DNA from: Cyanidioschyzon merolae | Taxonomy: Eukaryota | DNA length: 64,000 bases | Reading direction: 5' to 3' (one strand) | Assembly (NCBI GenBank): GCA_000091205.1 | Contig: AP006499.2 | In this document: piece after piece, positions 1 through 64,000 of the stretch | How the letters are laid out: the number at the start of each line of letters is the position of its first letter | Position numbering within the stretch: position 1 is the stretch's first letter | The notes under the pieces: generated by a model | Database searches by the model: none | What the model saw: only the letters and a program-made list of their open reading frames with translations | What the model was told of the DNA's origin: nothing | Program-made: the position numbers and the translations under genes

Positions 1-457
1 CCAGGCCAAAGATCCAGCAAATCGCTTCTTTGAACGTGCCTATATCCATATGCACGTTCCCGAGGGTGCCACGCCCAAGGACGGACCCTCTGCCGGCTGC
101 ACCATGGTGACGAGTCTGCTCTCGCTGGCGTTGAATCGACCGGTACCCAGCGACTTGGCCATGACTGGTGAGATGACACTCACTGGACGCATTCTGCCGG
201 TTGGCGGCATTCGAGAAAAGGTTGTTGCGGCGAAACGTGCCGGGTTGAAGCGAGTCCTGTTACCCCAGCAGAATATCAGAGACTGGGAAGAACTGCCCGA
301 CTATATTCGTCGGGGCTTGGAGGTCTCGTTTGTCAGCTCCTACGACGACGTCTATCGCATTGCATTTGCCAGTGCTGGTGCCGGTGCCAGTGCCGGTGCT
401 AGTGGACCAGCAGACGCCAACGCAGATGACGCACGAGAAACCACAGCGGTTGCGTGA
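1..457 (+). CDS. Lon protease, C-terminal proteolytic (S16) domain; 5'-partial, continues upstream of window
   Basis: In-frame translation from nt 2 reads ...[31 protein letters not shown]...[39 protein letters not shown]. The PKDGPSAG catalytic-Ser motif and the AMTGE..L.G.VLPVGG...K..AA.RAG.K motif are the classic Lon protease domain. Stop at 455-457; the low-complexity tail does not end in SKL, so a peroxisomal Lon is not indicated. Confidence 0.85.
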
Positions 458-552
458 GCGCGCTCTCGAGGTACGACCAGTGAACGATTGCTGTTCCAGG
501 AGCGTATACACTCCAGAGGCATATGCTGGTCGCTTTACGCCTTAAACAGAAG

Positions 553-607
553 ATGCGACGACGACGACGACGACGACGACTGCTGCTGCTGCTGCTGCTG
601 CTGCTGC
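553..607. repeat. compound microsatellite (GAC)n(TGC)n in the Lon 3' flank
   Basis: gacgacgacgacgacgacgacgac followed by tgctgctgctgctgctgctgctgctgct, read directly. Confidence 0.9.
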
Positions 608-866
608 TATGCATATCGTCCATTCATGCATCGTGCTAGAGAATGCAGTTCGTACGTGAACGCGAGGCGTTGACGCGGGAATTCTTGTTCGTGCTGTGCG
701 TGTGTGTGTGTGTGCGTCACATACACACACACACGCTCGATATTGCATCTGGTCCGGTTCTTGCAATTGTGTAGAATCAGAGGCTAGGGTGGCCACTGCT
801 CTTGAAACGCTTGTTTTCCGTGCCGCCCGGGGATTGCAGCGCATGCCAGACCAACTGCGAAACGAT

Positions 867-3800
867 TCACGTGCATGGAGTCGGGTTCCAGAACGCGAAC
901 AAAGACTGCAGTGCTCGACTGGTGGTGCATGTTTCCCAGCGACTTGTCGTGCAACTGCCGCTGCACTCGCATTGATCGCTGAGCAGACGGCCCTGGGCTG
1001 TGCCGCAGCGATCGCACAAACCATCCTGAACGAGATAGGTTTGTAAAAGCGCGGATAAACGTCCCGCGACTCGGTACCGAAGTTGTGCTTCCGATAACGG
1101 ACACGCACATATACGACAGCTTCGCGTTGACAAAGCTTCCGTCGTCTGACTCGACGCAAGCTGGGCCACATTCACTGCAAAGCACCGGCTGCAGACAATA
1201 GGGTCAAGAACGATGACCCGATGGCTAGCGTCCAGCGATTTCGCTTTGTACGCAAACGGACTGCATTTGAGGAAGCGGAAGACCGCATGCTCAACTCCGA
1301 GTAGCGCCTCTTGCCATGGACGATAGAGTAGCAGGAGGCGGAAGAGCCAGTGCGCATCCTGGGCTGCTGCCTGAGGCTCCCGATCAAGCGACCATTGCTT
1401 CACAAGGAAAAAGATTTGATCGGCAGCCAAGGGCGTGAGCGCCGCTGGGGCGGCACGAGCGCCCACGGTGCCGGCTGCTGTCACATGGGGAGCGCGGCCC
1501 TGGCCCTCTTGTCCAGCAAGGGCGAGATGCTGGAGCAGGCCCTGGGCCAAGGCCGCAAACTGTTTGCGGGCAGGCGCACTCCAGTGCTCCGCATCGCGCC
1601 AGCTGTACTCGAGCCGATACGACAGCGCAACGTTCCCATTTGCTGTTCCGTTTGGTATAGCTCCTGCCTCTGTTGTTGTTGTTGTTGTTGTTGTCGTCGT
1701 CGTCGTCGTCGGTGCTTCTGCTTCGGTCTGGACTGGCGTCGTTTCCATGGTCCATGCCCAGTAGTGATCGGAATCGTGCCAGAATGCCGCGCGTATGTAG
1801 CGAAGCACAGGCGCAAAAATGAGGCGCCGCAGCACCGGCCGCGTGCGGCACGACTCGAGCAGGAACCGACAGTAGGCTTTTGCTTCGGATAGCTGTCGCC
1901 GGTGCGTGCAGAGCATCAGCCGGAACGGCGTCGCGTGGATCACAGAGGCATTCATTTCGGCAAGTGTTTCCATGAGATGGTGAAAAGTCTTCCGAATGAG
2001 ATGCAGCAGCTCAGCACAGAGCATGCGACTTGTCCGACCCGCAAGGCCTCGAACGATCCACCGATGCAAGTGACTCGTTAAGAGCGCTGCGCTCTGGTCC
2101 CCGTTCGCTTCGAGGCCGACCCAGGTCTGCACCAGCGGCCGAAGAACTTGTACCAGCAAGCTACCGGACGGTGCTTGTGAGCGATCCATCGCGTAGAGCG
2201 TATCAGCTTCGAGAATGGCAACCAGTGGCAAGTCTTGAATCTCCAGATCAATGCAAATACCCGAATACGCACCCGGAACCGACACCTGGGGCCAGGTCTC
2301 AGCGTCGCTCGTGGTATCCACATCCAAGGCCAGGGAGTCACCTCGATGAAGCCAGTCCAGCGGCCAGCCTCGCTGCAGCAGCGCCCTCGCCACGGCCACA
2401 TCAAGCGTCTCTGCAACCAGGTCGCCACTGAGGTTGCCGATCGGCACCCCATATAGGTCACTGAGTTGGAAACGCAGCGGCAGCTGAGCGCACAGCGCTG
2501 TCACTCGCTGCAGGGTGCGCTGCATGGCTGGTGCCTCCCAGCCAGTCGGCTGATAAGAGCAATCCGCGGCGACGTGCGGTACCACAGCGAGCGGGTAATT
2601 GTTCAGCGCCGGAACACGGCGGCGCATCAGCGCGACGGGCACGGCAGTCTGCAGAAACAACAACGGTGGCCGAGCCCCCCCGGGGAAACGATTCGCTAAC
2701 GTGAGTCCGAGCAGGCGGAGGCCTCGCTTCCAGTCCTGAGCGTGAATAATCTCCGTCTGATTGAGTGCGTTTCCGAGCGTTTGCAGTGAACCATCGCCAT
2801 GGACGCTGCTTTCGTGTCGCAGGCGCATCAAGGTGGATCGCGTTTCAGCGTCGGATCGGAACGAACCGACCAGGATCAGAATGATGCGGTCGGGACTGAA
2901 GATGACCCAAATGCCGCGGCCAGAACGGTCTTTTGCGTGACTACCGCAGACTATGATCCATGAAGGAGAAGCGAAGTCTGCGGGCTTCCGTTTCTCGACC
3001 GAGTCCAGGTCGGTGAGCGCGATGCCCTGCAGCTGAAGCGCACGTAACGTCTGTTTGGCTGCATCCGGTTTCAGCACACAAACAATGCCCAGCGAGGCAA
3101 CGGCAAGCAAGAGCGGTGACACCTGCACACCATAAAGTCCAACCAGATAGCCAGCGTGTAGACAGAGAGCGTCCCGGGCCATTGTGGTCAACTGGGCCTC
3201 GCTGACGCTCGCGTCACGGACGGTGAGCGTGTGCACGGCAAGCTCGTCACTGCACCAGGCTCTGTTCCTGCTCGTTTCGATCGGTTGACCCAGTGCGTCG
3301 GGCGGGAGTCTGCGGTAGAGCAACCAGAGTTCGTGCGGCACGTGGACAGGCAGCGAGAGCACACGTCCCCTGCTCGTTTGGAACCAAACTCGACATGTTT
3401 GGAAAGTTCCTGTTTCGCGAATACCAAGGACGAGAAGCGGTTCGACAAGGTCGGCGTGCTCGAGAACCAGTCCGCTGAGGCGGCAACGTAGACCTGCTGG
3501 GTGCGCTGCTGCACTTCTCCTGGCTCGCCGCTGGCGGACCCAGAGACGCCACTGCGGCTTGGCAACCGCTTCAAGCCACTGCTGGTACGATATCGGTCGC
3601 AATGACGGCGGCTCGCCACGGGCTGCTGCGTCCGAATGAGGTCGACAACGGCCTGGCTGAACCACCTGTTGCACACCGGCCCGAAACGGAGCCAAACGTG
3701 AACCTGATGCGTCACGCTCAGTAACTTGTTCCTGAGCGCTATGAGCAAACCCAACCGACGTACCAGCAGCAGTCCACTTCAACGAGGTGCTCACAGTCTC

Positions 3801-6800
3801 AAGTACGGTACGAGCAAGGTCAACCGACGACGTAGCACCAGCGGCACCAGCGGCACCAGCGGCAACTGCTGCGTTCAACAAAGACGTGTTCGCAATGCCG
3901 CGAGCATCGCTGCAAGGCTGCCTGCGCGGCAACGGTCCGGTTTTGACGACAACGATATCCTCGAGGTCGGGTGTGGCCTTCTGGTCGGCTCTGAAGAAGC
4001 TCTTCAACGTAGTTTGCTTCTGCGCGCAGGCAAGGTCTCGCAAGCGCCGTCGCAACCAGTCGGGATGCTCAATACGAGGCACCGGATTCGGTACGCCTTG
4101 GCAAGCTGCTGGAATGGAAATGATCCGCTGCACGGTGTTCGCGAGGCGGCCGCGATAATAATCCCAGTCCAGGATTTCGCGGAAATTGTACACGGGCTCC
4201 CGTAACCACTTGCGCAACAAAGCCTGGCGTTGCTCGAGGTCTGCGGAAAAGATCTGCACGGGAATAGCTCGCTCCGTCACTTGCGTTCCCAGAGGATACC
4301 GCGCAATCACGTAGCGACAGGCGAGGCCCTTGTCGCGAACCATGTCCTTGCCCAAGAATTCCTGTATCCGTTTCGCACAGGTTATTGCGCTGCTCTTCTG
4401 GCCAGCTTGTATGTATGCTGCTAGCGGCTTGCTCATATGTGTCTGCTCTGCAACGAGTTCGAGAAGCTCAGCATCACTGAGCAGGCCGCCATTACTGTCG
4501 AGCACATCGAGCCAGAGGTTCGCAGTCTCGCCAACGGCAGCATAGCATTCGGCTAGGGTGCTGCCTTCTAAAAAACGCCCAAAGATCTCACTCTGAAGCA
4601 CCTTGATCAGTTTCAGTTCGCCTCTTCTTTTCAGCTCAAAACCTTTGATTTCGGCGAGACTCCCATCGCGCTGGAATACGGCGTAACGTTTCTTGATGCT
4701 TTTCCCCTCCTCGCGACTGGCGGGGAGTACCATCGCTCGATATGGTCCGTCTATCTCGAAAAAGATACTAAACTCGGAGCGCTGCTTGTATGTTCCCTCG
4801 TCCGGTGACCACTCCTGGTATTGATGGTTCGTATACTGTGCGGCGACTTTGGTGTTGAGAACGGTGCAGAGCAAAGAAATGGAAATCTCTCGACCACTGC
4901 GAGTATGGAGTGTTATGTCGTTCGGAAAGGTAGCTGGGATCGCGCACCATATACCGTCAGTGTCGAGCTCAAGTGGCAAGCCGACGCGCTCGATCCACTC
5001 GCGGGCGAGGCGAATGATACTCGCACCGGTCTGTGTGACAACACCCGCCATTTCCATGGAGTACCAGCGAGCAGCTCTGCGCATGACGTAGCCGTAAAAG
5101 GAGTTCAGGATACACTTGTGCGCGAGTTGCATTGAATCATAGACGATGCACATGTTGCGCGCTTCGATGGAGGCGCCGCCGCTTTCCGCCAGCGCTTTGC
5201 GCCACTGCTTGAGTAGCCGCTTGTATTCGTAGCGACGGTCCCGAAACGCTCGCACGGTGTCTACGTAGAAGGGATTCTCGCGCTGACATATCCAGGCTTC
5301 TCGCGTCTGAACGGTCGGTTCGAGGACTCTTTTGTGGACCTTCATGCAGTACTCCCGTAGTCGTTTCCTGTACATGGCCTCAGCGTCATCATCCGAAACT
5401 TTCTCTCCTTGCCGTCGACGGGCCCGTACGGTCGTCAGGACTGAGGCGCGGATACTCTGCACCTCTCCAATGGTTGCAGGATAGCACTCTCCTCGCCAGA
5501 CCCAGTGCATCTTGCGGCGGCAGTCAGACGTGCCGTTAAAATCACAGGCTGCGCAAGTTTCCCGCGTGACGCAAGCGTGCGGCTGCAACCGGTTCGTCAG
5601 GATAATATTCGGGTACATGGCGCCCACATCCAGGTGGAGAATCAGGGGGCGCTCCTGCAGCAGCGGCTGCTCGGCAAGGCGTTTGAGTCGTTCCGCGAGG
5701 TCTGCCCGCACATTTTCATAGTCCGTAATTTCCTCCAGATGCAAATCCTGTTCACGCTCGATTGCGAACTGAAGGAACTGGTCCAAGTTTTCTTGCAGCT
5801 CCCGAACAGCCGCTGTGTCAATTCTGAATGGGATGGGAAGGTCTGCACGGTAGATACCTGACTGCAGTGCCTCAACATGTCCACCAATGTAGGTCTCATT
5901 GGCGAGCAAGCGGCTTTGAAACGTTCGTTCTGTCGCATTGTTTTTGAACTTGTTTGGAGCTACGATGTTTCTCCGATGGGCCTCACACATCAAGAGGCTT
6001 TCGCAGAGAGTGCCCGAGCCTTTTCGAAGAACATCATCCGGTCCAAATGGCAAAATGTTGCACAACGAAAATATGAAAGGTTGGACATACTTCATATACA
6101 ACTGATAGGTGGCGACTGCATCGGACACCGAGTAGGCAGCGAGTTCCTGAGGCCGTGTCCGCGCAGCTGTTAGCATCTCCTCGGGGTCGAGTTCGTGCGG
6201 TTCGTAACCTAGCAAAGCCCTGGTCACTGCTTTGAGACCACGGGAGCCTTGCGGAAGGTAGCTATCTCGATTCACCCAATGGATGCAATCCATGTGGACT
6301 GCAGCGCGTCCGCGGCATAAGCCTCTTGCTGCCGAGAACGACATTCCGATCTTGTCCAGAATGTTGATGCCTAGACGGCTAGCACGGACATGCACGAAAA
6401 ACCAATCGAAGGCGTCTCCGTTGTACGTTACGTAGACCCGCGGTTGTGCGGCTCGCGCCTCGGCGAAAAAGCGCCGCAGTAGCGATGCTTCATCGGGTTC
6501 GTTGAAGACGACAAAGCTAGATTCAAACTCAGGCTTCGGAGCGTATGTAAACCCGTGGATGTCCTCTGCTATGATCTGGCGATTTACGCCTAGATAGCCT
6601 CGGCCGTCTAACATCCATGAAATCATCATGATTTCATCATCCGCATATGGGTCGGGAAACTTCAGCGGGGCCTTGGTGCACTCGATGTCGTACGCGAGCA
6701 CGGTAGGATTCGCACGCTCGACGAGCTCGGACAAGAGGTGTAATTTTGGAGCAGCCCCTCCCGAGGATAATGAATGTTCCACGCGATACCAATAACCGCA

Positions 6801-7601
6801 GCGAATGTCGCAATCGATGCAGACCCGCGTCACATAGGGGACGTCGTATTCGCGGAGTTCCACGATGTTTTCGTACGGATCTGTTCGACGAATCCGCTGT
6901 GCCGCGCTCGAGAGGGAAGCGGATGCGTCTGTACTGAGATCCCCAGGTATGAGGCTGGGGTTTTGCTTACCATTCGCATAGGACAGCAAATGACTGCGGA
7001 TTCTTACCAAATCATCGGTTGTAAACGTTTCCACACGAAGGAACAAACGTCGGGCTCGCGTCGCCAAATGATTGAGCATATCCAGGTCCTCGAGTTCGGC
7101 CCGATGAATCCCACTGAGCACATCGCTGAAATCCCGTTTCAGCGCCGACTCTACATCAGTCTCCTTTCCTGGTGTACATCCCACATAGAAATAAGGCCTA
7201 TAACACAGCGTCACACGAAAGTCGCCACCACCTTCATCCCCGGAAAGGAAGTAACAATCCAATGCGCTCACTTGGCGGCCACTCGCTGGGTCATGTACGG
7301 CTGCAACGGCCACATTTAGCAACCATCCGATCCTTTCTGGTGCTCGAAAACCGTCCAGAACCGGGGGCAATGGGAAAAATCCAGCCATCCGATCCCGAGC
7401 ATCCAGCGCAGCTCGCGAGTCTCTTTCTACCTGCGTGTCGTGCGCAGGCAACGTCCGCACGTCCACTTCAGCGTCTTCATCTTCAGCCCCAGAGGAAAGT
7501 TGTTCCTCATCAGGGTCAAGATACCCGTCCAGTGCCATAGGTAAGCACAGTCCCTGGCGCTCTCTAGTCGTTCGCAACGACGGGGCGCGGGAAACGCACA
7601 C
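867..7601 (-). CDS. POLE: DNA polymerase epsilon catalytic subunit (family B polymerase), 2244-aa uninterrupted ORF
   Basis: Exonuclease motif ...VLAYDIECTKAPLKFPDP... Polymerase motifs ...HLDVGAMYPNII..., ...NSFYGYVMRRAARWYSMEMAGVVTQTGASIIRLAREWIERVG...LELDTDGIWC... C-terminal Cys-rich zinc-finger region (CDRCGTAQGRLLSDQCECSGSC). The size and domain order match Pol epsilon. The true start may be the internal Met of MALDGYLDPDEE near 7538. Confidence 0.9.
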   Translation of the reverse strand: MCVSRAPSLRTTRERQGLCLPMALDGYLDPDEEQLSSGAEDEDAEVDVRTLPAHDTQVERDSRAALDARDRMAGFFPLPPVLDGFRAPERIGWLLNVAVAAVHDPASGRQVSALDCYFLSGDEGGGDFRVTLCYRPYFYVGCTPGKETDVESALKRDFSDVLSGIHRAELEDLDMLNHLATRARRLFLRVETFTTDDLVRIRSHLLSYANGKQNPSLIPGDLSTDASASLSSAAQRIRRTDPYENIVELREYDVPYVTRVCIDCDIRCGYWYRVEHSLSSGGAAPKLHLLSELVERANPTVLAYDIECTKAPLKFPDPYADDEIMMISWMLDGRGYLGVNRQIIAEDIHGFTYAPKPEFESSFVVFNEPDEASLLRRFFAEARAAQPRVYVTYNGDAFDWFFVHVRASRLGINILDKIGMSFSAARGLCRGRAAVHMDCIHWVNRDSYLPQGSRGLKAVTRALLGYEPHELDPEEMLTAARTRPQELAAYSVSDAVATYQLYMKYVQPFIFSLCNILPFGPDDVLRKGSGTLCESLLMCEAHRRNIVAPNKFKNNATERTFQSRLLANETYIGGHVEALQSGIYRADLPIPFRIDTAAVRELQENLDQFLQFAIEREQDLHLEEITDYENVRADLAERLKRLAEQPLLQERPLILHLDVGAMYPNIILTNRLQPHACVTRETCAACDFNGTSDCRRKMHWVWRGECYPATIGEVQSIRASVLTTVRARRRQGEKVSDDDAEAMYRKRLREYCMKVHKRVLEPTVQTREAWICQRENPFYVDTVRAFRDRRYEYKRLLKQWRKALAESGGASIEARNMCIVYDSMQLAHKCILNSFYGYVMRRAARWYSMEMAGVVTQTGASIIRLAREWIERVGLPLELDTDGIWCAIPATFPNDITLHTRSGREISISLLCTVLNTKVAAQYTNHQYQEWSPDEGTYKQRSEFSIFFEIDGPYRAMVLPASREEGKSIKKRYAVFQRDGSLAEIKGFELKRRGELKLIKVLQSEIFGRFLEGSTLAECYAAVGETANLWLDVLDSNGGLLSDAELLELVAEQTHMSKPLAAYIQAGQKSSAITCAKRIQEFLGKDMVRDKGLACRYVIARYPLGTQVTERAIPVQIFSADLEQRQALLRKWLREPVYNFREILDWDYYRGRLANTVQRIISIPAACQGVPNPVPRIEHPDWLRRRLRDLACAQKQTTLKSFFRADQKATPDLEDIVVVKTGPLPRRQPCSDARGIANTSLLNAAVAAGAAGAAGATSSVDLARTVLETVSTSLKWTAAGTSVGFAHSAQEQVTERDASGSRLAPFRAGVQQVVQPGRCRPHSDAAARGEPPSLRPISYQQWLEAVAKPQWRLWVRQRRARRSAAAHPAGLRCRLSGLVLEHADLVEPLLVLGIRETGTFQTCRVWFQTSRGRVLSLPVHVPHELWLLYRRLPPDALGQPIETSRNRAWCSDELAVHTLTVRDASVSEAQLTTMARDALCLHAGYLVGLYGVQVSPLLLAVASLGIVCVLKPDAAKQTLRALQLQGIALTDLDSVEKRKPADFASPSWIIVCGSHAKDRSGRGIWVIFSPDRIILILVGSFRSDAETRSTLMRLRHESSVHGDGSLQTLGNALNQTEIIHAQDWKRGLRLLGLTLANRFPGGARPPLLFLQTAVPVALMRRRVPALNNYPLAVVPHVAADCSYQPTGWEAPAMQRTLQRVTALCAQLPLRFQLSDLYGVPIGNLSGDLVAETLDVAVARALLQRGWPLDWLHRGDSLALDVDTTSDAETWPQVSVPGAYSGICIDLEIQDLPLVAILEADTLYAMDRSQAPSGSLLVQVLRPLVQTWVGLEANGDQSAALLTSHLHRWIVRGLAGRTSRMLCAELLHLIRKTFHHLMETLAEMNASVIHATPFRLMLCTHRRQLSEAKAYCRFLLESCRTRPVLRRLIFAPVLRYIRAAFWHDSDHYWAWTMETTPVQTEAEAPTTTTTTTTTTTTTEAGAIPNGTANGNVALSYRLEYSWRDAEHWSAPARKQFAALAQGLLQHLALAGQEGQGRAPHVTAAGTVGARAAPAALTPLAADQIFFLVKQWSLDREPQAAAQDAHWLFRLLLLYRPWQEALLGVEHAVFRFLKCSPFAYKAKSLDASHRVIVLDPIVCSRCFAVNVAQLASSQTTEALSTRSCRICACPLSEAQLRYRVAGRLSALLQTYLVQDGLCDRCGTAQGRLLSDQCECSGSCTTSRWETCTTSRALQSLFAFWNPTPCT
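1671..1710. repeat. (GTT)n(GTC)n microsatellite inside the POLE coding region; it encodes a poly-Thr tract on the minus strand
   Basis: gttgttgttgttgttgttgtcgtcgtcgtcgtcgtc, which corresponds to ...APTTTTTTTTTTTTTEAG... in the Pol epsilon ORF. Confidence 0.85.
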
Positions 7602-8832
7602 GTCTCACAAGGCCTCGAGCGCAGTGCGCTCTCGAAGTTTCCCAAGCGATGTAGTGCAGCTTCCTCCTCAGAAGCTTCGAAGCGCGCACGGCATCAAAAC
7701 ACACGCGCCACTGGCCCCCGGAAGAGCTGCAACGATTGTCCAGCCGCCTCCGTCCAGCTCTCCCAAAGTCGCCTCACGTTCCGAAGCTGCCAGGCTTGGC
7801 AAAGATACGAGAGGCACCTTTGCGACGAGAGTTCCGCGTTACCCTGTCTCGTCACAAGATGAATCAGTTGTTCCCTACTTGCACTCACGCCTCACACACG
7901 GCCTCGAAAGAACACCAATAAGCACCGCAACTAGAGCGCTTCCTATGCACGCATACTCTTCGTGGAGCGCGGAAGCGTGTCTCCGGTGCACGCATACGTT
8001 CCCGCGACGACACGCATCGCCCCGCCGCAGAGACACGTATGCATTCCAGGTAGAAGGTGTCAGACAAAGCGCGCCGCCGTCCACTGTGCGCGAATTTTTC
8101 GCGCGCTTTTTCGCTGTCGCCTCCAGACACGATTTTGAGTTTGGCACAGGGATCGGGCGATTGCGTGCCCGGGGTGTTGCGACGCGCGAGTTCTCAGTGG
8201 ATAGTGCGATATCCCGCATGGTCATGATGGCCGGCACACCGGCACCGGTGTAGCTCGGTTCGATCAAACAACTGATCTTTCGATAAATAAGACGACAAGC
8301 GAATCAACAGTAGGGTCATTCGTGCTGCTGTCTAGCGTAAGCGAAATACCCCGGGGAATGCCTTATTAGAGAGCGCTGGTGCAAGCGCACCGGACGGTCC
8401 ATGAATGCGAGCATCGCGAAAAAGAGATCTCGTTGCTGAGACCGCGAGCACAACCACACGCGTGCTGCTTACATACGTTCTCTGGGATTCTTCCGAGCGA
8501 CCTGCCTCTTCTGTGCAGAGCCATTTGATACTGTCCGCAGCATTACTGAAGGCGCTAATACCATGCTTCAGAAGCACAGCTTCCCGCCGAGATGCAGAGC
8601 GTTCATCCTGGAATGGTCGCCGGCTTCCCGGTGTAACGTTACTGGGTCGATAATTCAGAAAACAAACATATCCAGCGTGACGCCGGCGACAGCAGCACAG
8701 GAGGCGAGGAGAACATGTTGCAATCCGCACGGGAAACGCTCGTCTGTTGCTGTGTCTCTTTTTGGCACATTTCTTTGGGAATTCACCAACTGCATGACGA
8801 GAAAGGCGACGACTTTCTCGATACACCCATGC

Positions 8833-10196
8833 CAAAATAAAATGGAATGGGTCCAGTTAGCTAACTCGGTCACCAAAACGCTAGCATTCCGCTCTCCTTC
8901 TATCTATTTTCATCAACATCAGCCTGTGCGGGCTTTGAGTGCGACTGATTCCTGTCCCTCTCGCTGATCACTGGGCTTACAAATGCCGATGTCTGCATTC
9001 GCGTCAGCCGCGCTGCAGCAGTCGAGATACGGTGATGCCAGCGTTCGAGTCCGGCGTTCGCTGTTTCTGGTTCATCCGCAAGCACTGCATCCACAAGCGG
9101 TCGTTACGATCCGTGCGTTGCTGGCCATTTGGAGCCCACGTCTCTGGAGCTTCGGTGCGGCTGCCGCAGCGATGACGCCTGACTGCGTTCAGGTGCTTCC
9201 ATGGGTCTGACGCCACACACGTGCTTCTTCGAGCACCGCCTCGTGGCACGTGAACGCGCGCGTCATCGCTCCTTGCATGCCACTGACCGCTGCAAAAGGC
9301 TGCCTTGGATGCCGTACCCAAAGAGCACGGACTTGTTCTGGGCGATCGCCTTGGCGAGCACGCTATCGACTGCGAATGCAAGCGACCGCTGCCCCGTTCG
9401 ACAGAGGATTTGCGGTAAGCGACGTCGTTCGGGATCAGGTGTGTACCGGGGGCGGAATCCAGACTGGAGCGCACGCCCAGCAATGTCGATCGGTCTGCGC
9501 TCCCTTCTTCGTGCACAGCGGTGACACGCGCTCTGCTGGAAGCGATCGCTACGATGCCTGACGTCCGACTCCAGGGCCCTTTGTAATGCAAACAAGGGAG
9601 ACGAGCACTTGTGGGCGTATTTTCGCATGAGAGGTATGTTGCTGACGATGTTGCATGGTGTGTTGTCGATGCCCACAGAGGGAGAGGGCAGGATTTGTCT
9701 CTGGAGTGAAATCGATGATTTGACGTAACGCGTTCAGAGAGGGTTCGGTATGCGCTTGAGACGAAGCCTCACAGGCTCGCCGTCGACTTCTCCTTCACTC
9801 GCGGAGGCGGCGGCCCGAATCGCCCCGCCCGCGAGTCGCCTCGCAACGGACGGATCGGGAGCTTGGAGAACGCGCGATCGCAGGATGCTGTTCGTACGGG
9901 AAGCGGAAGAGCAGAGGCTCGCACGCGTACAGCGGGTAACGAAAGCGGATACTGGACAAACCATTCTGGATTGCGTCGCGAATGGTCTTGCTTCTAGTCA
10001 CGTAACGAATTCCTGCTATGAAAGTGGTAGGAACTACTCCGAGGGTTATCACCGAAAATCCTAAAAGTGCATGCAAATCCCTGAGCCCCAATCGCTGCAC
10101 GTGGAATGTCGATGCTATGCTTCTGAATAAAAAACTCGGTGAAAATCACGAGGCAGGAACAGAGCAAACAATTCAGTGTTCCATTTTATAATCTAA
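8833..10196. repeat. Left copy of a 1.36 kb near-identical inverted repeat (GC-rich, no convincing coding)
   Basis: Reverse complement of 17278-18632. The six-frame ORFs are mirrored with only a few substitutions (9795..10100- equals 17373..17678+ except TTFIAG/TAFIAG and LLFRFPY/LLFCFPY). Boundaries were read from where the flanks diverge. Confidence 0.85.
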
Positions 10197-10602
10197 AAGA
10201 GGTTAAGGAAAGTAGCACCAATTGACAGGCAGTCATCGCAGCTGGGATGCTGCACCAGCCGCTACGAAGAGCGCAGCGAGCATGTCTTTGTCCTGCATTG
10301 ACGACAAGTTCTGTTAGAGTCCGGGACGCAGCAGCAGCAACAGCAGCAGTTCTGCAAAAGCGTGCAGTGTCCTTGACGATGAGCTCGCTGCGCTCACAAA
10401 ACGCAGCTCGCGGACACTAGCAGGTGTGAGAAGGTCGATCCTGTGAACCCGCTAGCGACTTCGAGCGCCTCGGTCGTTGCAGCAGCCGCAGAGGCAACCG
10501 TTATTGACCCTTTGGGACCAGAGTGACCCGAGTTTGTTTCTTCTGGTGCAAGTTGCAGCCTAGACGGAGTGGAAACGCGAAAGGATTTCTTCTTTTGGCG
10601 AG

Positions 10603-11457
10603 ATGAGTGCAGCGCCGCCCTATGTGCGTGCAAGTGGGCGTAGAACCAGTGACTCTGTTGTGGACGCCAGCAGAGCAGACACAGCTTCAACAGTGAGCGC
10701 CAACCGTCGTTTGCAGACGCTCCTCGATCACTGGATTAGACGGGGCTGTGTCACCGAGGTAAGTGGCCCGCGAGGTGTCGGAAAAACTCACCTTGCGCTG
10801 GCATGTGCATGTCGCGCCATCCGAGACAACGCTGAGGTTATCATTCTGGATACAGAAGGTGGTATGACTTCGGACCGGCTCCAGCGCATAGAGCCTTCTG
10901 TAGCGTCTCGAATGCACCGTATACAGTGCTTCCGTCCTAGCTCGATGACAGAAGTATTGGCGCTGGCTTACTGCATGGATGCAGGTGTAATCGATACAAG
11001 TCAGGTCGCTTTAGTTATTGTAGACACCCTCGCGTCGGTTGTGCGAAGCGAATTCGTGCCGGATCGATCACTGGCACGACTTGGTCTGCTCCTACAGCGA
11101 CTGGCGCATCAGACGAATGCTATCGTGCTGGTGCTGAACCATGTCAGCTTTCGCATTCTTGAAGCCGAAGGCCCACGTGAAGTTCCGTGTGTCGAGAGAA
11201 TATGGGCATCTCTCTGTACGGTGCGCATACAGCTGATAGGACGGGACCAGTACATTGTATGGAAAGGTCATCAGCTTGATCACGGGGGTGTTGTGTCCGA
11301 ACGCTCGCAAGGAGACGGCTCAGTCGTTGGCTATTCGCAACCGCACAGATCAGGGAACGATACGCAGCCTTTCGATGCATCTGGAGCTGAGAATCCGGCC
11401 TCGCAGCCAAGCGCTCAATCGGATACTTCTTGCAAGGAGCCTAGTGGATCCAATTAG
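10603..11457 (+). CDS. RecA/RAD51-fold ATPase, RAD51-paralog-like (XRCC2/RAD51D-like)
   Basis: Walker A-like VTEVSGPRGVGKTHLALACA. The segment VIILDTEGGMTSDRLQRI resembles RAD51 ...YIDTEGTFRPERL. Walker B-like hydrophobic stretch LALVIVDTLASVVRSEF. The family assignment is tentative. Confidence 0.5.
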   Translation: MSAAPPYVRASGRRTSDSVVDASRADTASTVSANRRLQTLLDHWIRRGCVTEVSGPRGVGKTHLALACACRAIRDNAEVIILDTEGGMTSDRLQRIEPSVASRMHRIQCFRPSSMTEVLALAYCMDAGVIDTSQVALVIVDTLASVVRSEFVPDRSLARLGLLLQRLAHQTNAIVLVLNHVSFRILEAEGPREVPCVERIWASLCTVRIQLIGRDQYIVWKGHQLDHGGVVSERSQGDGSVVGYSQPHRSGNDTQPFDASGAENPASQPSAQSDTSCKEPSGSN

Positions 11458-12812
11458 ACCAGAGTTGCGTCCGATAATAGGCATCGCATCCGTTGCGACA
11501 GCAACGACGTGTTCCGATCGGTTGCTGCATAGATAATAGAGCTTGTTCAGGATTCTTGCCCGGTTGTAATGTCCTTCTGGGGACGACCGGGCGTGCACCT
11601 TCGAGTTTGTCGCGAGCTGGGAAACTGCACTGTGCGATTGATTGCACTGCACGTACACCTCTCGGGATACACGAAAAGAATGTGAAAGCTTCGTATGGAG
11701 GCGCATTTGCGCAGAACCGAAAAGTGCGCTCCACCGTATTCGGTCAACGATGCGGGATGAATCCGTCTCATGATAGCTGGCGAAATCTTTCTGCCCCTTT
11801 TTAGCCGGGTGGTTGTTCAGCGAACACTTGTGTTTGCGTCGAAAAAGTGGGAGCGCGCATCCTTGCACGAGCGCTTTTGGGTATCGGATATGTGCATTTG
11901 CGCACCCGTGTCCGTATACGTATCTGTATCTGAATCTGGGGGCGCGCCTGGACCAGTGCCTGTGTACGTGACTGTAGATGCATCGATGCAAAAATGCATC
12001 TACATCTTTGCGCATTCGGATACCGGGACCTAGAAATGTGTGTGTATATATAGAGGAGCCCATCTAGGAGCCTCTGAATTCGTGCATAGTTTCATTCAAT
12101 GCCCCGTTCGTGCCCAGCGACATTGCAGTGCAATGGAGAAGCTTTTTCAAGGTGGCTATTTCTGGGACAATTCTGTCTTCAAATTCTGATTGGCATTCGC
12201 ATGCTTCCAGATCTTGTCGAAAATCGCTGCTAGAGTTTCGCACACCCCAAACTGTACATCAGATGCGCTCAGTATAGCCATTTTGAGAATCCTAATTGGC
12301 AATCGCGCTTGATGCACAGGGCCAAGGAACGAGATGGAGTCGACCACGCGAACGCCCCTTGCAAAGTAAAACCCTTCTGTGCGCTGATTGGACTCATTCA
12401 CGATCAGGAACAACAGATTCAAGGAAGGTTTCCGTGCTCGTGCACTGTATGTCCGGCAGTGTGTTGTCGTGCGGGATTGTTTGCTGTGACGTGAGAGACT
12501 CGCTCAATTCTAGTCCCGAACGCAAGGCCAATAGGGCCTGGCATGGCTCGCGTTCGTCGGCCACCATTGCACGCTTATCTGAGAGTATGATGGAAAACAT
12601 TTCACGCGATCGTGGCTTCATTCGTATGCGGAGTTCCGACCACTCATCTACGATATAGTTCTGCTCCAGCTAAAAGCGGCGGTGGTCCTGTGTCTCACAG
12701 GAAACCAAAATCCACTTGCATCCCTTTGTGCACGACAGGCGCCCATGTCACTGGAATACTTTGCTGTCCAGGTCGCTGCAGCCTTCGCCACAGCGCGTGG
12801 GGTTTTTTCGCT

Positions 12813-14978
12813 TCACGCGGCAGCAGCCTGACCTCTTTTGCGCGGGTCACTCGCTGCGTACATGATACCGTCTTGGACAGTGCCGCGCTGCACCGGCTCG
12901 TTTGAATGCAGAGCAAATAGCGGCAAACCAGCATGGGGTCGCACGACAGCCTGCACACAGCCAACCATTTCTGGTGCAATACTCTCATGGTCTTGGCTTC
13001 CCTCAATTTCGTGACCGACACGACGCATGTATTGGCACATCTGAGTCCAAATACCGCTATTCTTTTCCTGTGCAGATCGAACTCCTCCGAGCTCGCATTT
13101 TTGACCAACCGCTTCCATCCAGAGAACATTCGGTAGCAGCTGATGGTGTACGCGTGGCATAGAAATGGCCTCTACCAGGCCATCAGCAAAGTCGAGCACA
13201 TTGATCAGCACCTGCAGCGTCGATGAAATGATTCGGGGCCCACCGGATCCGCCAACAACAAGCACGGTACGTCCGTTGCGTACGACAATTGTAGGTGACA
13301 TCGAGGAAAGTGGTCGCTTTCCAGGCACGGGAAAATTTGGCTCTGAGGGTGATATATCGAAGGCATTCGGATGCCCGGCCACGGAAAAGTCGTCAATCTC
13401 GTTGTTGAAGACAATGCCTGTCGAGCGACTTCGAATCATGGAGCCAAATTCAGTATTGATGGTGGACGTGAGCGCGACAGCATTGCCTTGTGCGTCAAGA
13501 ACGCTCAAATGGGTAGTGCCGTGGTCATCGACTCCGCCGATAGTCGAATGAATACGCTCGGCGTCAAAGTAATAGTCCGCAGGATGCGTTTGCAGGGTAT
13601 CCAGAGTTTCGCGCAGACGCGCGGCTGCCGCTTTGTTCACCATGTAGTCGCTGACGTGAACTGCTGCTTCAGGCACAAAGTCCGGATCTCCTAATTGCGA
13701 ACGGCTCGCAAAAGCGTATTTCAGGGCTTCGGTCACAAGCTGCAGACTCTCATTGGAATGTCCACGAGATGGCATATTGTAGCCCTCGAGGATGTTCAGC
13801 GCCATAGCGATCGCCGGTCCACCGGAGCTCGGAAGTGAAGAACCGAGAATCTCAAAGCCCCTGTAGAAGCTTTGCAGAGGCTGTCTCCGTTTCGGTTGAT
13901 ATCCACTGATGTCCTCGGCAGTCATTAGTCCACCTGCCTCCTGAATTTCTTTCGCCAGAGTCGAGGCCGAGTGATTGTACAAGTAATCAGCGCCGTGAAG
14001 CGCAATCTGCGTCAGGAGTTCTGCCAGCGCCGTCTGGACGAGCGTCTCGTTTTCCGCCAAGACACGAGAACCGCTGGGGTCACAGAACACTTCACATAAA
14101 GTAGGCGATTTGAGAATTGTTGGAGCATTCTGAGCCAGGCGATATGCGAGCATGGTTCCAACCGTCGCGTTACGAGCGAGAGGGATCACTGGCAACACAA
14201 CATCTCTCCAAGAAAGCTTCCCGTATAGGGCATGCATGAGCTCGAGACCTCGAAGTTCACCAGGAACCGCGATGGAGAGTCCGCCATGGCGCGTACTTTC
14301 CGGGCCCCGTTCGCGTAGAAGCTGGTGCGTTAGGTTCATTGGCGCCGTCTCCCGTGCGTCAATGAAGTCCGTTGACCCGTTCTGCAGCCGAACGAGCGCG
14401 AAGCACCCACCTCCGATTCCAGATGCAAATGGCGACAGAACTCCTTGGCAAAGGGCAGAGGTCACAGCGGCGTCCACGGCGTTTCCGCCCAGTTCCGATA
14501 GAACCTGCAGTCCTAGTTTCGAACAGACGGGGTTGTCCGCTGCAACCGCTCCATATCGCTCACCACGTGCCAAGATGCTTTTGCCAAACGGAGCAAAGTT
14601 TTCTACAAGTGACGCTGCAGTGGTGTCGTCGCCACGAGCGCCTTTGTGGGCATCAGAACCTCCAGCGACAGGGCCTCCCTTTGAATCGTGAGTCGAGTCA
14701 GCCGCCTGAGATGGCGTACTCGTTCCAGCACGCTCATCACTTGGTGGCAAAAAGATCGGGATGCTCAAAACTGCCGCGGCGAACAGTACAAGAAAGAAGA
14801 AGAGTAGCGCATACTTTCGCAGCTCGCGAGGGTCACGCTCGCCTTCCCACCACGAAGGCAACTCGAGCCCTGAGCGAACCAAGAAAGGCTCGCGTTGCTG
14901 TTGGGACTCAACATCCAGAAAAGTCGTCCGTCGATCAATCTGTTTGCGTGGACTCAGAACAGTGATCTGGTCGGTCAT
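12813..14978 (-). CDS. gamma-glutamyltranspeptidase (Ntn hydrolase), type II membrane-anchored
   Basis: ...TSTINTEFGSMIRSRSTGIVFNNEIDDFS... has the catalytic Thr and GGT signature. ...GGSGGPRIISSTLQVLINVL... is also GGT-typical. N-terminal hydrophobic anchor ALLFFFLVLFAAAVLSIPIFL. The start is taken at the Met of MTDQITV, because the longer track ORF (to 15068) runs into an interspersed repeat. Confidence 0.85.
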   Translation of the reverse strand: MTDQITVLSPRKQIDRRTTFLDVESQQQREPFLVRSGLELPSWWEGERDPRELRKYALLFFFLVLFAAAVLSIPIFLPPSDERAGTSTPSQAADSTHDSKGGPVAGGSDAHKGARGDDTTAASLVENFAPFGKSILARGERYGAVAADNPVCSKLGLQVLSELGGNAVDAAVTSALCQGVLSPFASGIGGGCFALVRLQNGSTDFIDARETAPMNLTHQLLRERGPESTRHGGLSIAVPGELRGLELMHALYGKLSWRDVVLPVIPLARNATVGTMLAYRLAQNAPTILKSPTLCEVFCDPSGSRVLAENETLVQTALAELLTQIALHGADYLYNHSASTLAKEIQEAGGLMTAEDISGYQPKRRQPLQSFYRGFEILGSSLPSSGGPAIAMALNILEGYNMPSRGHSNESLQLVTEALKYAFASRSQLGDPDFVPEAAVHVSDYMVNKAAAARLRETLDTLQTHPADYYFDAERIHSTIGGVDDHGTTHLSVLDAQGNAVALTSTINTEFGSMIRSRSTGIVFNNEIDDFSVAGHPNAFDISPSEPNFPVPGKRPLSSMSPTIVVRNGRTVLVVGGSGGPRIISSTLQVLINVLDFADGLVEAISMPRVHHQLLPNVLWMEAVGQKCELGGVRSAQEKNSGIWTQMCQYMRRVGHEIEGSQDHESIAPEMVGCVQAVVRPHAGLPLFALHSNEPVQRGTVQDGIMYAASDPRKRGQAAAA

Positions 14979-15039
14979 CGGGTGTTGCCAGTCCACGCTG
15001 AGCAGGTTCAGAGGCGTGGCGAAGGTTGCAGCGACCGGG

Positions 15040-15330
15040 CAAGAAACCCCTCGATGAGCCCAGCACACGCGTAGCGTTCGCAGCGGCTCACGCCTGAGCG
15101 GATGAGGTACGCATCTCCTTCGTCATTGGGAGTTTCGTTAGGTTTCTTGTTCGTTAAAAAATACTCACGACACGATTCATGTGCATGTATATACGTTTAT
15201 TCCTGATGCTTGTAATGCAACTTTATCGGACTATGGATGGTGAACTGTTTTGGATTGCACTGCTATCGGGCGTTATGGGCTGGCACTGATGACACTACAT
15301 GTTGTTGCCGTACTGTCGTCGTTGTCTAGG
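15040..15330. repeat. Interspersed repeat R2, copy 1 (about 290 bp, non-coding)
   Basis: Aligns with 31020-31300: shared acgcgtagcgttc.cagcg...ggatgaggtacgcatc..., ...acgtttattcctgatgcttgtaatgca..., ...gggctggcactgatgacactacatgttgttgccgtactgtcgtcgttg... Confidence 0.7.
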
Positions 15331-15692
15331 TCATGGTGCCTGCTACTTTCCCCGGATCCGGCGATCTTGGCAGAGATGCAGCGCGCTTTCAGCGTCGATA
15401 TGGACCACGACGTGCGAGCCTTGTACATCACATGGCAGGATCGAGGCACCCGACAAAAGCAGATACTGCATTTTGGTCTACGCTATTGGTGTACTGGCGA
15501 GAGCGTACCCGGAAGGTCGTGGCGCAATCGCCAAACCGTGAAGTGATTCTTACTCCCGCCAGTCATATGCGCCCGGATATTCGTTGGCTACCTGCTGATT
15601 TTTCACATCAAGTAGGAATACTTTGGAACGTACGGATTTTCTCTCTTTCCGTTTATACGTCCAGTGAGGCGGAACAGGTTCACAGCGATGGA

Positions 15693-15769
15693 AGGTAAAA
15701 ATATCTGTCCAATCGCAGACGCCTCCCAACGTCGTTTGACCGGTCGCCTGGTATCGGCTTCAGATTTTC
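15693..15769 (-). ncRNA. Conserved 3' module downstream of the Fanzor-like stop; candidate omega-RNA scaffold remnant (copy A)
   Basis: The reverse complement reads ...gttgggaggcgtctgcgattggacagatattttt. This aligns with the equivalent position in copies B, D, E, G and H. Confidence 0.25.
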
Positions 15770-15995
15770 CTCACATACTGCGCGAAGAGGCTGCCCCATA
15801 AATAAAGTAAGCTCGCCTCAGATCCCCGAGTCTCCTCTTCGGCACCGCACATCGTCTCATATTTGTGGCGGCGTTGATGTCACAGTTGACAAACTCCTTG
15901 CTTTTATTGCATCCGGGCGAAATAACCAAAGCAAGTATTTCTAGAGCTCATGTCCTCTGCGCCACGACAGTCTCGTCATCGTCCCGCTGGGTAAA
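15770..15995 (-). pseudogene. TnpB/Fanzor-like RuvC-III C-terminal remnant (copy A)
   Basis: The minus-strand translation reads ...VFTQRDDDETVVAQRT*... and FVNCDINAATNMRRCAVPKRRLGDLRRAYF. This is the D-x-NAA-x-N motif plus conserved tail; frameshifts and stops are present. Confidence 0.55.
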
Positions 15996-16513
15996 CACCT
16001 TTTCTCAACTTTTCCCCTTCTTCTGCTTCTTCGTCACTTGCTCCTCTTCTCACGATGGTATCGGAGAAGAGAATTTTATTGGTTTTCGTCCAACCCGGTG
16101 ATGATGGCCCTCCGAGATCCTCGAATTATACGCCCATACCATCGCATTTTATTTTTTATTTTGGAACATGAACACCCTTCTTCATGTCCTGAGGTGAAAC
16201 CCCTTCACGGAGGGAGAAGGACTTGCGGAAGACAGACGGAATGTGCCCCGGTGAGTCAAAGTTGTGAAAGCTTGATCAGTTCGCCCAGCGTAGCGTTCAT
16301 TACGTTTCACGGTACGACACATTCCTTCGATGTGTTGAATCACGTAGAGGAAGCATTAATGAAAAGCAGCTCTATCCGGATAGAATCCGCAAAAACTCGA
16401 ACCCAAAGGGCATCATGAAATACCAACTTGTATAGTTGAAGGACGTTACCAGATGTCAGGGAAAAGTCTTCAATGATTCGGCTAATTTGTACATGGTGTT
16501 GTATGAGACTTCT

Positions 16514-16987
16514 CTACGAGCGACGCTGAGGCCGCCATACGAATCCCTTGTAGCTAGACCAGATGATATCCTCGTTCTCTTCGAGTTCGGTCGTATATAA
16601 CATAATCCCTCCCCGCGAACACCCATATATGCGCCAACGGTATCGCCTGAAGGAACCATCATCAACTGAAAAAAGAAACCGACGTCCCTGTGCCTCATAC
16701 CGGTCGTGAGGTACCAGGAACACTTTCTTTGCGATTTCGTTGGAAGATGGACATGCTGTAACTAGTACCTTTTTGGGACTGTATCCCAGTGTTTTCAGGA
16801 CAGGATGAAAAAGCTGGTGAGGTGCAGAGACGCCCGTAGTGGCTACTGTTGTCGCTTCTACCTTCCGGAAGGTGAACGACGGTTCGCTGTCTGCCATTGA
16901 CCGCCAGCATTCTATAAAACTATCGGTTTCTGGCGTAAAGCGCACATACATCTTTCTTTCCACGTTCCTCAACCATCTGAGTGTCAC
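16514..16987 (-). pseudogene. Tc1/mariner-like (DDE_3) transposase remnant (copy A)
   Basis: ...VLKTLGYSPKKVLVTACPSSNEIAKKVFLVPHDRYEAQGRRFLFSVDDGSFRRYRWRIYGCSRGG... follows the Tc1 pattern L..LGY.RKK..P.LS..H...R..FA..H..W....W..V.FSDE..F. The catalytic DE is degenerate, reading DDGSF. Confidence 0.55.
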
Positions 16988-17277
16988 GGTGTGACTGATC
17001 TGAAGGAGAACTGCAGTCTTCCTTGCACTGTTCAGTACAAAGTATACCCTACAGACAATTCATCGACGATCTATAGAGCACACTGCAGAGTTATTTCGAT
17101 CTGCTGCTCTACACCGCATCCGCCGAGAAATAAAATTGAGTTGGAAGACTAATGTAGCCCTTGGGCCAGCGTCCGGCGGATACCGCTGCTTCTTGTACAC
17201 GCTCTTCGGGATGCATGCGGCAGGTACGCATCAACTCTGCATGACATGCATCCGCTTTGAGATCCAAAACCCCCTAT

Positions 17278-18632
17278 TAGATTATAAAGTGGAACACTGA
17301 ATTGTTTGCTCTGTTCCTGCCTCGTGATTTTCACCGAGTTTTTTATTCAGAAGCATAGCATCGACATTCCACGTGCAGCGATTGGGGCTCAGGGATTTGC
17401 ATGCACTTTTAGGATTTTCGGTGATAACCCTCGGAGTAGTTCCTACCGCTTTCATAGCAGGAATTCGTTACGTGACTAGAAGCAAGACCATTCGCGACGC
17501 AATCCAGAATGGTTTGTCCAGTATCCGCTTTCGTTACCCGCTGTACGCGTGCGAGCCTCTGCTCTTCTGCTTCCCTTACGAACAGCATCCTGCAATCGCG
17601 CGTTCTCCAAGCTCCCGATCCGTCCGTTGCGAGGCGACTCGCGGGCGGGGCGATTCGGGCCGCCGCCTCCGCGAGTGAAGGAGAAGTCGACGGCGAGCCT
17701 GTGAGGCTTCGTCTCAAGCGCATACCGAACCCTCTCTGAACGCGTTACGTCAAATCATCGATTTCACTCCAGAGACAAATCCTGCCCTCTCCCTCTGTGG
17801 GCATCGACAACACACCATGCAACATCGTCAGCAACATACCTCTCATGCGAAAATACGCCCACAAGTGCTCGTCTCCCTTGTTTGCATTACAAAGGGCCCT
17901 GGAGTCGGACGTCAGGCATCGTAGCGATCGCTTCCAGCAGAGCGCGTGTCACCGCTGTGCACGAAGAAGGGAGCGCAGACCGATCGACATTGCTGGGCGT
18001 GCGCTCCAGTCTGGATTCCGCCCCCGGTACATACCTGATCCCGAACGACGTCGCTTACCGCAAATCCTCTGTCGAACGGGGCAGCGGTCGCTTGCATTCG
18101 CAGTCGATAGCGTGCTCGCCAAGGCGATCGCCCAGAACAAGTCCGTGCTCTTTGGGTACGGCATCCAAGGCAGCCTTTTGCAGCGGTCAGTGGCATGCAA
18201 GGAGCGATGACGCGCGCGTTCACGTGCCACGAGGCGGTGCTCGAAGGAGCACGTGTGTGGCGTCAGACCCATGGAAGCACCTGAACGCAGTCAGGCGTCA
18301 TCGCTGCGGCAGCCGCACCGAAGCTCCAGAGACGTGGGCTCCAAATGGCCAGCAACGCACGGATCGTAACGACCGCTTGTGGATGCAGTGCTTGCGGATG
18401 AACCAGAAACAGCGAACGCCGGACTCGAACGCTGGCATCACCGTATCTCGACTGCTGCAGCGCGGCTGACGCGAATGCAGACATCGGCATTTGTAAGCCC
18501 AGTGATCAGCGAGAGGGACAGGAATCAGTCGCACTCAAAGCCCGCACAGGCTGATGTTGATGAAAATAGATAGAAGGAGAGCGGAATGCTAGCGTTTTTG
18601 CGACCGAGTTAGCTAACTGGACCCATTCCATT
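17278..18632. repeat. Right copy of the 1.36 kb inverted repeat
   Basis: Reverse complement of 8833-10196 at more than 99% identity by eye. It is also homologous, though diverged, to the direct-repeat units at 36485 and 42863, in the same orientation as those. Confidence 0.85.
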
Positions 18633-19100
18633 CTATTCTGGAATGAATATAAGACGCGCAACGCATTCGCAGAAGACGTACTGCGATGTCTAGCGCCGAA
18701 AATTGTCCAGAGTTCTAGGTGCTTCGCCAAATGCTCCTACAATGCATATCGAAGACTGCCGATTTGTGAGCATTAGGCCTCCTGTGCCATAGAGTGCGCC
18801 TCTCTTCCTCAAAGCAGGTACAGGTATCTCTTCCTCAAGAAATTCCGATCAGAATCACTTAAGAAGAATGCTATCCACATTGCGGCTCACCTGACCTTTT
18901 AAAAACTTCACACAAGAGTGCGCGTCGGTGACCCACATCAGACGCGTACCGATAACTGCAGCCGCTCCTCATGGACCTTGTCCAGGAACGCGTCTCTGCA
19001 GTAAATCAATCGCCTCTGCCGCGTAGCCACGCAGGATCGTTTATCGCGAATTTTTGCTCCTAGGCAGCACTACTCACTCTGTCCAGCAATCACGCGAGTG

Positions 19101-20222
19101 CTACAGACTCTTCCTATCGACGGAGTCCGCTGGAGCGCTGCGCCAAACGTAGAGAATTCTCTCATAAAAGGAAGCGGTGACACATTTCAGATTGTGCCCC
19201 AACCCCGGAAGCCAGCTTGCGGCATAGACGAGCGAATGATCCATATGCTGCCCGAGATGGACTTGAAGTCGCGGTAGCGGCCCCAGGAGATCGACGATCG
19301 CGGCGTGTCCTTGCATGCAGGCCACCAGCAGCGAGGTGCCGCGCACCTCAATACGCCATGGCCCGCCAGGCATCTGCAGCGTTTGCCACGAGCGCCCGAG
19401 CATACGCGTGTCCCAAAAACGCAGCTTTTCATCGAATCCACCGGAAACAAAAACGTGCTCATCCAAGAAGCACGCTCTGGTCACGCCCAGTGCTTCATGT
19501 GCTTGGTAGCTTGATACGCAAGGGTCCTCCTGCGGTCGCAAACGCGAATCCCAAAGGCGTAGGTACCCGTCATCGCCACCGCTCATGATCAGATACTCCT
19601 GCGCTCCGAAGCACGCGAACCAAGCCTCGTGGGCGTGCGCTTGCGTTCGTTCCCAGAGCCAGCTGGGAGAATCCAACGTCGCCAGCGCGATCGCTCCGTC
19701 AGCAAAACTGGTGACGATCTTGCCCTCGCTTGCTCCCGCCCCAAGACAAACCGATAGAGCGATAGCTGGACCGTCTAGATGTTGCTGTACTGTCCAGCCT
19801 GAGGCTCCATCTTGCACTTGCAACGCACGGATCCCGCCGTCAGCTGAGGCTACCACCAGGCTGTTTTCGTTGAACCAGTGCAAGTCGAGGACGCCGAAAT
19901 CCAGCGCTTTCCAGGCTAGTAGCGGCTTGTCTTCGGGAGAAAACTTGATGAGGCCAACACCGCCGATCCGCCTGTTTTCGTGGAGCTCGTACGCCCCGAA
20001 AGCCAGACAGGCGCCCCGCTCTAGGCACCTGGTAGCGACCGCGTCTGGGCAAGATGGCACGGTAATCTTACACCATTCCTCCATGAGGGCCCCGATTTGC
20101 TCTAGCCCCTGTCCCGTAGGACTCAAAACCGGAATTGGATCGACTCCCTCCCCATGCTGAGGCCGGTCACCGAGCAAACCACAAGCACTACAAAAGCGCC
20201 ACCGGGCTGGACGCACTGGCAC
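19101..20222 (-). CDS. DPH7: Diphthamide biosynthesis protein 7 (WD40 protein, WDR85 family)
   Basis: Blockwise match to human DPH7: [15 protein letters not shown] ~ [50 protein letters not shown] ~ [48 protein letters not shown] ~ [23 protein letters not shown] ~ DSLVYGADWS. The start may be the internal Met of MEEWCKIT near 20084. Confidence 0.75.
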   Translation of the reverse strand: [373 protein letters not shown]

Positions 20223-20520
20223 GAGAACGGACTCTGGTCCATCCGAGTGCTGTGGCTGGCACGAGTTACCTGAGGAGGACGCGCACGGTCGGTGGTTCCA
20301 ACGATACTCGCGACCTGGTTAGGAAGCGTCCTAGCAACAGTTAGTTGATTCTCGATACTTGGGTAGCGAGCGCAGCGTCTGCAGTTAGAGTCGCACCGAT
20401 AGGCGAGTTTGTAAGCACCGCGCCTCCAGGGACAGGTGCAAGCACGAACTTGGAGAACCTCTGCAACAGGCGGCGTGTCTGGAACATTTCCTGTTTCTCT
20501 GATAGAAGATTGTTGAGAAC

Positions 20521-21228
20521 TTGTACACTATGAAGAAGCAACTCCGCGTTTTAGATCTGAAACAGCGACGAGCGCGTCTGGCCGAACTAGAGGCTACACT
20601 GCTTGCTCAGAGTGCTACTGAGCAGGAGCACGTCGAATCCCTGTCAGAAGAGCAGGCGGCTGCCGACTTCATCGAGCACTTGGTATGCCTCCGTACACCT
20701 CAGCCCATCATCCTGGAGTCTATTTTGAGCTGCGCGCTGCGCAAGCTGCGAGAACTTGTGATATATGCTTCAGAAACAAACCTTTCCGCCTCGGACCCGG
20801 ATGTGAAGGAGGCCTTGCAAGCTTTCCGGAGGGTCATTGTACTCTGTTTTAGGAGCTCCACCATACACAACTTTCTCACCCGCTCGAACATGGCATGCAT
20901 CGATGAACTTGCGCGGCTTACTGTCTACCGCCTTCGGCAGGAGCTGGCTACACATCAGTCGTTACACATCGCTGCGCTGCAGTGTGCGCAGGAAGTGTTT
21001 TCGTCCTGCAACCCAACCATCGATGCTTTTTCAGCGCCACAGGAAGATGAAAAGCTTGCTCATCTTCGAGCCATCCTTCAGGTCTGGGATTCTCCCGAAC
21101 TCGAGACAGACGCAGCCCGCATCGCTGCCTGGATGAACCTGGGCGGGCCGGTCGCACACGCGCTCGCCTCCGCGTGGGCGCGTAGCGCGCCAGCACCAGC
21201 GGCAACTGCGAAACGCTGTTCCTCCTAA
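20521..21228 (+). CDS. Hypothetical protein (235 aa, helical, no recognisable domain)
   Basis: Clean ORF with ordinary composition, sitting between DPH7 and the pantothenate kinase gene. I recognise no motif in it. Confidence 0.35.
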   Translation: MYTMKKQLRVLDLKQRRARLAELEATLLAQSATEQEHVESLSEEQAAADFIEHLVCLRTPQPIILESILSCALRKLRELVIYASETNLSASDPDVKEALQAFRRVIVLCFRSSTIHNFLTRSNMACIDELARLTVYRLRQELATHQSLHIAALQCAQEVFSSCNPTIDAFSAPQEDEKLAHLRAILQVWDSPELETDAARIAAWMNLGGPVAHALASAWARSAPAPAATAKRCSS

Positions 21229-21264
21229 CCGTAAAACTTTGCGACGGTTTGCCATGTACTGTCC

Positions 21265-22893
21265 ATGAGGGTTCGTAGAGAGACGCGCGGAAAAGCTGAA
21301 GGTGACCCCGACGATGCGTTAGACGGTTTTGTGCCGCCTTCGCTGGTGTGCAAGGGCACTGCGTTGGCTGTACTGAAGCGTGTCAACGTGCTAGCAGAGT
21401 CGAACGCTCTGGCGTTGGACATAGGCGGCTCGCTCGCGAAAATACTGTACTTCCAGCCCAATACGCGAGGAACTGCAGAGAGACAGCTATGTATCGACTT
21501 TCTGGAGCCGGTAGCGGCGGCACACCGCTCAGCGCTGTCAGTAGCCGTGCAGGAGCTCGGGGGTACGTTCCACTTTTTTGCTTTCGAAACGAGAAACATT
21601 GAGGAGTGCGTGCAGTTTATTAAAGAGCACTGGATGCCAACGAATACGGAGAAACCTTATGTGATTCGCTCAACCGGTGGCGGTGCGTACAAATATCGAG
21701 AGCTCTTTCGCGCGATCGGTGTAGAGCTTAGCACCCAAGATGAGATGGCTTGCACGGTGGCTGGGTTGAACTTCCTTCTGACTCATTTCGAGCATGAGGT
21801 GTACTCTGTGACTGTTGCCCCAGATACGCAAATAGGCTCTCCGAATCCCATCATTCAGCGGAACTACTTGGACGCTCGACCGGATCCGTATCCTTATCTG
21901 TTGTGTCATATTGGCTCGGGAGTGAGCTTTATTAAAGTACAGGGGCCGCGCAGCTTTCGTCGCGTCAGCGGCACCTCGCTGGGCGGGGGAACCTTCTGGG
22001 GCCTCTGCCGAATTCTCACTAACTGCAAGACATTTGACGAGGTGATCGAGCTCACGAAGAAAGGAGATAACTCGCGCGTCGACATGCTTGTCGGGGACAT
22101 CTACGGGGGCGCCTACGAGAAACTGGGCCTCGATGCAAATCTAATCGCAGCCTCATTTGGAAAGGTTACCATGAGGAAGGAGCCATCGCCGACTTTTGAA
22201 AACTTCCGACGCGAGCTGCGCCGCTTCATCGTCGGAACAATGTCGCTTTTCGTGCAGCTCCTCATTGCGCTTCCGTTCCTCGGCCAAATCTTCCGGTGGC
22301 TCGGTCTGGAGCGAAGGGCACACGCCACCCTGAGCAATGTCTATTTCAGTCGCCATTTCCATGCCGAGGATGTTGCCTTGAGTGCATTGCGCATGGTGAG
22401 TTACAACGTCGCCCAACTGGCCTACCTGAACGCTGTCATTGAGAACGTTCCACGAATCTATTTCGGGGGCAGCTTTGTCCGTGAGCATCCTTTCACGGTA
22501 TCTGCAATATCCTATGCGGTAGAATTCTGGAGTAAGAAAAATATGCAGGCGCTCTTCCTAGTGCATGACGGGTATCTCGGTGCCCTAGGAAGCTACCTGG
22601 GCGTCGACTGGACCGAATCTGAACAATTTGCGGATGAACAGATCCCTACAAACGCGATTTCACAGATGCATTCGCATGTGGCGATGAACCGCGTCATCTT
22701 TAACCCGGCGGCGAACGGCTCAAGTCGGAAGAACAAAAGGCAAAGGCGCAAGCAAAGCCTCGCTTCAGCGCCGTCATCTGCGGCTGCACCGATGCACTTC
22801 AGCAAAGCACGATCCCAACAGCGTAGCGCCCTCGGCGACGAACATGGACCCGAATTCGAAGGCACCGGAACCGAAACAAGTCGTCTGGACTGA
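21265..22893 (+). CDS. PANK: Pantothenate kinase, eukaryotic type II (fumble family)
   Basis: ...ALDIGGSLAKILYFQP..., ...RSTGGGAYKY..., ...LLCHIGSGVSFIKVQG..., ...VSGTSLGGGTFWGLCRILT..., ...IYFGGSFVREHP... are canonical type II PanK (ASKHA fold) motifs. Confidence 0.85.
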   Translation: MRVRRETRGKAEGDPDDALDGFVPPSLVCKGTALAVLKRVNVLAESNALALDIGGSLAKILYFQPNTRGTAERQLCIDFLEPVAAAHRSALSVAVQELGGTFHFFAFETRNIEECVQFIKEHWMPTNTEKPYVIRSTGGGAYKYRELFRAIGVELSTQDEMACTVAGLNFLLTHFEHEVYSVTVAPDTQIGSPNPIIQRNYLDARPDPYPYLLCHIGSGVSFIKVQGPRSFRRVSGTSLGGGTFWGLCRILTNCKTFDEVIELTKKGDNSRVDMLVGDIYGGAYEKLGLDANLIAASFGKVTMRKEPSPTFENFRRELRRFIVGTMSLFVQLLIALPFLGQIFRWLGLERRAHATLSNVYFSRHFHAEDVALSALRMVSYNVAQLAYLNAVIENVPRIYFGGSFVREHPFTVSAISYAVEFWSKKNMQALFLVHDGYLGALGSYLGVDWTESEQFADEQIPTNAISQMHSHVAMNRVIFNPAANGSSRKNKRQRRKQSLASAPSSAAAPMHFSKARSQQRSALGDEHGPEFEGTGTETSRLD

Positions 22894-23182
22894 GGCTTTA
22901 CGGAAAACTTGTTCCGCGAGATAGTATCGAATCTCCGCGAAATATTCGTAAGCATCACGATGAGGACAAGCGTTTCGCGCAGCGAATGGATAGCATCACC
23001 GTTTCCCTGATGTCTCGCGAGTTGGTTTCGACTTGTGGACGATGCCCGGCGAGCATGTCGTACACGAGGATTCCCCAAGTCTCGAGAGGACTCACGCGAG
23101 CTCGGCAGGAAAGCTTGCGCTCCGTCAAAATCCCTTCATCGTCCGCAGGCACTTCAGTACCATGTGAGCATGCCCCGGTTGA

Positions 23183-23560
23183 TTACCGTCCATGCAGCCG
23201 CGCATCAAGCGTCTGATCGGGCGACCCTCGTGATCTGGCAACGTGCAAGACGCTTCCCATAAAGTGCCCTCGTCTCTGATATTTCGTGCTTGTTTCGCAT
23301 CGAGTCGATATAAAACGAACAATGCCAGCGAAGCGATATACGCGCCACAGAGTCCGGGGACGGTTCGCGTACTCGTTGAGCGGTCGCTCCAGGAACGCGC
23401 GCTTCGACTTGAAGGCATGCCCCAACTGATTGGCACCATTAGTTTCCAGGGTATGTGGAACAAAATTCATCACGAGATTGTCGGTAAACTCCCAAAAGGG
23501 TTCAATCAACGTAGGCAGTGCACCCCGAAATACTTGATCGTGAATGTAGAGCTCGGTCAA
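23183..23560 (-). CDS. Unassigned protein-like ORF (125 aa); possibly an exon of a spliced gene
   Basis: ...ALPTLIEPFWEFTDNLVMNFVPHTLETNGANQLGHAFKSKRAFLERPLNEYANRPRTLW... has globular-looking composition but I recognise no family. Confidence 0.2.
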   Translation of the reverse strand: MTELYIHDQVFRGALPTLIEPFWEFTDNLVMNFVPHTLETNGANQLGHAFKSKRAFLERPLNEYANRPRTLWRVYRFAGIVRFISTRCETSTKYQRRGHFMGSVLHVARSRGSPDQTLDARLHGR

Positions 23561-26179
23561 ACTTTGCTCTCTGCACTAGGACGAGTCCGACTGCAATCAC
23601 CATCATGTCCTACCACATTGAGAATGTCCAGAGACCGCATGACGCAGCGGTGACGGTCTTCGCTGTGGCATGTTTGCGCAAAAGCAGCATCCATACCGAT
23701 GCATCCGCACAAAGCGGGAACTCGTTGCCAAACACTCACCGTTCCGGCGGGTATAAGTGCCGTGAATGGTACCAGGCCCGAGGCTTCCCCGACTCCAGCG
23801 CTGTGCAATGACCTTCAAACAAAAACGCTCAAGCCGACTCCTGAGGCAAATTGCCACCCCGAACGAAATGCAGGGAACTCGCGTCCACGCAAAGGATCGC
23901 GTCCTATTTCACAGGATACTTGCAAGCGACACGCGTGTCTCTTAAACATAATGAAAACATCCACAGAGACCAACGATCGGGTTGCCTGGCTGGGGAGCAC
24001 GCACCTTACCATGCACACCCGCGCGAATGCATATTTTATTCCTCATCGACAATGAAACGTGCAGAGGTGCCGTGCTCGGTGCTTGAGTGAAATCAAATAG
24101 CAGAACTGCCCGGCACTTGCCATGCCGCGATCTCACAGGCACTGAACAGACGCCGGGTAAAGCGGCTCCCTTGGGTCGAGGCGTCAATTGTCCGTATCCG
24201 TCGAAAATGGAAGGCTGACATGTTCGCTGGGCTCCCGGCTATCGATGTTTTCCGACATTGTTTCCATGTACAGCATCGAGTATCGAACTGCAGCAATATG
24301 GGCGTACGAATTCATACGTGGTTTAAGATTCGTGGTTGTCTTTATCGGAATGGCTTTTACGAATCTATGCTGCGGAAATTTGTTTTGTTTATTTGTTTCA
24401 TTGACAAAACGTTTACATGGGCCAGCGTTCTCCAATTGTGCGCTCTTTCTGCTCCCACATTTTTTTGTGTTTTTTCCAGTACACGGTGAAGTATCCATCA
24501 AACGCCCTACCTCCAAGTTACATGTCCCATACTTCTTCTCGGATATTCAGGTCGTTTCATACGTCCTATCGTGTGTGCCTGGTGCCTGCCGAAAGCGACC
24601 GCAATGGAGTCTTTAGCGCCGATGCGTTCGCTGCACGGAGACAGAATGGCGTTGCCGTACCACACAGAGGGCATCGGCTCGAGATTCGTTCTGGTAAGGG
24701 AATCGGGAAGATTCGCGACGCACTCGAAAAAGCGTTTGAAAAAATAGATACCATCATCCAATTGAGTTTTGCATGCCCCCACTCTTCTCCTTTCGTTAAG
24801 CGTGGCGTGCTCAAATTATGCCTTCTAAATGTTTTCCATCCTTCTGTTTCACCACAACTCGTAAGAGCAGGAATTCGCACCGCTATATAGAAAAGGAAAA
24901 GAACTCGACAGTTTCAGTTGATGAGCGTTTTGTGGAAGCACCTGCCGAAAGCTATTTTGACTTTCCTTTATCAAATAATCGAGACAATTCGAATAACGAA
25001 TCCTCCTACTTTGCGGCCAGCGACTAGACGGTGTTCGACAAGATCACGCTACCTCTCACAGGGTTTGCGCGCAGAGGCACCAGTCTCGTCTGTTTAGATG
25101 TAACAGGGTCGTAGACTGCGGCTCGAGACATCGCAGCAGTTGCCCCATTGGGGAGCGCGTCACCGCTTCACACGACGAGAGCGTAGACCAATCGAATCAT
25201 TTCGATGTGCTATGCAGTCAAGGTTCCCCTTCCTGCACTGGTTTCATCAGGAGCAACATCGCGCTCCACAAAAAGCCTCTTTTATTCGCAAAATAGCAGA
25301 GGGCAGAATATAGGTCATCTTGCCTACTTTAACTTTTTCTCCGTTGTTCGACGCTATTCAGAGCTTGTTCCGGACCATGGCAAACATATTCATGGATTTG
25401 AATTACTTTTTCGGCAACCCGGATCGCCCTCGACACGACCAATACTCAGTGCTTTTGGCGCCGAAACTGCTGCCACTGGGCTCCTCCGCACCTGTTTGGC
25501 GCAATTTGTTCCCGTTCACGGATCGGGGACTTCCAAATAACCATGAACGATAGCGATGAACAAGATGTACAGAATGAATATGTAATGCATTCTTATCAGT
25601 AGAGGCACATGGCCGATGCGCACCTGGTACACCGAGGTAAGAACTTTCTCAGAGCAACAATGAAATCCCGGAGTATTTCGCTTAGAGGCGCATACCATCC
25701 ATACAGAACGTCGCCCATGTCGGACGCAACGCCTTCCTCCACGAAGCGCGTCGCATGGGCATCTTCTCGAACGAGGAGCTGTCTTCATCGCTACTCTACG
25801 GCACTGCGGTCGTGACGGCATATCTCGGACCACACTAGCTTATGCCGTGACATCGAGCCCGAAGAGAAGAGCGGGAACTCCATCGCCGCATTCTGAAGCA
25901 ACGCGATTGCCTCAAGCTCAAGCGCATGCACAGCTTGTGCGGCGTAGACCTTGGAGTCCTTCACCGCAATTGTGTTCCACCTCCGGGTACGTGTCATCAA
26001 GCGCTCTTTAGCGGTCTATATCAGACTTGCTCAGAGTGCGTTCATTTGAAGAAATAAAAAATCTAGGGGACAGGTATCGACATGAAAGTTGGAGATATTG
26101 CAGGGGATGTCGTCGCCGGCTGCCTGTAGAAAACGAAAAAAAAAATCCGCTTCTCGTCAGCTATCTAGCGAAGAAGGGC

Positions 26180-26535
26180 ATATGCTGAAAAAGAAGAAAA
26201 AGAAACAAAGAGAACGACGAGTCAAGGGGCTTGCCCAACCGAACGACAACGAGACTGTGGTGGCATAGAGGGCACGAGTTCGGGGACTCCTTCCAATAGT
26301 GAGTTCACCCGGAGGCCCTGCACGCAGGGAGTTCGCGAAACGAGACTTCAACGCCATCATCAATGTCAAGAGATATGCGGCGCTGAGGACGACACCCGCA
26401 TAGCTGACGCGATCTGTCGTCGTGGGGCAGCTCCTCAGGCTCAAGATCTACAGGGAGATGCTGAAATCGATAGCATACGGCCGGTCGGAAAAAACTGGGA
26501 GGCGCCTGTGACTGGGTGTAAACATATACAATCTA
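26180..26535 (+). mobile_element. Fanzor-like 3' fragment, copy D (C-terminal remnant plus conserved 3' module only)
   Basis: ...KGLAQPNDNETVVA... then REFAKRDFNAIINVKRYAALRTTPA*. The 3' module follows: ...ctcaggctcaagatctacagggagatgctgaaatcgatagcatacggccgg...aaaaactgggaggcgcctgtgactgggtgtaaacatatacaat. Confidence 0.55.
26401..26535 (+). ncRNA. Candidate omega-RNA scaffold remnant (copy D)
   Basis: The conserved segment immediately 3' of the Fanzor-like stop, aligned to copies B and G. Confidence 0.25.
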
Positions 26536-28258
26536 CGGTAGAAAAAGGTTTTTTCGCTCCATGGACTGTAACACGGACAAGTGATTCTAGATTGCGTGGT
26601 TGTTATCGGGGCCTGAGAAAACGTCCACCATTACGCAACATCCTTCAAGTTGCTCCAGACATCATCTATGCTTTCCTTCGGAGATGCTGGATCGTTCTGG
26701 CGATCCTCTGGAAACCGAGTCCACTGTGAGTGCCAACAATGGCATCTTATGCACCAGTACAGACGCCAAACGGAGACAGAGCGGCTTTAATGTGCTTTTG
26801 TGAGCGTCGGTTCGAGGGCTGCTCGCGCGAGAGGTCCCCGTCACAAGCAAGCGCAAACGCACGTCACCGTGGATATAGTGCAACCGGGGAATCTGGTTCA
26901 CATTATCGACGTTTCACACCATGGGGAACCAGGGTTTCATCTCGCGTAGATGCCCTTCCAGGTGCCGTTGAGCCACGCCGTCGCCTCGTGCGGCGAATGC
27001 GTCGTCACTGTACGGATCCAATCCCCAGCGCTGATGGGAGGTGCTGTTTACGGTTCTTCGAATGTGCTTATATTCGGACAGAAGCAGTGATCCCTCGACT
27101 GATCTCCACTGGCAATAGCGAATGCTGGGAATTCATGTCCAATGTTTCAAGCGTATACCATAAAACATTTTATCCGGCATATGATGCCGTTCTAGCAGCA
27201 GTGAGAAAGCCGCTCTATGTTTCTCGAATTACTGCTCATCAAACGCGTAACGCGGCCGGCAACTCCCGTGTTCCATCGCACGAACTGATGCACCATGACG
27301 GTCTCGTGCAGCGTCCTCGCTCGTGACTGTGTCGCCTTTCATGTCCGACGACTTCTGCGCCAGGTACTCAAGTTCGCAGCAATGTGGACGATAGATGCAG
27401 AGGGCCGAATTCGCAAATCCAATCGACTTCGAGCGAGCAGATGCCGCGCATCCTGAATACCCCTGTTGTTCCGTTCTACTATCGCGCACAGATAATAACC
27501 GCCGACGATGAGCTGGTTTCCGATGAACGAAGCTTGGCGAATGCAGGCTCGGGCGGTGTCTTCTTCAGATACGCAACCCATATCCGAACGCTAGCTGTGC
27601 CGATCCCCGCGCAGAGTGCGTCTCTGTGCCCGTGAGCCTCTGTGAGGGCAAAAGTTTACGCGCTAGCGCTCGGAAGCTAACGCTCAGCCTTGCTTCTTCG
27701 TGTCTCCGAGCTCGATCTCGCCTCAATACATAGCATGCAGCGCTATAACTCTGTGGGCTTCTTCGCTTCGCCTGGAACGTCCTCGGCGTCTGCGAGGCCA
27801 CTGTTGAGGAACGCGGTCCAGAAAGCCTCTGCTGTCCCTGGTGCGGCGTCATCCGACGTTCGTTCAGCGAGTTCCATGATGCCGTCGGGATTCACATAGT
27901 CCTCGCCACTGAGCCACCAGAGGTTCGCGTGTTCGTCGGCCCCGCTCTGCGCACGACCAAACAGCGTTCGAGCGCTCTGTTTGTGTTTCGTTAGAAGGCG
28001 TCGTATGGCGGGCGGAGCGCTCGCAAAGTCTTCATCATCTGACGACAACTCTGCGCGCAAAAGCACCCTTGACTGTGAGCACGTTGACACTAGTACTGGA
28101 CGAGACCTTTGGCAACCCAGCGGTACGGACTGTGGCACGAACATGTTATCGATGCAGTACGTCCCAACAAAGAACAGTGTCATCGCCAGCTCTCGCGCGC
28201 CGTTCGAGCACGCGTGTTTACAGTTCTCGAACGTGCTTCGAGGACGGTTTTGGAAGAA

Positions 28259-28948
28259 ATGAGCGACGCTACGAACAACGCAGTTTTGGTAAGAAATTTG
28301 TCCCCCGAGGTGACTAAACAGACTCTCTTGGACTTTTTCTCGTTCTGTGGCGAAATCTCCGCGGTGAAAATTCGTCCATCCGTAGGGGAGGGGGGTTCTT
28401 CCAGCTCTGGGAGCCCAACGGAAGCGATGGAGGCCCTGGTGATTTTTGAAAACCAGTCAGCGAAGAAAACCGCTCTAGTCCTGGATTCTGCTACTCTTAA
28501 GAAGCGAAAGATTAGTGTTATGGATGCAACCGAGGAGCTCGTCTCCTCTTTTAAAGACGTCCGGGAAGTGGACCTCGCGAGGGACAGCACCGACGTTCCA
28601 GAGACTGCTACCGCTCGCCAGGAACGGCTGCAGGGCCTCCGCGAAGAGTTCGACCGCGCCATCAAACGCGCTTCCGACAAGCTCAGCGATTTCAATGAAA
28701 AGCACCGAATAACGGAAAAGGTCCAGGAGTTTGGCGACTTGACCAAACGCAAAACGCAGGAGATCAATGAACAGTACCGTCTAACGGAGCGAGCTCGCGA
28801 AGGCTGGCAGACCGTGCGTGAGAAAACACGCGAATTGGATGAGCGCTTGCATCTCAGCGAAAGTGCTCGGGACGGATGGAGATCGTTGAAAGCATCTGTG
28901 AGTAAGATTATGCAGAAAGATCGCGGCGGAGAGGTTGATAAAGCGTAG
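28259..28948 (+). CDS. RRM-domain RNA-binding protein (Vip1-like) with repeated C-terminal helical motifs
   Basis: MSDATNNAVLVRNLSPEVTKQTLLDFFSFCGEISAVKIRPS... has an RNP-type RRM (LVRNLS ... FCGEI). The C-terminus repeats (ITEKVQEFGDLTKRKTQEINEQYRLTERAREGW / QTVREKTRELDERLHLSESARDGW). The start is taken at the Met of MSDATNN rather than the longer track ORF. Confidence 0.6.
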   Translation: MSDATNNAVLVRNLSPEVTKQTLLDFFSFCGEISAVKIRPSVGEGGSSSSGSPTEAMEALVIFENQSAKKTALVLDSATLKKRKISVMDATEELVSSFKDVREVDLARDSTDVPETATARQERLQGLREEFDRAIKRASDKLSDFNEKHRITEKVQEFGDLTKRKTQEINEQYRLTERAREGWQTVREKTRELDERLHLSESARDGWRSLKASVSKIMQKDRGGEVDKA

Positions 28949-30100
28949 GGACTCAGGGAATTCGTACTATTGAGACCGCCTGCTCTGAAACTCGAGCGAA
29001 GTTGCACCAGCAATGGATTTGGGTTTCAAATCTGATCCTCCGATTTGTGATGGCGAAGCTCCCATATCTGTATCATACATATGGTACCGTGATCGGAAGG
29101 CTCTGGCTCTGGGACAGGAGCTACCCAGCAACAAAGTGTCGAACGCGAAGAGCCCAGCCTTCTGGCGCGGCACCGACACCCGTCACAATTTTCTGCGTGC
29201 GCGGCACTGCATTTCGCGTTGATTTACGTCACTGCACAGTACTGGACGAGGGGCCATGCCATCAGCGAAACGTCCACGGGAGACGACAGCTCAAATTGCG
29301 CGTCTTCTATGTATACGATTCTGGAACGCGGCTGGGTCGAATCACGACAGCGTACGGATTCTTTGTCTGTGGACACTTTTCGACGAGTGCTTTCGAGTGG
29401 CTGGAGAATTCGAACCCTAGTCGTGGAGATTCGTCGTTCTGGTATAGCCGTCCGAATGAGCTAGAGCGGTGCCTCTGACAGAGAAAGATGTGTGATTGCA
29501 TTCGAGCGGACGAGCTGCGGAGGTCTCCATGCCGGAGACCTAGCGCCAAACTGAGCACACAGCACAGACCTGCGGGCGCTCACATAGAGGAGAAGATTAC
29601 GCGCCGATTGCGCTCGATTTGCGAAACGGCGCCTGCAGATAAATGGTGGCATTCAGGGCTCGCGCTGTAACCACGGAGAATGCTCCGCCCAAACAGTTGC
29701 TACAGAGACACGAATACCCGTATCACGGGAGCAGATAGGGACTTGCGGTGTAGCTGTTGTATGAAAAGATCGTTTAGATTCATTTACTGTGCAGGAAGGC
29801 AGAACCAGAATCCCATCATGTAATCTAAAGAATACGATCGCCCTGGGGTTTCTGAGGTCTTTGGAGATTTTGCGTAGGCTCGCGCATGTTCTCCAGAAGA
29901 ACGATTGAACCGCAAATCTACGAACTGATAGCTTTACCTCGGAAATAAACGCCTATTCGCTACAAACACTACAGATCACAGTATGTATCGGACGCAAGAA
30001 CAGAGTGCTGGGAAACCATACGACGCGAGGTGGAGGACACAATCTCGACGAATTACATGCATCCCCAGGGCGAAGAACAACTTTTTACATCTATGGAGCG

Positions 30101-30159
30101 TATGGAAACCCATACGCAGACGCCGCGCAGCATTTTTGACCGGCCTCCTGCCACCGATA
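30101..30159 (-). ncRNA. Candidate omega-RNA scaffold remnant (copy H)
   Basis: Contains the conserved ...aaaaa.gctg.g.ggcgtctg... segment 3' of the RuvC-III remnant. Confidence 0.2.
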
Positions 30160-30790
30160 TCAGTTTTTACCCCAGCACACTTTGAGCTTGAGAGTCTGGG
30201 CCACGAAGTTGAATCGCGTCGGATCCTTGGGTCTCGTCTTCTGCACCGCACACTGTCTGATATTAACAGCGACTTTAAGTCTCAGTTCATAAACTTAATG
30301 CGCGTATTGCCCCTGGCTGAACTCACCAGTGGACGGACTGCTAGAACTCGCGCCTTCTGTGCCACTACGGTCTCTTCAGTGTTCCGTCGGGCACACACTT
30401 TTTCCCGCCTATTTCCACTCTTCCTCTACGTCACATGCTCGGCTTCGCTCGATGCTAGGTGACAAGACAATTTTGTCTGTTTTTTCTTGAACCCGGCGAC
30501 ATCGGTACTCCAGGATCGTCGACTTGCTTTTCCATAACTTTCCTTTTCTAATTTTTGTCTGAAAAAGAACGCTTTTTGAACGCTTCTTTTATAGACTGCA
30601 AAAAACCAATCGAATACACTTGTTTGAGGTTTGGAACTCAAATGAATTGAAAGACTGTACTTTGCTTCGACCCCAACGCAAATACAACTTTTTCCGGTAG
30701 AACAACACGCTAATTGATCGGGATCATGTTTCCCTCCAACGGCGACATGCGCGTCGTGTCTCATGTCTGCCCGATCTCCCAGGTGCGCTC
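30101..30790 (-). mobile_element. Fanzor-like partial copy H (3' half: internal segment, C-terminal remnant, 3' module)
   Basis: The minus-strand translation reads ...ETVVAQKARVLAVRPLVSSARGNTRIKFMN* and ...LKVAVNIRQCAVQKTRPKDPTRFNFVAQTLKLKVC. The 3' module reads ...ggtcaaaaatgctgcgcggcgtctgcgtatgggtttccatac. Region 30490-30790 matches the internal segment of copies A, C and E. Confidence 0.55.
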
Positions 30791-31019
30791 ACCGCCGCGA
30801 CGCATGCACCGCGCGAGACGGTACTCCGATCGATGAAGGACACGTGTCCGATGCCGCACTGGCACATGCGTGTTCTCACCAGCGCACTGCAGCTGCAATC
30901 CAGTGTCCTAAATCGGAAACTCACGTAGAATTATCTCCTGCTATAGGCCATGTCGCTGGTGCCCATCGCAGTACCGACCTGACATACAAGGAGATGTTGG
31001 GGCCTCCCACAAAAGCCCT

Positions 31020-31300
31020 GCAACGATTCCAGCAAACGCGTAGCGTTCTCAGCGACACACGCTTGTGTGGATGAGGTACGCATCACTCTACTCAATAGGA
31101 ATTTCATCAGTTTTATTGATCGTAATCAAACAATGTACGGCAGGGTTCCCGAACACGGATATGCGTTTATTGCCTATGCTTGTTATGCATGCTGCACGGA
31201 CGCTGGAGTATGGAACTGATTCGAATTCTGCTGGTATCCTGCGTCATGGGCTGGAACTGGTGGCAGTTCAAGTCATTGCCATGTCGTCGTCGTGCGTCGG
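31020..31300. repeat. Interspersed repeat R2, copy 2
   Basis: Aligns with 15040-15330 (see that entry). Confidence 0.7.
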
Positions 31301-31989
31301 ATTGTATTCGCTGAAAGGAAGCCGCAGGACTTGTGTAACGTATTCAAGAAGAAACTCACGATGCTTTTATTCGATCTATTTCCAGACACTACCGCTCCCG
31401 AGCCTAAATTTCTGGACAAGCGTCAATATACTGTCCTTCAATCCCCAAACTGCCTATTATCAAAGCCAGCGGGGCGACGAGGGGCTAAACGAGCCCAAGA
31501 GCCACCGACACCAGTTTTACGGCTGGGCACCTTGCTGAGCACATCTTCCAGCGTTGCCGTTGTGCCGAAAGGGTTTGACTTCGGGCCCGCACCGCTCAGC
31601 TTATCTTTCCACTGCCCCTGCAGGTCCCAAGGCTTTCTTTGCTTGGGCACACGATCAAGATAAGACTCAGAGCCGTCCCGAGGGGTCGCGCGGCCTCCGA
31701 TGCCGCCAGCCCGAGCTCTGGCAATTGTGCGCTCCGCAGAAGGCGAACGGGGCTTCGAGTTGCCCTGTCGCGCTAGAACGTCGCTCCATGCAAGCGGTTC
31801 ATTGTTCAAGAGATCTTGCAGATCTGCCGCACCTCTCACGAATACCTGGACAGCTATCTGCGAACAAGACACCAAACCGAGCGCTCCGAAACTCAAGGAA
31901 GCCATGTCACCACAGTCGAGTCCGAACAAGGGTAAGCGAACGGCGCCTCGCGAAGCGTGACCTGGGAGGTGCACTGCGAGATCTCGAAC

Positions 31990-32069
31990 GAATGTTGACA
32001 ACTTGACCACAGACGCCTCCTAGAATTTTTGGACCGGCCACCTACTACTGGTTCCAACTTATTCTTGCA
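31990..32069 (-). ncRNA. Candidate omega-RNA scaffold remnant (copy E)
   Basis: The reverse complement reads ...ccaaaaattctaggaggcgtctgtggtcaagttgtcaacatt, aligned to copy G ...aaaaagcctgggaggcgtcttctggtggatatgcatatac. Confidence 0.25.
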
Positions 32070-34450
32070 TCATTCCACCTTGAATGGTTCTCCCACAAAA
32101 TTCTCTCTTGTCATCTCTGGAAGTCTTTTTTCCATCACCACACATTTCCTGATATTGATTGCGGCGTTAAAGTCTCGGTTCACAAACTCCATCCGTTTCT
32201 TGCCATCATTGATTGTACTTACTAATGCAAGTCGCCCATGAACGTTCGCCCTCCTTTCCATTTGCTGTCCCGTCAGCGGTCCGTATTTTTCATATCCTCA
32301 GGGCTCCGCTGGCACTTTTTTCATCTCGAATCTCTGAAGTGTGCATCCCAGTTCATGGTGTATATACAATGCTCGGAACTCATCGATCGGTAGCGGAACG
32401 AAACGCCTTGCGCACTCCTTGTACGTTCTCGCCGGTGGAGCTGGTGTAGTCCCTTTTTGGGTCTTCCAGCGTCCTGCTCCGTTTGCCACTACGAGCCTCT
32501 GACGTTCATCCTCCTTCAAGCCACTCAACTGATTGAAAAAGTTGGCAAACGCCCGCTGCTTCCCACAATACAGGTTCATTCGCAGACGAGCCCACCGAGG
32601 CTTTGTATACTCTTTCCACAGCGCATCCCAATGAGCAACGCGACCTTCCATGAATTTCCGAAAAGCTTCAAAGTCCGCTCCTCGACTCGTCACCTTGCTC
32701 AAGGCCTCCAGGTGCTCTTTCAGTTATGCGTTCCACGTCTCGATTTTATTCCTTGCATTCATGATTCTGGAATCTCGATAGTTTCTTGCTCTCGAGAACT
32801 TTAAAATACTCATGCCTTTCTGAAGTAAGTTGCCGTGGATTCCATCTTCCGCACGCTTGGGTACTGCGGTGGTTATGATACTTGTGCCCCAGGGTCCGCG
32901 CCAACGACAAGGTCGTTATCCTGCACTTTCTGCGTCGCAGAATCCGCCTCCTTCTCATCTTCATGCTTCGTTACGGGCGAGGCCGAGCATGGAACAAGAC
33001 GATCCGCCTTCAGGCGCCGACGGTGTACACACATGGATACCCCATCGGTTTCGATCACCCCAGCGAATACCTTTTGTTCGCTGACTTTCAAACGTTTGAT
33101 TTCGAAGATATTTTTCTGGTACTTCTCCCGGTTGACACCGGTGACCTCCTTCCTGCTAACCTTGAACTCCGGACAGATCTCCCTCATGATGCCATGAAGG
33201 ACTGCGGAATCGATGGTCACGAAATGTGCCCTGATGTTGCACAACGGAACCACGTTGAAGCGCTTCTCCATTAGGAACGCTTCCGTCTCTCAGACGCTTC
33301 ATTGTTCCCGCGATTCAGCTCCATCTCCGCCTTGGGTTCGAGCTCTCGGTCTGGGTGCACGAAATAGCGCATAATTAGGGGATATCATCATTTTTTCACC
33401 TTTTTTCATATCTGATACCTTTTCTGCTGGGTTGACCGGCCTCAAGGGTGCACGGTGCTCATGAATAGTCGCACGGATTATAGAATCCTCATTCGTGCAC
33501 CTGCGTGATGTCTTCTTGTCGACGAACTCGATCTCCTGTTCAAGCTGCCGATCGTCCGTCATCCCATTGGTGATGGCCCATCTTTCCTTCGCGAGAGAGA
33601 CCCGGTTGGAGTGCAAACACGGCGCATATCATGAAGCCCTGGAGGTTCATGGTTAAACGGTCTCCAAGTTCGTTAGGTACCGCATGGCCCCGTGGGTGTA
33701 AATATTCCAGTCCCTCTGAATCGAGTACCGTAGAAGCTGTAGAAGGGATGCTTTTCGTGGAGGGCATGCACCCGCTCATTTCCCCTCGAGGTTTCCCCTG
33801 TGGCGAGCACCAGGTGGCGAAGAAGGGTCCTGCTGAAAAATTCTTCCGGAACCTCGGCTGTTTCGATGTCGGCCACGTCTTCATTCATCTCCTTCACCAA
33901 ATGCATTAGCCCTGACGAAGCCTTTATAACACTCATGGAGTAAGACGCAACACGGTTTCTGGGAGTCTCTTGCAACGCTTCCTTGGACGGATGCTTGATA
34001 TGTTTAAGATGGCAGGCTTTGACAACCATCACGTCGTTGTGCCGTCTTTCTTGCAGCCTTTGACGTCGGGCCTCCTTCATTTGCTTCTTTGTCTCGTCCT
34101 GTTCCTCTTCGCACTGGACTGTGTGTTCGTTTGTATCCGCCAGCTGACGACACTGGGCCTCCAGGAGCCTCCACTTTCACTCGCATAACTTTCCTTTTTA
34201 ATTTTTTTTCTGAAAAAGAACGCACCTTGAATGCTTCAGGTATAAACAGCGAAAAATCACTTGAATACACTTACTTGAGGGTTGGAATACGATTGAACTG
34301 AAAAGCATACTTTGCTACGACTTCAATGCAAATACACCGCGTGCAGCAGAACAACACGCTCTTGATACCGATCGCGTTTCCGTTCAAGAGCAGCATGCGC
34401 GAAGTGTCTCGTGTAACTGGCTGATGTCTCTGGTGCACGTGTCCAGCCCC
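31990..34450 (-). pseudogene. Longest Fanzor(TnpB)-like copy (E, about 2.4 kb), frameshifted. It has a RuvC-I-like GxDxG motif, a candidate RuvC-II, and RuvC-III D-x-NAA-x-NI.
   Basis: Minus-strand ORF pieces run in order. 33271..32873 ends ...[15 protein letters not shown] (RuvC-I-like). 32702..32298 reads ...VPLPIDEFRALYIHHELGCTLQRFEMKK... (candidate RuvC-II Glu and degenerate zinc-finger region). 32261..32070 reads ...GKKRMEFVNRDFNAAINIRKCVVMEKRLPEMTRENFVGEPFKVE* (RuvC-III). The 3' module is at 31990-32069. Region 34160-34450 matches the internal segment of copies A, C and H. The short copies lack the central roughly 1.9 kb present here. Confidence 0.55.
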
Positions 34451-35419
34451 CTACAGAAAAAAAACAGAGACTCACGACTAACTGGCAACGATATGACAAT
34501 TTCTTTCCCCCCTCTAAGGTAAACGTTAAAAGGCGAAAAGGTTTCCATATTGTCGAAAGTTTATTTTATAGGCGAAACGTCCCGCGAGCCGGACGTGTCT
34601 GCCAGACCAGTGCTTCATGCGACCCCAGTGGAAGGTGCTTGCTGGAAACCCGAGCAACTCGTGCGAAATGCAGTTTATTATGAGACTAGGAGCGGGTATG
34701 CTGCGTCAGGGCGTCGGCCTGGTCGCAGTTATCTCCTTACATATCGCTTGGCGCTGCCGCAGGCACTAGGTCTGTCTGCAGAGCTTGCAGGCTCCCAGAA
34801 AGATTATGTACTCTGGCTCTGTATCGGGAAAAGCGCTCCTCGATTCGATGCCCTCTGTGGTACGGTAACGCGGTTTTGTCTCCGCGATCCATCTGTTCCA
34901 GCGGTTTAGGCGCCACTACGGGTGCTCGTGGTAGGTACTCGCGCACGCTAGAACGTAAAAACCGACCAGTATGTCCGAGATGAAGTGTAAGAGATGGATC
35001 TTAGTCGGCCGGGGCGGGAAGGGCAGCATGATGAGCGCTTCCTCGAAAGCCACTACCCATCCATCCCGAAATCTGGGATCCATGGTAAATGTAAACGTTT
35101 GTCATCGAAAAAAAACAGATCGAAATTAATATGCAATTCACCGTTTAGATCGAAGACGAATTGTCTCTAGTATGTATATTCTTTATTGAAGAGTGCAATG
35201 AGGACTGCATGGTTCCTTCAGGTCAGTCATAGCAGGTCACTCAGGTGGTTGACGAACACTGAAAGAGACCAACAGATGCGCTACGCGCCGAAAACTGATA
35301 TTCTTCAGGCCTGCTTGCGGTCAATGATAGAAAATGGTCCGTTGATAATGCTACCGAAGAGCAAAAGCTATGATAATAGACGTCAAGTAGGTGTCTCTGT
35401 TTCTCACTAGTTTGTTCAT

Positions 35420-35713
35420 GTGGTCCAGCATACAGGGGGATACAGTCGCAAGAAAGTCCTAGTTCACGAACGGTCATCTTCCAATGAAATCGCAACGACA
35501 GCGTTCCTGGAGCTCAGCGATCGGGACAGAGTACAGGAACGTCGGGTTGTTTCAGTTGATGAGATTTCCTTTCGACAAAACGGTCGGAGCATGTATAGGC
35601 ATTTGTGGGGAAAAGAGCCTGTTATATATACGATCGAACTCGAAAATAACTCGGACCTCATTATCTGTTCTAGCTGCAGTCGATTCACTCTCCGGCCTCA
35701 GTCCCGCTCGTAG
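35420..35713 (+). pseudogene. Tc1/mariner-like (DDE_3) transposase remnant (copy B)
   Basis: ...GGYSRKKVLVHERSSSNEIATTAFLELSDRDRVQERRVVSVDEISFRQNGRSMYRHLWGKEP... fits the Tc1 pattern, with FSDE-like VDEISF and downstream Y.W..G. It is truncated, with no second Asp or Glu block. Confidence 0.55.
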
Positions 35714-35874
35714 AGAAGGCTCATCCAACAGCACCAACCATTCCGTCGAATCATTGAAGACTTTTCCCTCACGTCTCGCGACGTTTTTCCACTGAAAAAC
35801 GTGGTATTTCAGCATTACCGTCGCGGTCGAGTTTTTGCCGATTCTGTCGGGGTAGAGTTGGTTTTCATTTCTCC

Positions 35875-36342
35875 GTGAGCTCCGTGATTCGGTCCCATCG
35901 AAGGAGAGTTTTCGATCGAAAAAAGGTAATGATCTCTCCACTGGGCGAATTGATGAAGCGTCCAGCACACGATGACACCGCGGACAATGTCGTCTCTCTT
36001 CTGCAAGTCTTCCTCTTTCCGGGAAGGTCCTCATTTAGGCACATTCAAAAGTGCGCCCATTCGCAGAAAATGAGGGATGAACTGAGGTGTATATTTCAGA
36101 AGGTCGAGATTGAGAGAAGGCAGCGGAGCGCTTCGGTGATAGGAAAGCACAGAGGGCTGACAGAGCACCACATGACGCTGAGGGTGCGAATTCGAGGACT
36201 ACTTGCACTGGTGAGTTCAACCAGCAGCAAAAAACGCATGAAGTTCGTGAATGGTGAGTTTAACACTGAGAAAAATACAAGGAGATGTGCATTGTTGAAG
36301 ACGAGACGCGAGGAGCTGACGCGAGCGAACTTTATGGGGTAG
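35875..36342 (+). pseudogene. TnpB/Fanzor-like C-terminal remnant (copy B)
   Basis: The ORF ends ...SSKKRMKFVNGEFNTEKNTRRCALLKTRREELTRANFMG*. This is the degenerate D-x-NAA-x-NI context (NGEFNTEKN), conserved with the other copies. Confidence 0.5.
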
Positions 36343-36443
36343 CCTCTCGGGTTCGAGGTGTACAAGGAGAAGCTGAAGCCGATCGCAGGGTGCCGGCCAA
36401 ATACGGTTTGAAGGCGCCTGCCGTTGGGCGAATATACATACTC
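36343..36443 (+). ncRNA. Candidate omega-RNA scaffold remnant (copy B)
   Basis: cctctcgggttcgaggtgtacaaggagaagctgaagccgatcgcagggtgccggcc...gaaggcgcctgccgttgggcgaatatacatac aligns with copies D and G. Confidence 0.25.
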
Positions 36444-36484
36444 AAAAGTCGTGGAATGTTGTTCGTTATACTGGAAAGAATACT

Positions 36485-37747
36485 CGTAGTCAAACCATGA
36501 GGGCTCACCAACGCATGGGTACTTTTAACAACATCAAGCGTTGTTTTGGGACGGCCTCTTCCACTCCTTGCCGCTGGATTTCGTTACCTCACCGCCACCA
36601 AGATGAGTCGTGACGCCCGCTACAAAGCGCTCCTAAAATAACCGATACCACTATGCAGCGCATTCATAAACCACTGCGCGCTTCTCCTTTTCTTACGAAC
36701 AGCACGCTCAAATACCCCATTCATCTGGCTCTCCGTCTAGCGGTTCCATGGCAGCTCGTGGGCGCACCAGATCGCGCCCCTATATCGCGACGACGAACAC
36801 CCGACGTCGGCCGTTCACGAGTGTTCTCAGACACTCATGCCGAAAGCCCAACGGGGTTCTCACGTCAAATACTCCTCTCCGCTCTCATCGCACGCCCCCC
36901 TCTCTTCGCGCCCGTCGACGAGCCGGCACTCAACAGCGACACCGTATGTCTCTCCAGCTGCAGGCTCGCTACGGCTCCCGCGTCTCCCGTTTCCATGGGA
37001 AAGGGGCCTTGGACGCGGGCGCGCGCCGTCGCAGCGGCCGCCTCCAGCAGAGTTTGCGTCACCGCTCTGCACAGCGGGAGCGTAGACGGATCGAACCAGC
37101 TGGGCTGGATATCTCCAGCGCGGATCTCCCTCTTGGTGCCCCGCCTCATCGTGGTCAGCATTGCGTTGCACGGATTCTCCCGCGGACTGGACAGCGTGCG
37201 CGTGCGCATGCGCCCGCCCAGAATACGCGCCGTGCGGATCGCCCCGAGCGAGCCCGGGGTCTGTCGGTACCGCACGAGACGCCGAGACGGAACGAGGGCG
37301 TCGAGGCGACCCTTCTGCATCCGCCAACGACATGTATCGGGCGACGAGGGAGGCCCTCGGTGGATGAGCTTTGTCGGACATGTTGTCACACCTTACCACA
37401 GCCGATCATGGCAGCTACGTTGTGCGTCTCGAGGCTGTACACAGCGAAGATGGCAATGGCAAGCAAAGCATATATCGTGACGACCGCCTCTGGATGAACT
37501 GTTTCAAGAACACCTGGTGGCAGCGAAATCGGGACTTGAACACTGCCATCAGCATCCTTCAACAGTCGACAACGGACTCCGAGGGAGCGGAGCGTCCAGC
37601 ACGCTGACTGGCGGACATAAGAAAGGAAAACGGAGCATTTGCAGAAAGAGTCTGCGAGGGCTGGTGTGCATGACAGTACGATGAAATCCAAACCTGTGCG
37701 AGTACGCCCGTGTCAGGATGCCTGTTCCATTTCATCCCGACATGCGT
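36485..37747 (+). repeat. Left copy of a 1.27 kb direct repeat (same GC-rich repeat family as the inverted repeat at 8833 and 17278, diverged)
   Basis: Near-identical to 42863-44147. The ORF pair 36653..37480 and 43030..43878 is identical except for a 21-nt indel (...GGPRWMSF... versus ...GGPHAPWSGPRWRSF...). It starts cgtagtcaaaccatg and ends ...catcccgacatgcgtg. Blocks such as gtcaccgct.tgcac..gggagcg.agac.gatcga......ctgggc are shared with the inverted-repeat unit. Confidence 0.85.
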
Positions 37748-38066
37748 GAACGTACATGCACTGAACCCGTTACGTAGCGGCGACGTCGTATGAGTGATTG
37801 CCGTTTGCAATCACGCGCCGATCGCGAGACGGCCGCGCGTCACAGCATAGGGTGCCAGATTTCAGGGGCGTCTGCTGCGGAGCCGTATCCCACGGCCTGC
37901 CTGCAGGCTCGGACACGTCCCAGATTGGCAACTGATCCCGGACACGTGGTGCGATCTGGACGCGTTTCACATGGACAGCAGCTGGAGCGCTCGCGCGTCG
38001 ATGTGGAACACCCGGCGACAAGAGCCAGCCTGAAATTCACACCCGGCTTTAGAACTCGCTGTACTT

Positions 38067-39902
38067 ATGGTTGCGCTGGAACTTCCAGCAGCCATGTCTA
38101 AGGTGGAAGTGGTAGGTCTGGTGGAGTCCAACACGGGACGACAGGCAGTCCTTGTTTCCGGTGAGCAGGAAGCTGGGCAACCAGACAGGAACTGGTTTAC
38201 AAGTCAGACGGCCGCTGATCTTTGCACCCAGAGCAGGCCTCGTACTCGCCAGATGGGTCCGGTTTACTGTCCAATTCTTGGCAGAGAGCCCACCACCAAA
38301 AACCGGGCACGCTCAGATCAAAATTCGCTCTATGTTCGGGAAGCTTGCGAAGGGACCGTGTACGCTTCCAATCGCTACGAAACACGAACTTCTGAGCTCT
38401 CGCGGGAAGCGCCAAGAGACGAAGCTGGCGACGGTAGAGCGCAGGTTCAAACGACGCCCACGCTGATTTCCGCTGAAAAAAGACTCGAAGAAACCAACAG
38501 CCTTCCCTGTGTTCTCGAAGGTTCCTCTTCACACATGCCACGCGTTCTGAATAGCACCGTCGAAGTGCCGATATGCAAGTCACGGAATATCTCGGCGGCA
38601 GATGAGCAGCCTGAGGTTCTGCGTGAGCGGTCACTGGAGAAAAATGTGAAGCATTGGTCTTCTATTCATTTCCTTCTATCAGCTGCACTTCGTCCCCAGT
38701 ACTCGACAACCGTCAAGGAGGACGATTGCTCGAGACGAGCAAGGCGACGTGTTCATACTCGATCGCGTTCGGCAGGATATGGCGCTCTTCGCGTAGTCCC
38801 GGAGAAGTATCTGCTGGATCGAACGCATGCTTCGGTGCTGGGGGCTTCAAATCAGCGGGTTCTTCGATGGCTCGCACCACACACTGGGGAGAGCGGTGTC
38901 CAGTTATCATCATCATCATCATCAGCAGCAGCAGCAGCAGCGCCCCGGAGCGTTACTGGCACGGGAGCACTGGTATCCAGACCACGCGAGGGCGGATCCG
39001 AGCATGCGGCGCCCAAATGTTCGAGTACGTCATTCACTGCGCGAAAGCGTGGCCGCAACATCTCCTGCACGCTGAACAGCAACGTGAACAAATGCTCTTC
39101 CAGGGACACCGACTCAGACGGGTCGAGTGCAGTCACGGAGATGATCCCCGATACAGAGCACATCCTGATCCATCAGGCTGGCGTCAGTTCACTTGCGGTA
39201 GAGGTAGATGGTGAAATCGATCCATGGCTCATTATCGCCACGCTGCCGCCCCGAGAGTATGCGGCTCCCGCGCCTCAGATCCGCCTACCGAAGCCGGATC
39301 CCGCCGTGCGAGATCGCCCGACACTCGTTTTGGATCTGGATGAGACGCTTGTACACTGCTCGACAGAGTTTATGTCTGATGCTGACTTTAATTTCTCCGT
39401 GCACTTTGAAGGAACGAATTACACAGTATATGTGAAACGGAGACCTTTTTTACAGGCGCTGCTCCAGTACGCTGCTCGCTATTTTGAAGTGGTGGTCTTT
39501 ACCGCCTCGCAGAAAGCGTACGCAGATCGTCTTTTGAACATTTTAGATCCTGATCACACACTAATCCACCACCGGCTCTTTAGAGATGCGTGCATCAATG
39601 TTGCGGGTAACTATCTGAAAGATTTGACCGTGCTGAGTCGTGACCTGCGACGTACCATCATTGTGGATAACAGCCCCCAAGCTTTCGGCTATCATTTGGG
39701 GAACGGCGTTCCGATTCTAACCTGGACCGATGACGAAAATGACCGCGAATTGATCCAGCTGATTCATCTGTTAGAGGATATGCGCGACGAATTGGAACAC
39801 GGTAGCGGCGATGTTCGTTTTCTTGTCGAGCGGCGTTTCCGCAATAAGAATCGCGTTGAGTTCTACAGAGCGTTTCTTGCCTCCATTGATTCTGCACAAT
39901 GA
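38067..39902 (+). CDS. CTD-like (FCP1/SCP/NIF family) HAD phosphatase with a long disordered N-terminus
   Basis: ...RPTLVLDLDETLVHCS... is the DxDxT/V catalytic motif. ...FEGTNYTVYVKRRPFLQALLQYAARYFEVVVFTASQKAYADRLLNILDP...VLSRDLRRTIIVDNSPQAF... is the NIF/FCP1 homology domain. Confidence 0.8.
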   Translation: MVALELPAAMSKVEVVGLVESNTGRQAVLVSGEQEAGQPDRNWFTSQTAADLCTQSRPRTRQMGPVYCPILGREPTTKNRARSDQNSLYVREACEGTVYASNRYETRTSELSREAPRDEAGDGRAQVQTTPTLISAEKRLEETNSLPCVLEGSSSHMPRVLNSTVEVPICKSRNISAADEQPEVLRERSLEKNVKHWSSIHFLLSAALRPQYSTTVKEDDCSRRARRRVHTRSRSAGYGALRVVPEKYLLDRTHASVLGASNQRVLRWLAPHTGESGVQLSSSSSSAAAAAAPRSVTGTGALVSRPREGGSEHAAPKCSSTSFTARKRGRNISCTLNSNVNKCSSRDTDSDGSSAVTEMIPDTEHILIHQAGVSSLAVEVDGEIDPWLIIATLPPREYAAPAPQIRLPKPDPAVRDRPTLVLDLDETLVHCSTEFMSDADFNFSVHFEGTNYTVYVKRRPFLQALLQYAARYFEVVVFTASQKAYADRLLNILDPDHTLIHHRLFRDACINVAGNYLKDLTVLSRDLRRTIIVDNSPQAFGYHLGNGVPILTWTDDENDRELIQLIHLLEDMRDELEHGSGDVRFLVERRFRNKNRVEFYRAFLASIDSAQ

Positions 39903-41066
39903 CAACTTGCCACATGAGTATGGAGTATGTTTAGATGGGAAGCATGTTACCTGCCATTGACCACCAGGTTGCGCCTCTCCTGGCGAACAGAAACGATGAC
40001 AGCATTCCTCTGTGCAATGACGCGTCGCGAGATCGAGCGCTGTAATGCGGACCGCGACGCCCACGGAAGCGCCGAGATCATTGTCCGGTGAAACAATTTC
40101 AGTTCGGGCGCTTGGTACTGATCGTCGGGACAGCCGCTGCTCGCGACGAGATTGTATCGCCTGGTGCCCTTTGAGCCTTTGGAGAGCACACGATCGCCGC
40201 GAGTTTCCTACTCTGTACATATAAACGGCTTTTCCCGCTGTGCCAAGTTATACCAGACGCTCTGACGCACAGTTTCCTTTCGAATGAAGTTTTAGAGCTC
40301 TGGAGTTTTACTAGCTGCGAGCATCGAGTCCAGGGAGCGGCTTGGTCTATCAAGGAACGGGATTGCAAGTGATTCTCCTAAAGGAGTGCAGCTTAAACAC
40401 GTATGCATGGAGCCCAGTCCAAGACAGCCTTGGGCAAACTTTACTTTGTGAGAACCCACGAAAACTGTCGGTGATATGCAAGCTCTTATTCTGATGATCT
40501 AACGTTCCCAAGCGCAGATGCTCGCTTGCGAACTCCGTGAGGGAGACGCACCTAAGCTGCGCACACTGAGTACCTCCAAAGAGTTGGAACACTCTCAGGA
40601 TCGGGCTGGGCCGAGCGATATTCATCGAAATTTTCGATTCTCATGCATTTTCCCCATGAGCCTCCGAGTCGATAGGCGTCCGAAGCAGAAACCTTGTCCG
40701 TGCAAATCGATTTGCTGCGCTGAAGTTTCTGTCCGCTGCTGTCCGGCAAAGCTGGTACCGCATTCCGTATGAGTACGCAACGCAAGGCTCTGTTCGCGAA
40801 GCGAACGTCATTGGTCAGAGCGTGTCAACGAGTCCAGATCCGCTGCAAATTGCATGCTTGTCTGTATGCGTGGATGCGTGCGCGCATTAGTGCTTGTATG
40901 TCGATGGAAATCCGGGAGTCAGTCAATCAGTAAGTCAGTCAATCAGCATGCACAGCTGGCCGTCTGCTTGCGGGCATACCTATACGCATATTTACATACA
41001 TGTGTGCGTGCGAGCATGCATGTCTGTCTGCTTGCGGTCGATTGCAGCCTTTCATGCGCCAAAACA

Positions 41067-42368
41067 TCAAATCCAGTCTCCGTGACGAATCTTTTCGGGC
41101 AAATATACTTCGGTTAGGTACTGGAAGCCGAAATTGCTGAGAGCCTGAATCTCAGCCTTCTCTTTCCGCTTCACCATCAGGGAGAGCTCTCGATGCCAGG
41201 CTGGATTCTTTTTGATAAAATCTTCTTCCAGCATGTCTTTTCCGGTCTTAAGATCATTTTCTGTCATCGCAAGGCGGCACTGCTCCGGGATACCGTAGCG
41301 ATCAAGGTCGGTTGGCCGAATCCCCAACCACTTTATATCGGGCGTTGCTAGATTTGCAGAATCGTAGCTCATGCCCTTACTGCCACTCATGTAAACCGAA
41401 AGAATTTTCAGTCCGTACGGATCGCTGTCTACTAGACCAAGGATTGGTAAATGCAATTCCCGCTTCAGTCTTCGCAGAAACAAACGTGTTCCGACGTCCG
41501 GCTGACCTTTTGCAGTGACAATAATGCATTTCACGCGATTATAGAAGCGATCTTCCGCTAAGCGCATAAATGCTGCATCCTTCTCGACCAGGAGGATAAA
41601 TTCGGCGTCCGATGTTATATTCGTGATTCGATCGGTGTACGGAGGTATTGCTTTCCCGCCAACGCCCATACGCGTGCAGTCGATCAAATCCCCGTCTTCC
41701 TGGAAAGTTACACGGCCAACGACGATGCCTTTCTCTGACGCAACGACGTTTAGAGAGTTTCGAGTACAGCCGATCAGGCATGCAACATCGTTGAGCACAT
41801 CGTCTGACTCGGTTTGCTGCCGAAACAATTTCACATCTGTGTAGAACAAGTCGCGTTTTGTTGTGTGTATCCGTCGGGTGCAAAGCTCGTGCACAAGCTG
41901 TAGCACTCTCGTCATGATAGTGGTTTTGCGAACCGAGGCGACGGAGGCGAAGTTGCGAATCGCGACCCCGTCTTTGAGCACGATCCGTTCCAGCTCCTCG
42001 ACGTACTCTTGGTTGCCCGCGGATCTCCGTGGCACCTTGTAGGAGAGACCACGACCCTCCAGTATAGACTTTGCTGCGGAGAGAATGACTCGTTCGAGTT
42101 CGGCAAGTACCTGGTCGCAATCGAGCTCGCGCACCTCTATGCGTGCTGCGCTCGAGGCATCGGAACTCTGCTGCAAAATAAACCGTTGTTTTGCAGCCTC
42201 TCTGGACTCTATTTCCCTTTTCAACTCCCGGACTCTGTTCAGAAAAGACTCAGCGTCAACAGCCGCCGTTCCGCTAGAGACAGCACCCGATTCTGCCGCC
42301 TGTTTCCACTTCCGAGAGGCTGTGCTCAGCCGCGGCTCGGTCGCGGTTTTCTTTCTCTTCGCAACCAT
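41067..42368 (-). CDS. SPO11: SPO11 / DNA topoisomerase VI subunit A
   Basis: ...[16 protein letters not shown]... is the catalytic-Tyr region (5Y-CAP). The Toprim domain reads ...[17 protein letters not shown]...[17 protein letters not shown]...[29 protein letters not shown]... I cannot tell a meiotic SPO11 from a TOP6A-type paralog by eye. Confidence 0.85.
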
Positions 42369-42862
42369 AAGATGAGGTGCTCGGGCCCCAGTCCGTCCAA
42401 AAAGCTTTCAAGCAGGAACGTATGCAGCACAAGCGGTACGACGAAGCAGCCTGCCTTTCGATCTTGAGCGCTGATGCGTACCGTTCGGCGAAAACTCGCG
42501 CCCGCCACGGGATCGGCAGAGGCGCAGTGTGCACCGAACACTCGCGTTCGCGCCAAGCTTGCATGCGGCGTGCGGATGTCAGCGCATCGCCTTCTGAGGC
42601 GAAGTACGACACGCGTATTCGGTTCTCTTCAGCACCTGGACCGGTTTCAGCGCCGCGGATCAAACGCAATCAGGATCGAAAGTCACAGAAAAGGCCTCGA
42701 GGGCCCGTATGGACCATGAAATGTCCGAACCTAAGGCACGATAACTGACGTGAACGCCAGAGCCCGACACAGCAGGAAGAAAAAATCCAGCTTTGAGCTA
42801 CTCCTTCTGATCCTGCATTTCCATTTTTCTCGAAATGTTTTAGATGAGCAGTGCCGAGGTTC

Positions 42863-44147
42863 GTAGTCAAACCATGTGGGCTCACCAACGCATGGGTACT
42901 TTTAACAACATCAAGCGTTGTTTTGGGACGGCCTCTTCCACTCCTTGCCGCTGGATTTCGTTACCTCACCGCCACCAAGATGAGTCGTGACGCCCGCTAC
43001 AAAGCGCTCCTAAAATAACCGATACCACTATGCAGCGCATTCATAAACCACTGCGCGCTTCTCCTTTTCTTACGAACAGCACGCTCAAATACCCCATTCA
43101 TCTGGCTCTCCGTCTAGCGGTTCCATGGCAGCTCGTGGGCGCACCAGATCGCGCCCCTATATCGCGACGACGAACACCCGACGTCGGCCGTTCACGAGTG
43201 TTCTCAGACACTCATGCCGAAAGCCCAACGGGGTTCTCACGTCAAATACTCCTCTCCGCTCTCATCGCACGCCCCCCTCTCTTCGCGCCCGTCGACGAGC
43301 CGGCACTCAACAGCGACACCGTATGTCTCTCCAGCTGCAGGCTCGCTACGGCTCCCGCGTCTCCCGTTTCCATGGGAAAGGGGCCTTGGACGCGGGCGCG
43401 CGCCGTCGCAGCGGCCGCCTCCAGCAGAGTTTGCGTCACCGCTCTGCACAGCGGGAGCGTAGACGGATCGAACCAGCTGGGCTGGATATCTCCAGCGCGG
43501 ATCTCCCTCTTGGTGCCCCGCCTCATCGTGGTCAGCATTGCGTTGCACGGATTCTCCCGCGGACTGGACAGCGTGCGCGTGCGCATGCGCCCGCCCAGAA
43601 TACGCGCCGTGCGGATCGCCCCGAGCGAGCCCGGGGTCTGTCGGTACCGCACGAGACGCCGAGACGGAACGAGGGCGTCGAGGCGACCCTTCTGCATCCG
43701 CCAACGACATGTATCGGGCGACGAGGGAGGCCCTCACGCGCCATGGAGCGGCCCTCGGTGGAGGAGCTTTGTCGGACATGTTGTCACACCTTACCACAGC
43801 CGATCATGGCAGCTACGTTGTGCGTCTCGAGGCTGTACACAGCGAAGATGGCAATGGCAAGCAAAGCATATATCGTGACGACCGCCTCTGGATGAAATGT
43901 TTCAAGAACACCTGGTGGCAGCGAAATCGGGACTTGAACACTGCCATCAGCATCCTTCAACAGTCGACAACGGACTCCGAGGGAGCGGAGCGTCCAGCAC
44001 GCTGACTGGCGGACATAAGAAAGGAAAACGGAGCATTTGCAGAAAGAGTCTGCGAGGGCTGGTGTGCATGACAGTACGATGAAATCCAAACCTGTGCGAG
44101 TACGCCCGTGTCAGGATGCCTGTTCCATTTCATCCCGACATGCGTGT
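42863..44147 (+). repeat. Right copy of the 1.27 kb direct repeat
   Basis: See 36485-37747. The spacing between the two copies is 6378 bp. Confidence 0.85.
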
Positions 44148-44209
44148 TGAACGCAGCAGCAGATTCGTGCCCCATGTGCAGCGCATGATGGAGCCCTCGC
44201 CTCGTGCTC

Positions 44210-44490
44210 TATAGCGCCCAGCATAACTACCTTCGAAAAACGGCCGTAACCCGTAAAGAAAGCGAAGATTCCTGGGATCTGCACATAATAACGAGCGGCG
44301 ACAACAAGGATTCAAGGAAAATCGGGCCAATGGCTCGCTCTTGTGTACAGGAGACGCGCAAATCTGTCTGGATTTTATGCAAAGCGCAGAATACATGGAT
44401 GTCGTGCACAGGAGACGGATAACTTTCTGTAGCTTTGACGCAAAGCGCAGCATAACTGGATCCTGGGCAATAATAACGCACAATTGAGTT
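44210..44490. repeat. Degenerate minisatellite-like tandem repeats
   Basis: Recurring blocks agcgcccagcataactacc / agcgcagaatacatggat / agcgcagcataactggat, tcctgggatctgcacataataacg / tcctgggcaataataacg, and gtgtacaggagacgcgcaaatctg / gtgcacaggagacggataactttctg. Confidence 0.5.
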
Positions 44491-45024
44491 TTTCTCAATA
44501 CGCTCACGCTGAAAGCAAGGACACAGAGGAAAACACAAGACCTTACTCCAGGACGCGTCCCCCGCCAAAAAAATACGGCCTCGCCAGTCACCGGGCTCTT
44601 TTTCAGCGGTTCGCCAGCCCAGTTTCGCCTTGGCGCTCCCCGCAGAGCAGTATCGGAGCTACAATCCCCAGCGACATCGCTAGCACGTGTCCCGGCGCTG
44701 GGATGCGAATCCCGCCAATTGGCGGCTGCACCGAGTCGTGTGCTGATCGCGCAGCGTGATGCACTCAGCGCCGCCGTCGTCGCCGGCGCCGGCGCCGGCG
44801 CCGCCGCATAAGGGCAACCGGACAATCCGCCAGCCACGACACGGCAGCGGCCGGACGTCGGGTGCCGCCAAAGCCTTAGAACGTACACCGTTTCTGCTCG
44901 CGTAACTGAAGGGCCTGGACGCCACGCTCAAAGGGTGTGCGTTGTCGATCTCGTGCTTCTTTCCATAATACGGACGAAACGTTGAAAAACAAAGTTTTTG
45001 TAGTTGAGTGGAGACCCCGAAAAC

Positions 45025-45534
45025 ATGATCGTGTGGAAAGACGTTTTCACTAAAGACGAACTGCTCTCTGATGGAATGAAAAACGTTCGGGAGCTGGAGA
45101 ACGGCCTTCTCCTGGCTTGCGATTCGTACAATGTGACGCTAGGCGGAGGCGACTATGGAATCGCGAACAACGACGAAGAAGCTATGGGGGCAGGCGGCGA
45201 CACTGCGGGCGCAGAGTCGGTGAACGTGGTGGTGGACGCTTTCAAGTTGCAGAACATTCAGCTGCCACGGAAGGATTTTCAGGTGTACATCAAGAAGTAT
45301 TCAAAACGGTTGAAGGAATACCTTGAGAACGAGAATCCATCTAGAGTGGCGGCGTTCATGGAAGGAATGAAGGAATGGGTACCGAAGATGCTCAAGGAGT
45401 TCGACGAGTACGAGTTTTATATGGGCCCTTCCTGCGATCCCGACGCATTACTGGTTCTCGCGAAATACGAAGGCGAAAGTCACTACCCGACTTTTCTGTA
45501 TCTCAAGGATGGGCTTGCTGAAGAGAAGTTTTAG
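45025..45534 (+). CDS. TPT1: Translationally controlled tumour protein (TCTP/fortilin)
   Basis: MIVWKDVFTKDELLSDGMKNV... is the TCTP N-terminus (MIIYKD..). ...FKLQNIQLPRKDFQVYIKKYSKRLKEYL...FYMGPSCDPDALLVLAKYEGESHYPTFLYLKDGLAEEKF is the TCTP C-terminal signature. The start is taken at the Met of MIVWKD. Confidence 0.9.
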   Translation: MIVWKDVFTKDELLSDGMKNVRELENGLLLACDSYNVTLGGGDYGIANNDEEAMGAGGDTAGAESVNVVVDAFKLQNIQLPRKDFQVYIKKYSKRLKEYLENENPSRVAAFMEGMKEWVPKMLKEFDEYEFYMGPSCDPDALLVLAKYEGESHYPTFLYLKDGLAEEKF

Positions 45535-45629
45535 AACAGAACAGAAACACTCATTTCAGTTTAATCTGCAGGTTAAATACGACCAATGGATACCTGGGGA
45601 TTTAAGACCGCTCGTGACCAACAGTGCGG

Positions 45630-46622
45630 TCATGCGAGGTTGCCTTCGGGCTCTGGCTCTTGTTCACGATGCTCGGCAAACTCATGAGGATCAAATTCTG
45701 GCGGGGGCGATGCACCCCCGGCAACAGAGTGATCAACGCTATCCGAGAGGGGGCTCGCATCCGCCGAAAACCGTGACGGCGTCTTTGACGTCGGGCTCTG
45801 CATACGCTGACTTGTGCGCTCACCCGAGGTGTTCACCTGAGAGCTTTCAGTCCAATCAATCTTTTGACTGGTGAGGCTTCCATGTTCAGTCATAATATCT
45901 TGCAGTTCTCTGTCTTGTTCAATAAGCGGCTCGAATTTCAATGCTGCCAGTTGGTTAGAGATATAAACAATGAGGGCCCTTGAGAACACAACATCCTTGT
46001 TGCGTTCGAGCATTTCAACACCAAGCTGGAGAGAGTTGCAGGCGTCCTCTGCAGACTGTCTGGATTCAAGGAGTTTCAGACGGTTGCGTTCCAAACGCGC
46101 GTCCGAATCCTGCTTTTGCGCTGCTTCGAGCTTCTCGACTTTGGTTAAATAATAGTTGACCTCTCTCAGGCGCTCCTCATACACGTGTGCTCGTTTTCTC
46201 ATCTCTTTGCACTTTTCGAGGAACTCGTCAACTTGCGCTAAGACGCTCTGGACCCCCTCCGGTGTCGGTTTACTCTCGTTCTGGCGGTAACCCGTTGGCG
46301 GTGGGCGAAGAAGACCAATCTTACACATGTGTTGTTCCAGTGCCGAGACAACGTTCGCAGTATCTGTTGCGGTGCTGTAAAATGGGTGCGTAGCTTCGAA
46401 CATAGTCTGTATTGAGCCGGTGGCATCACTCATGTTCGCCAGCAGGCTCTTCCAGGCGTTCTCGTTCGCAGCTAGCACGGCTCGTACTCGTTGGGCCCGA
46501 CGCTCCAGGCTGTCCAGTACGTCCATCGCAGCCTCGTACCGAGTTTCGGGCGCACTCGCCGGCCCCCTGCGAAGTACAGCGTCTTTCGAGCTCTTTAAGC
46601 TTAACTTAACGCGGTGAAGCAT
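45630..46622 (-). CDS. Hypothetical coiled-coil protein (possibly a BAR-like helical domain) with a Ser/Pro-rich C-terminus
   Basis: Clean 330-aa ORF with a long helical region (...EKCKEMRKRAHVYEERLREVNYYLTKVEKLEAAQKQDSDARLERNRLKLLESRQSAEDACNSLQLGVEMLERNKD...). The family is not recognised. Confidence 0.4.
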   Translation of the reverse strand: MLHRVKLSLKSSKDAVLRRGPASAPETRYEAAMDVLDSLERRAQRVRAVLAANENAWKSLLANMSDATGSIQTMFEATHPFYSTATDTANVVSALEQHMCKIGLLRPPPTGYRQNESKPTPEGVQSVLAQVDEFLEKCKEMRKRAHVYEERLREVNYYLTKVEKLEAAQKQDSDARLERNRLKLLESRQSAEDACNSLQLGVEMLERNKDVVFSRALIVYISNQLAALKFEPLIEQDRELQDIMTEHGSLTSQKIDWTESSQVNTSGERTSQRMQSPTSKTPSRFSADASPLSDSVDHSVAGGASPPPEFDPHEFAEHREQEPEPEGNLA

Positions 46623-49600
46623 GGTTGCGGTCGCTGAGAGGCAGAAGCTTATAATAGCGATGGTTCATTTGCGCCGATCATGAATACATCACGTACAAGT
46701 GCCGTTTTGTCCAGTATTCCCTGGATCATTCCCGAAGGCTGTAACGCAGGACACGTGGCTGCACCGCGGCATCTCGTTCCGGAACGTGCGTAGACGGACG
46801 CCGCGGCCCCTGGGTGTCCGATCATCCGGTGGCGTTCGGCGATGCACCGATGCTGCGGAAACCACGAGTTGATCAGCGAGCGGCTCGAATGCCGAGGTGC
46901 CTCGTCAACGCGCGACGCCAACATCCCCCAAAATACGATATTTCGCGATCGCGACCTGTGGAAACGCCGTTCATGCAGGGGGTTGTCGGCGATGCCGCGC
47001 CAGGCGCAGGCGCACGTGTGGCGCTGCTCAACCAGCCCGAGTCTTTGCGTAGCCAAGGCAAAACATGAAACATGAAAATCACGTTGGGGGCGCTCGACCC
47101 TGAGTCTGGATTTCTGAGCAGCGGATGATACCAGGGCGTGCGCCACTACATCCATGTCAGAATAAAATTGAAGAGGTCCACTTAGCCGACATGGGTGCAA
47201 ACATCAGAATCATTTCAGAGTAAAACAGAATAGGTTCATCGCGCAAGCTTGGATCCGCACTCGCTATGGTTACGGCTCTTCCTAATGGCATCAACGCGTG
47301 CCTTTAGAGGCTTTTTCTATGACAGCTTCCCTTTACGCTCTTGTATCTCGGGCTCTATACAGGCCGACCTCCGCTTTCCGTCGAGCTCTGTTGCCAGCAG
47401 TCGGAGGATATTTATGGCAACATATTCGTTTGGATTCCGCCGTTTCCGGCTGCAGCAGACGCATTTCACGCACAGAGTGAAGATGAGATCTACGTTTCTC
47501 TTGCCATTTTCATACTCTTTGCACAAGGCCTCGATACGGTATTCGTAACCTTCAGAATTGCCACTGTTAACGTGTTTCAGTGTGTCCAACACAACTTCTC
47601 CTTCGAGGGCTAGCCTATGACGTATGAACGCTTACTTCATCGCTCGGTGCATGCCCTTGACAGGTACATAAGGTTCACCGCCCCGCTCCGATGTTCTCCT
47701 CGGTTTTCGCGCCCGGTACAGTTCCTTACGATCGCGGACCTCTTGTGAGCGATTCTCGCGGTGAGGGCACTGCACGCTGCTCGTGCAAGCCCAAACTGTT
47801 GTGTTTCAAACATGGATTGTGGAACACGATATTGTCCATGATCAAACAAGTATCGAAAGGAAAATTTAGGCTGGAGGGGAATTCGAGCTGTGTCGGTCCC
47901 TCTACGCTCGCTTCGTGCACAGCGGTGACGCATTCTCTAGTCAAAGCAATCACTGGAATGACTCAAGTCCGAGTCCAAGACGATTCTTCGTGTAAGAAGA
48001 ACAGACGGCAGCCGATGGGAGCGTATTCCTTGGTAGGTATCATGCTGCTGCCGTCGAATAGTGTTTCGTCGATGGACACCAAGAGCGGAGGGTTTGTCTT
48101 TCGAACGAAGTCCAGGATTTGATGTGAAAGGTTCGAAAAACAAGTGGCATGAGCTTTTTAACGACTGGTCAAGGGAGGCTGCCGCGTTTTTTCCTTCCTC
48201 AATCTAGCTACCCGAATTGATACCCCCACGAGTCGCGTTGAAAAGTGACCATCGAAACCTTGAAGAATGCGTTATTTGAGGACGTTACGCATATGGAAAT
48301 GAGCCGACTGGAGGGATGGACGTATGAATCGGATCATGACATCGGAATTTTACGAATACATTGTCGATGGGATCGCGAATCATTTCGATTCACGTGGCGG
48401 AACGAACTCAAGCGACAGAGAGTTTGAGGAGCCACTCCAAAATGACCGCCGAAAGTCCTGAAACTTCGAATGAATCCTCAAGTCCTTGCTGCCGCACTTC
48501 GAATGTCGAGGCTGTACTTCAGAAAACCATTCGAAAGAATCGAAATTATCTGAAGAGAGCGAGAAGCTGAGTGTTGCAATCAATTCTGAAACAGGTTTAG
48601 GAATCTTCTCTTCGGTGCTGCGAACGAATATTCCTTATCTGGAGCCTGTTGTGACGAGCGACTTTCCAGCATCCAAGAATGACGCTTGTCTGTTGGTGTC
48701 GCTGCAATAAATCTAGCTTTATGTTCATTCATCCTAGTTCACGAAGAAACATATAATTGAATTGAGGATCCTTTCCGATCAATGGGCCACAAGTTATCTT
48801 CGTGATGAATCTTTCTTCTAGAGGCCTCTGGCAAGATTCACCTGGAGACTCGGATATTTTGAACGGGAACGTCTCGCAATGACCATCTCAATTGCCACCA
48901 CTCAACTGCCCAACTCTTGCTCCGCGCCACGCTTTGGTGCCAGGACAGAATCCACGGCCCCCCGGGGCATACCATCAGATACTACCTATTCGACAACGCT
49001 TTCGTTGGGTAGGCTCGATGGATTAAAGCTGATGTTTTCGAGTGCGCGGAGCATGGCGGTTCGTAGGGCACAATCCTCATCTCAGCTGTGGATACAGCTA
49101 GCACCGCTTATACCATATATTTACGTGTACAATGTTCACCTCCGGAACAGCAGCATGATCGTTCCAGCGATACCTCGAGCGACGCATCTTCAGGGAGCAT
49201 TGCTTATGGCACTTGACGCGCCTCCGGGGTCACGCTGCACAGACAGGACGAATTTGCGATGTTTTTGCGGCAGTCAGCTCGAGACTTGCAATCATTTTTT
49301 GAATGATAGAGAGGAACTTCACCGTGAAATAGCGAGCTCGAGCTTACGACTATCCATCGCGTTGAAAGCCGATAGACATCTGATGTGCGAGCTCGTGCAC
49401 TAGATTCGCTGAAGGCAATTTTTTCCAGGAAACAATCATGTATCCAACCAGGATTGCTCTCGTGTGCGATGAGTTCATGCGACAGGGAAATGGATATCAC
49501 ACCGATCAGCGCACCTGAATTTTCCAAGAGCCTCAGAGGATTCTTCCCGTCGAAGCTGGCTGGTTGATGTCTCCACCGATATGAGTTTACCACCGGATGC

Positions 49601-50152
49601 CGGGCCTACCGAGGACACGCACTGAGATTCTGCATTTTCGGTAGCGACCCTCCCACAAAATGACCGGTTTCTTTTCGTGGCCATGTGGGCTCGCTACGGT
49701 GCAGAACGTTCTCGCTGAGCCTCAATCGCGAAGCAAGCATTGGTGCCTTGCTGGAGACGCGGTGCGCGCTCTGGGCGTCCACCTCAAACATTCGGAGCCA
49801 GACCTCTGCCAATTCATCATCGTCGCTACTCTGGAAAGTGCTCGAGCGATGCGCGACATGCGTGTGCTCCGAGCGCTCACGAAAGCTCGCGCGCTGAAAC
49901 GCAAACCTTTGCTCCTCTGGCCTGAAAGCCGGTTCTGAATACAGTCTCTACTGCATAGCGCTTGTAGCGGAGCCTCGACGGAGCTGTAAGAAAGGGCCCG
50001 CATTGTCGTTCCAGTCAAGGAGAGCATCATCTGCACAGAGACACAAGTTCAGCGCATAGTACGAGACATGCTCGAGGCAACTGCAACAGCGACAGCACAG
50101 CGGTGCTCCGCACGTGGACATGCAGCACACAAGGCCTTACAATACGCATATT

Positions 50153-51331
50153 TTAGAGCAGCCTGCCAATGAGGCGGCTGAGGAGTAGTCTGAGCTGAAT
50201 TCCGGGAGTCATAGGAAGCTGCAAACGGCGATCGAATGCGTCATAGCCCGAAGCACGTAATTTGCGCAGATAGTCCGCCGCCAAAACAGCTGGTAGAAAC
50301 GCTAATCGACACGAGCGGGGAATCCGCTTCCAGGTCTCTTTGTCTGAGCGAGCGCGCTCCAAATATTCTTCTGCCACAAGTGCAATCGACTGGAAGGCAC
50401 CCCGCCGATCCACGGAGGACTGGACCTGGAGGTTCACCAACTCCTTCGCGGAAATCTTCCAAGCTTCCATGACATCACGAGGCACATATGTCTGCAAGCG
50501 AGCTGCGTGATATGGTGCGCCTCGCAGAAGCGTTGCAAGACCCGCCGCCGTACCTACGTCCATAGCGACTCGATCCAGCAGCTGAGCTGTTTCGCGTTTG
50601 GGCGGCTCGCCGTTGGCCCCGACAGCATGCAAGATTCTCGCGTGCAGCGCAATACACGACCCGTGCGAAGCCTGGGTGTATTCTACCAGATCTTGGATTG
50701 TATGCGGCTGCGGATACTTTAGATCCTGCTCCCTTGCTGCAAATAGTGCTTCAAAAGGCTCTACAGGGAGCGCGAAACGTTGAATCGTTTCGCATAGAGC
50801 ACGCAGCGTCGGACTGGAGATCGAGGTACGAACACCAGTCTCCGCACTGCTTCCATCGTATATTCCGTGCACGGCATTGCGGAAGAAAGATAGACGGAGT
50901 CTTCCCATGTCCTCGTTAGAAACAGAGTCTTTGATTCGAGCGAGCTGCAGGTTGAACGCGAAGAGCGCCGCATGCGCACAACGTGCTCTCTGCTCCGCAT
51001 GAAGTACGTTGATCAAATAGGCTCCATACTCCATCTGTCGCAACTGTTGCAAGCAGTACTCATAATCTTGGCGTTGCGCCTCCAAAACTGTGGGAAACTT
51101 AGGCTCCCAACTCGTCGGGAAGGTATGAACGCTCATGCGGCCCGCGGTGAACGCGTGTGTTTCGGTGGTGCTTCCAGTCCGACAGCCCGTTTCTCCCTTT
51201 TCTAGACTTGATGGCTGCCTCGCCTCAAAGTCTTGAAGGTTCCGGTAACCTCCAGGCGTTCGCCATTGGTCCATGGAACCATTCTTTACGGGAACTTGCA
51301 AGGCTTTCGGCACCCCGCAGCTAGCACACAA
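50153..51331 (-). CDS. NDUFAF6: NDUFAF6-like protein (squalene/phytoene synthase fold; complex I assembly factor family)
   Basis: ...YEYCLQQLRQMEYGAYLINVLHAEQRARCAHAALFAFNLQLARIKDSVSNEDMGRLRLSFFRNAVHGIYDGS... and the C-terminal helices follow the pattern of the NDUFAF6/C8orf38 family. The start could be an internal Met. Confidence 0.65.
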   Translation of the reverse strand: MCASCGVPKALQVPVKNGSMDQWRTPGGYRNLQDFEARQPSSLEKGETGCRTGSTTETHAFTAGRMSVHTFPTSWEPKFPTVLEAQRQDYEYCLQQLRQMEYGAYLINVLHAEQRARCAHAALFAFNLQLARIKDSVSNEDMGRLRLSFFRNAVHGIYDGSSAETGVRTSISSPTLRALCETIQRFALPVEPFEALFAAREQDLKYPQPHTIQDLVEYTQASHGSCIALHARILHAVGANGEPPKRETAQLLDRVAMDVGTAAGLATLLRGAPYHAARLQTYVPRDVMEAWKISAKELVNLQVQSSVDRRGAFQSIALVAEEYLERARSDKETWKRIPRSCRLAFLPAVLAADYLRKLRASGYDAFDRRLQLPMTPGIQLRLLLSRLIGRLL

Positions 51332-51460
51332 GTGCAGGGACAGGCACTTAAGGCGCCGGAGGCGTGCGCGCGCGGCACTGCAGAGCGTTTCGGGGGAGCA
51401 GTCTCCGGCGCTCAGCAGCGAGACGGTGGGTCACCTGTAGAAAGCGTCGCCGATCTCAAG

Positions 51461-51560
51461 GATGCCGAAGAACAAGGGCAAAGGAGGCAAAAACAGGAGA
51501 AGAGGGAAGAGCGATAATGACTCGATCAAGCGTGAGATAGTTTTCAAGGAGGACGGGCAA
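51461..51560 (+). CDS. EIF1A: eIF1A exon 1 ([33 protein letters not shown], phase-1 end)
   Basis: atgccgaagaacaagggcaaaggaggcaaaaacaggagaagagggaag... is the canonical eIF1A N-terminus. It is followed by gtaagt at 51561. Confidence 0.7.
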
Positions 51561-51818
51561 GGTAAGTGACTGCGATGTAACCTGCTAGGGCAGTGTCGAG
51601 CACAGCTGCACGCTCGGTGTGGAATCAGCTCTGCGTGATGAAACTTTCGAGTCTCGAATCCTGAATGGCGAACCAACGTCTCTGAAGAATACTGAACCGA
51701 ATTCCTCGTTTCTGATTGGGCACTGTCTGAGCTTTGCGTGTCTGCGCACCGTAGACAGCGCTGCGTGCACTAGTTCCACGAACAACAACTAACCGTTTCG
51801 TTTTCGTATCGGTGACAG
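51561..51818 (+). other. Spliceosomal intron (GTAAGT...ACAG), 258 nt, phase 1, in eIF1A
   Basis: 5' site gacgggcaag|gtaagtgact. 3' site ggtgacag|aatatggacaag. Splicing joins ...KEDGQ to [12 protein letters not shown]..., restoring the conserved eIF1A sequence. Confidence 0.65.
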
Positions 51819-52189
51819 AATATGGACAAGTTTTGCGCATGCTTGGCAACGGCCGGTGCGAAATCCACTGCTTCGATGGACAGAAGAGGCTTGGACATAT
51901 TAGAGGAAAGATGCGGAAGAAAGTGTGGGTAAATGCGGGCGATATCGTTCTGGTCGGTTTGCGGGATTTCCAAGACGACAAATGCGATATCATTCTCAAG
52001 TATTCTGCTGATGAGTCTCGTGCGCTCCAGCGCAAGGGCGAACTTCCGGATAACATTGTTCTGAATGAAGCAACGGATACTGGGGATGGAGCTGAAGTCG
52101 AGTTTGAGGTCGACTTTGACGAAGAGGAAGAGGTTGCGAAGCAGCCAGCACGCGGGGCCATGCCTGAACTCGACATCGATGACATTTAA
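51819..52189 (+). CDS. EIF1A: eIF1A exon 2 (OB-fold S1-like domain and acidic DIDDI tail)
   Basis: ...[77 protein letters not shown]...ELDIDDI is near-identical to eIF1A from animals, plants and fungi. Confidence 0.9.
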
Positions 52190-53184
52190 TGGAGATCGAT
52201 TTGAACTCGGCCTTGTGCACAAGAACGGGATATGATTTGACGACATATCAGCTCCCTTGCGTCAGATCGTGGCCAACCCTACCGCCCTGGGCTGGCAGTG
52301 CGACCCGGGGCCATGCCGATCTCAGGTCGTGAGCCGTCGCCTCTACGCAAATCGTAAAATGCTGTGTGGCAGATGCCGGCCTGTGCGCCTATGCTTCAGA
52401 GTCCATAAACGTATACTCGACATGCGAAAAAGCCGTATTTTCCGAGTCCAGGGCCATGGGTGCAACCATGAAAGACTGAACACGAGCACCCGAAGGGGGC
52501 AGCAGCTAGCGCTCACGACCTACATTGACAGCTGTTTCAGTCACAGACACGAGTGCGGTGTTTTTTGCGTGGTTCAACAGCATCTCGCCCAGTTGGAAAA
52601 TAATGGACAAATTGCTGGCTACCAATGTCTTTGACTCGCACAGACGGCTACTTGCAATGCATTCCATCCTTCTAGGAAAAGGCCTACAGGTGGGTCGCAG
52701 CGATGCTCAAAGGCGCTGGCAACCCAACGTTGCGGTTTAGAAGGTAGTTCGCGTTTTTTAGCAGAGCGATGATAGTACGAATATTTTTCCCCGCTGCAGC
52801 ATAAGCATGGTCCGAAGCCACTCGCTGACTACAGAAGCACAGACTTTACAGTGCCGGAACTGAGTTTTGCACGACACGGAAGCGCCGCACTGCTCTGGGC
52901 TGGTGACACTTGGAGCCTTCAGCGCAGGATCTGGGGTCTCGTTGCCGGCTGCTGGTCGGGGTCGCGCATCCCGGGTCAGTCAACGGCGACGGGTCCGATC
53001 CGTTGCAACACTGGGGAAACGCGTGCGCGAGCCCACGCAGAAGCATTGCACCCAAGATCTGTACATGGGCGGAAGAAGTGGACATTGTGCCCGTGCGCCG
53101 TCGGCGTCGCCACGCACGCGAATGCTCCCGGATACTTTTTGCTCATCATTGAACGTCGTTTCTGTCGCGGCTAGCACTGCATCA

Positions 53185-53340
53185 ATGCCTTCTCATAAAA
53201 CTTTCAAGATAAAGATCAAGCTCGCGAAGAAGGCGAAGCAGAATCGTCCGGTTCCTGTATGGTTTCGGTACAAAAAGGACACAAAGATCAGGTACAACAA
53301 CAAAAGAAGGCACTGGCGGCGAACGAAGCTGAACTTTTGA
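53185..53340 (+). CDS. RPL39: 60S ribosomal protein L39 (eL39), 51 aa
   Basis: [51 protein letters not shown] compares with canonical [51 protein letters not shown]. It is embedded at the end of a longer alternative-start track ORF. Coordinates are taken from the track frame, and my manual position count was off by one here. Confidence 0.85.
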
Positions 53341-53643
53341 AGCGCAGTACTTGCGAGCAACGCCGTGTACGTCGTCGTGTTTACCGGCGGCTCTGGTAGC
53401 TCAATGTTTCCGAGGAACGCATCGCAAGCTACTGAACGGCAACGGTGCGCTGCTTGAAGGCGATGCGAAGTGTAAACCCGGGTCGGGGAAATAGATCTTT
53501 GGAGCTATCGAAACCAGAGCGCTGGTTGCCCGTGCACCTGAGCAAGTAAAGTTCAATAAGATACCGTGAATACCTTTGATGCAGCTTCTTACGATTAGCA
53601 AGGTTTTAGGCGCTGCAGAGTGACCAGTGTGTTGCGACTAGCG

Positions 53644-54528
53644 TTACAATTCCCAAGGGGTGTCTAGCTTGGACTCTTTCGGTGACGAGGCGCCTCGCGG
53701 CATAGTCGGCCCTCGAGCGGAGAGCGGGGTTTGTCTGTTCGGGGCTTCTCGTACACCAATGACAGCGTCGTTCAGATAAACCTGACTGTCGTCATCTGCC
53801 CCGCTCGGTGCGTGCTTTTCATTCTTCGAATAGCTCGGCCAGTCATATTTTTCCTTGAGCAGCAGCAAATGCTTGTAGACGACATTCCATTTGCGTTCCT
53901 GGCCATTGGGAAGACGGGCTTGTACCTCTTTCGCGATCTGAACTTTGCTACGGATCCTTGGAGCAAGCTCATGGTAAACCTCGCTGAATATCGCATCCTC
54001 CGCTTCAGTGAACCGTAAACGATGCGCTTTGCTGTTGACTGGGACACCGGTCTCGCGGGAGCCGCTGCGCGCTGCCGCATGGCCGTTATAAGTGCGAGCT
54101 TCGCGCTGCTCGACACCGTAGCTCGAGGCCTCTTGGACCTCTCTGAAACCAACTGGGCTGGCGGCTAACGCTCTCTTGGCCGATAACTTTCCGAGTTCGA
54201 TGTTTTCGGATAGTGTTTCAGGTGTCGAGCCCACCTGAACAGTTTCGTTTTCGAGTGTCCCTTGGTGAGTCGGAGCCCCAGTAGAAAGCGTCTCAATCAT
54301 GAACTGGGCTGAAGCAATACTTGCTTGCGCAGCGCTGAGCACAGAAGGCGCGTACTCTGCAGCCCATTCACGGAGCGTCTGCTGTGATTCCAGTGTAACG
54401 GAGAGTTGCCTTAAGTAGTCTAGTTTCTCCCGGAGTGTAGCGGTAGCTGCGAGCAGTTCAGAGAACAGAAGGTTCCATGCCTCTGGCGGAGCGCCTCGCT
54501 CTTGATTCATAAGAGCAACACACCCCAC
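53644..54528 (-). CDS. Hypothetical protein with a possible Myb/SANT-like helical segment
   Basis: 294-aa ORF. ...RFTEAEDAIFSEVYHELAPRIRSKVQIAKEVQARLPNGQERKWNVVYKHLLLLKEKYDW... has the spacing of aromatic residues suggestive of a Myb-like fold. This is weak. Confidence 0.3.
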   Translation of the reverse strand: MGCVALMNQERGAPPEAWNLLFSELLAATATLREKLDYLRQLSVTLESQQTLREWAAEYAPSVLSAAQASIASAQFMIETLSTGAPTHQGTLENETVQVGSTPETLSENIELGKLSAKRALAASPVGFREVQEASSYGVEQREARTYNGHAAARSGSRETGVPVNSKAHRLRFTEAEDAIFSEVYHELAPRIRSKVQIAKEVQARLPNGQERKWNVVYKHLLLLKEKYDWPSYSKNEKHAPSGADDDSQVYLNDAVIGVREAPNRQTPLSARGPTMPRGASSPKESKLDTPWEL

Positions 54529-55113
54529 TGTCCAAAGTCTCCTGTTGATTAGTTACTCGTGAAACACAGAGAGGACCATCCGCCCTGAGAAACCAGAACG
54601 CAAAGCCGCTACTGTGCTGGGCGCTCAACAAAACGGTGGCGCACGCGCATCAGTGACGTGTGTTTCCCGGTGCGACGTTGCGCGGTATTTAGTGCAGAGC
54701 GGTCGAGCTTCGGTAACACAACTGTCTTATCTATGAGGACACTCGCATTCTATGCTGGGAGCGCCCAGAAGCGCACTTCTCGTCTGAACCGGACGTAAGG
54801 GCATATGGTGTTGTATCGTCTGGTGCGCTGCGGTCGATAGTGCGCTTGACGGCGTTGGACGATGTAAGGCGCACTTGAACGTGCCTGGTCGCGGTTTCGA
54901 CTGTCGACTCAGCCTCTATAACGTCTAGGCGTTTTCTCTTGTTTTGTAAGTCGCGGAAAACGTACAATAGACAACGCAGCTCCATAGCACAATACACACA
55001 AATTAGTCGAGCGCACGGTGGGAGGTCGGTTGCGTCTCGACGGCAGCGAGCAGGCTGCACGCTTTCTGGAGCGAAAAGTTTCGCGACCATAGAATGTACA
55101 CAAATAAACCTAC

Positions 55114-55542
55114 TCACAGAAGACACCCAGCCTTTTTTGACGGACTGCATGCTATCGGCTTCAGCAACCCCTTGCACAGTTTGAGCCTTAGCGGTTGCGC
55201 GACAAAGTTCGCTCGCGTCACCTCCTCGTGTCTTGTCTTCAGCACTGCACATCTTTTGGTATTGATGGCGACGTTACCGTCTCGGTTCACGAAATCCTTG
55301 CGTTTATTGCCTCTGCTTGAACTCAGCATTGCAGGGATTGCTAGAGGTCCTGCCTTCTATGAAATCAAAGTCTCGTTATCGTCTCGTTGAGCAAACACAT
55401 TTTCTCGCCTTTTTCCGTTCTTCTTCTTTATCACTCGCTCTTCTTCGGTTGGTGGTCGGCGTGAAGAGGATCTTTTTTTTCGTTCCTTTTTTGTGGAACC
55501 CGGCGACACCGGGCCTCCAGGATCCTTGACGTCCGTGACCAT
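55114..55542 (-). pseudogene. TnpB/Fanzor-like C-terminal remnant (copy C)
   Basis: ...KKERKKRSSSRRPPTEEERVIKKKNGKRRENVFAQRDDNETLIS*, then in another frame MLSSSRGNKRKDFVNRDGNVAINTKRCAVLKTRHEEVTRANFVAQPLRLKLCKGLLKPIACSPSKKAGCLL*. Confidence 0.5.
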
Positions 55543-55860
55543 ACCTATTCCTCGGATTTTTTTTATTTGAAAATGAACGCACTTCTTTATGCCCTTAGAT
55601 GAGGGCCTTCCTGGAGCGAGCAGGATTTGCGGAACAAAAACTACTTGTGCCCCGGTGTGTCACCGTGCAGAACGCTCCAGGGACTCGCCCAGTGGAGCGA
55701 TCATTATGTTAAAGGATACAAAACACTCCTTCGATGAGGTTGAAACACGTAGAGCACGGAGGAATGAAAAGCAGCGCTATCTGGATAGAATCTGCAAAAA
55801 CTCGAACGCATCGGAAATGGTGCAATGCCACGTTTTCCAGTAGAGGGAAGTCGGCGGACG

Positions 55861-56382
55861 TCAGGGAAAAGTCTTCAATGATTCGAATTTGCGGGTGCTG
55901 TTGTATGAGTCTCCTGTACGAGCGAAACTGAGGCCGTCAAATGGATCAACTGCAGCTAGAATAGACGATGATGTCCTCGTTCTCCTCGAGATCGATCGCA
56001 CATACAACGAGCCCCCTCTTTTTGAATACCCATATACGCTTCGGCCGTTTCGTCCAAAGCAAGTCTCATTTACCGGCGAAACAAACCGCCATTCCCGTGC
56101 TTCATACCGATCGCGACGTTTCAGGGATGCTGTCGTAGCGATTTCGATGGACGATGGTCGTGCATGAGCTAGGACTCTTTTTTTGCGACTGTATCCCAGT
56201 GTTTTCAGTACCACATGAACAAGTTTTTGAGAAACAGATACACTCTTGGCGGCTACTATCGTCGCTTTTGCCTCCCGCAGGGTGATCAACGGGTCGTATT
56301 TCCACCATGGACCGCAAAGAGTCTTTAAGAATATGGCTCTTGGCGCGGAGCGCGTATCCTGTGATCTTTCAGTGATCCTCAA
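55861..56382 (-). pseudogene. Tc1/mariner-like (DDE_3) transposase remnant (copy C)
   Basis: ...SQKLVHVVLKTLGYSRKKRVLAHARPSSIEIATTASLKRRDRYEAREWRFVSPVNETCFGRNGRSVYGYSKRGG... FSDE is degenerate, reading VNETCF. Confidence 0.55.
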
Positions 56383-56935
56383 CTATCTGAGAACTGCCGT
56401 ATGACTGACCTAAAAGAAAAATACGGTCCCCCGTGCACAATGAAGTAAGGAATATATATCCTCCAGGCAGTTTGCCTTCGAATTATACGGTACGATGTAA
56501 CTTGATATCGATCTGCCGCTCGTACTGCGAAAAAGCATTCGATGACACGCATCAGCGGTGGAACAGAATTGACCTGAAAGTCCGCAGAAATCGAACAATC
56601 TTTCAAGGTTTTGTCCATGATTCTAAAATGTGATATATTGGTCCATAACGCATTGCACGCCAAGCGATCGCGAGCGCCGCTCCCCATGTAACGAGCACCG
56701 ACGCGCGTCTGACGCCGAGCCCGGGCCAAAACTCGAACCGGTGCTGCGCAGCGACGGCCGCGACACGATGTGGCGAATGCCGGCGTATTCGTCGACACTT
56801 TGTAGACGCTCTAGCGCAGGCTTTACGTAACGAACTTTTTCTGATCGAAAACCAAAACTCAGTTTGATCGTACCTTGTGCACGCGTGGACAGTAAAAACT
56901 TGTATTGGGACCGATAATTGTCATAGGACGCGACC

Positions 56936-58447
56936 ATGGCAGTTTGTTTCGTTCTTCCGCACAATGGACTCGCGGCAGTAGCCGGGAGGCGAGCGCAGAG
57001 TGGCTGGAAACCCAGCGGTGCCCTCTTCCGCGAAACGAGAATGGTTATTAGCGCCAAGCCTGATTCAAAGAAAAATACTGGTGGTCGCGTATGGCGACCT
57101 TCTTCTTGGCGGGAAATGCCTGTCAAACAGGTACCGACGTACCCAGACGAGGCGAGGCTGCAGGATGTTGAGGCGAGGCTGCACAAGGCGCTGCCCCTGG
57201 TCTACACTGGTGAGTGTGAGCACCTGAAAAAGCTGATTGCAAAAGCCAGCCGCGGAGAAGCATTCGTTCTACAAGGAGGCGACTGTGCGGAGTCATTCGA
57301 GGAGTTCGAAAAGTACGGTGGCGACAACATACGGGATACTTTTCTCCTGCTCATTCAGATGAGCATCGTTCTCATGTACGCCCTCGGGTTGCCGGTGGTG
57401 AAAATCGGTCGCATGGCTGGGCAGTTTGCGAAACCACGCACATCGCCTATGGAGCGGGAAAAGAATAAGAAGCTTGAACTGCCCAGCTATCGTGGCGACA
57501 TGATCAACGGGCCCGAGTTCGAAGCACGAGCGCGCGTGCCCGATCCCGAACGGATGCTCCGAGCGTATCACCAGAGCACTGCGACGATCAACCTCGTGCG
57601 AGCGCTTGCGTATGGTGGTTTCGTGGATCTACATCGCATCCATGAAATCAACTTGGAATTCGTGAACGGCACACCGCAGGGAAAACGCTTTTTCGAATAC
57701 GCTGCTCGGATCACGGATGCTCTGCGCTTCATGTCGAGCTGCGGCATTCAAGCCAACTCCCCGATGATCAAACAGGCAGAGTTTTTCGTCTCACACGAGG
57801 CACTTCTGCTTCCATACGAAGAAGCGCTCGTACGCCAGGACAGAGAGACCGGCAAGTACTATGCAACTTCAGGCCATATGATCTGGTGCGGCGACCGAAC
57901 CAGACAGCCAGATGGTGGCCATGTCGAGTTCCTACGCGGCATCGCGAACCCGATTGGGATCAAATGCGGACCCTCTCTGACTGAGGCGGAGTTGATTGAG
58001 CTGCTGGACATTTTGAATCCGGACAATGAGCCAGGTCGCATTACGCTGATCTCACGTGTTGGTGCTGGACGAGTACGCGAACATCTGCCTCGTTTTATTG
58101 AATGCGTGCAGCGTGAGGGACGAATCGTTACCTGGTCATGTGATCCAATGCACGGAAATACGGTAACAACTGCATCCGGAGTGAAAACTCGGCGATTCGA
58201 CGACATTTTAAGCGAAGTCAAGGAATTTTTTGAAGTTCATCGTGAAATGGGCTCGATTCCGGGCGGTATTCATCTGGAAATGACCGGCCAGAATGTGACA
58301 GAATGCATCGGAGGTATGTATGAGCTCTCGGATGCGGATCTGGCCACTCGTTTTGAATCTCGATGCGATCCGAGACTGAATGCGAGCCAGAGCCTGGAAT
58401 TAGCTTTTCTGCTCTCGGAGTACATGTCGGGCAAGCGTACGGATTGA
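56936..58447 (+). CDS. 3-deoxy-D-arabino-heptulosonate-7-phosphate (DAHP) synthase, class II (plant/microbial AroA-II type), with an N-terminal extension
   Basis: ...FVLQGGDCAESFEEF..., ...KIGRMAGQFAKPRTS..., ...ELPSYRGDMINGPEF..., ...IWCGDRTRQPDGGHVEFLRGIANPIGIKCGPS..., ...WSCDPMHGNT... are the conserved class II DAHPS blocks. About 80 aa precede the conserved core; this may be a targeting peptide. Confidence 0.9.
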   Translation: MAVCFVLPHNGLAAVAGRRAQSGWKPSGALFRETRMVISAKPDSKKNTGGRVWRPSSWREMPVKQVPTYPDEARLQDVEARLHKALPLVYTGECEHLKKLIAKASRGEAFVLQGGDCAESFEEFEKYGGDNIRDTFLLLIQMSIVLMYALGLPVVKIGRMAGQFAKPRTSPMEREKNKKLELPSYRGDMINGPEFEARARVPDPERMLRAYHQSTATINLVRALAYGGFVDLHRIHEINLEFVNGTPQGKRFFEYAARITDALRFMSSCGIQANSPMIKQAEFFVSHEALLLPYEEALVRQDRETGKYYATSGHMIWCGDRTRQPDGGHVEFLRGIANPIGIKCGPSLTEAELIELLDILNPDNEPGRITLISRVGAGRVREHLPRFIECVQREGRIVTWSCDPMHGNTVTTASGVKTRRFDDILSEVKEFFEVHREMGSIPGGIHLEMTGQNVTECIGGMYELSDADLATRFESRCDPRLNASQSLELAFLLSEYMSGKRTD

Positions 58448-60570
58448 GCACCCCGCGGAGTAAAGCTCCAGCGAGTATGATCGGCAGGTTCATCTACACC
58501 ATGCAAAAAAACCCGCGACCAGAGCGAGGCCTCGCTCCTCTACATGATCGAGCATAGGCTCCGGTCCGCGTTGAGTCTCGCCCATGCTCTGGATGTGTTT
58601 GGCGTGTCGTTTCGATGCGCAGCGGGCTTTTGAAGAACGGGGAGTTCCAGAAGTCTAGTGCCGTCTGGTCGCAAAATATCTCCGTAAATGACGTACTCGA
58701 TGGTATCCAGTTCCTCTTGAGAAAGCGACCGACTGAGGACGCGACTATGCGCACGCAGGAGTTTCTCTGTGACGCGGCTTTCCGGCTGATCGCTCTTCCA
58801 TCGATTTGCTGAAGTCTGCAGAACGTCGCAGTTGGTTGAGTCTGAGCGTCCACCTTTGCCCCAGGGTGCGCGGTGGTCATACTCGTAACAGAGCGGACCG
58901 TTGCAACCATGCAGTGCGCGGCATACCAAGTTCCCGACTCGATCGAAGCGCCAGCGCCTTGGGTGTCTACCCGGAACAACTTGAGCGTTCCTCCAGCAGA
59001 TGTTTCGCTCAGTATGCGAAAACAGGCGCCTTCCGTCGCGACGCGTATCCTCCAGGACGTCTTGCGCGACGGTTAGCAGCTTCCGACCCCAGACCGGCTG
59101 CTGCATCACCTTCCCAGCTGTGCACGCTGAAGCTTGACCAGTGCAAGCAGTAGCGTTGTTTCCTCCAGGGGCTCGTAGCGTCTTATCGAGATCCTTTACC
59201 GAGTTCAGCAAGAAACCTGGGCAGGCAGTGAACCTAGCAAGCCGGCTTCAAAGGTTTGTTGCACGTCGAAGCGCTCATGAAGAAACCGTTTATCGCCCAA
59301 CACCGTCTGCGCAAGCTGGAACCAAATGAAGCGTTCTAGGATGTTTTCAGGATGTCGTACTGCTAAACTGTCAGCGTTGCGTCCGCAATGCAGCGGTTTG
59401 TGCTGCGCTCTATGATCGATGAAACCTGTGCGAGACAAATATGCTTCCGAGCGACCATCAACGGTGCAGGTCATAGAGCCAATCCATACCTGACAGGTCG
59501 AGAAGAGCATCGATCGATCCTCTGGCAATGCTCCATAGCGAAGACATGTGAGCTAGACTGCGTGATGCGCGACACCCCGAGGATCCATTCGCCCCCGGTC
59601 TTGGAGCGCCCACATGTGAGGTCGAAGATAAAATCACGAGCGCCCAGGTTCTCTTCAGGTATCTCCGCTTTCTTCCGTTGTGTCTATCTCCGGGAGGGAG
59701 CTCCCGTAAACCCAGAAACAACGCGGTAATGAAGAATCCATCGCACAGGACTCGAATTGCTGCTCGAGTGTTGCAACATTCGAGGCACTCAACATCGGGG
59801 TCGTGCATCTGCTTGACATCGCGACGTTCGTGGTTGCGTGCCTTTGCCTATTCGGAAGCTCTAGCGCACGCATGTACGGTGTGCGTCAAGCCGTCACTCC
59901 CTCATACATGGGAAAGCCCTGCTCTCTCTGTGCTGCATCCGCAACTTCGCTATAGGCGCTGTTGCGGACGCTCACGATAGAGTCGGTGTGTGATGGAACG
60001 TACGAAATGACTTGTATCTCCGGGGGGAATAGCGAGTGCTGGAACTTGTAGGTGGGTAGAATTACGGGCGCTTTCCCGATCGCCACTATCAAGCTCAATC
60101 GGAGATTCCTGGTCGCTAGAAAAGTTCTCTCAACAAGCAACGTACAGCGTTCTGGTTCGATGTATGCGCAGCGCCGTGTTCACGTCAGGTTCTGGCGCAG
60201 AAGCGTCGTATGGCTGTTTCCACCGCCGTGGCGGATGCCTTGCTCCAAGCACCAGGTATACGGTCACATTATTGGTACTGACAGGGAAGATGCCTCTCTA
60301 GCGCCGATTCCAACTACGAGATGCTACGTACTGAACGACCTGTGCTGGCGTTTCAGCATACCCAGAGCGACGCCGCATCGGATGCTGCGGAACGTTCTTC
60401 AGTGACATCCTGCACGTGGGTGAAACTGGACGCCCTCTCGGGGACGCGCACTGCGCGCCATCTGCGACACACACCGCGTCCGTTCTGGGTCCGTAGCTGT
60501 GGTCAGTGGGGTTTGCTTGACGACCTGGCGCTTAAAGAGAGCGCAGCATAAATCCGGGTCTGTCTGCTGA

Positions 60571-61230
<660 letters not shown>

Positions 61231-62272
61231 CCTGTAAGGCGATCTTGGCGGTGCAGCACTGAAGGGTTTCAAGGCCCTCGGTTAAATGTCTCAAAGTTCC
61301 GCGTACTAGGCGCGGCGCACGGAAGGCGCGCAGTCGTGTTCGTACCCTAGACTGGTACAGGCTGTGAGAATCTCTTCTCTATCATGCATCCGTCGCAGTA
61401 CGTTCTTTAAGGAAATGCATTTCTATCAAAGGACCTCGGTGGTCCTGGTAAACGAGTAGGGCGATGGTTCCGGAAAAGGCTGAAGGGCGACGGTGCTGTG
61501 CCAGCGCCGACCGCCTTCTTCGTACTAGCGCCCGCTTCTGGCTCTGTAACGCTTGCCTTAGCACTAGCAGTCGCTGACGTCGTGCTCGCTGCACCATTTC
61601 CAGTGGATGCTCTGTCATGTGTTTGCACGCTCTGTGCGGAAGCCGTTTTTGGTGGTTTCTCCGCCGCACTTGACGAGGACCCCGCAGTGCTACCGGCATC
61701 CGTTGGTACCCGAGGCACTACTCCAGTCGTTTGTTTCCTCTCAAATGCTGGCAGCTGGCCGTTGCGAATACGACTGCGAGCTGAATCAGCTCCGGGCATT
61801 GGAAGGCGCTTCTTGCCAAGTTTGCCGCCTCGAGTCAATATCCAGCCGTCGCCGCCCCAGACTCGGTCTGCGCGAAGCACCAGCAACGGGCGGCTGTTCT
61901 GCGCAGAGATCGAGCTCCGCCAGCTAGTCTCGTGAAGTGCATGCGCGCAAAACCCGATGACACCTATTGAACCGAGTGTTCCAAAGGACTGCAACGCACT
62001 CAACGCAAAAGCTTGGCACTGCATGGAGAGGCTCAGACACCCTGAAGGAATTGATGAATAAAGATCAAGCGCAGCTAACTGTGGAGCCGTAGCGGCGGTC
62101 GGCGCTCTGCGGCACACGCGGCAGTGGGTAGTTTAAGAAAAACAACAAAGCGGACATTCTCTTGCGGTGTCCGTGTATAGGGTCTTTCATCTCAATTTCG
62201 TTCCGCCTCTGCTACGTTCTGTAGAAGAAGGTCGAAATTATTGTGTAATTAACCTTTTAGATCGTAGACGAA

Positions 62273-62692
62273 TTGTCAGTAGGGTACGTATTCTTTACTA
62301 AACAGTCCACGGAGAACTGCATTCCTTCTTCATGTCAGACATTCCACATCACGCAGATGGTTGCGGAACACTGGAAGACAGGCATAGACGCGCTCTGCGT
62401 CAAGAACCGATATTCTCCACGTGTGCTTCCAATCAACGGTAGAACACGATCCTTTGATCACCTTTTCCGGAAGTACAAAGCGACGATAATAGATGCCACC
62501 AGCGCCTCTGTTTCTAAACAGCTTGTTCATGTGGTCCAGAATACACTAGGATACTGTCGCAAGAATGTCCTAGTTCAATCACCGTCATCTCCCATGGAAA
62601 TCCCAGTTACAGTGCTCCTTGAACATCGAGATCGGTATGAAGCACAGGGACGTGGGTTTTTTTCCTCAGTCAATGAGACTTGCTTCCGATGA
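62273..62692 (+). pseudogene. Tc1/mariner-like (DDE_3) transposase remnant (copy G)
   Basis: ...SKQLVHVVQNTLGYCRKNVLVQSPSSPMEIPVTVLLEHRDRYEAQGRGFFSSVNETCFR... fits the Tc1 helix-turn-helix and first DDE-block pattern. Confidence 0.55.
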
Positions 62693-63002
62693 AACAGTCG
62701 GAGAAGATACGGATATTTGCGGAGCGGGGCGCCCGTTCCATATACCATCGAATTCGAGACGAACGACGAAATCATCATCCGTTCTAGTTGTAGTGGATTC
62801 TATTTACGGCCTCAGTTTCGATCGTGGGGAAGGCTCATACAACAGCACCAACCATTTTGTCGAATCATTGACGATTTTTCTCTAACATCTGGCGACGTCC
62901 TTCTACTGAACAACGTGGCATTTCACCAGCCCCCTCGCGGTCGAGCGTTTCCCGATTCTATCGGGATAGAGCTCGTTTTCATTCTTCCGTACGCTCCGTG
63001 AT

Positions 63003-63486
63003 TCAACCGGAACGAAGCAATCTTTTGTATCCTGAAATGCAACGATTGCTCCACAGCGAGATTCGCTGAAGCGTCCAGCACATGGTAAAACTGGGCCACA
63101 TTATGTACCATTTGCGCAAGTGCTTTTTCTTCCGGGAAGGGCCCCACCAAAGGCCATAAAGAAGTGCACTCACTCTAAAAGAATTAAGGGATGAGCTGGG
63201 ATGCACACTTCAGATGCTCGAGATTGAGAAAAGACTGCAGAGCGCTTTGGCGACAGAAATGTACGAAGACATGATAGAGCACCAAATGGCACAGAGGGCC
63301 TAAGTGCGCAGATTCCTCGCATAGGTGAGTACAAGCGGAAGCAAGAAAGGCATGAAGTTCGTGACCCGAGATTATAACGCTGCTATCAATATCAGGAGAT
63401 TTGCGGTGCTGGCGACGAAATCCCGGAAGCTGACGCGAGCTTCCTTTAGAGGGTCAGCATCTCAGGCTCGAAGTATGCTGGGATAA
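63003..63486 (+). pseudogene. TnpB/Fanzor-like C-terminal remnant (copy G), the best-preserved RuvC-III motif in the window
   Basis: atgaagttcgtgacccgagattataacgctgctatcaatatcaggagatttgcggtgctg translates to MKFVTRDYNAAINIRRFAVL, matching the D-x-NAA-x-NI RuvC-III consensus of TnpB/Fanzor/Cas12. The upstream part is frameshifted. Confidence 0.55.
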
Positions 63487-63556
63487 ATACTGAAACCGAT
63501 AGCAGGCAACCGGTTGAAAAAGCCTGGGAGGCGTCTTCTGGTGGATATGCATATAC
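63487..63556 (+). ncRNA. Candidate omega-RNA scaffold remnant (copy G)
   Basis: The conserved segment ...aaatactgaaaccgatagcaggcaaccggttgaaaaagcctgggaggcgtcttctggtggatatgcatatac lies immediately 3' of the Fanzor-like stop. Confidence 0.25.
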
Positions 63557-64000
63557 CCCCACATGGCGGTGCGAAATTTTTTATTTCACTGAGGGTATGT
63601 ATTTTGATGGACTTAAATAGAAGAAGCGGACACGATCGCAGTCGACGCGGGCGTGAATGCTGCGAACCCCGTATTTCCATCCGCCCTTCTGCTGTGCTAA
63701 GCTGTGCTGCGGAAAGAACAAGGTCCCGTGTCAAATGAACACGGAGTCGCGTTGGCGGCGACAATTTGGAAGAGGTGCAATGCTTTCCTCGAATACTCTC
63801 GCCGGCTTTGTGAACGTATTCGGGCCGGTGGCGGGCCAAGCTGGAAGCACGCGTGCGGCGCTTCGAAGCGCAACGGTACGGCTCAGCAGGGTCTGCACGG
63901 ACGCGGTCTCACGGCGAAACCGGAAGCAAGCCACCTGTATGAGGCCGCGCTCGCGTGCGCGACTCTTTATGGGCACCGATACGAACCCAGATGGTGAAGA

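Follow-up and report, generated by a model that had tools for sequence, protein, structure and literature searches.

Relics of a Tc1-like transposon form the arms of a near-identical inverted repeat in Cyanidioschyzon merolae and probably mediated a ~21 kb inversion

The window that we analysed (the whole stretch of 64,000 nucleotides from Cyanidioschyzon merolae) contains a near-identical inverted repeat that brackets a RecA/Rad51-like gene and a gamma-glutamyltranspeptidase gene. Both arms are dead copies of an old transposon family (hereafter the A family). We consider it probable that concerted evolution has kept them about 99% alike and that copies of this kind mediated an inversion of ~21 kb.

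The repeat search and blastn placed the inverted pair at 8828-10202 versus 18645-17271 (1375 nt per arm), with 14 mismatches and no gaps (98.98% identity) and a spacer of 7068 nt between the near-identical cores; such a repeat cannot have arisen by chance. The preliminary description had located the arms at 8833-10196 and 17278-18632, which is right to within 5-13 nt, and the six-frame open reading frames that it reported as mirrored between the arms were seen again in our ORF comparison. The contents it gave for the DNA between the arms (a RAD51-like gene, a GGT gene and a Tc1-like element) were likewise recovered by the Pfam and repeat searches. The arms and their surroundings comprise:

8823-10210, minus strand (transposase sense): left arm, full-length, dead A-family copy (nhmmer model positions 2-1401); core shared with the right arm 8828-10202
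17263-18650, plus strand: right arm, full-length, dead A-family copy, inverted relative to the left arm (blastn, nhmmer); core 17271-18645
10211-17262, no strand: internal segment M between the arms (colinear in contigs L007 and L008 at 99.2% identity)
10603-11457, plus strand: gene for a RecA/Rad51-like ATPase of 284 aa (Pfam AAA_25 2.8e-12, Rad51 1.7e-7)
12813-15068, minus strand: gamma-glutamyltranspeptidase (GGT) gene (PF01019 1.8e-142; first ATG at 14978)
15804-17103, minus strand: decayed Tc1-like element of the 'T family' with a Fanzor/TnpB-like tail (repeat comparison, consensus match to DDE_3)
867-7601, minus strand: gene for the catalytic subunit of DNA polymerase epsilon (left flank, A)
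19101-20222, minus strand: WD40-repeat gene (right flank, B)

The T-family element, previously listed as Tc1/Fanzor copy A, belongs to a different family from the arms and ends ~168 nt short of the right arm. Its family counts four copies that are about 70-75% alike (blastn), with a consensus that matches DDE_3 at 3.4e-10 and carries the motif NRDFNAAINI. Rfam covariance models gave no match across the window at gathering thresholds; with E up to 5 a single sub-threshold chance match to a CRISPR repeat appeared in the arm and none in the solitary A-family copy E47 (see below).

The arms are members of a repeat family of ~1.39 kb with at least six copies in the window. The full-length-type relatives at 36481-37748, 42754-44147 and 47148-48604 are colinear with the arms (blastn, tblastx and nhmmer), and the other copies are 62-65% identical to the arms. 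Apart from the arms, the family is represented by the first four of the following features; the fifth is the main open reading frame within the left arm:

24204-25280, plus strand: partial, interrupted copy (nhmmer, model positions 604-1378)
36481-37748, plus strand: copy C36, ~98-99% identical to D43 and without the final ~100 model positions (the 5' end of the transposase)
42754-44147, plus strand: copy D43, full length, a direct repeat of C36
47148-48604, minus strand: copy E47, solitary, with 62-65% identity to the other copies and a translation that matches DDE_3 directly
9004-9591, minus strand: open reading frame of 195 aa in the left arm, left over from the C-terminal half of the catalytic core of the transposase (mirrored in the right arm at 17882-18469, plus strand)

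C36 adjoins a T-family copy (35117-36389), and together with D43 it brackets the genes for a NIF-phosphatase and for Spo11. Two proteins in the public library derive from such remnants or closely resemble them: P0122 is the 282-aa open reading frame of D43 and P0123 is a near-identical match to the 195-aa frame of the arms, in which the motifs VTAVHEEGS...LIPNDVAYRKSS...SPRTSP occur in this order. The A-family copies are similar in length (1379-1400 nt) despite 35-40% divergence, they occupy promoter-side intergenic positions, and the near-identical pairs in the window bracket genes of the recombination machinery (the Rad51-like ATPase and Spo11). On the strength of these three features the relics might be thought to be kept as recombination-active cassettes, with flipping and conversion as a selected way to vary gene arrangement or expression, a reading that we hold to be extremely doubtful.

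The copies carry stop codons in every frame (4-17; 8-15 in the arms), their indels are mostly 1-2 nt long and not multiples of three, and their substitutions lack a three-base periodicity; the six-frame stop count left no intact transposase frame among the A-family copies in the window. Given the stops, the frameshifting indels and the absent periodicity, the copies are to be regarded as dead, old elements. The earlier judgement that the arms have no convincing coding capacity thus holds as far as an intact frame is concerned, and what it overlooked is that the arms are transposase relics.

Judged from its sequence, the A family is a decayed transposon of the Tc1/mariner superfamily (Pfam DDE_3). 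The translation of E47 matched DDE_3 at E=0.0067, and the three-lineage majority consensus did so at E=3.2e-7 with 30.7 bits (curated cut-off 28.6 bits). A profile made from the window translations alone, run against 1.84 billion proteins, retrieved 97 of them, and the matches included the intact transposases P0208 (DDE_3 3e-29, HTH_33) and P0203 (DDE_3 4e-18). In addition, hhalign aligned the A family in register with the other DDE_3 relic family of the window (E=0.0028). The consensus contains the motifs LVSIDETPF, LIMDNIAFHKS and SPRTSP at Tc1-like spacing, with IDET and then MDN as the catalytic motifs; residue 35 after the second D is S and not E, and lies within SPRTSPRS, the equivalent of SPxLNPIE. 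The second catalytic motif reads PND in the arms. The arms alone gave no match to DDE_3, even after one frameshift correction, and their membership follows from their nucleotide homology to E47 and from the family consensus and profile.

Of the element termini little is preserved. The left arm contains a subterminal perfect inverted match of 11 nt (ATAAAATGGAA, 8837-8847 and 10179-10189), and nothing convincing in the way of terminal inverted repeats was found in the other A-family copies. In the left arm, in E47 and in a third copy of the arm sequence (contig L008, see below) the 5' terminus comes immediately after a TA, which is absent in C36 and D43; the terminus that follows this TA reads CAYSCATG, and the 3' terminus is only loosely defined. 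The A family thus resembles known Tc1/mariner elements in the DDE_3 match of its consensus and profile, in its motifs of the DE(T/S) and DNxxxH type at the usual spacing, in its length of ~1.4 kb, in the TA beside several 5' termini and in its many decayed copies. It differs from them in that it has no intact reading frame, hardly anything is left of its inverted termini (11 nt in the arms), its consensus lacks a conserved third catalytic residue and the arms by themselves escape detection by DDE_3.

The distribution of the differences between the arms is strongly uneven. Over the whole element 16 of the 22 mismatches fall in the terminal 80 nt and the remaining 6 in the inner 1308 nt, a density that is ~40-fold higher at the termini than in the interior (binomial P ~4e-12 for clustering in the terminal 5% on each side, in a test devised after seeing the data). 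Public metagenome contigs contain the third near-identical copy, which matches 8864-10187; its 5' end, although diverged and with indels, fits the family model as of position 4, and at the 3' end the copy falls short. At sites 9369, 9375, 9700 and 9900 both window arms read A, A, T and G, respectively, whereas every metagenome copy, at two different loci, reads G, T and A at 9369, 9375 and 9900, and all of them except that in L014 (T) read A at 9700. Interior divergence amounts to 0.46% between the two arms and to 1.0-1.4% between the arms and the metagenome copies. Since contigs assembled from metagenomes may be mosaics where a repeat has three copies, and since L008 is an older scaffold whose arm contains Ns, both the sorting of variants by genome and the divergence at the 5' end of the third copy carry less weight.

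The clustering of mismatches at the termini, the diverged and still homologous termini of the third copy and the sorting of variants by genome together favour ectopic gene conversion between old copies over recent duplication. The preliminary description had offered a recent duplication or ongoing gene conversion as options; on these grounds conversion appears to be the cause of the arm identity, and a simple recent duplication is not supported. Dispersed repeats are known to evolve in concert by ectopic gene conversion, as do the yeast Ty elements and the palindrome arms of sex chromosomes. The A family has in common with these systems that paralogues within one genome are closer than orthologues, that identity decays toward the repeat boundaries and that close neighbours are homogenised; it differs in that the comparison covered a handful of copies in two or three strain backgrounds.

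The near-identity of the arms ends almost at the element limits (8828-10202 within 8823-10210), and this is equally expected from transposition. One could accordingly suppose that a non-autonomous A-family element was mobilised in trans and inserted three times within ~25 kb recently, so that the copies are simply young and no conversion took place. The near-identity indeed stops within 5-8 nt of the limits of the family model, the CAYSCATG terminus is preceded by TA in three copies, the near-identical copies are close neighbours (the arm trio and the C36/D43 pair), as cut-and-paste transposons are known to leave them, and the profile search found many relatives in public data, some of which are intact. 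We nevertheless find this course of events unlikely. Between young copies the differences should be spread evenly and not be ~40-fold denser in the terminal 80 nt; the 99% identical core of the third copy sits beside a 5' end that has diverged and carries indels; and the variants sort by genome. Moreover, a Tc1-type transposase would find little to act on in an 11-nt inverted match between the arm ends, strains that differ by 0.7% in unique DNA already share both inner junctions and the neighbouring T element as fixed features, and no A-family member in the window is intact.

We then compared the junctions of the arms with independent public contigs of the same organism, in which three of the four were reproduced, the exception being the left outer one (polymerase epsilon side/left arm). 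Both inner junctions are present in L007 and L008 at 99.2% identity, and the outer junction of the right arm with the WD40 side in L001-L006 and L013-L022. Most contigs of the latter group end after 43-200 nt of arm sequence, the usual behaviour of short-read assemblies at a genuine repeat. Three contigs, from three assemblies and two pipelines (L006, L014 and L015), read polymerase epsilon 3' end - Lon - DFP, arm, WD40 - PanK, and L008 reads an eIF2D-like (Pre-PUA/PUA) gene, arm, the Tc1-side end of M and then M up to the inner end of the left arm. The window arrangement M/arm/WD40 thus stands against the alternatives DFP/arm/WD40 and eIF2D-like/arm/M. The fourth junction (eIF2D-like/arm/DFP), whose site lies outside the window, was unseen among the contigs.

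The alternative junctions seem to be the reciprocal products of an inversion of ~21 kb in which the right arm recombined with the third copy. L006 and L008 suggest that, in the genome from which the window derives, the third copy lies shortly before position 1. The recombination-mediated inversion that had been predicted for this repeat gains indirect support from the reciprocal junctions, with the right arm and the third copy as partners instead of the two bracketing arms.

An assembly artefact, i.e. a repeat that was mis-joined or duplicated in the assembly of the window, is very unlikely. In its favour, the linkage of M via the whole right arm to WD40 is found in no independent contig, all contigs that cross the whole WD40-side arm join the WD40 side to DFP/Lon, and the left outer junction lies outside the independent coverage. 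Against it, three junctions (the two inner ones and the right outer one) recur in independent assemblies, the arms differ at 14 sites and hence are not one sequence used twice, and M is bracketed by inverted arms in either arrangement. The window also runs unbroken through five 1.3 kb repeats of 98-99% identity, unlike the short-read assemblies of the same organism, which suggests that it was built from long-read data. The difference in junctions seems to reflect a true inversion and not an assembly error.

Inverted duplications are also known to occur at inversion breakpoints, for which Anopheles 2Rj is reportedly a comparison case, and the arms could in principle be the by-product of an inversion by staggered breaks, or another segmental duplication unrelated to transposition. 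The difference in arrangement does have its breakpoints at the arms. Such an origin is nevertheless highly improbable: both limits of the duplicated unit fall together with those of a full transposon copy, there is a third copy, further family members lie dispersed over the window, and divergence is greater at the termini than in the core.

Homogenisation of old copies with occasional crossing-over, the reading that we prefer, would operate as follows. Two opposed A-family copies of ~1.39 kb flank 7.05 kb of host DNA, with arms that encode nothing functional. When one copy is broken, a neighbouring copy would serve as the template for its repair (non-allelic gene conversion), and as this recurs the interior would be overwritten while the outermost few tens of bases on either side drift apart. 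The process would involve three or more copies within ~25 kb, among them the two arms and the third copy just left of the window. Where such repair is resolved as a crossover between inverted copies, the intervening DNA would flip; the alternative junctions are what a single flip of ~21 kb, with the third copy and the right arm as partners, would leave, and the same crossover mechanism might also flip the 7.1 kb segment.

Inversions with similar anatomy have been reported. In Drosophila buzzatii (PMC2775673), inverted copies of one DNA transposon, Galileo, likewise lie at both breakpoints, with flanks that are swapped within the element and intact host genes between; the Galileo copies are recently active foldback-type elements, whereas those described here are long-dead Tc1-like relics, and the present inversion is deduced from metagenome contigs instead of genotyped individuals. 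Human polymorphic inversions (PMC3961182) are similar in that kb-scale inverted repeats of 98-99% identity, with homogenised arms, enclose between a few and tens of kb and act by non-allelic homologous recombination; they differ in organism and scale, and recurrence is reported for them.

Finally, the arms and the 7.1 kb between them might move together as a composite (Tn5/Tn10-like) or foldback transposon that captured the Rad51-like and GGT genes. The anatomy fits, with two inverted copies of one transposon around a cargo, and this part of the earlier comparison with a composite transposon stands; TA adjoins both outer ends as well, a dinucleotide too short to be informative. The copies are dead, however, and their termini degenerate (a transposase elsewhere in the genome is possible), and among 22 related contigs there was no second copy of the unit, no empty site and no target duplication at unit level. 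What the alternative junctions show is an exchange of flanks within one arm, which is recombination and not transposition, and the A family is also found as a directly repeated pair and as solitary copies. A foldback element is not supported: the arms contain no internal direct, inverted or tandem sub-repeats and 7 kb of genes lie between them. Tn5 and Tn10 also consist of two inverted DDE-transposon copies around unrelated genes; here the arms lack a functional transposase and functional termini, no movement of the unit was seen and the context is that of a eukaryotic nucleus. We therefore assign next to no probability to a mobile unit. The hairpin or cruciform that had been proposed is implausible with a 7 kb spacer, given what is established on the fragility of inverted repeats.

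The arm pair and the proposed inversion are a new example of a known phenomenon, i.e. of ordinary transposon biology, and they reveal no new mechanism. What looked like an odd palindromic gene cassette would become a worked example of how dead transposon copies shape a compact protist genome, in which neighbouring relics may stay competent for recombination through gene conversion and can invert tens of kb that hold essential genes (polymerase epsilon, Lon) with no gene broken. For annotation, it means that ~12% of the window belongs to one unrecognised Tc1-like family that is missed by searches with the arms alone. For the population genomics of uncultured eukaryotes, it means that structural variants may be read from the way in which metagenome contigs are joined across a repeat.

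A repeat search of positions 7000-21000 recovered a single inverted pair (8828-10202 / 17271-18645; 1375 nt, 99% complementary, spacer of 7068 nt), whose two arms aligned by blastn without gaps at 98.98% identity (14 mismatches). The near-identical inverted repeat of the preliminary description is thus confirmed, its coordinates being off by a few bases only. The window is nuclear DNA (~54% G+C) of an intron-poor eukaryote, its genes are long uninterrupted ORFs, and the order around the arms is as follows:

867-7601, minus strand: DNA polymerase epsilon, a single ORF of 2244 codons, followed by the left arm
10603-11457, plus strand: RecA/Rad51-like ATPase, between the left arm and the gamma-glutamyltranspeptidase gene
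12813-15068, minus strand: gamma-glutamyltranspeptidase (GGT), inside the internal segment M
15804-17103: decayed Tc1-like element, between GGT and the right arm
19101-20222, minus strand: WD40 gene, right of the right arm
21265-22893, plus strand: Fumble-domain (pantothenate-kinase family) gene, beyond the WD40 gene

Genes for a class II DAHP synthase and a squalene/phytoene synthase also occur in the window, and a segment of 270 nt (15060-15322), close upstream of where GGT translation starts, shows 74% identity to 31029-31290. The best matches of the 450 N-terminal residues of polymerase epsilon among 5.8 billion proteins were 40-45% identical, and the organism is therefore without a close sequenced relative in that set.

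When one arm was compared sensitively with the remainder of the window, colinear full-length relatives emerged, two of which constitute the other near-identical repeat of the window, a direct pair (36484-37748 / 42861-44146 by blastn), while a third, near 47.2-48.6 kb, stands alone. The limits of the elements, which together are referred to as the A family (~1.39 kb), were taken from a family model built on three lineages:

8823-10210, transposase sense on the minus strand: left arm
17263-18650, transposase sense on the plus strand: right arm
24204-24384 and 24684-25280: interrupted partial copy (model positions 604-1378), with ~300 nt of unrelated sequence in between
36481-37748: C36, without the last ~100 model positions
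42754-44147: D43
47206-48604: E47, preceded by an additional 5' motif at 47148-47198

The extra 5' terminal motif of E47 (CATGTCAGAATAAAATTGAAGAGGTCC...) lies ~55 nt upstream of the main start of that copy. The lineages are 62-65% identical to each other, every copy carries 4-17 stops per frame in all six frames, and indels are mostly of 1-2 nt. Substitutions among the copies lack three-base periodicity, and the readings as a live gene family or as a gene with introns were dropped because no frame was prominent in periodicity, indel lengths or per-frame tblastx. Stop-codon reassignment (one arm frame holds 7 TGA and 2 TAA) was rejected because the 2244-aa polymerase epsilon gene and the other genes are open in the standard code.

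In one frame, E47 matched the Pfam domain DDE_3 (E=0.0067), and the majority consensus of the three lineages, from which lineage-specific damage is removed, did so above the curated cut-off (E=3.2e-7, 30.7 bits), with the motifs ...LLVSIDETPF...VIAAIAS...VTAVHE...LIMDNIAFHKS...SPRTSP.... A profile made from exact window translations only retrieved 97 proteins among 1.84 billion representatives, among them ORFs of the window itself (P0122, P0123), numerous short, decayed relatives and intact Tc1/IS630-type transposases (P0208, DDE_3 3e-29 and HTH_33; P0203, DDE_3 4e-18), and the A family aligned in register with the other transposon family of the window (hhalign, E=0.0028). By virtue of the DDE_3 matches, the profile retrieval and the hhalign alignment, the arms are identified, as judged by homology, as dead copies of a Tc1/mariner-superfamily transposon, and the mirrored 195-aa ORF of the arms as a remnant of the transposase catalytic core. 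The assignment of the arms to DDE_3 is by family homology, because on their own they escape Pfam detection, also when one frameshift is corrected. The earlier statement that the arms have no convincing coding capacity thus stands in so far as stops in all frames leave no live gene, and is to be amended in that the arms are transposase relics. Their termini are poorly preserved (the inverted match near the ends of the left arm is 11 nt only), and three of the six copies have TA directly before the 5' terminus.

Searches with the arm ORFs against Pfam, with the consensus and the profile against PDB sequences, and of Rfam (gathering and permissive thresholds) and for tRNAs returned nothing, and an exact 39-mer of the arm was absent from the GTDB genomes. 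The concatenated six-frame translation of the arm had no match among the 5.8 billion proteins, a weak negative in view of an index that evidently lacks most ORFs of the organism, near-identical polymerase epsilon and eIF2D-like proteins being missing as well; a tblastn with a sequence of the Sleeping Beauty transposase was uninformative. A plus-strand ORF of 190-192 aa is found in metagenome copies of the arm (positions 6648-7226 of contig L006, corresponding to 8983-9561 of the window) and is split by a stop in the window, and such spurious ORFs, antisense to the transposon relic, have entered public data as proteins through gene callers.

The other family, here called T, is likewise dead and Tc1-like, and distinct from that of the arms (DDE_3 match of its consensus, 3.4e-10). 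It has four copies, 69-75% identical:

15804-17103: T-family copy
35117-36389 (probably to ~36447): T-family copy
55204-56491: T-family copy
62229-63506: T-family copy

The translated consensus has a TnpB/Fanzor-type motif at its end (...KEFVNRDFNAAINIRRCAV...), and a public protein of 342 aa (P0126) has the same Fanzor-like tail joined to a transposase remnant resembling that of the arm family. A fixed composite of A- and T-family elements was rejected, as the two adjacent pairs are opposite in relative orientation, with different T ends abutting.

Exact-protein look-ups revealed the same organism in many public metagenomes and read-set assemblies; its genome recurs, at 99.2-99.9% identity, across many assemblies from JGI, ENA and Logan. 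Right of the repeat, contigs L001-L005, L013 and L016-L022 match the window at 99.5-99.8% identity; they end 43-200 nt into the right arm, like short-read assemblies at a true repeat. Two others (L007 and L008) contain the entire segment M at 99.2% identity and enter an arm on either side. Independent assemblies thus reproduce the two inner junctions and the right outer one. Exact-protein look-ups aimed at the left outer junction or at the internal genes returned nothing; the only other GGT contigs found belong to distant relatives (~50% amino-acid identity, with introns), are without the neighbouring genes and the repeat family, and gave no information on synteny.

Three contigs cross the entire arm beside the WD40 gene (L006 from JGI, L014 and L015 from Logan), and beyond it continue not into segment M but into ~4 kb of DNA with DFP and Lon protease genes, which the window does not contain. 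Past these genes, L006 runs into the reverse complement of positions 1-2067, the 3' end of polymerase epsilon, and its DFP/Lon DNA is the DNA immediately left of the window, inverted. In L008 the order is a gene that the window lacks and whose product resembles eIF2D/MCT-1 (Pre-PUA 3.7e-19, PUA), then an arm, the Tc1-side end of M, and the rest of M as far as the left arm's inner end; this junction is reciprocal to that of the other three contigs. No contig joined M to the WD40 gene across a whole right arm, the eIF2D-like gene to DFP/Lon across an arm, or M in either orientation to the polymerase epsilon side. In the proposed mechanism the order in the window genome would be eIF2D-like gene, arm0 (a third arm copy), DFP/Lon, polymerase epsilon, left arm, M, right arm, WD40 gene, the first two being placed left of the window. 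One crossover between arm0 and the inverted right arm would then give eIF2D-like gene, arm, inverted M, inverted left arm, inverted polymerase epsilon, inverted DFP/Lon, arm, WD40 gene, a product predicted to have exactly both observed alternative junctions. The inverted piece would be ~21 kb and include polymerase epsilon and Lon, no gene would be interrupted because both breakpoints fall within transposon relics, and M would be bracketed by inverted arms in either arrangement. A crossover between arm0 and the left arm, a direct pair, would be unlikely to survive because polymerase epsilon would be deleted. The window runs through five 98-99% identical repeats of 1.3 kb, which short-read assemblies never do, and because of this it probably derives from long reads and its arrangement is probably real. 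That the difference in junctions reflects a true inversion between strains is, in our estimate, reasonably probable.

The preliminary description had attributed the identity of the arms to recent duplication or ongoing gene conversion. The arms show 22 differences inside the element limits, 16 of them in the terminal 80 nt (20%) and 6 in the inner 1308 nt (0.46%), a clustering with P ~4e-12 for the outermost 5% at either end in a test devised after the pattern was seen. The third copy, known from public contigs, is ~99% identical to the arms over a core (8864-10187 in left-arm coordinates). The opening ~40 nt of this copy show strong divergence and indels but can still be aligned to the family model from position 4 onward, and the copy is ~20 nt short at the 3' end. 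At sites 9369, 9375, 9700 and 9900 both window arms have A, A, T and G; every metagenome copy, from two different loci, has G, T and A at 9369, 9375 and 9900, and all but that of L014 have A at 9700. Metagenome assemblies of a three-copy repeat may be mosaics, and the older L008 scaffold contains Ns within its arm. The interior divergence between the arms (0.46%) compares with 1.0-1.4% between the arms and the metagenome copies and 0.23-0.76% in unique flanks from the same sources. Because the core is near-identical, the ends are diverged and the variants sort by genome rather than by locus, we favour non-allelic gene conversion between old paralogues, which on this sequence pattern is the likely source of the identity, over a young duplication. 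Recent local transposition would predict identity ending at the element ends just as conversion does, and is considered rather improbable. Concerted evolution of dispersed repeats through ectopic conversion is well known.

The layout also agrees with the suggestion of a composite transposon, but the elements are dead, neither an empty site nor a second copy of the unit turned up, and the variant junctions fall inside an arm, a sign of recombination and not of transposition. The lack of direct, inverted or tandem repeats inside the arms rules out a foldback element. Arms 7 kb apart would not be expected to form a hairpin or cruciform; in yeast and bacteria, inverted-repeat fragility drops steeply beyond spacers of tens to hundreds of bases. 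The earlier interpretation of the repeat is in sum partly supported.

The closest analogues of the arms and the inversion are the Drosophila inversions that arose by ectopic recombination between inverted copies of the transposon Galileo (PMC2775673) and the human polymorphic inversions with highly identical inverted repeats at their flanks (PMC3961182). Structure and process are already known in kind, and the example itself is new: in contrast to those systems, long-dead Tc1-like relics serve as substrates, homogenisation is restricted to close neighbours, and the host is a compact intron-poor eukaryote known here from the window and metagenome contigs alone. The homogenised copies are the arm trio and the pair C36/D43, 6.4 kb apart, while E47, 3 kb from D43, is not homogenised (62% identity). 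C36 and D43 (~98-99% identical, direct orientation) bracket a NIF-type phosphatase gene (38067-39902) and a Spo11/Top6A gene (41067-42368); their identity stops exactly where C36, which abuts a T-family element, loses its last model positions. A crossover between C36 and D43 would delete or duplicate Spo11.

Follow-up and report, generated by a model that had tools for sequence, protein, structure and literature searches.

Which kind of element left the seven related sequence blocks found in a short part of chromosome 17 of the red alga Cyanidioschyzon merolae 10D, and did it ever join a transposase to a Fanzor gene? The window analyzed here is the whole stretch of 64,000 nucleotides, in which five host proteins are exact matches to C. 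merolae 10D proteins from the range BAM82017 to BAM82030, encoded on a 1.23-Mb contig. C. merolae is a model alga with a very small and fully finished genome. In the window, seven element copies lie within 48 kb, interspersed with ordinary host genes; they occur in both orientations and next to different host genes. The window also contains other large, nearly identical duplications. A first-pass annotation, made from the letters alone, had described the seven loci as a family of dead composite elements pairing a fragment of a Tc1/IS630 (DDE_3) transposase with the C-terminus of a Fanzor. The seven loci are decayed copies of a Tc1/mariner-type transposon with a Fanzor gene; they are real and long dead, and the window holds no functional element now.

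Two profiles were used to delimit the copies: a Fanzor HMM derived from 25 homologues of the Fanzor-like protein and searched against the six-frame translation of the window, and a transposase profile of about 296 positions built from 98 DDE_3 transposases. The Fanzor HMM matched exactly seven places and none elsewhere in the window, with domain E-values from 2e-4 (copy H) to 2e-139 (copy E), and these are the very loci at which the conserved block had been noted. The copies and their parts are as follows.

15654 to 17156, minus strand: copy A, a short composite with the type-1 deletion; 3' tail to about 15654, end strings located.
16334 to 17077, minus strand: decayed DD34E transposase of copy A (transposase HMM, E 1.6e-33).
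15801 to 16034, minus strand: Fanzor match of copy A (Fanzor HMM, E 2.6e-8).
24732 to 25141, plus strand: borderline transposase-like remnants upstream of copy D (profile positions 50-114 and 125-180; domain E 0.0012 and 0.027).
25967 or earlier to 26571, plus strand: copy D, a type-1 Fanzor remnant behind a CMe-1A-type 5' segment (consensus 801-969).
26167 to 26451, plus strand: Fanzor match of copy D (Fanzor HMM, E 1.5e-13).
30056 to 30788, minus strand: copy H, a type-1 Fanzor remnant behind a CMe-1A-type 5' segment (consensus 660-969, 82% identical).
30178 to 30300, minus strand: Fanzor match of copy H (Fanzor HMM, E 2e-4).
About 31925 to 35107, minus strand: copy E, a full-length CMe-1A (Fanzor HMM at 32064-34110, E 2e-139).
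35108 to 36483, plus strand: copy B, a short composite with the type-2 deletion.
35168 to 36025, plus strand: transposase of copy B (transposase HMM, E 2.9e-40).
36070 to 36366, plus strand: C-terminal Fanzor remnant of copy B (Fanzor HMM, E 2.5e-21).
55055 to 56587, minus strand: copy C, a short composite with the type-1 deletion.
55631 to 56463, minus strand: frameshifted transposase of copy C (transposase HMM, E 2.1e-31 and 1.4e-14).
55171 to 55323, minus strand: Fanzor remnant of copy C (Fanzor HMM, E 2.5e-11).
62176 to 63599, plus strand: copy G, a short composite with the type-2 deletion.
62286 to 63043, plus strand: frameshifted transposase of copy G (transposase HMM, E 2.6e-25 and 1.5e-10).
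63190 to 63468, plus strand: C-terminal Fanzor remnant of copy G (Fanzor HMM, E 1e-20), with an intact DYNAAINI motif.

The loci of the first-pass annotation thus stand, while their extents had to be corrected for copy E (35107 to about 31925 instead of 34450-31990), for D and H and for the short copies. The D.NAA.NI motif that it had ascribed to all seven is present in its strict form only in E and G; in the other five it is mutated and can still be aligned. Its statement that all copies are dead was confirmed, as stops or frameshifts are found in every copy, with at least two frameshifts and about eight in-frame stops, counted on the translated frames, in copy E.

Copy E is the most informative for the identity of the nuclease. 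Its positions 35107 to 32010 correspond to positions 1-3083 of the CMe-1A consensus, with 82.9% identity over 3111 columns, and its 3' tail has diverged from that consensus. CMe-1A is a published Fanzor1 family with a consensus of 3169 bp and about 150 copies, each around 80% identical (Bao and Jurka, 2013, Mob DNA 4:12; PMC3627910), and the value for copy E is in line with these. The first 635 bp at its 5' end resemble TE-N2_CMe; after a spacer comes a Fanzor1 ORF, at about 34110 to 32064, that is complete in length but inactivated. Positions 4-687 of the Fanzor HMM were recovered in three frames, tblastn with the intact relative P0001 spanned amino acids 1-752, and copy E aligned over the full length of intact homologues of 700-750 aa. 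All three RuvC motifs were found, as VVGADPG, IDEFR (IDEFRAL) and NRDFNAAINI, next to GADPG or GNDPG, VDEFRTSY or VDEFRTTY and NRDFNAAINI in the intact relatives P0001, P0044 and CMe-1A. The short copies have kept only motif III of these, mostly in mutated form.

Further support for a Fanzor comes from the predicted fold of P0044, which is 34% identical to a pseudo-protein assembled from the frames of copy E. The top six PDB matches of its AlphaFold (AF2) model, whose mean pLDDT is only 58 and which represents a relative and not the decayed window copy, are the Fanzor cryo-EM structures of SpuFz, PpFz and GtFz (E 4e-8 to 4e-7, probability 1.00, TM 0.43-0.63, about 660-790 alignment columns); the next match after the Fanzors is Cas12o at 8e-3. 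Neither Pfam nor a sequence search of the PDB returned anything for the CMe-1A-type Fanzor family, and the score of the Pfam family Cas12f1-like_TNB on it was only 0.23. The Pfam and TnpB profile comparison proposed in the first-pass annotation would have wrongly dismissed a Fanzor; the fold comparison alone shows the relationship. A C4 zinc finger between RuvC-II and RuvC-III was described as a motif by Bao and Jurka (PMC3627910). In CMe-1A and P0001 this interval reads TSYTHHELGCTLQRVEMEKCQRS and contains two His and two Cys, with no clear CxxC...CxxC. Full-length homologue alignment, predicted fold and membership in a published Fanzor1 family agree, and copy E is a member of the Fanzor-bearing, transposase-less derivative already named CMe-1A.

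The transposase half of the short composites was assigned to the right family by the first-pass annotation, which had nevertheless taken it for a fragment. In copies A, B, C and G the transposase profile is covered nearly whole (positions 3-293), indicating that this part is a complete but decayed gene of the DD34E Tc1/IS630 type with about 295 codons. In 91 of 96 homologues the second D and the E are separated by 34 residues, and the second D is mutated in all four window transposases (to N, K, K and E). The intact homologue in L002 matches Pfam DDE_3 at 1.1e-27; for a helix-turn-helix region, HTH_Tnp_Tc3_2 (1e-4) and HTH_33, HTH_23 and HTH_28 (about 1e-3) scored on it, all under the Pfam gathering scores. 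A search of the protein database returned no intact transposase of the C. merolae lineage, the closest matches being fragments of at most 175 aa.

Self-BLAST of the window aligned A, B, C and G colinearly over 0.9-1.3 kb at 68-72% identity, in elements of about 1.4-1.5 kb, and the alignments end at the element boundaries, so that the flanks are unrelated. The left end of copy B is short by about 65 bp, and the copy lies head to head with the 5' end of E, whose terminus is at 35107. Two types of internal deletion can be distinguished. Type 1, found in A, C, D and H, joins about codon 50 of the Fanzor ORF to about codon 690; type 2, found in B and G, joins the start-codon region to codons just past the DEFRTSYTHH motif. 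Each type has a single junction common to all its copies, with 3-5 nt of microhomology, and both deletions remove most of the Fanzor ORF and spare its 3' end. In copy A, for example, the Fanzor remnant consists of the 5' UTR and about 50 N-terminal codons fused to some 50-80 C-terminal codons and ends near 15801. Since the deleted forms lie in unrelated flanks, they must have been copied after the deletion. Together with the common junctions this bears out the earlier suggestion that the combination was amplified as one unit, and it identifies the short elements as two independent internal-deletion derivatives of a transposase-plus-Fanzor element, each deletion having arisen once.

The density of seven copies in 48 kb and the other large duplications of the window might instead suggest that the copies stem from segmental duplication of one locus, or that the DxNAAxNI block is part of some host gene family. 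This is extremely improbable, as similarity ends at the element boundaries and the flanks are unrelated, both orientations occur among different host neighbors, every copy is a pseudogene, and the copies correspond to a published family of repeats present about 150 times in the genome.

Intact counterparts exist elsewhere. Five independent relatives (L002, L006, L007, L009/L010 and L011), on metagenome contigs, giant-virus-like contigs and one NCBI assembly, carry the transposase and Fanzor module intact or nearly so, with the same transposase family directly upstream of the same Fanzor family on the same strand; their downstream ORFs were assigned to this Fanzor family by hhalign (E 1e-78 and 2e-89). 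L002 has terminal inverted repeats of 28 nt at 3-30 and 3429-3456, at the extreme element ends, which are 79% complementary and start with TATAC on both sides, and L007 has inverted-repeat arms of 18 nt. The two-gene module is thus widespread and still intact outside the window, and such relatives could be of use in searches for compact Fanzor nucleases whose transposon context is defined.

These relatives also bear on a chance juxtaposition, in which a Tc1-like element would have landed by or taken up a Fanzor fragment and then spread, with no ancestral two-gene element. It would fit that the window contains no two-gene copy, that Fanzor elements are often chimeric (PMC3627910), and that D and H show the Fanzor remnant behind a different 5' part. 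Yet such a capture is very unlikely in view of the constant gene order and strand of the five relatives and of the type-1 composites, where the Fanzor 5' UTR and first codons are kept at the expected place after the transposase stop, which is what an internal deletion predicts.

Copies D and H require an additional step. BLAST against CMe-1A and the short-element consensus revealed no directly attached transposase in either; the same 3' module that follows the transposase in A and C is here joined to an unrelated, CMe-1A-type 5' part. Because the type-1 junction recurs behind this 5' part, at least one 5' exchange or recombination between the lineages must be assumed. The transposase-like remnants at 24732 to 25141 are colinear, with the order and distance expected, and share the strand of D; they may be what is left of a composite in a more advanced state of decay.

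The recurrent 3' module could also be read as a sign of a split, trans-complementing system. According to this proposal, the ancestor broke into one lineage with the transposase and the Fanzor 3' module and a CMe-1A lineage with the Fanzor and without the transposase; the short elements would have provided the transposase and CMe-1A the Fanzor protein, each acting in trans, and the 3' module (the last 50-90 codons and the 3' UTR) would have been kept in every derivative as omega RNA and right end. It would explain the long-kept intact Fanzor ORFs of a "non-autonomous" family, a puzzle raised by Bao and Jurka. Two independent deletions indeed both spare the 3' end of the ORF, the same 3' module occurs on two unrelated 5' modules, and intact CMe-1A-type Fanzor ORFs exist (P0001; PMC3627910) while no intact transposase of this lineage was found in the protein database. 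In addition, RNAalifold predicted a conserved 13-bp long-range helix in four close CMe-1A-type 3' regions. However, this helix has only one compensatory pair, and a search of Rfam for an omega RNA gave no match for the element 3' region. Internal-deletion derivatives of a cut-and-paste element must keep their ends, so that keeping the 3' end does not call for an explanation by RNA, and the deletion events number only two. Moreover, the final 75-85 bp of CMe-1A are unlike the tail of the short elements and inverted repeats are absent from CMe-1A (PMC3627910), which leaves no obvious way for the transposase to mobilize it. A split system is therefore considered unlikely.

Most probably, the seven loci are fossils of one lineage of DNA transposons in the Tc1/mariner superfamily, which once carried a Fanzor1 gene: relatives have both genes intact in this arrangement, and the window copies are homologous to both genes. 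Several observations speak against this. No two-gene copy of the lineage was seen in C. merolae itself, the protein database yielded no intact transposase of it, and profile and sequence searches detected no transposase remnant in CMe-1A, whose tail also differs from that of the short elements. D and H require the 5' exchange described above, and the ends of the window copies are too eroded to establish inverted repeats or TA duplications. The ancestral element would have measured about 3.2-3.6 kb. Between its two terminal inverted repeats it would have had a DD34E transposase (about 295 aa, with a putative helix-turn-helix region at the N-terminus) and, after a short spacer and in the same orientation, a Fanzor1 gene for about 650-750 aa, followed by a 3' UTR of about 100-250 bp. 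By family knowledge, the transposase would have moved it by cut-and-paste into TA sites, and the Fanzor, guided by an omega RNA from the element 3' end, may have cut sites that had been left empty or lacked the element, homologous repair then restoring or spreading the element. Cutting of such sites and repair-driven spread have been proposed for TnpB and Fanzor. The deletions may go back to gap repair that broke off after an excision, a usual origin of deleted cut-and-paste elements. In the window copies, weak similarity of the two ends is seen, best in G and C; in G, a candidate imperfect repeat (AATTTCG..CCGCC) relates the left end to the reverse complement of the right end. By reading, a TA lies at or adjoins the point where homology stops in five of six short-type right ends.

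In the literature, Fanzor1 has been known as a passenger of Mariner elements with TA duplications since 2013 (PMC3627910), and an association of Fanzor1c with Mariner/Tc1 and a proposed homing role were described more recently (Jiang et al., 2023; PMC10530073). As Fanzor is also well characterized, the elements do not represent a new kind of system. CMe-1A was described without inverted repeats, a determined target duplication or a transposase and as "classification unknown" (PMC3627910). Of the window copies, E belongs to this family, D and H correspond to parts of its consensus and have an internal deletion, and the Fanzor remnants of the short copies align to consensus positions of about 868-1065 and/or 2737-3088. 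A, B, C and G, in contrast, have a DD34E transposase upstream of the Fanzor 5' UTR instead of the TE-N2_CMe-like 5' part and are not assigned to CMe-1A because they share only its Fanzor-derived parts. A close published type is that of PUl-1 and PGv-1, with transposase and Fanzor1 in this order on one strand and a total of about 3.3-3.6 kb; PUl-1 from Pythium has 3620 bp, 24-bp inverted repeats and a TA duplication (PMC3627910). The PUl-1 transposase matches the window family profile (E 2e-40, positions 6-289), but its D-E spacing, as read from the translation, is wider than 34 residues. Compared with this type, the window copies form a red-algal lineage with about 30% divergence among its members; most of the Fanzor gene is gone, and neither inverted repeats nor TA duplications can be proved any longer. 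Bacterial IS200/IS605 and IS607 elements (tnpA and tnpB) likewise combine a transposase with a TnpB-family RuvC nuclease and encode the guide RNA at the element 3' end (PMC10530073), whereas here the host is eukaryotic, the transposase is a DD34E DDE enzyme and not an HUH enzyme or serine recombinase, and the nuclease has a predicted Fanzor1 fold.

No report of a Tc1-type transposase partner for CMe-1A was found in the searchable literature. A modest new point is that the short composites of the window and the intact relatives elsewhere tie CMe-1A, the one Fanzor family of C. merolae, to a DD34E Tc1-type transposase of the PUl-1 family. The deletions themselves resemble those of Ds from Ac and of deleted P and Tc1/mariner copies in their type-specific junctions, short microhomology and retention of both ends. 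Unlike in such derivatives, they remove the passenger nuclease and leave the transposase gene whole, and a derivative could have been autonomous for transposition when it was formed. The two clean junctions provide a small worked example of a passenger nuclease being lost while the transposase gene is kept.

A profile built from 25 nuclease homologues and run over the whole window matches exactly the seven loci at which the first-pass annotation had placed a Fanzor block, and no others. Four of these (A, B, C, and G) are short composites of a transposase and a Fanzor remnant, E is a long Fanzor copy, and D and H carry Fanzor remnants. The conserved motif described for all seven is less uniform than claimed: strict D.NAA.NI is kept in E and G only and is mutated in the other five. 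In a self-BLAST of the window, the reported colinearity of A, B, C, and G holds across 0.9-1.3 kb at 68-72% identity (mean column identity 73% in their alignment), and D, H, and E have only parts in common with other copies. Decay is seen in every copy, in agreement with the earlier description of dead elements.

The nuclease part was searched with a pseudo-protein pieced together from translations of copy E in three frames, which retrieved 48 homologues (best E = 5e-248), several of them intact and 700-750 aa long. Pfam, which had been named as a check on the Fanzor part, gave no OrfB_Zn_ribbon or TnpB match for the reconstructed pseudo-proteins or the intact homologues and only a precomputed DUF8286; this silence is no evidence against Fanzor here. 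A sequence-profile search of the PDB with the Fanzor-like protein returned nothing at E <= 1, so that a fold search was needed. The AlphaFold model of an intact homologue, P0044 (moderate quality, mean pLDDT 58), has as its six best PDB fold matches the Fanzor cryo-EM structures SpuFz, PpFz, and GtFz (E 4e-8 to 4e-7, probability 1.00, TM 0.43-0.63, over essentially the whole chain), with Cas12o following far behind. The RuvC motifs GADPG, DEFR, and NRDFNAAINI are readable in copy E, and the assignment of the DxNAAxNI block to Fanzor is thereby borne out.

Judged by sequence, the family is plainly the same as CMe-1A, a Fanzor1 repeat family of C. merolae whose protein and 3169-bp consensus are found in the supplement of Bao and Jurka (2013; PMC3627910), and which these authors list as unclassified. 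The consensus aligns along 35107-32010 of the window with 82.9% identity over 3111 columns, so that copy E is evidently a full-length CMe-1A copy; the locus reported earlier is real, but its 5' end lies ~650 bp further out. The identity of copy E to the consensus matches that published for CMe-1A copies, each of which is ~80% identical to it (PMC3627910). E and H both contain consensus positions 660-868, which had by eye looked like a remnant of the transposase C-terminus; this reading was rejected, as tblastn, a protein HMM, and nhmmer showed no significant similarity, and none of these methods detected a transposase remnant in CMe-1A. The related contigs L001, L003, and L005 also keep the 75-85 bp with which CMe-1A ends, a terminal stretch that differs from the tail common to A, B, C, D, G, and H. 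The first part of CMe-1A has been described as a separate repeat, TE-N2_CMe (PMC3627910), and two fragments of the window are 70-76% similar to the first ~255 bp of CMe-1A:
24402-24683, plus strand, a short way upstream of copy D and of weak transposase-like remnants (24732-25141)
59908-60132, minus strand

What had been taken for a transposase remnant in the form of an ORF fragment turned out to be a whole gene. In A, B, C, and G, a transposase-family profile made from 98 related transposases is covered nearly end to end (positions 3-293 of ~296), and the transposase part is therefore a complete gene full of stops and frameshifts. Pfam recognises DDE_3 in the window only weakly and in G alone (0.0016). 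The consensus translation of the four copies is 36% identical (E = 2e-45) to an intact 301-aa ORF of the 3.5-kb metagenome contig L002, which itself matches DDE_3 at 1.1e-27, with weak matches to Tc3-type and other helix-turn-helix domains. A database search yielded 116 transposase relatives, most of them ~295 aa long and many located on contigs of 3.1-3.7 kb. The second aspartate and the glutamate are 34 residues apart in 91 of 96 relatives, a spacing recognisable as the DD34E signature of Tc1-type enzymes, and together with the L002 match this upholds the Tc1/IS630 (DDE_3) reading. The Mariner-like transposase of PUl-1 from Pythium matches the same profile (2e-40). No transposase of the C. 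merolae lineage was found intact, the closest database proteins (54-72% identity) all being fragments of 147-175 aa. An eighth Tc1/IS630-type pseudogene of a more divergent lineage lies at 47816-48516 on the minus strand (family profile E 2e-18; 29% identical to the L002 transposase), with VSIDETLF and LIMDNIVFHN still readable and no adjoining Fanzor remnant.

In five independent relatives, the transposase gene is followed directly by a full-length Fanzor gene of the family described here:
L002, transposase 53-958 and Fanzor 1146-3254, same strand, bounded at its very ends by 28-nt inverted repeats
L006, transposase and Fanzor, same strand
L007 (NCBI assembly), transposase and Fanzor, same strand
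L009/L010, transposase and Fanzor, same strand
L011 (IMG/VR viral contig UViG_3300028372_000028), transposase and Fanzor, same strand

The ORFs downstream of the transposase match the Fanzor profile at 2e-89 in L007 and 1e-78 in L009, and from these arrangements the two genes evidently belong together. The intact modules resemble PUl-1, the example of a Fanzor1-bearing Mariner element given by Bao and Jurka, and PGv-1, for both of which the order of transposase and Fanzor was already known (PMC3627910); the same architecture is described for Fanzor1c with Mariner/Tc1 elements (PMC10530073). Both the CMe-1A Fanzor family and Tc1/mariner transposons with a Fanzor1 gene are already published, and a link of CMe-1A or C. 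merolae to a Tc1-type transposase is absent from the searchable literature. In L009 (1-12882, ENA metagenome contig k141_158428), the module lies among the giant-virus-type genes GIY-YIG, IF4E, and NAD-dependent ligase. L009 and L011 resemble giant-virus genomes, the neighbors of the module including a GIY-YIG nuclease, a Collar/Gp10 fibre domain, IF4E, a methyltransferase, and an NAD-dependent DNA ligase, and this setting fits a viral spread of these elements. Some 125 nt beyond the Fanzor stop lies a hairpin with a 17-bp stem (L009 9047-9090, L010 3102-3143), and the independent 3.1-kb contig L010 breaks off about one base before the second arm is complete; the hairpin may mark an element end or be an RNA feature.

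With the CMe-1A consensus as reference, an alignment of the junctions revealed two types of deletion. Type 1, common to A, C, D, and H, joins Fanzor at about codon 50 (...DEMVVKA) to about codon 690 (...RRAKVRGLL), with GAAAG on both parental sides, and type 2, common to B and G, joins the start-codon region to ATGAGCTGGGG, which immediately follows DEFRTSYTHH. As one junction is common to all copies of a type, each deletion was a single event with short microhomology whose product was copied afterwards. RuvC-I, RuvC-II, and the whole recognition lobe are gone in both, and the last 50-90 codons and the 3' untranslated region are spared. Such deletions are typical of interrupted gap repair after cut-and-paste excision, and those of the window would have arisen in this manner. 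D and H show the type 1 junction with CMe-1A-type sequence upstream (consensus 801-969 and 660-969, respectively) and no transposase there, so that lineages must, on this pattern, have exchanged their 5' parts at least once. Fanzor elements are often chimeric (PMC3627910).

Similarity between copies stops at the element boundaries and the flanking DNA is unrelated, which indicates that the copies spread by transposition and not by segmental duplication. Together with the common junctions, this agrees with the earlier proposal that the combination was amplified as one unit. Inverted-repeat searches gave no convincing terminal inverted repeats in the four short copies, and the ends in the multiple alignment show suggestive similarity only; a TATAC-like motif, terminal in L002, is seen again at several of the right ends, and inverted repeats and TA duplications of the window copies cannot be proven. 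The left end of copy B is short by ~65 bp, and B lies head to head against the 5' end of E (35107/35108). Had E inserted into B, the ~65 bp would be expected beyond the 3' end of E; they were not found there.

The DD34E enzyme would move the element by cut-and-paste at TA sites. Fanzor with its omega RNA would cut element-free sites, as is known for bacterial TnpB, and repair would restore or spread the element. A role in cutting element-free sites has been proposed (PMC10530073). No direct evidence of an omega RNA was obtained, and scans of the entire window for Rfam families and tRNAs gave no matches. Folding four CMe-1A-type 3' regions to a consensus shows a conserved long-range helix between the ORF end and the 3' untranslated region, with only one compensatory change. 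The Fanzor ORF end (GCAGTAGTGGGTGG) is complementary to a 3' untranslated stretch ~80 nt downstream (CCGCCACTACTGT), and this complementarity, with one compensatory pair only, is conserved in the four sequences:
CMe-1A consensus, ~3040-3055 and 3120-3135
L001, 8155-8425
L003, 5729-6000
L005, 3407-3675

These stretches may belong to an omega RNA scaffold. A reading in which the element split into two lineages that form a trans-complementing pair with a common omega RNA module seems very improbable.

The DNA of the window is nuclear and comes from an intron-poor eukaryote, with DNA polymerase epsilon in one 2244-aa ORF; other host genes code for gamma-glutamyltranspeptidase, pantothenate kinase, NIF-type phosphatase, Spo11/Top6A, squalene/phytoene synthase, and class-II DAHP synthase. 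Five host ORFs are identical over their full length to C. merolae strain 10D proteins (BAM82017 to BAM82030, CMQ114C among them) encoded on a contig of 1,232,258 bp, the CMQ prefix denoting chromosome 17. In a genome of ~16.5 Mb, the gene-dense region 15654-63599 holds seven Fanzor-related copies and several further repeat fragments within 48 kb, and these copies look like a local cluster. Genome-wide, ~150 CMe-1A copies have been reported (PMC3627910). Three further repeat pairs were found:
36484-37748 and 42861-44146, direct, 1.27 kb, 98% identity, flanking the NIF phosphatase and Spo11 genes
8828-10202 and 17271-18645, inverted, 1375 bp, 99% identity, bracketing the gamma-glutamyltranspeptidase gene and copy A
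15060-15322 and 31029-31293, same strand, 265 bp, 72% identity, near A and H and not colinear with them

The first 1.27-kb repeat begins directly after the right end of B (36483). At the start of the two repeats of this pair, 36482-36763 and 42847-43140 were considered as transposase on weak matches (E ~8e-4) to the N-terminal part of the profile, and were rejected as their translations are without recognisable features. The 1375-bp pair, whose inner end lies ~115 bp from the left end of A, is much younger than the Fanzor-related copies.

Follow-up and report, generated by a model that had tools for sequence, protein, structure and literature searches.

The DNA analysed here is a 64,000-nucleotide stretch of the Cyanidioschyzon merolae genome (contig AP006499.2, assembly GCA_000091205.1; below, the window). 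It is nuclear DNA of strain 10D, and its encoded proteins are identical to the 10D entries BAM82014-BAM82030. The window carries six copies of one repeat family, termed U (U1 to U6), together with four copies of a Tc1/Fanzor element (A to D). The unit in focus is U2, which has an inverted twin, U1, on the far side of a block containing a Rad51-like gene and the GGT gene. The features are as follows:

8822-8823 and 10204-10205: TA on both sides of U1
8824..10203, minus strand: U1, inverted twin of U2, 1380 bp
10204..17268: block between U1 and U2, with the Rad51-like gene, GGT and Tc1/Fanzor copy A
10603-11457, plus strand: Rad51-like gene (Pfam), inside the U1/U2 block
12813-14978, minus strand: GGT gene (Pfam), inside the U1/U2 block
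15672-17149: Tc1/Fanzor copy A
17269..18649, plus strand: U2, full-length decayed copy, 1381 bp (nhmmer with the family profile, E=0)
17269..17293, plus strand: 5' terminal inverted repeat of U2, degraded
17351..18103, plus strand: IS630/Tc1-mariner transposase remnant (HTH plus DDE) of U2, from the consensus translation with coordinates mapped to U2
18129..18609, plus strand: Fanzor1 (TnpB-like) C-terminus remnant of U2 (profile of Fanzor1 C-termini; tblastn of CMe-1 Fanzor1)
18625..18649, plus strand: 3' terminal inverted repeat of U2, degraded
18650-18651: TA directly outside the 3' end of U2
24164..25328, plus strand: U3, partial copy (nhmmer E 2e-25 and 2.5e-153)
35116-36483: Tc1/Fanzor copy B
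36484..37748, plus strand: U4, left direct-repeat copy, 5'-shortened, abutting the 3' end of copy B
42768..44146, plus strand: U5, right direct-repeat copy, full length, 1379 bp
47147-47148 and 48598-48599: TA beside U6
47149..48597, minus strand: U6, separate lineage, full length, 1449 bp (nhmmer E 2.5e-142 and E=0)
55067-56521: Tc1/Fanzor copy C
62182-63556: Tc1/Fanzor copy D

One repeat family with six members in the window

Two repeat pairs dominate the window, an inverted repeat (8828-10202 and 17271-18645) with arms of 1375 nt that are 99% complementary, and a direct repeat (36484-37748 and 42861-44146) with 98% identity. The inverted-repeat and direct-repeat units align collinearly and in one orientation over 1018-1036 columns with 59% identity; E values range between 2e-42 and 1.5e-47 with unit-sized sequences as the search space, and between 1e-36 and 1e-44 with the whole window. 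This similarity, 59% over approximately 1 kb, is far above compositional bias and bears out the sequence-only reading, which had placed both pairs in one family and had quoted two matching strings, located at 17935-18010 and 37042-37119. That reading counted four copies, which is too few: a profile built from the four units retrieved two more in the window, 47149-48597 (minus) and 24164-25328 (plus), and further members are present on two other chromosomes. It had also given 17278-18632 as the bounds of the unit, which identifies the right copy, and the terminal inverted repeats move the ends to 17269-18649. The label "GC-rich" suits only some copies (GC 0.48-0.60 per copy versus 0.54 for the window).

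The remaining copies differ in their structure. U3 consists of a 5' part (24164-24384), an insertion of approximately 300 bp (24385-24680) and a second stretch of family sequence (24681-25328), and it is 3'-truncated at about consensus position 876; the insertion is related to the CMe-1A 5' / TE-N2_CMe region, and nt 60-264 of CMe-1A match 24484-24691. U4 starts only some 100-130 nt into the family sequence, and a deletion peculiar to this strain has removed another 21 bp from it, while U6 has a local duplication of roughly 60 bp in the region of its 3' terminal inverted repeat. A conserved motif of 29-32 nt occurs six times in the window versus 0 times in shuffled sequences.

Ends of the element

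The ends of U2 were set by aligning 5' ends with reverse-complemented 3' ends. For seven lineages these yield one consensus, CAyCCATGyCAGAATAAAATGGAAC, i.e. a terminal inverted repeat (TIR) of approximately 25 bp. In the consensus 16 of 19 positions match, a score that 3 of 300 shuffles reach; the TIRs of single copies are too degraded for significance. Most copies have TA, or a variant of it that differs at one base, immediately beyond each end, and since no empty site was found these flanks are not separable from element sequence. Helitron-like ends had been proposed as a possibility and were looked for. Helitrons are bounded by 5'-TC...CTRR-3', carry a hairpin at the 3' end and lack inverted repeats, whereas U ends in 5'-CAyCC...GGrTG-3' inverted repeats with TA outside.

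Coding content of the reconstructed ancestor

An ancestral consensus was derived as the majority of 11 diverged lineages; it still holds stops and one frame change. Its 5' part reads '...PPLFVAIDETAFDS..GYAPRGSR..VIAAIASSG..CFIMDNIAFHKS..' and its 3' part '..SVILGYGTGRG..VLDTWEHLTTVKCHRCEG..RLCMKC..NPDLNAAINILRLL'. The 5' part matches Pfam DDE_3 with 43.6 bits (cut-off 28.6; E 3.5e-11) and the NCBIfam IS630 transposase with E 3e-16 over profile positions 22-240 of 299, which is below the 100-bit equivalog cut-off, while HTH_33 and HTH_Tnp_Tc3_2 match only weakly (E 0.02-0.05). Mapped onto U2, the consensus motif AIDET, with the first catalytic Asp, falls near 17806, and MDNIAFH, with the second, near 18044. 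The third catalytic Asp/Glu, expected approximately 34 residues past the second Asp, is missing, and the alignments stop at 108 of 146 positions for DDE_3 and at 240 of 299 for IS630. An incomplete triad in a transposase that is cut short fits a deleted, non-autonomous derivative. This homology is seen in the consensus only; it is open in no single copy, and in U2 the remnant is interrupted by many stops and frameshifts.

The Fanzor homology starts right where the transposase profile alignments stop. A profile that we built from ten Fanzor1 C-termini of organisms other than C. merolae matches the consensus with E 2e-12 (39.6 bits) in a plus strand frame only, and tblastn with residues 534-721 of CMe-1 Fanzor1 gives E 7.8e-5. 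Further matches are Pfam Cas12f1-like_TNB (E 1e-4, 22.8 bits, below the 26.3 cut-off) and NCBIfam guided_TnpB (E 0.03, aligned to the C-terminal end of the profile). The Fanzor1 C-terminal signature has been described as [TS][TS]-x-x-C4 zinc finger-x(5,50)-RD with RuvC-III (PMC3627910). In the remnant we recognize a YGxG region, the zinc ribbon (E)xxTTxxCxxC...CxxC and RuvC-III (NPDLNAAINIL, near 18420-18452 in U2); the consensus reads TTVKCHRCEG...RLCMKC...NPDLNAAINIL, with Pro in place of the Arg of 'RD'. Only the equivalents of CMe-1 residues 534-721 are present in the consensus, and neither the RuvC-I aspartate nor the N-terminal REC/WED region is represented. The consensus restores the coding content of the ancestor on the plus strand, an IS630/Tc1-mariner transposase joined to the last ~140-190 residues of Fanzor1.

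No U copy has an intact reading frame. Protein database searches with a 282-aa ORF of U5 returned only itself, and with the stitched consensus protein only one further decayed copy (P0041); neither the Fanzor-like tail nor the transposase part had a meaningful match among PDB sequences. Fanzor and TnpB genes have a structured guide RNA (omega RNA) at their 3' end; the 3' 292 nt of the U consensus fold no better than shuffles (z = +0.14), where consensus errors could hide structure, and the 3' 309 nt of CMe-1A give z = -2.44. Rfam (gathering thresholds) and tRNA scans of the whole window gave no match.

Copies elsewhere and their decay

In metagenomes, the conserved motif brought up 13 further C. 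merolae loci, which lie on two other chromosomes (839,707 bp and 1,621,617 bp); at least seven more U lineages are found there. The copies thereby occupy three chromosomes in all, with unrelated flanks; those in the window lie 3-7 kb apart and in both orientations. In full-length comparisons the 11 lineages are mutually 53-60% identical in a star-like manner. The copies have decayed without coding constraint to approximately 66-71% identity with a leave-one-out consensus: we detected neither codon periodicity nor clustering of the mismatches between copies, indel lengths are not multiples of three, and tblastx matches between the inverted- and direct-repeat units are scattered over all frames and both strands with no consistent frame. 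The present copies are accordingly non-coding, as the sequence-only reading had it. It went astray in taking their open frames for nothing beyond GC-rich noise, given the transposase and Fanzor1 C-terminus that the family consensus restores on the plus strand. In a sliding conservation test of three lineages, the best conserved 30-nt block (17950-17979) exceeds chance only marginally; the later copies were retrieved through this same motif, the conservation of which is therefore not independent evidence, and we claim no functional site.

U copies were sought and not found in approximately 80 kb of syntenic sequence belonging to three other Cyanidiales lineages; for the Cyanidiococcus locus both blastn and profile searches were run. 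Lineages that are all equally distant, the lack of codon periodicity and the absence at syntenic loci together point to an old burst followed by neutral decay, and the spread of U would date to after the split from Cyanidiococcus.

The neighbouring Tc1/Fanzor copies and CMe-1A

Copies A-D consist of a DDE_3 transposase followed by sequences corresponding to nt 869-1012 and 2809-3084 of CMe-1A. Their consensus protein is collinearly homologous to the U consensus protein (E 9e-9 and 0.012), and they resemble U in architecture, in homology of both the transposase and the Fanzor tail, and in the transposon-rich stretches that they share. In contrast to U, they have a complete transposase and two CMe-1A Fanzor pieces (68-79% nucleotide identity to the CMe-1A consensus), they lack nucleotide similarity to U, and they are younger (63-72% pairwise identity versus 53-60% for U). 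On this sequence evidence A-D and U would stem from composites of one kind that underwent different internal deletions, and an origin of this sort is likely for both. The proximity of two units to copies A and B, noted earlier, holds (homology to A ends approximately 120 bp from U2, and U4 begins where B stops). The idea that the Tc1/Fanzor elements are a separate partner of the unit does not, since the unit is an older, more decayed element of the same architecture with collinear protein homology. We also rejected U as part of a composite with A and B: these face U2 and U4 with opposite ends, and no U lies beside C or D.

CMe-1A / TE-N2_CMe, a Fanzor1 repeat already published for C. merolae, shares with U the genome, an old and decayed state and a Fanzor1 C-terminus homologous at the protein level (E 7.8e-5), while blastn of the 3169-bp CMe-1A consensus against the U consensus gave no match at E 1e-5. 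CMe-1A is reported to have no inverted repeats and no transposase, whereas U has TIRs and a transposase remnant. In Nozaki et al. (2007) its counterpart is a set of roughly 253 interspersed C. merolae repeats, called 'WSV486-like' on the basis of translated similarity to the WSSV protein WSV486 (E 1e-5 to 4e-2; PMC1955436). In the window, tblastn of WSV486 (SWv-1) matched 32421-32672 (E 4.6e-5), which falls in a CMe-1A copy at 32010-35107, and weakly 63349-63393; it matched no U copy, nor the U consensus on the coding strand, so U would not be among the 253 counted repeats.

Near-identical pairs and the Rad51-like/GGT inversion

In the finished genome U1 and U2 differ at 18 positions, 12 of them in the terminal 21 + 51 bp and six in the 1309-bp interior; the divergence at the ends amounts to 4 of the first 21 bp and 6 of the last 17 bp. 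U4 and U5 have sharp borders and differ by 3 SNPs and one indel only. In a second strain (99.4% identical) five sites differ between the strains yet are common to both direct-repeat copies, and in this two-strain comparison no site inside the direct repeat has an orthologous between-strain pattern; the second-strain sequence is a metagenome assembly, in which collapse of near-identical repeats could also yield such a "concerted" pattern. There is moderate support for gene conversion of the interiors as the process that would keep U1/U2 and U4/U5 98-99% alike. Proximity alone guarantees no homogenisation, as U5 and U6 are 3 kb apart yet 58% identical.

It is possible, and less probable than conversion, that both pairs are young duplicates that arose by recent local transposition or during rearrangement, e.g. 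through staggered breaks. Cut-and-paste transposons of the Tc1/mariner family hop locally, gene conversion is unable to start between copies at family-average divergence, and near-identical U pairs are also found on the two other chromosomes; moreover, identity between U1 and U2 ends within 4 bp of the element ends, and the borders of U4/U5 are sharp. A young copy would, however, not show termini far more diverged than the interior as in U1/U2, whose inverted repeats are badly degraded; nor is U4, which lacks its 5' end, a complete transposition product, and the between-strain variants common to both paralogues likewise speak for conversion.

Gene order is GGT(+) Rad51-like(-) WD40(-) in Cyanidiococcus (L045), its sister lineage (L046) and an outgroup (L047), and U1, Rad51-like(+), GGT(-), copy A, U2, WD40(-) in C. 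merolae. U1 and U2 sit exactly at both borders of the Rad51-like/GGT block, which is inverted only in C. merolae. Recombination between the inverted copies U1 and U2 would account for the inversion; the mechanism itself is not readable from sequence. We saw no flip polymorphism of the block. In one contig (L021) the U2 sequence breaks off 40 bp short of the end, and a different U-type 3' end with unknown flanking sequence takes its place; the contig may be a recombinant or a misassembly and was left out of account.

Origin of the family

We consider it probable (roughly 85%) that U2 descends, in decayed form, from an old DNA transposon of the cut-and-paste type, non-autonomous and of a Tc1/mariner-Fanzor kind. 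On this reading the pairs U4/U5 and U1/U2 would have been homogenised, and the inversion would have occurred via U1/U2. The progenitor would have been a composite mariner-type transposon with a transposase gene followed by a Fanzor1 gene, from which the segment between the end of the transposase gene and a late part of the Fanzor gene was presumably lost. We saw no autonomous progenitor with these ends (transposase plus full Fanzor), and the deletion step is to this extent inferred. The ancestral U would then have been approximately 1.38 kb long with ~25-bp TIRs next to TA and one composite plus strand reading frame, its first ~240 residues (HTH and two Asp motifs) derived from the transposase and the remainder from the Fanzor1 tail. 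Mobilised in trans, the deleted element could have spread over several chromosomes after the Cyanidiococcus split. The earlier preference for a non-autonomous mobile element over a host gene is thereby supported by the internally deleted transposon remnant in the consensus.

That the ancestor instead encoded a genuine fusion of a transposase DNA-binding and partial catalytic domain with a Fanzor RuvC/zinc-ribbon tail strikes us as improbable. One junction is common to all U lineages, and U and A-D, which are 23% identical in the transposase part, both join transposase to Fanzor tail in the same order and on the same strand. Such a protein would, however, lack the part of the transposase that holds the third catalytic residue (the profile match ends at 240 of 299) as well as the RuvC-I aspartate and everything N-terminal of it; in the consensus the two parts are in different frames, and the join in A-D is demonstrably made up of two CMe-1A Fanzor segments that are not contiguous in that gene, a signature of deletion. 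Selected host sequences, be it a fast-evolving protein family or long non-coding RNA genes, are very unlikely. The copies are intergenic and beside genes, the 29-32-nt block is intact in 6/6 window copies, and transcription of C. merolae interspersed repeats has been reported (PMC1955436), which counts for a host function. The lack of a consistent frame or period-3 signal, evenly spread mismatches and a best 30-nt window barely above chance count against it, as do the absence of an Rfam family or of a stable fold in the 3' region (z = +0.14). In addition, the family is missing at the syntenic loci of three related lineages, and no U ORF that was looked up matches an annotated protein of the C. 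merolae 10D genome record. Satellite-like DNA, to which the unit had been likened, Helitrons or plain segmental duplications have next to no probability in our view: two near-identical pairs within 5-7 kb of each other would suit them, yet the copies are dispersed over three chromosomes with unrelated flanks and never form tandem arrays, and they have TIRs, TA and a DDE_3 transposase remnant.

On the preferred reading of U as a deleted Tc1/mariner-Fanzor element, one might further speculate that the several hundred bases of Fanzor 3' end retained in both U and A-D, two families deleted independently, form with the right end a cis-acting module comprising a guide-RNA gene and a target-adjacent end. 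Fanzor1 supplied in trans, e.g. from an intact CMe-1A, could then protect or re-copy elements after excision, and the ensuing homology-directed repair would drive homogenisation of neighbouring copies and the inversions between them; we regard this as doubtful at best.

Implications and comparison with known systems

C. merolae is a model alga with the 'simplest' nuclear genome, the repeats of which are poorly classified. The genome paper lists 8 DNA-transposon relics and one unclassified repeat, CMe-1A was given no superfamily in the Fanzor paper (PMC3627910), and a recent automated annotation contains Mutator, Helitron, CACTA and 'unknown' and no Tc1/mariner. Our data suggest how the U repeats are to be classed, where they came from and how old they are (younger than the Cyanidiococcus split), with the same origin for A-D. 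Each near-identical pair offers a substrate for recombination, in a genome that is routinely modified through homologous recombination, and the U1/U2 pair marks a species-specific inversion of the Rad51-like/GGT block. Apart from the U1/U2 pair and its inverted block the repeats are ordinary debris, and nothing here is surprising in kind: dead transposons are familiar, as are gene conversion and inversions flanked by repeats.

The arms of human Y-chromosome palindromes and of plastid inverted repeats are kept identical by arm-to-arm gene conversion. U1/U2 resemble palindrome arms in behaviour, i.e. near-identical interiors, diverged edges and an invertible middle, and not by family membership; unlike those, the arms are 1.4-kb dead transposon copies, and nothing points to a function for them or for the inversion.

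The closest known architecture is that of the mariner elements with a transposase, Fanzor1 and TA duplications from Pythium and a Phaeocystis virus, i.e. PUl-1 and PUl-2 of Pythium ultimum and PGv-1 of Phaeocystis globosa virus (Bao & Jurka 2013; PMC3627910). U differs from these in having only ~80% of the transposase and the last ~140-190 Fanzor1 residues, in its length (1.38 kb versus 3.6-4.4 kb) and in that all its copies are dead. The transposase of Pythium PUl-1 finds no match in the U consensus by tblastn, which makes U a distant lineage. In common with PUl-1, PUl-2 and PGv-1, U has the transposase first and Fanzor second on one strand, TIRs of ~24-33 bp, TA flanks and a DDE transposase of the IS630/Tc1/mariner group, which would link the C. 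merolae Fanzor1 to a Tc1/mariner carrier of the sort seen in oomycetes and algal viruses.

Copies of the U family in the window

We report that the inverted repeat 8828-10202 / 17271-18645 (1375 nt, 99% complementary) and the direct repeat 36484-37748 / 42861-44146 (98% identical) belong to one family, here called U. This relationship, proposed in a sequence-only reading, is real: sensitive blastn aligned the two types of unit collinearly with 59% identity over 1018-1036 columns (E 2e-42 to 1.5e-47), comparison of the window with itself matched them at E 1e-36 to 1e-44, and both sequence strings cited in that reading were found in the window. Of the proposed four-copy family the four units do belong together, while the count has to be raised, since a profile built from them added a full-length copy (U6) and an interrupted, truncated copy (U3).

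Copies of the U family (ends from terminal inverted repeats, except U3, from the profile search)
U1: 8824-10203, minus strand
U2: 17269-18649, plus strand
U3: 24164-25328, interrupted and truncated
U4: 36484-37748, plus strand, 5'-truncated
U5: 42768-44146, plus strand
U6: 47149-48597, minus strand, full length

The 3' terminal-repeat region of U6 contains about 60 bp that are locally duplicated (47149-47215), with the motif TTTTAyTCTGAnATG present twice. A 252-aa ORF (44130-44888, minus strand) begins 17 bp within the U5 3' end; it is a putative gene that metagenome annotations call in related strains. The long ORFs of the window are intronless eukaryotic housekeeping genes (DNA polymerase epsilon, gamma-glutamyltranspeptidase, Spo11, class-II DAHP synthase, phytoene/squalene synthase and others), and the proteins they encode show complete identity to those of Cyanidioschyzon merolae 10D (BAM82014-BAM82030, on a record of 1,232,258 bp).

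Copies outside the window and age of the family

The block GTCACCGCT-NNN-CAC-N5-8-GAGCGYAGA is unbroken in all six window copies (0 in shuffles), and public metagenome contigs were scanned for it. Of the 28 loci obtained, 12 cover the window's own region in strains with 99.1-99.8% identity to it, three match by chance and 13 are new sites with U family members; retrieval needed an intact motif and the resulting copy number is thus a lower bound. The new loci yielded seven further U lineages, some found only as neighbours of a motif-bearing copy, and a protein search gave one additional lineage. The genes next to the new loci belong to the 839,707-bp and 1,621,617-bp chromosomes of C. merolae 10D, and the family is dispersed over at least three chromosomes. 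The 11 aligned lineages show 53-60% mutual identity in full-length comparisons in a star-like pattern, and each is 66-71% identical to the consensus of the others (leave-one-out). This pattern marks a single old burst, after which the copies decayed independently.

Ancestral coding content and ends

A 1509-column majority consensus built from the 11 lineages, used as the ancestor, restored long protein-like frames on the plus strand only. Frame 0 from about nt 130 has an HTH region followed by '...PPLFVAIDETAFDS..TGYAPRGSR..KGSWTRT.VIAAIASSG...GTCFIMDNIAFHKS'; this transposase part matches Pfam DDE_3 (43.6 bits, E 3.5e-11; cut-off 28.6) and the NCBIfam IS630-family transposase model (E 3e-16, profile positions 22-240 of 299). 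The first and second catalytic aspartates are recognisable and the profile alignments stop short of the third catalytic residue. At approximately nt 820-900 the homology changes frame to a Fanzor part, '..KKSVILGYGTGRGNGGGHRGKPSVPVKGMYRAMKQAF...VLDTWEHLTTVKCHRCEG...RLCMKC...NPDLNAAINILRLL', with weak matches, aligned at the correct C-terminal positions, to Pfam Cas12f1-like TNB (E 1e-4, under its cut-off) and NCBIfam guided_TnpB (E 0.03). A Fanzor1 profile that we built from ten C-termini of organisms other than C. merolae (taken from the Bao & Jurka 2013 supplement) matched the plus-strand frame at E 2e-12 (39.6 bits), and the minus-strand frames at best at E 0.09. Moreover, residues 534-721 of the C. 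merolae Fanzor1 protein CMe-1 align with consensus nt 819-1364 (E 7.8e-5).

Joint alignment of the 5' ends and reverse-complemented 3' ends of seven lineages gave the common terminal sequence CAyCCATGyCAGAATAAAATGGAAC, with TA or a single-base variant directly outside in most cases. The consensus ends match at 16 of 19 positions, equalled by 3 of 300 shuffles; in individual copies the terminal inverted repeats are too eroded for significance. Together, the terminal inverted repeats, TA flanks and DDE_3 transposase assign the family to the IS630/Tc1/mariner superfamily. They also rule out a Helitron or satellite, and so contradict the satellite-like unit considered in the sequence-only reading and the Helitron-like ends that it proposed to check. 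The view that the unit is a non-autonomous element rather than a gene holds, as the copies lack a consistent frame and the transposase is cut before its third catalytic residue. We conclude that U, an ancient Tc1/mariner-type transposon, is internally deleted and non-autonomous and formerly carried a Fanzor1 gene.

Every copy is now dead. Those unit ORFs that were looked up had no match among the annotated proteins of the C. merolae 10D record, tblastx between unit types gave matches spread across all six frames, indels between units have lengths that are not multiples of three, and mismatches between lineages are neither clustered nor periodic at three bases. Judged by these patterns, the copies are non-coding and decay neutrally. 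No Rfam family or tRNA was found in the window, and the syntenic region of the sister genus, in Cyanidiococcus yangmingshanensis, has the same genes and no trace of U, profile searches included.

Relationship to the neighbouring Tc1/Fanzor elements

Tc1/Fanzor copies and small repeat pairs
Copy A: 15672-17149, A-D family
Copy B: 35116-36483, A-D family
Copy C: 55067-56521, A-D family
Copy D: 62182-63556, A-D family
Small repeat pair: 15044-15322 / 31012-31293, debris, recorded with the 23000-36500 stretch
Small repeat pair: 30497-30786 / 34148-34436, debris, 23000-36500 stretch

Fragments of the A-D family also occur at about 26000, 30100 and 32000. The family consensus codes for a DDE_3 transposase (29.1 bits) followed by two separated pieces of the published Fanzor1 repeat CMe-1A, nt 869-1012 and nt 2809-3084, corresponding to the first ~48 and last ~90 residues of the Fanzor1 gene. 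Two separated pieces of one gene behind a transposase clearly mark a transposase-plus-Fanzor composite bearing an internal deletion. The U and A-D consensus proteins are collinear (transposase: 23% identity, 132 residues, E 9e-9; tails: 42% identity over 43 residues, E 0.012), and window self-comparison gave no nucleotide similarity between the families; on these grounds U is an older member of the same kind, deleted differently. Nor did U show nucleotide similarity to CMe-1A.

A near-full CMe-1A copy (32010-35107, minus strand; 83% identity over 3111 of the 3169 bp of the consensus) stands head-to-head with copy B. Fragments of the first ~260 nt of CMe-1A, a TE-N2_CMe-like region, lie at 24385-24680 (interrupting U3), 26571-26817 and 59886-60132. 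The 13 kb between the Fumble and NIF-phosphatase genes (23000-36500) are mostly transposon debris: U3, CMe-1A and pieces of the A-D family, as well as small repeat pairs; the interval is 5.3 kb in Cyanidiococcus.

Rearrangements beside the repeats

The order of genes near GGT was recovered for Cyanidiococcus (L045), its sister lineage (L046; its GGT shares 76% identity with that of Cyanidiococcus) and a more distantly related Cyanidiales lineage (L047, the outgroup; 53% GGT identity to C. merolae). In each of these the order is GGT(+), Rad51-like(-), WD40(-), ..., Fumble(+), RRM(-), small ORF(+), whereas C. merolae has U1, Rad51-like(+), GGT(-), copy A, U2, WD40(-). Since the relatives share the other order, the block bracketed by U1 and U2 is inverted in C. 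merolae, and this state is the derived one. Its border intergenic spaces are 3.0 and 4.0 kb, compared with 0.24-1.6 kb in the relatives. A second derived inversion, relative to the same three lineages, comprises the small ORF and RRM gene (27867-28845) and is flanked by inverted A-D fragments (25955-26557 and 30070-30656, 63% identical). The TCTP/330-aa gene pair (45004-46622) lies between U5(+) and U6(-) in the opposite orientation to that in Cyanidiococcus; the outgroup shares the C. merolae orientation, within another context and gene order, and either lineage may have rearranged. The inversions would be explained most simply by recombination between inverted copies; no contig showed the alternative block orientation in present-day strains. 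One contig (L021, 8483-9402; JGI24721J44947_10014578) follows the window through U2, switches 40 bp before the U2 end and continues with another U-type 3' end and a flank absent from the window; the contig is either misassembled or derives from recombination between U copies in a different strain.

Near-identical pairs

U1/U2 and U4/U5 are 98-99% alike although the family is old, and twin copies exist on the other two chromosomes. Specifically, other U lineages are represented by copies with 98.5-99.8% mutual identity at more than one place on a chromosome (contigs L019/L042 and L022/L026 for the 1,621,617-bp chromosome; L016, L036, L039 and L040 for the 839,707-bp chromosome), and L037/L040 contain three U pieces within 7 kb. 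Twin copies and clustering are thus recurrent and not confined to this window.

Such pairs could be recent duplicates or long-standing copies homogenised by gene conversion. Of the 18 positions that distinguish U1 from U2 in the finished genome, four fall within the first 21 bp, eight within the last 51 bp (six of them within the last 17 bp) and only six within the 1309-bp interior; this gradient is not expected of a young duplicate, and continuing gene conversion between long-standing copies predicts old edges around an interior that has been homogenised. A strain contig (L007) 99.4% identical to the window has five direct-repeat sites at which both copies of one strain differ from both of the other, and no copy-specific, orthologous sites; a metagenome assembler may mimic this pattern by collapsing near-identical repeats. 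The 21-bp deletion in U4 is confined to the reference strain, and a shorter strain comparison of the inverted pair gave one site shared by copies within a strain and one swapped site. Gene conversion is the better explanation, somewhat favoured and not proven.

Significance and comparison with known elements

The U family classifies repeats of a model genome and marks substrates for gene conversion and inversion. The 3' 309 nt of the CMe-1A consensus (nt 2861-3169; window ~32010-32320) are more stable than 100 of 100 shuffles (z -2.44), which would fit a Fanzor guide-RNA region. On a speculative reading, selection would have kept the Fanzor 3' end as a cis-acting guide-RNA module; the folding test gave this no support, the equivalent U region showing no stability signal.

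[quoted passage not shown] A translated search with WSV486 gave one significant place in the window, the CMe-1A copy, and no match to U copies. Our literature search found no description of Tc1/mariner elements in C. merolae, and an EDTA-based annotation lists none. The chimeric A-D copies, a DDE_3 transposase with a deleted Fanzor1, suggest that CMe-1A, unclassified as published, was once carried in a mariner-type transposon. Mariner-type elements coding for both transposase and Fanzor1, with TA duplications, are known from Pythium and a Phaeocystis virus (PMC3627910).

Follow-up and report, generated by a model that had tools for sequence, protein, structure and literature searches.

Positions 32010-35107 (minus strand) of the window, the whole 64,000-nucleotide stretch of Cyanidioschyzon merolae DNA that was analysed, are, with a probability of about 95%, one of some 150 old copies of the transposon CMe-1A, now dead, whose short relatives represent older non-autonomous lineages. 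This copy, called copy E here, belongs to an already-known family catalogued in 2013 from the C. merolae genome itself, and the finding is correct but ordinary. CMe-1A was published as a 3169 bp element with about 150 copies at about 80% identity, carrying TE-N2_CMe as its first 635 bp (5') and a single-exon gene for the 734-aa CMe-1 protein (Bao & Jurka 2013, Mobile DNA 4:12; PMC3627910). The CMe-1A consensus and CMe-1 protein sequences used here come from the supplements of that paper. Copy E would thus be a remnant of a TIR-less DNA transposon of C. merolae 10D whose sole gene encodes a 734-aa Fanzor1.

The extent of copy E follows from comparison with the consensus. By blastn, consensus positions 1-3083 (of 3169 bp) correspond to window positions 35107-32010 on the minus strand at 82.9% identity over 3111 columns, and global alignment gives 82.7%. 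The copy is decayed, complete at its 5' end and truncated at its 3' end. Its 5' module at 34461-35107 (minus strand) is the non-autonomous TE-N2_CMe (consensus 1-635), at 82% identity. A preliminary description had bounded the gene at 31990-34450; its ORF runs from 34186 to 31983, and the element continues 650 bp further 5', to 35107. Two non-syntenic metagenome copies (L003 and L001) have these element limits too, and the CMe-1A unit occurs repeatedly, its ends defined, across many non-syntenic loci. Among the metagenome loci no orthologue of the copy E insertion was found, the highest identity being 79%.

The right end of copy E is gone. Homology is still recognisable down to about 32010, but alignment to consensus 3084-3169 gives 43% identity, which is random, and the right-end tail of the consensus has no significant match downstream of copy E or elsewhere in the window. 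The loss amounts to the last 60-86 bp or so. As for the flanks, a run of Ts consistently lies just 5' of CMe-1A/TE-N2 left ends, where TTTTTC is followed by CGATGACA across the junction, and this run could be a target motif. By eye, the 5' end, CGATGACAAAACG, looked as if it might form an imperfect TIR with CGTTTGYTGTYG, which lies immediately beyond the published 3' terminus; about 10-14 extra nt after that terminus are conserved.

The pseudogene and its catalytic residues

The CMe-1 pseudogene at 31983-34186 (minus strand) is the remnant of a 734-codon ORF, interrupted by nine one-base frameshifts (at about 34125, 33712, 33661, 33585, 33390, 33280, 32887, 32321 and 32291) and three in-frame stops (33387, 32726 and 32072). 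Once repaired, its translation can be aligned over the full length of the published CMe-1 protein (541 of 734 residues identical, 73.7%), which bears out the earlier view of a frameshifted Fanzor-like gene. Nucleotide identity to the consensus within the ORF is 83.9%, with mismatches at codon positions 1, 2 and 3 of 15.7, 11.4 and 20.5%. The preliminary description had quoted three minus-strand ORFs, 32873-33271, 32298-32702 (containing IDEFRALYIHHELGCTLQ) and 32070-32261 (containing NRDFNAAINIRK); all are exact as written and form successive pieces of one gene in N-to-C order. The first is linked to the frame shared by the others through a 1-bp deletion right after GADPG, and nothing but an in-frame stop divides the remaining two.

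The catalytic candidates had likewise been chosen correctly. RuvC-I contributes D431 in GADPG (32894-32896, minus strand), which holds the DPG motif and is directly followed by the deletion at 32887. RuvC-II contributes E603 in IDEFRA (32379-32381, minus strand; consensus VDEFRTS), within the pattern (V/I)DEFR, and RuvC-III contributes D672 in the NRD of NRDFNAAINI (32172-32174, minus strand), both placed by alignment. Upstream of these residues lies the WED-domain TDG motif (IETDGV, residues 380-382; 33041-33049, minus strand), a Fanzor1 hallmark described in PMC10711439.

Copy E is dead: with nine 1-bp frameshifts, three stop codons and no right end, it can yield neither the protein nor a guide RNA with a proper terminus. 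A functional copy E, whose frame changes represent introns or programmed recoding, is highly improbable. Introns are known in Fanzor1 genes of some other eukaryotes, but the published CMe-1 gene is single-exon (PMC3627910), and each frame change in copy E comes down to one base gained or lost against the consensus, with no inserted block. Furthermore, the three in-frame stops fall within conserved, alignable codons, the right end is missing, and near-intact copies elsewhere have continuous ORFs.

Copy E is indeed the best template in the window for reconstructing the ancestral protein, as had been proposed, but a full consensus protein for that use was already published in 2013, and copy E itself adds nothing new. 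The useful outcome is that a motif-based call was validated and that the limits of the copy, its nine frameshifts, its three stops and its lost right end were mapped.

Fanzor1 fold and a clade without the zinc finger

In eukaryotes, bacterial TnpB has homologues in the Fanzor1 proteins, whose tested members are RNA-guided double-strand DNA endonucleases. Membership of CMe-1 in this group emerges from a deep family profile (A2, a 79-sequence alignment), which matches the PDB sequences of PpFz (9cf0, 2.1e-22), SpuFz (8gkh, 4.4e-15) and GtFz (9cer, 2.3e-6), whereas a narrow 17-sequence profile (A1) found no match among PDB sequences. The A2 matches extend over RuvC-I, RuvC-II and RuvC-III, so the predicted alignment of the frameshift-corrected protein to Fanzor1 across all three motifs holds. 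In A2 the RuvC-I aspartate column is invariant and the P and G of DPG are at least 90% conserved. The RuvC-II glutamate column is also invariant and aligns with DEFRTS/DEYKTS of PpFz and SpuFz, while the RuvC-III aspartate is at least 90% conserved and aligns with their NRD. The RuvC-II glutamate of copy E thus sits at the 'alternative' position, immediately ahead of where a zinc finger would be, in a DE(F/Y)(R/K)T(S/T) context.

Structure prediction agrees with the profile. The repaired C-terminal 400 aa of copy E have 178 homologues (best E=4.6e-193), far more than chance could produce. One of them, P0005, is 67% identical to this segment by BLASTP with 99% of the query covered, and was modelled with AlphaFold (AF2; pLDDT 84.3, pTM 0.79). 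In a Foldseek search with this model the top seven matches are SpuFz, PpFz and GtFz structures (TM 0.62/0.60, best E=2.6e-13), and Cas12 proteins come after them at E>=7e-3. The model supports a Fanzor1 fold, with WED, REC and split RuvC, in a close homologue of copy E. Neither the raw ORF fragments of copy E nor six close full-length homologues had a significant Pfam match; the only match, below threshold, was the Cas12f1-like/TnpB TNB domain. A precomputed 'DUF8286' label was weak.

That sub-threshold match, together with the metagenomic origin of the homologues of the repaired protein, could be taken to mean that the gene is a bacterial TnpB acquired by contamination or recent horizontal transfer and no eukaryotic Fanzor. 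Such an origin is barely credible. The window belongs to the nuclear genome of C. merolae: five of its ORFs are identical to annotated C. merolae 10D proteins (BAM82017/22/23/25/30), and eukaryotic housekeeping genes also lie within it. An oomycete host, which a GC content of ~53% and a scarcity of introns had suggested, is rejected by these exact protein matches. The metagenome contigs themselves carry eukaryotic genes (SMC, helicases), and their identity to the C. merolae consensus is 79-89%. The nearest solved relatives are Fanzor1 proteins, with Cas12 far behind, and the Fanzor hallmarks DPG and TDG are both present in copy E.

The region between RuvC-II and RuvC-III holds no C4 zinc finger (CxxC...CxxC): no CxxC pairs are found, and the consensus reads TSYTHHELGC...EKC.... 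The preliminary description had noted a degenerate zinc finger here, which is right as an observation, but the property belongs to the whole clade. In 72 of the 79 A2 sequences the interval contains 0-2 cysteines, and, judged by this alignment, the absence is a clade-wide loss and not decay particular to copy E. Given this loss, even intact CMe-1 proteins are at most putative nucleases. The CMe-1 clade thus has no canonical zinc finger, yet its catalytic triad and Fanzor1 fold are preserved.

Short relatives and their 5' modules

Six short copies lie in the window. They keep the start-codon region, the last ~350 bp (a RuvC-III coding remnant and the 3' end), or both. In those of type II, consensus ~968 is linked to ~2840 through some 115 nt of unassigned sequence, and those of type I begin at consensus 2737. 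The copy at 30060-30794 (minus strand, type II) comprises consensus 660-969, about 115 nt of filler and 2840-3084; it has no TE-N2 module but a 5' module of its own (type c), which extends beyond 30794 on the upstream side. The copy at 25967-26569 (plus strand, type II) has consensus 801-969, filler, and the RuvC-III remnant with the 3' end. In the four others the 5' side is taken by a 950 bp module, termed X, which is absent from copy E. Two of these are of type I: 35116-36435 (plus strand) carries X, as a decayed DDE_3 transposase, followed by consensus 2737 to at least 3011, and 62182-63540 (plus strand) carries X followed by 2737-3082. The former stands head to head with copy E, 8 bp (A8) from its 5' end, and is without the first ~80 bp of X. 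The remaining two combine X with a type II junction: 55067-56521 (minus strand) has X, consensus 869-969, filler and 2864 to at least 3010, and 15701-17149 (minus strand) has X, the ATG region, filler and 2890-3084. A derivation of the ~115-nt filler of type II copies from diverged consensus 970-1075 found no support with nhmmer.

The preliminary description had regarded the short copies as internal-deletion derivatives of copy E, and several of its observations stand. About 1.8-1.9 kb of coding sequence is gone from the six copies, as seen at the ~968/2840 and 2737 junctions, and the start-codon region and 3' coding end are common to them and copy E. The 5' segment of copy E does recur near RuvC-III remnants: 34148-34436 and 30497-30786 are 74% identical (E=5e-45), giving the copy at 30060-30794 some 290 bp of the copy E 5' leader, and shorter pieces adjoin the remnants at 25967-26140 and 55476-55584. 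That a simple internal deletion produced them directly from copy E or its CMe-1A subfamily is nevertheless improbable. The short copies are only 66-76% identical to copy E, X replaces its 5' region in four of the six, and the two junctions, consensus 2737 and ~968/2840 with 115 nt of filler, are incompatible. Past consensus 3083 the short copies agree with each other and not with CMe-1A, and so have another 3' terminus. Finally, the short family also occurs in metagenome contig L072, and a full-length X-type parent is found in contig L058. The six copies are best read from these alignments as older non-autonomous lineages that probably did not derive from copy E or the CMe-1A subfamily. The term 'MITE-like' applies to them only loosely, in the sense of non-autonomous deletion derivatives: they are 1.3-1.45 kb long with decayed coding remnants, and alignment of their termini established no TIR or TSD. 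P-MITE reports no MITEs in C. merolae.

The nature of X was recognised at the level of its consensus. Translation of a consensus of nine copies matches Pfam DDE_3 (PF13358; E=3.9e-12, 46.7 bits against a cut-off of 28.6), with weak IS630/Tc3 HTH matches as well; ORFs of individual, decayed X modules have no Pfam match, and the X consensus has none among PDB sequences. The 5' end of X reaches at least 80 bp further upstream than first estimated. The consensus-level Pfam match suggests that X encodes a decayed mariner/IS630-type DDE transposase. In contig L058, a full Fanzor ORF follows directly after X, and in the four short copies X likewise precedes the Fanzor part; this points to a mariner-like transposon as a presumed earlier carrier of the CMe-1 Fanzor lineage. 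A family published as unclassified presents a Fanzor core behind several interchangeable 5' modules, one of them mariner/IS630-like.

Guide RNA, activity and known systems

The non-coding RNA that guides Fanzor1 proteins, termed omega or reRNA, has the element's 3' end as its template and runs on into the flank. An RNA-guided nuclease role for CMe-1 may be inferred from homology to the tested Fanzor1 proteins. At the 3' end of the element, Rfam gave no match, and RNAalifold found no consensus structure among copies, although dead copies under neutral decay make for a weak test. Folding of the consensus 3' end was no more stable than that of shuffled sequences (z=-1.46), and covariation, in two counts over 45 copies of this end, did not exceed shuffled controls. 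Copy E or the short copies might still donate guide RNA to Fanzor1 made by intact copies elsewhere, since the 3' ~350 bp in which Fanzor/TnpB guide RNAs are encoded is kept in all copies. This is very unlikely, as copy E is without the right end that would set the scaffold-guide junction, the copies have fallen to 67-83% consensus identity in apparently neutral decay, and neither conserved RNA structure nor covariation was found at the 3' end.

A broader and still doubtful proposal is that CMe-1 constitutes an active, zinc-finger-less Fanzor1 system in a thermo-acidophilic alga. Intact copies would supply the nuclease, and the T-rich flank, TTTTTC before CGATGACA, would serve as the target-adjacent motif (TAM). 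ORF-less relatives with the 3' ~350 bp would be trans-mobilised or guide-RNA-only satellites, and the DDE_3 gene of X-type relatives would represent the original mobilising mariner-like transposase. Since growth of C. merolae takes place at about 42-45 °C and a pH of about 2, intact CMe-1 would be an obvious choice in a search for compact nucleases that tolerate heat.

A comparison of copy E with known systems begins with published CMe-1A, which shares its family and genome, TE-N2_CMe 5' module included; relative to that consensus, copy E is a pseudogene without the last ~86 bp. PUl-1 and similar elements of Pythium ultimum, Rhizopus and Mucor are Mariner-Fanzor1 composites (Bao & Jurka 2013; PMC3627910). 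The PUl-1 layout, a small DDE_3 mariner/IS630-like gene directly upstream of Fanzor1, is also that of L058 and the four short copies. In contrast to PUl-1, the C. merolae X-type transposase is decayed in every copy seen, no TIRs or TA target-site duplications were established for the C. merolae elements, and CMe-1A itself has TE-N2_CMe in place of the transposase module.

Despite a sequence identity of only 13-15%, CMe-1 shares the DPG, TDG, DE(F/Y)(R/K)TS and NRD motifs with Spizellomyces punctatus SpuFz (PDB 8GKH/9CEU-9CEZ), PpFz (Parasitella) and GtFz (Guillardia), whose fold is common with the homologue model (TM 0.6 over ~600 residues). Unlike these three proteins, CMe-1 and its wider clade have no CxxC...CxxC zinc finger between RuvC-II and RuvC-III. 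Bacterial TnpB (IS200/IS605 and IS607; e.g. ISDra2) has the same RuvC D-E-D nuclease core, with its gene at the 3' side of the transposon and the guide RNA at the right end, an arrangement that is established for TnpB and would hold by homology for CMe-1. CMe-1 differs from TnpB in having DPG instead of D-hydrophobic-G, a relocated RuvC-II glutamate, much larger REC/WED insertions, a eukaryotic nuclear host and no TnpA.

Copy E as a member of the CMe-1A family

The three minus-strand reading frames and peptides that the preliminary description ascribed to a frameshifted Fanzor-like gene are present in the window sequence. A three-frame read of 31900-34700 connects them in a single frame-hopping path as pieces of one gene. 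Both this observation and its main interpretation were correct. The repaired C-terminal 400-aa translation of copy E, used as a query, retrieved 178 homologues (best E=4.6e-193, 60-76% identity), all unnamed proteins on JGI hot-spring-type metagenome contigs that also carry eukaryotic genes. Peptides of the family matched the Fanzor1 protein CMe-1 and the 3169-bp transposon consensus CMe-1A, both published by Bao & Jurka 2013 (PMC3627910). Those authors put the number of C. merolae copies at about 150, with each matching the consensus at about 80% identity, and give no TIRs, undetermined TSDs, a 734-aa single-exon protein and unknown classification; the 5' 635 bp constitute another element, TE-N2_CMe. 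Copy E belongs to this already described transposon family of the same genome and is not new.

By blastn, consensus positions 1-3083 correspond to window 35107-32010 on the minus strand, with 82.9% identity over 3111 columns (82.7% in a global alignment). The element is therefore 3.1 kb long rather than the 2.4 kb first proposed; the shorter interval, 31990-34450, is the Fanzor 'core' downstream of the TE-N2 module. Its ORF runs on the minus strand from an ATG at 34186 to a stop codon ending at 31983 and carries nine 1-bp indels relative to the consensus (~34125, 33712, 33661, 33585, 33390, 33280, 32887, 32321 and 32291) and three in-frame stops (codons 267, 488 and 706). Repaired codon by codon, the translation matches CMe-1 at 541 of 734 residues (73.7%). 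Mismatches to the consensus at codon positions 1, 2 and 3 amount to 15.7, 11.4 and 20.5%, a pattern indicating that decay has been mostly neutral, with a faint trace of past purifying selection.

In copy E the final 86 bp of the consensus are unrecognisable (43% identity), and they have no match downstream of it or elsewhere in the window; in other copies they comprise a GC-rich segment resembling a hairpin, followed by a T-run and a terminal GAAAGGCG. Residence in a transposon and the pseudogene state of copy E are directly established, and the frameshifts, stops and missing 3' end mark it, judging from sequence, as a dead, non-functional, 3'-truncated copy. Near-intact copies exist elsewhere, one with a single stop (L001) and others with open frames of 778 (L010) and 772 (L007) codons. 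As a non-functional copy of a known family, copy E is of low interest; minor leads are a Fanzor1 clade devoid of the zinc finger, a transposase module, and observations at the termini (T-run, possible 3' extension and E/X junction).

Fanzor1 membership of the protein

Pfam gave no match establishing Fanzor, and a narrow profile likewise failed. An exhaustive representative search found 1492 relatives, and in a 79-sequence alignment (A2) residues D431, E603 and D672 (CMe-1 numbering) are invariant or nearly so. The A2 profile matches the Fanzor1 proteins of Parasitella (E=2.1e-22), Spizellomyces (4.4e-15) and Guillardia (2.3e-6), with the DPG, DEFRT and NRD motifs aligned. An AlphaFold2 model of P0005, a close homologue of the protein of copy E, built with A2, reached pLDDT 84.3 and pTM 0.79. 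In a Foldseek search of the PDB its top seven matches are SpuFz, PpFz and GtFz structures (TM up to 0.62/0.60, E=2.6e-13), and Cas12 proteins rank after Fanzor1 with E>=7e-3. Homology and fold of the protein family and the catalytic triad are directly established.

Yoon et al. 2023 (PMC10711439) list hallmarks of Fanzor that copy E carries: DPG, a RuvC-II glutamate in the alternative context and the TDG motif of the WED domain. The A2 clade related to CMe-1 keeps D-E-D, DPG and TDG along with a conserved 'RGLLWC' motif. The clade as a whole is devoid of the canonical zinc finger (CxxC...CxxC) in the interval from RuvC-II to RuvC-III, where 72 of the 79 sequences have 0-2 Cys. The zinc finger was rightly called degenerate, yet this is a trait of the family.

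By analogy with established Fanzor/TnpB biology (PDB 8GKH entry title; PMC10711439), intact CMe-1 is predicted to act as an RNA-guided DNA endonuclease that takes its RNA from the right end of the element. For this putative RNA there was no Rfam match and no consensus structure, covariation lay within controls, and the fold z-score was −1.46; such uninformative results are expected because neutrally decaying copies are poor material for RNA tests.

Short copies and other repeats of the window

Self-comparison of the window revealed six shorter relatives near 15.7-17.1, 26.0-26.6, 30.1-30.8, 35.1-36.4, 55.1-56.5 and 62.2-63.5 kb, and reproduced the 5' segment match to copy E (34148-34436 against 30497-30786, 74% identity). 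In each of the six, the RuvC-III coding remnant survives together with the 3' region to about consensus 3083, and relative to CMe-1A they fall into two junction types. Type I copies (35116-36435 and 62182-63540) join the 950-bp X module to consensus 2737 onward. Type II copies (30060-30794, 25967-26569, 55067-56521 and 15701-17149) consist of consensus 884-968, containing the start codon and 21 codons, then ~115 nt that do not match the CMe-1A consensus significantly, then consensus 2840 onward. About 1.87 kb is missing in type II, in agreement with the estimated 1.9 kb.

They are deletion derivatives, as proposed; descent from copy E does not hold. Identity to copy E is only 66-76%, the X module is also present in two type II copies, the 30.1-30.8 kb copy has a different 5' module that is itself repeated, and past consensus 3083 the short copies share a 3' tail unlike that of CMe-1A. 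The same short family occurs in a metagenome contig (L072), and at another locus (L058) X immediately precedes a full-length Fanzor ORF. From these comparisons, the short copies are most readily read as derivatives of related, older lineages.

The window also holds eukaryotic housekeeping genes with few introns (DNA polymerase epsilon, Spo11, CTD phosphatase, pantothenate kinase and DAHP synthase), and five ORFs are identical to annotated C. merolae 10D proteins (BAM82017, 82022, 82023, 82025 and 82030; CMQ114C is among the locus tags). A 1375-bp inverted repeat (8828-10202 and 17271-18645, 99% complementary, arms 7 kb apart) encloses a gamma-glutamyltranspeptidase gene and the 15.7-17.1 kb short copy. 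Direct repeats at 36484-37651 and 42861-44049 (99-100% identical, ~6.4 kb apart), each with a ~275-282-aa ORF (36653-37480 and 43030-43878), lie on either side of the CTD-phosphatase and Spo11 genes and look like a segmental duplication of recent origin. A 265-bp repeat of 72% identity lies between copy E and the 30.1-30.8 kb copy (31029-31293) and beside the 15.7-17.1 kb copy (15060-15322). Stand-alone fragments at 24506-24683 (+) and 59908-60132 (−), without Fanzor sequence, are 70-76% similar to the ~250 bp with which CMe-1A begins, and hence to TE-N2_CMe.

Termini, 5' modules and the X transposase

A T-run directly precedes the left ends of CMe-1A/TE-N2_CMe at about 20 loci (L027, L029, L030, L037, L039, L040, L059, L060, L062, L071, L072 and others), often as TTTTTC immediately before CGATGACAAAACG (TTTTTC|CGATGACA...); in copy E it is T8 (35108-35115). 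The run may represent a TAM or target-site motif, or else a part of the element that has gone unrecognised. At the other end, the 10-14 nt past the published CMe-1A terminus (…GAAAGGCG) are semi-conserved as TTYGYTGTYG at about 45 loci (e.g. L054:6842+, L064:4579+, L060:6884+), so the element may extend slightly beyond the consensus. Judged only by eye, this stretch and the 5' end (CGATGACAAAACG) match imperfectly in inverted orientation.

At its 5' end (…TGTCATCG as read on the plus strand, to 35107), copy E stands head to head with an X module at 35116, with A8 (8 bp) between; the first ~80 bp of other X copies are missing from this one. The junction string 'TGTCATCGAA' also occurs inside other X copies, and 'GTGTCATCGAATGC' occupies the corresponding place in them, so the junction falls in a 10-bp string common to both elements. 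This could reflect either a preferred insertion site or a rearrangement mediated by microhomology.

Many further copies start at consensus ~646-690 and have different sequences upstream. The core (from ...AGCGCACCTGGGAGATC...) occurs behind at least four or five distinct 5' modules (alignment of metagenome loci near consensus ~665; window 30794-30930): X, the TE-N2 type, an inverted TE-N2 end and two further types that are also repeated. The presence of each in several copies suggests repeated 5' exchange or capture.

X is a ~950-bp repeat upstream of Fanzor remnants, found in the window at 35116-36065 (+), 62182-63185 (+), 55585-56521 (−) and 16130-17149 (−) and in metagenome loci L058:3603-4571, L072:8136-9117, L060:10-927, L029:7-945 and L078:6817-7403. 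Every copy seen is decayed, and Pfam found no match in single copies. The translated nine-copy consensus matches DDE_3 (PF13358; E=3.9e-12, 46.7 bits, cut-off 28.6 bits), with weak IS630/Tc3 HTH matches. At this consensus level, X is predicted to encode a mariner/IS630-like transposase. Bao & Jurka left the C. merolae family unclassified and did not give a mariner/IS630-Fanzor1 layout for it (PMC3627910), and a search of one paper collection found none linking the family to such a transposase. The arrangement of X and Fanzor is like that of PUl-1 and others in Bao & Jurka, in which a small mariner/IS630-like transposase gene is followed by Fanzor1.

Follow-up and report, generated by a model that had tools for sequence, protein, structure and literature searches.

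Two nearly identical copies of a 1.27 kb sequence lie in direct orientation in the nuclear genome of Cyanidioschyzon merolae strain 10D, on either side of two host genes, one of which encodes SPO11. What kind of sequence is this repeat, why are its two copies so alike, and does their position next to SPO11 have any significance? We addressed these questions in a stretch of 64,000 nucleotides of 10D DNA (AP006499.2), hereafter the window.

The repeat pair and the genes it encloses

Copy A occupies positions 36484-37748 (1265 nt, + strand) and the portion of copy B in common with it positions 42861-44146 (1286 nt, + strand), with a start-to-start distance of 6377 nt and an interior of 5112 nt (37749-42860). 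Self-BLAST and MAFFT alignments confirm the near-identical direct repeat with a 21-nt indel reported in a preliminary description of this DNA, whose coordinates were off by only 1-2 nt. In the MAFFT alignment, the copies differ by three substitutions (A36500/T42877, T37365/G43763 and C37499/A43897) and a single 21-nt gap, positions 43729-43749 (+ strand) of B being missing from A between 37351 and 37352. As the gap is bounded by a 7-nt direct repeat (GGCCCTC), it is a slippage deletion in A; B still has the 21 nt, as do the two copies in the metagenome strains. Chance cannot account for a 1.27 kb match at 99.8% identity.

Near-identical repeats of 1.3 kb are a classic source of misassembly, and a duplication artefact in the reference genome had been raised as a possible explanation. 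However, all four junctions (left flank/A, A/interior, interior/B and B/right flank) were recovered in independently assembled hot-spring metagenome contigs from several samples, at ~99.4% identity, which shows that both copies are real in nature. Given that the copies also differ at three sites and an indel, and that the reference genome was finished to completion (PMC1955436), such an artefact can be practically discounted.

As previously proposed, two host genes are enclosed by the repeats. Pfam searches identified a NIF/FCP1-like (CTD small phosphatase-like) gene at 38067-39902 (+ strand; BAM82022; NIF domain PF03031, E=1.5e-53) and a SPO11/DNA topoisomerase VI subunit A gene at 41067-42368 (- strand; BAM82023; PF21180 and PF04406). 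Comparison with orthologs, also advocated in the preliminary description, proved informative: in the sister genus Cyanidiococcus, SPO11 and NIF are adjacent in the same arrangement, and the locus carries neither a homolog of the repeat nor self-repeats. The NIF-SPO11 pair is ancestral and older than the repeats that flank it. Repeat expansion is indeed specific to C. merolae, where repeats make up 12.7% of the genome, versus 0.59% in Cyanidiococcus (PMC9812998). The interior is kept in every strain sampled, presumably because its loss is selected against, and no allele with the interior deleted or duplicated was seen.

A dispersed non-coding repeat family

Sensitive BLAST searches and an nhmmer profile assign A and B to a dispersed family of ~1.39 kb (family E), with six copies in the window whose ends coincide. 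The other four comprise E1 (8824-10210, - strand) and E2 (17260-18649, + strand), which are full-length, 99.0% identical, and form the arms of an inverted pair around a RAD51 paralog and GGT; E3 (24194-25288, + strand), which is degenerate, interrupted (24194-24386 and 24684-25288) and 3'-truncated; and E6 (47149-48606, - strand), a solitary copy that is full-length at 47207-48606, inverted relative to B and ~58% identical to it, with its terminal 54 nt duplicated in tandem at 47149-47202. Five more diverged copies were detected outside the window by a full HMMER search. Solo copies of the repeat, for which a search had been suggested, exist in the window (E6 and E3), and diverged members exist elsewhere. 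Different E lineages are 57-59% identical. The family includes at least three diverged copies in unrelated contexts with common boundaries, and its copies occupy 7 of the 14 intergenic intervals. On the 1394-position family model, B starts at position 23 and E1, E2 and E6 at positions 1-4, A matches positions 103-1393, and all five copies end at 1393-1394. To the left of the A/B boundary, B keeps ~80 nt of family homology (42780-42860, + strand), which are homologous to E2 and E6; A, a 5'-truncated member according to the family model, lacks these and in all the first ~80-100 nt of the element. Of the two, B is thus more complete. Both belong to an ordinary family of dispersed repeats that is non-coding and TE-like.

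Codon-usage log-odds in six frames gave no coding signal in E, substitutions between members showed no 3-periodicity by codon phase, the family consensus restored no ORF, and no E ORF of at least 80 aa had a match in Pfam. A word-indexed homology search with a 282-aa E ORF returned only itself, and a full HMMER search with a 186-aa minus-strand E ORF returned only itself and weak matches, which are translations of other E copies. Neither an RNA family (Rfam at gathering thresholds) nor a tRNA (ARAGORN) was detected. Searches for TSDs around E copies yielded flank matches of 4-6 nt at best, no better than shuffles, and local alignment of 5' ends with reverse-complemented 3' ends detected no TIR that exceeded shuffles (P 0.05-0.95). 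The hairpins at the ends show no conservation and are not significant (z-scores of -1.5 to +1), and the ends of E (...GGAATG or ...CATGCGTG) carry no poly(A) or 3' simple repeat. Finally, a conserved 24-base composite motif of the family had no match in viral contigs or in bacterial or archaeal genomes.

These features set E apart from the main classes of transposable elements. Like a pair of LTRs, A and B are two direct, near-identical repeats of ~1.3 kb located a few kb apart, but they start with TCGTAG and end with GCGTG instead of having TG...CA termini, their outer flanks do not exhibit a common short duplication, and the interior contains no gag/pol but ancestral host genes, which are syntenic and repeat-free in Cyanidiococcus; moreover, E also occurs singly and in inverted pairs. 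We thus agree with the preliminary description that they are not LTRs. The common 3' end and variable 5' truncation of E are reminiscent of non-LTR retroposons or SINE-like elements, but the 3' tail and variable-length TSDs of such elements are missing. Helitrons (5'-TC, 3'-CTRR, subterminal 3' hairpin, insertion between A and T) are rejected, as E does not end in CTRR and has no conserved or significant hairpin, and so are Tc1/mariner-type transposons and MITEs, given the lack of TSDs and of TIRs above shuffles. A composite transposon is rejected as well, as E contains no ORF and the enclosed gene pair is ancestral at the locus instead of foreign cargo. Repbase contains unclassified repeats of C. 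merolae, including CMe-1A (the 'WSV repeat', which bears a Fanzor1 relic) and TE-N2_CMe, that resemble E in being species-specific, dispersed, highly diverged and intergenic, without TIRs or determinable TSDs (PMC3627910, PMC1955436). However, going by the published description (PMC3627910), CMe-1A is about 3 kb long and carries a truncated TnpB/Fanzor-like ORF, whereas E is ~1.39 kb long, with no TnpB/Fanzor-like or other ORF relic and no protein homolog.

Another dispersed family, F2, probably represents a DDE_3 (IS630/Tc1-like) transposase gene that has decayed. One F2 relic (35116-36464, + strand) ends 20 nt before copy A, and further copies are located at 15672-17149, 55073-56521 and 62182-63604, in addition to partial copies elsewhere. 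F2 and E do not form a single composite element of ~3 kb matching the published 'WSV repeat', as the orientation of F2 relative to E is opposite at the two places where they abut. A Fanzor/TnpB relic suspected in ORFs at 32873-34080 (- strand) received no support from Pfam or PDB sequence searches.

Origin and upkeep of the pair

We consider it reasonably likely that A and B are an ordinary E pair, homogenized by conversion, which flanks old host genes by chance. Under this scenario, family E would have spread within the C. merolae lineage, with copies settling in the intergenic DNA that flanks the pre-existing NIF-SPO11 pair on both sides. As A is a 5'-truncated copy of B's lineage, one copy may have been copied locally from the other, or both from a common parent, and intrachromosomal gene conversion (concerted evolution) would keep them almost identical.

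Both 10D copies carry A265 and T1104 (and also C333, C365 and A1256), whereas the 5-6 metagenome sequences all carry G265 and C1104, a comparison that has no outgroup to polarize these alleles and in which the both-copies-one-allele pattern is firm only for 10D, as metagenome assemblers may have collapsed A and B into one consensus. Copy A of 10D exhibits a private 21-nt deletion and a private T37365; in fact, every difference between A and B in 10D is limited to this strain, except position 17, which is polymorphic. The divergence between A and B is 0.24%, versus 0.4-0.5% between strains in neutral DNA, that is, three differences observed for about six expected, which is not significant alone (Poisson P about 0.18). 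In addition, paired E copies have a GC content of 56-60% (~60% for A and B), versus 45-49% in solitary E6, E3 and all F2 relics, and lineage-specific W>S:S>W counts are 125:53 for B, 107:70 for E2 and 62:98 for E6. [quoted passage not shown] Closeness alone is no guarantee of homogenization, as B and E6 are 3 kb apart yet 58% identical.

A less probable reading, which nevertheless deserves serious consideration, is that A arose from B through a single local copy-and-paste event or repair-templated duplication shortly before the sampled strains diverged, in which case the copies would be alike because they are young, without ongoing conversion. A indeed corresponds to B minus part of its 5' end, both having a common 3' end, and the private or polymorphic nature of the 10D differences implies that A and B were nearly the same in sequence at the time of the strain split. 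The number of differences is statistically compatible with copying just before that split, and such an event would also fit the lack of homogenization between neighbours B and E6. However, at two sites or more (265 and 1104), both copies are fixed for one base in 10D and for another in all other strains, which in the absence of conversion requires parallel mutation or systematic assembly collapse. Moreover, an old element copied late should be AT-decayed like E6, E3 and F2 (~48% GC), yet A and B have ~60% GC, and neither a TSD nor any other insertion footprint is observed around A. That A and B are instead independent insertions of an active high-copy mobile element, adjacent to SPO11 by chance, appears very improbable to us. 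Such an element could be a non-autonomous retroposon mobilized by the non-LTR elements of C. merolae, a species known to carry non-LTR retroelements with intact RT as well as TIR-less unclassified TEs (PMC1955436, PMC3627910), and the dispersion of E, its common 3' end, its variable 5' truncation and its lack of TIRs are in agreement with this possibility. Of the ubiquitous element with independent insertions considered in the preliminary description, the dispersed family with six copies in the window stands, but the independent insertions do not: A and B match each other at 99.8% but other members at ~58%, and in contigs from metagenomes carrying this genome, an exact 28-mer scan found the A/B type only in the two known contexts, with no other close copy in homology searches. 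A and B thus form a local paralogous pair. Furthermore, the two near-identical pairs of the window each have their copies close together, 6-9 kb apart, a pattern hardly expected from random genome-wide insertion, and E shows neither a poly(A) or simple-repeat 3' tail nor a TSD.

Recombination potential and local gene order

A and B are located on the same chromosome and exceed the ~1 kb and ~97% identity thresholds that define NAHR-competent low-copy repeat pairs. They resemble low-copy or TE-derived NAHR repeats evolving in concert in being longer than 1 kb, more than 99% identical and direct, with unique genes in between, and possibly in exchanging sequence between the copies; likewise, inverted pairs of the same families flank inverted segments. 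They differ in being far smaller (1.3 kb repeats, 5 kb interior) and in belonging to a 16.5 Mb haploid algal genome, with no deletion or duplication allele observed. Given efficient homologous recombination in this organism, the pair can serve as a substrate through which the 5.1 kb interior is deleted by pop-out or duplicated, and may be viewed as a concrete natural example of such a substrate around a meiotic gene. The earlier proposal that direct repeats predispose to unequal exchange is correct. In strain 10D, experiments have shown that a marker placed between direct repeats can be popped out through intrachromosomal homologous recombination (PMC13353863). In engineered marker recycling in 10D and Cyanidiococcus (PMC13353863), two direct repeats similarly flank a few kb and recombination excises the interior; there, however, the interior is counter-selected, whereas between A and B it consists of host genes, the loss of which is presumably selected against.

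We give hardly any credence to the idea that the repeats bound a functional cassette, in which the SPO11-phosphatase segment undergoes programmed or regulated excision, circularization or amplification. Direct repeats are a natural substrate for such events, and one metagenome contig (Ga0207433_10030865, or L003) runs from interior through the repeat into interior again, its ends overlapping by 131 nt, as expected of a circle or tandem array. But this path is also a legal walk through a collapsed repeat in the assembly graph, other contigs either stop at the repeat or follow the linear order, the repeats are generic E copies found in many intergenic regions, and Cyanidiococcus keeps the gene pair without them. 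More generally, the preliminary description had placed two recombination genes in repeat-bracketed cassettes, and the inverted repeat around the RAD51 paralog is indeed built from the same family (E1/E2, 99% identical). As E copies lie in half of the intergenic intervals, GGT and the phosphatase gene are bracketed too, and the NIF-SPO11 pair is ancestrally repeat-free, the association with recombination genes is best regarded as coincidental. The repeat would have no dedicated role in SPO11 or recombination-gene biology, of which it says nothing special; the intergenic DNA of C. merolae is filled with many lineage-specific repeat copies, and A and B are one pair of these.

Inverted pairs are associated with inversions. 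The three two-gene blocks located between inverted same-family repeat pairs are exactly the three blocks that are inverted relative to Cyanidiococcus and a third lineage, which speaks for the ability of such repeats to recombine. This is reminiscent of intramolecular replicative transposition (Tn3/IS26-type), as the local, near-identical inverted copies E1 and E2 bracket a segment inverted relative to its relatives and have no flanking TSDs. However, neither a transposase nor a split TSD is detectable at E, the same arrangement is explained by plain recombination between inverted copies that already existed, and this type of transposition yields no direct pairs such as A/B. It is rather unlikely, though conceivable, that E is an undescribed non-coding mobile element devoid of TIRs and TSDs, which would be copied replicatively at the DNA level, preferentially to nearby sites: inverted daughters (E1/E2, possibly B/E6) would arise with inversion of the genes between them, direct daughters (A/B) would create excisable or amplifiable segments, and in some cells or strains the SPO11-phosphatase segment might take the form of a circle or tandem array, which L003 hints at.

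As the small gene-order differences from Cyanidiococcus in this region all coincide with inverted repeat pairs, repeat expansion has probably been reshaping local gene order, a picture of modest usefulness in a genetic model with a known sexual cycle. The directly flanked NIF-SPO11 block is collinear with Cyanidiococcus.

A near-identical direct repeat around the phosphatase and SPO11 genes

Self-BLAST of the window aligned 36484-37748 (copy A) with 42861-44146 (copy B) in direct orientation, with three mismatches and one gap. The pair reported in the preliminary description is thus real, its coordinates being off by only 1-2 nt. The alignment gives three substitutions (A36500/T42877, T37365/G43763, and C37499/A43897) and a 21-nt indel, as had been announced, and the spacing of 6378 bp is close to the start-to-start distances on either side of the indel (6377 and 6398). 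The 21 nt in question, at 43729-43749 of B, are missing from A. As they are bounded by a 7-nt direct repeat (GGCCCTC), we read the indel as a slippage deletion. A and B do enclose the two host genes described, in an interior of 5112 nt (37749-42860). These genes are convergent and encode a phosphatase of the NIF/FCP1 type (PF03031, E=1.5e-53) and SPO11/TopoVI-A (PF21180 and PF04406), identical to BAM82022 and BAM82023, respectively, on the 1.23 Mb chromosome of Cyanidioschyzon merolae 10D.

The 10D genome was finished to completion (PMC1955436), and independent contigs from hot-spring metagenomes carry the locus at ~99.4% identity. L001 and L012 cover the interior and both copies, L011 contains B and part of A, and the junction between the left flank and A is seen in L002 and L010. 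L004 and L005 begin within B, at a depth of 140-184 nt, and stop 123-141 nt into A, ends within a repeat being the usual break of short-read assemblers. As all four junctions are present in independent contigs, both copies exist in nature, and an assembly duplication artefact, which the preliminary description had raised against its own observation, is virtually excluded as the source of the pair. One further contig (L003, Ga0207433_10030865), corresponding to window 36484-42860, reads in its entirety interior, repeat, and interior start, and its ends overlap by 131 nt with a single SNP. It could reflect a SPO11-phosphatase unit that is circular or tandemly duplicated, but is equally well explained as a legal walk through a collapsed repeat.

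Two minor features lie close to the pair. In the stretch from A to the start codon of the phosphatase gene, a non-coding block of ~57 nt (37927-37983) containing CCACGTG shows ~90% identity to Cyanidiococcus, while nearby coding DNA is only 70-77% identical. This block has no Rfam match and could function in cis as a conserved regulatory element, or else encode a small RNA. In addition, a GCGCCG hexamer array (6.7 copies, 44768-44807) is located between B and TCTP.

Two dispersed repeat families

Sensitive BLAST against the window revealed ~58% similarity over about 1.2 kb between B and 47256-48449 (opposite strand), as well as similarity of B to 24707-25199 and to 8828-10202 and 17271-18645, the arms of a 99%-identical inverted repeat. 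Using multiple alignment, all-against-all sensitive BLAST, and an nhmmer profile, we defined a ~1.39 kb family, termed E. E1 (8824-10210, minus strand), E2 (17260-18649, plus), and E6 (47207-48606, minus) are full length, and E3 (24194-24386 plus 24684-25288, plus) is degenerate. Within family bounds, A (36482-37747, plus) starts at model position 103 and B (42780-44146, plus) at model position 23. Hence, the inverted-repeat structure invoked alongside the direct repeat exists (E1/E2) but is not separate from it, both being the same element. Left of the point where A/B identity stops, a further ~80 nt of B are still homologous to E2 and E6 (nhmmer), unlike the left flank of A. As family homology beyond this point is found only in B, B is the fuller of the two copies, and A belongs to the same lineage but is truncated at its 5' end. 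A common terminal motif (...TTCCATTyyATyCyGrmATG) closes E copies; it is also included in a tandem duplicate of the last 54 nt of E6, at 47149-47202. A HMMER search with the repeat ORF returned itself and five weak matches, which are translations of further E copies. These are 26-46% identical to window copies at the amino-acid level and must therefore be located elsewhere in such genomes. Family E is thus dispersed beyond the window.

Host-like codon usage was found in no frame of E, substitutions among family members are spread evenly with no codon-phase bias, and the family consensus does not restore a long ORF. No E ORF matches Pfam, and a 282-aa E ORF is its own sole match among 5.8 billion proteins. 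Long ORFs in E are by-products of its 60% GC content. Searches of the repeat for an Rfam family or a tRNA were negative. A and B lack TG...CA termini, in agreement with the earlier view that they are not LTR-like. No target site duplication around E copies scored above shuffled flanks, and we detected no terminal inverted repeats, conserved terminal hairpin, poly(A), or Helitron ends. As coding, RNA, and TE-hallmark tests are all negative, E is an unclassified, non-coding, TE-like interspersed repeat. By their published description, CMe-1A (the Fanzor1-bearing 'WSV repeat') and TE-N2_CMe of C. merolae similarly have neither terminal inverted repeats nor determinable target site duplications (PMC3627910, PMC1955436).

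The relic adjoining A (35116-36464) belongs to a second family, F2, with other copies at 15672-17149, 55073-56521, and 62182-63604 (~63-72% identity between copies) and fragments at 25955-26561, 30051-30656, and 31990-32356. A 255-aa metagenomic relative (P0025), which is a longer version of the F2 ORF, shows a DN...PPY...ID-type motif and a weak match to DDE_3 (IS630/Tc1-like) transposases (E=0.007). F2 ORF fragments also match DDE_3 weakly. Judging from these sequence similarities, F2 copies are probably decayed class II transposon relics. At both contact points F2 is in opposite orientation relative to E, and the two families are therefore independent.

In a gene-free, repeat-rich stretch, a string of short ORFs at 32873-34270 (minus strand; e.g., ...VVGADPG...) resembled the remains of a TnpB/Fanzor-type gene, which would fit the CMe-1A 'WSV repeat' as published, but Pfam and PDB sequence searches did not support this reading. 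Two small, unannotated-looking ORFs at 31442-31900 (minus strand) and 27867-28054 (about 155 aa and 138 aa), which also lie within repeat-rich sequence, show 73-75% nucleotide identity to called Cyanidiococcus genes and have no Pfam domain.

Probable homogenization of the pair and fate of the interior

The 10D differences between A and B at repeat positions 903 and 1037, together with the deletion, occur in no other strain, and position 17 is polymorphic: B carries T in 10D, L003, L004, and L005, but A in L001. The two 10D copies share an allele at positions 265 and 1104, where all five or six metagenome sequences have a different one. At positions 333, 365, and 1256, the 10D copies agree with each other and the metagenome strains vary among themselves. 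Moreover, paralog divergence in 10D (0.24%) is lower than strain divergence in neighbouring intergenic DNA and repeats (0.4-0.5%). Such a distribution suggests that the copies evolve in concert through gene conversion, with three reservations: short-read assemblers may have merged A and B of the metagenomes into one, changes are unpolarised (no outgroup), and three observed differences versus about six expected are not significant alone.

Base composition provides a second, independent hint of conversion. GC content is 59.5-59.8% in A/B and 56% in E1/E2, which have a near-identical partner, versus 45-49% in solitary E6, E3, and all F2 relics. Three-taxon parsimony yields 125 W>S vs 53 S>W changes in the B lineage, 107:70 in E2, and 62:98 in E6, and GC enrichment is greatest mid-element. 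Enrichment of the paired copies is possibly the expected product of GC-biased gene conversion in C. merolae; alternatively, these copies could derive from a GC-rich, more recently active source lineage.

Gene synteny with the window is found in Cyanidiococcus yangmingshanensis (L007/L008/L021), a related lineage (L009), and a third lineage (L022), where the region contains no E or F2 homolog nor any self-repeat, which fits the repeat expansion described for C. merolae (12.7% of its genome vs 0.59%; PMC9812998). As the SPO11 and phosphatase genes are adjacent in the same arrangement in these repeat-free relatives, the interior is an ancestral pair around which repeats have lodged, not a cargo.

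We regard it as fairly probable that A and B arose locally as paralogs, that the dispersed repeat to which they belong is an ordinary, lineage-specific one, and that gene conversion keeps them alike. As such, they would be latently open to unequal exchange but would have nothing specific to do with SPO11 or recombination genes, whose placement in repeat-bracketed cassettes is best taken as coincidence. The preliminary observation is confirmed, and its interpretation supported only in part. A young duplication with no conversion would also yield near-identical copies, and we hold it to be rather unlikely. Two independent insertions of an active element are highly unlikely, because an exact 28-mer scan of metagenome contigs recovered no context other than the two already known, and because each of the young pairs is local. 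Even less credence can be given to a functional excision or amplification cassette.

Pop-out deletion or duplication are the expected products of a direct pair. Intrachromosomal recombination between direct repeats is used for marker excision in 10D itself, C. merolae has meiosis, and 10D and MS1 are an inversion and a translocation apart (PMC13353863). Repeats of this kind are indeed substrates for unequal exchange, as proposed. None of the contigs shows an allele in which the 5.1 kb interior is deleted or duplicated. We infer selection against interior loss, most plausibly via the phosphatase gene.

Microinversions between inverted repeats

Synteny is shared along ~52 kb, interrupted only by three inversions, each of which involves two neighbouring genes: the RAD51 paralog and GGT, between E1(-) and E2(+) (within window 7403-19398); a 138-aa gene and an RRM gene (27867-28923), between the inverted F2 fragments 25955-26561 and 30051-30656; and TCTP and a 330-aa gene (45022-46776), between B(+) and E6(-). 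All three blocks are inverted relative to both Cyanidiococcus and the third Cyanidiales lineage (L021, L022). Two-sided repeats occur at 4 of the 12 possible adjacent two-gene blocks; three of these four have same-family repeats in inverted orientation, and they coincide exactly with the blocks that are inverted (chance 1/220), while the fourth, with the direct pair A/B, is collinear with the relatives. The inversions are not strictly polarised, as L022 groups with Cyanidiococcus (GGT 76% vs 67-69%). Among the lineages compared, the repeats are present in C. merolae only, and E/F2 repeats evidently take part in recombination.

Finally, three metagenome contigs (L018-L020; JGI 3300050369, 3300052695, and 3300050371) show, at ~1-7400, PolE-Lon-DFP joined via an E copy directly to WD40-Fumble. 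Their counterparts are window 1-2067 and 17286-23354, and PolE-Lon-DFP, here reversed, is what immediately precedes the window on its left side. In the connecting E copy, E1-like and E2-like alleles alternate as a mosaic, and its first 15 nt relative to E1 and E2 are missing. These contigs correspond either to a chimeric walk through a collapsed repeat or to an inversion polymorphism involving a third E copy, near-identical to the others and situated left of the window.
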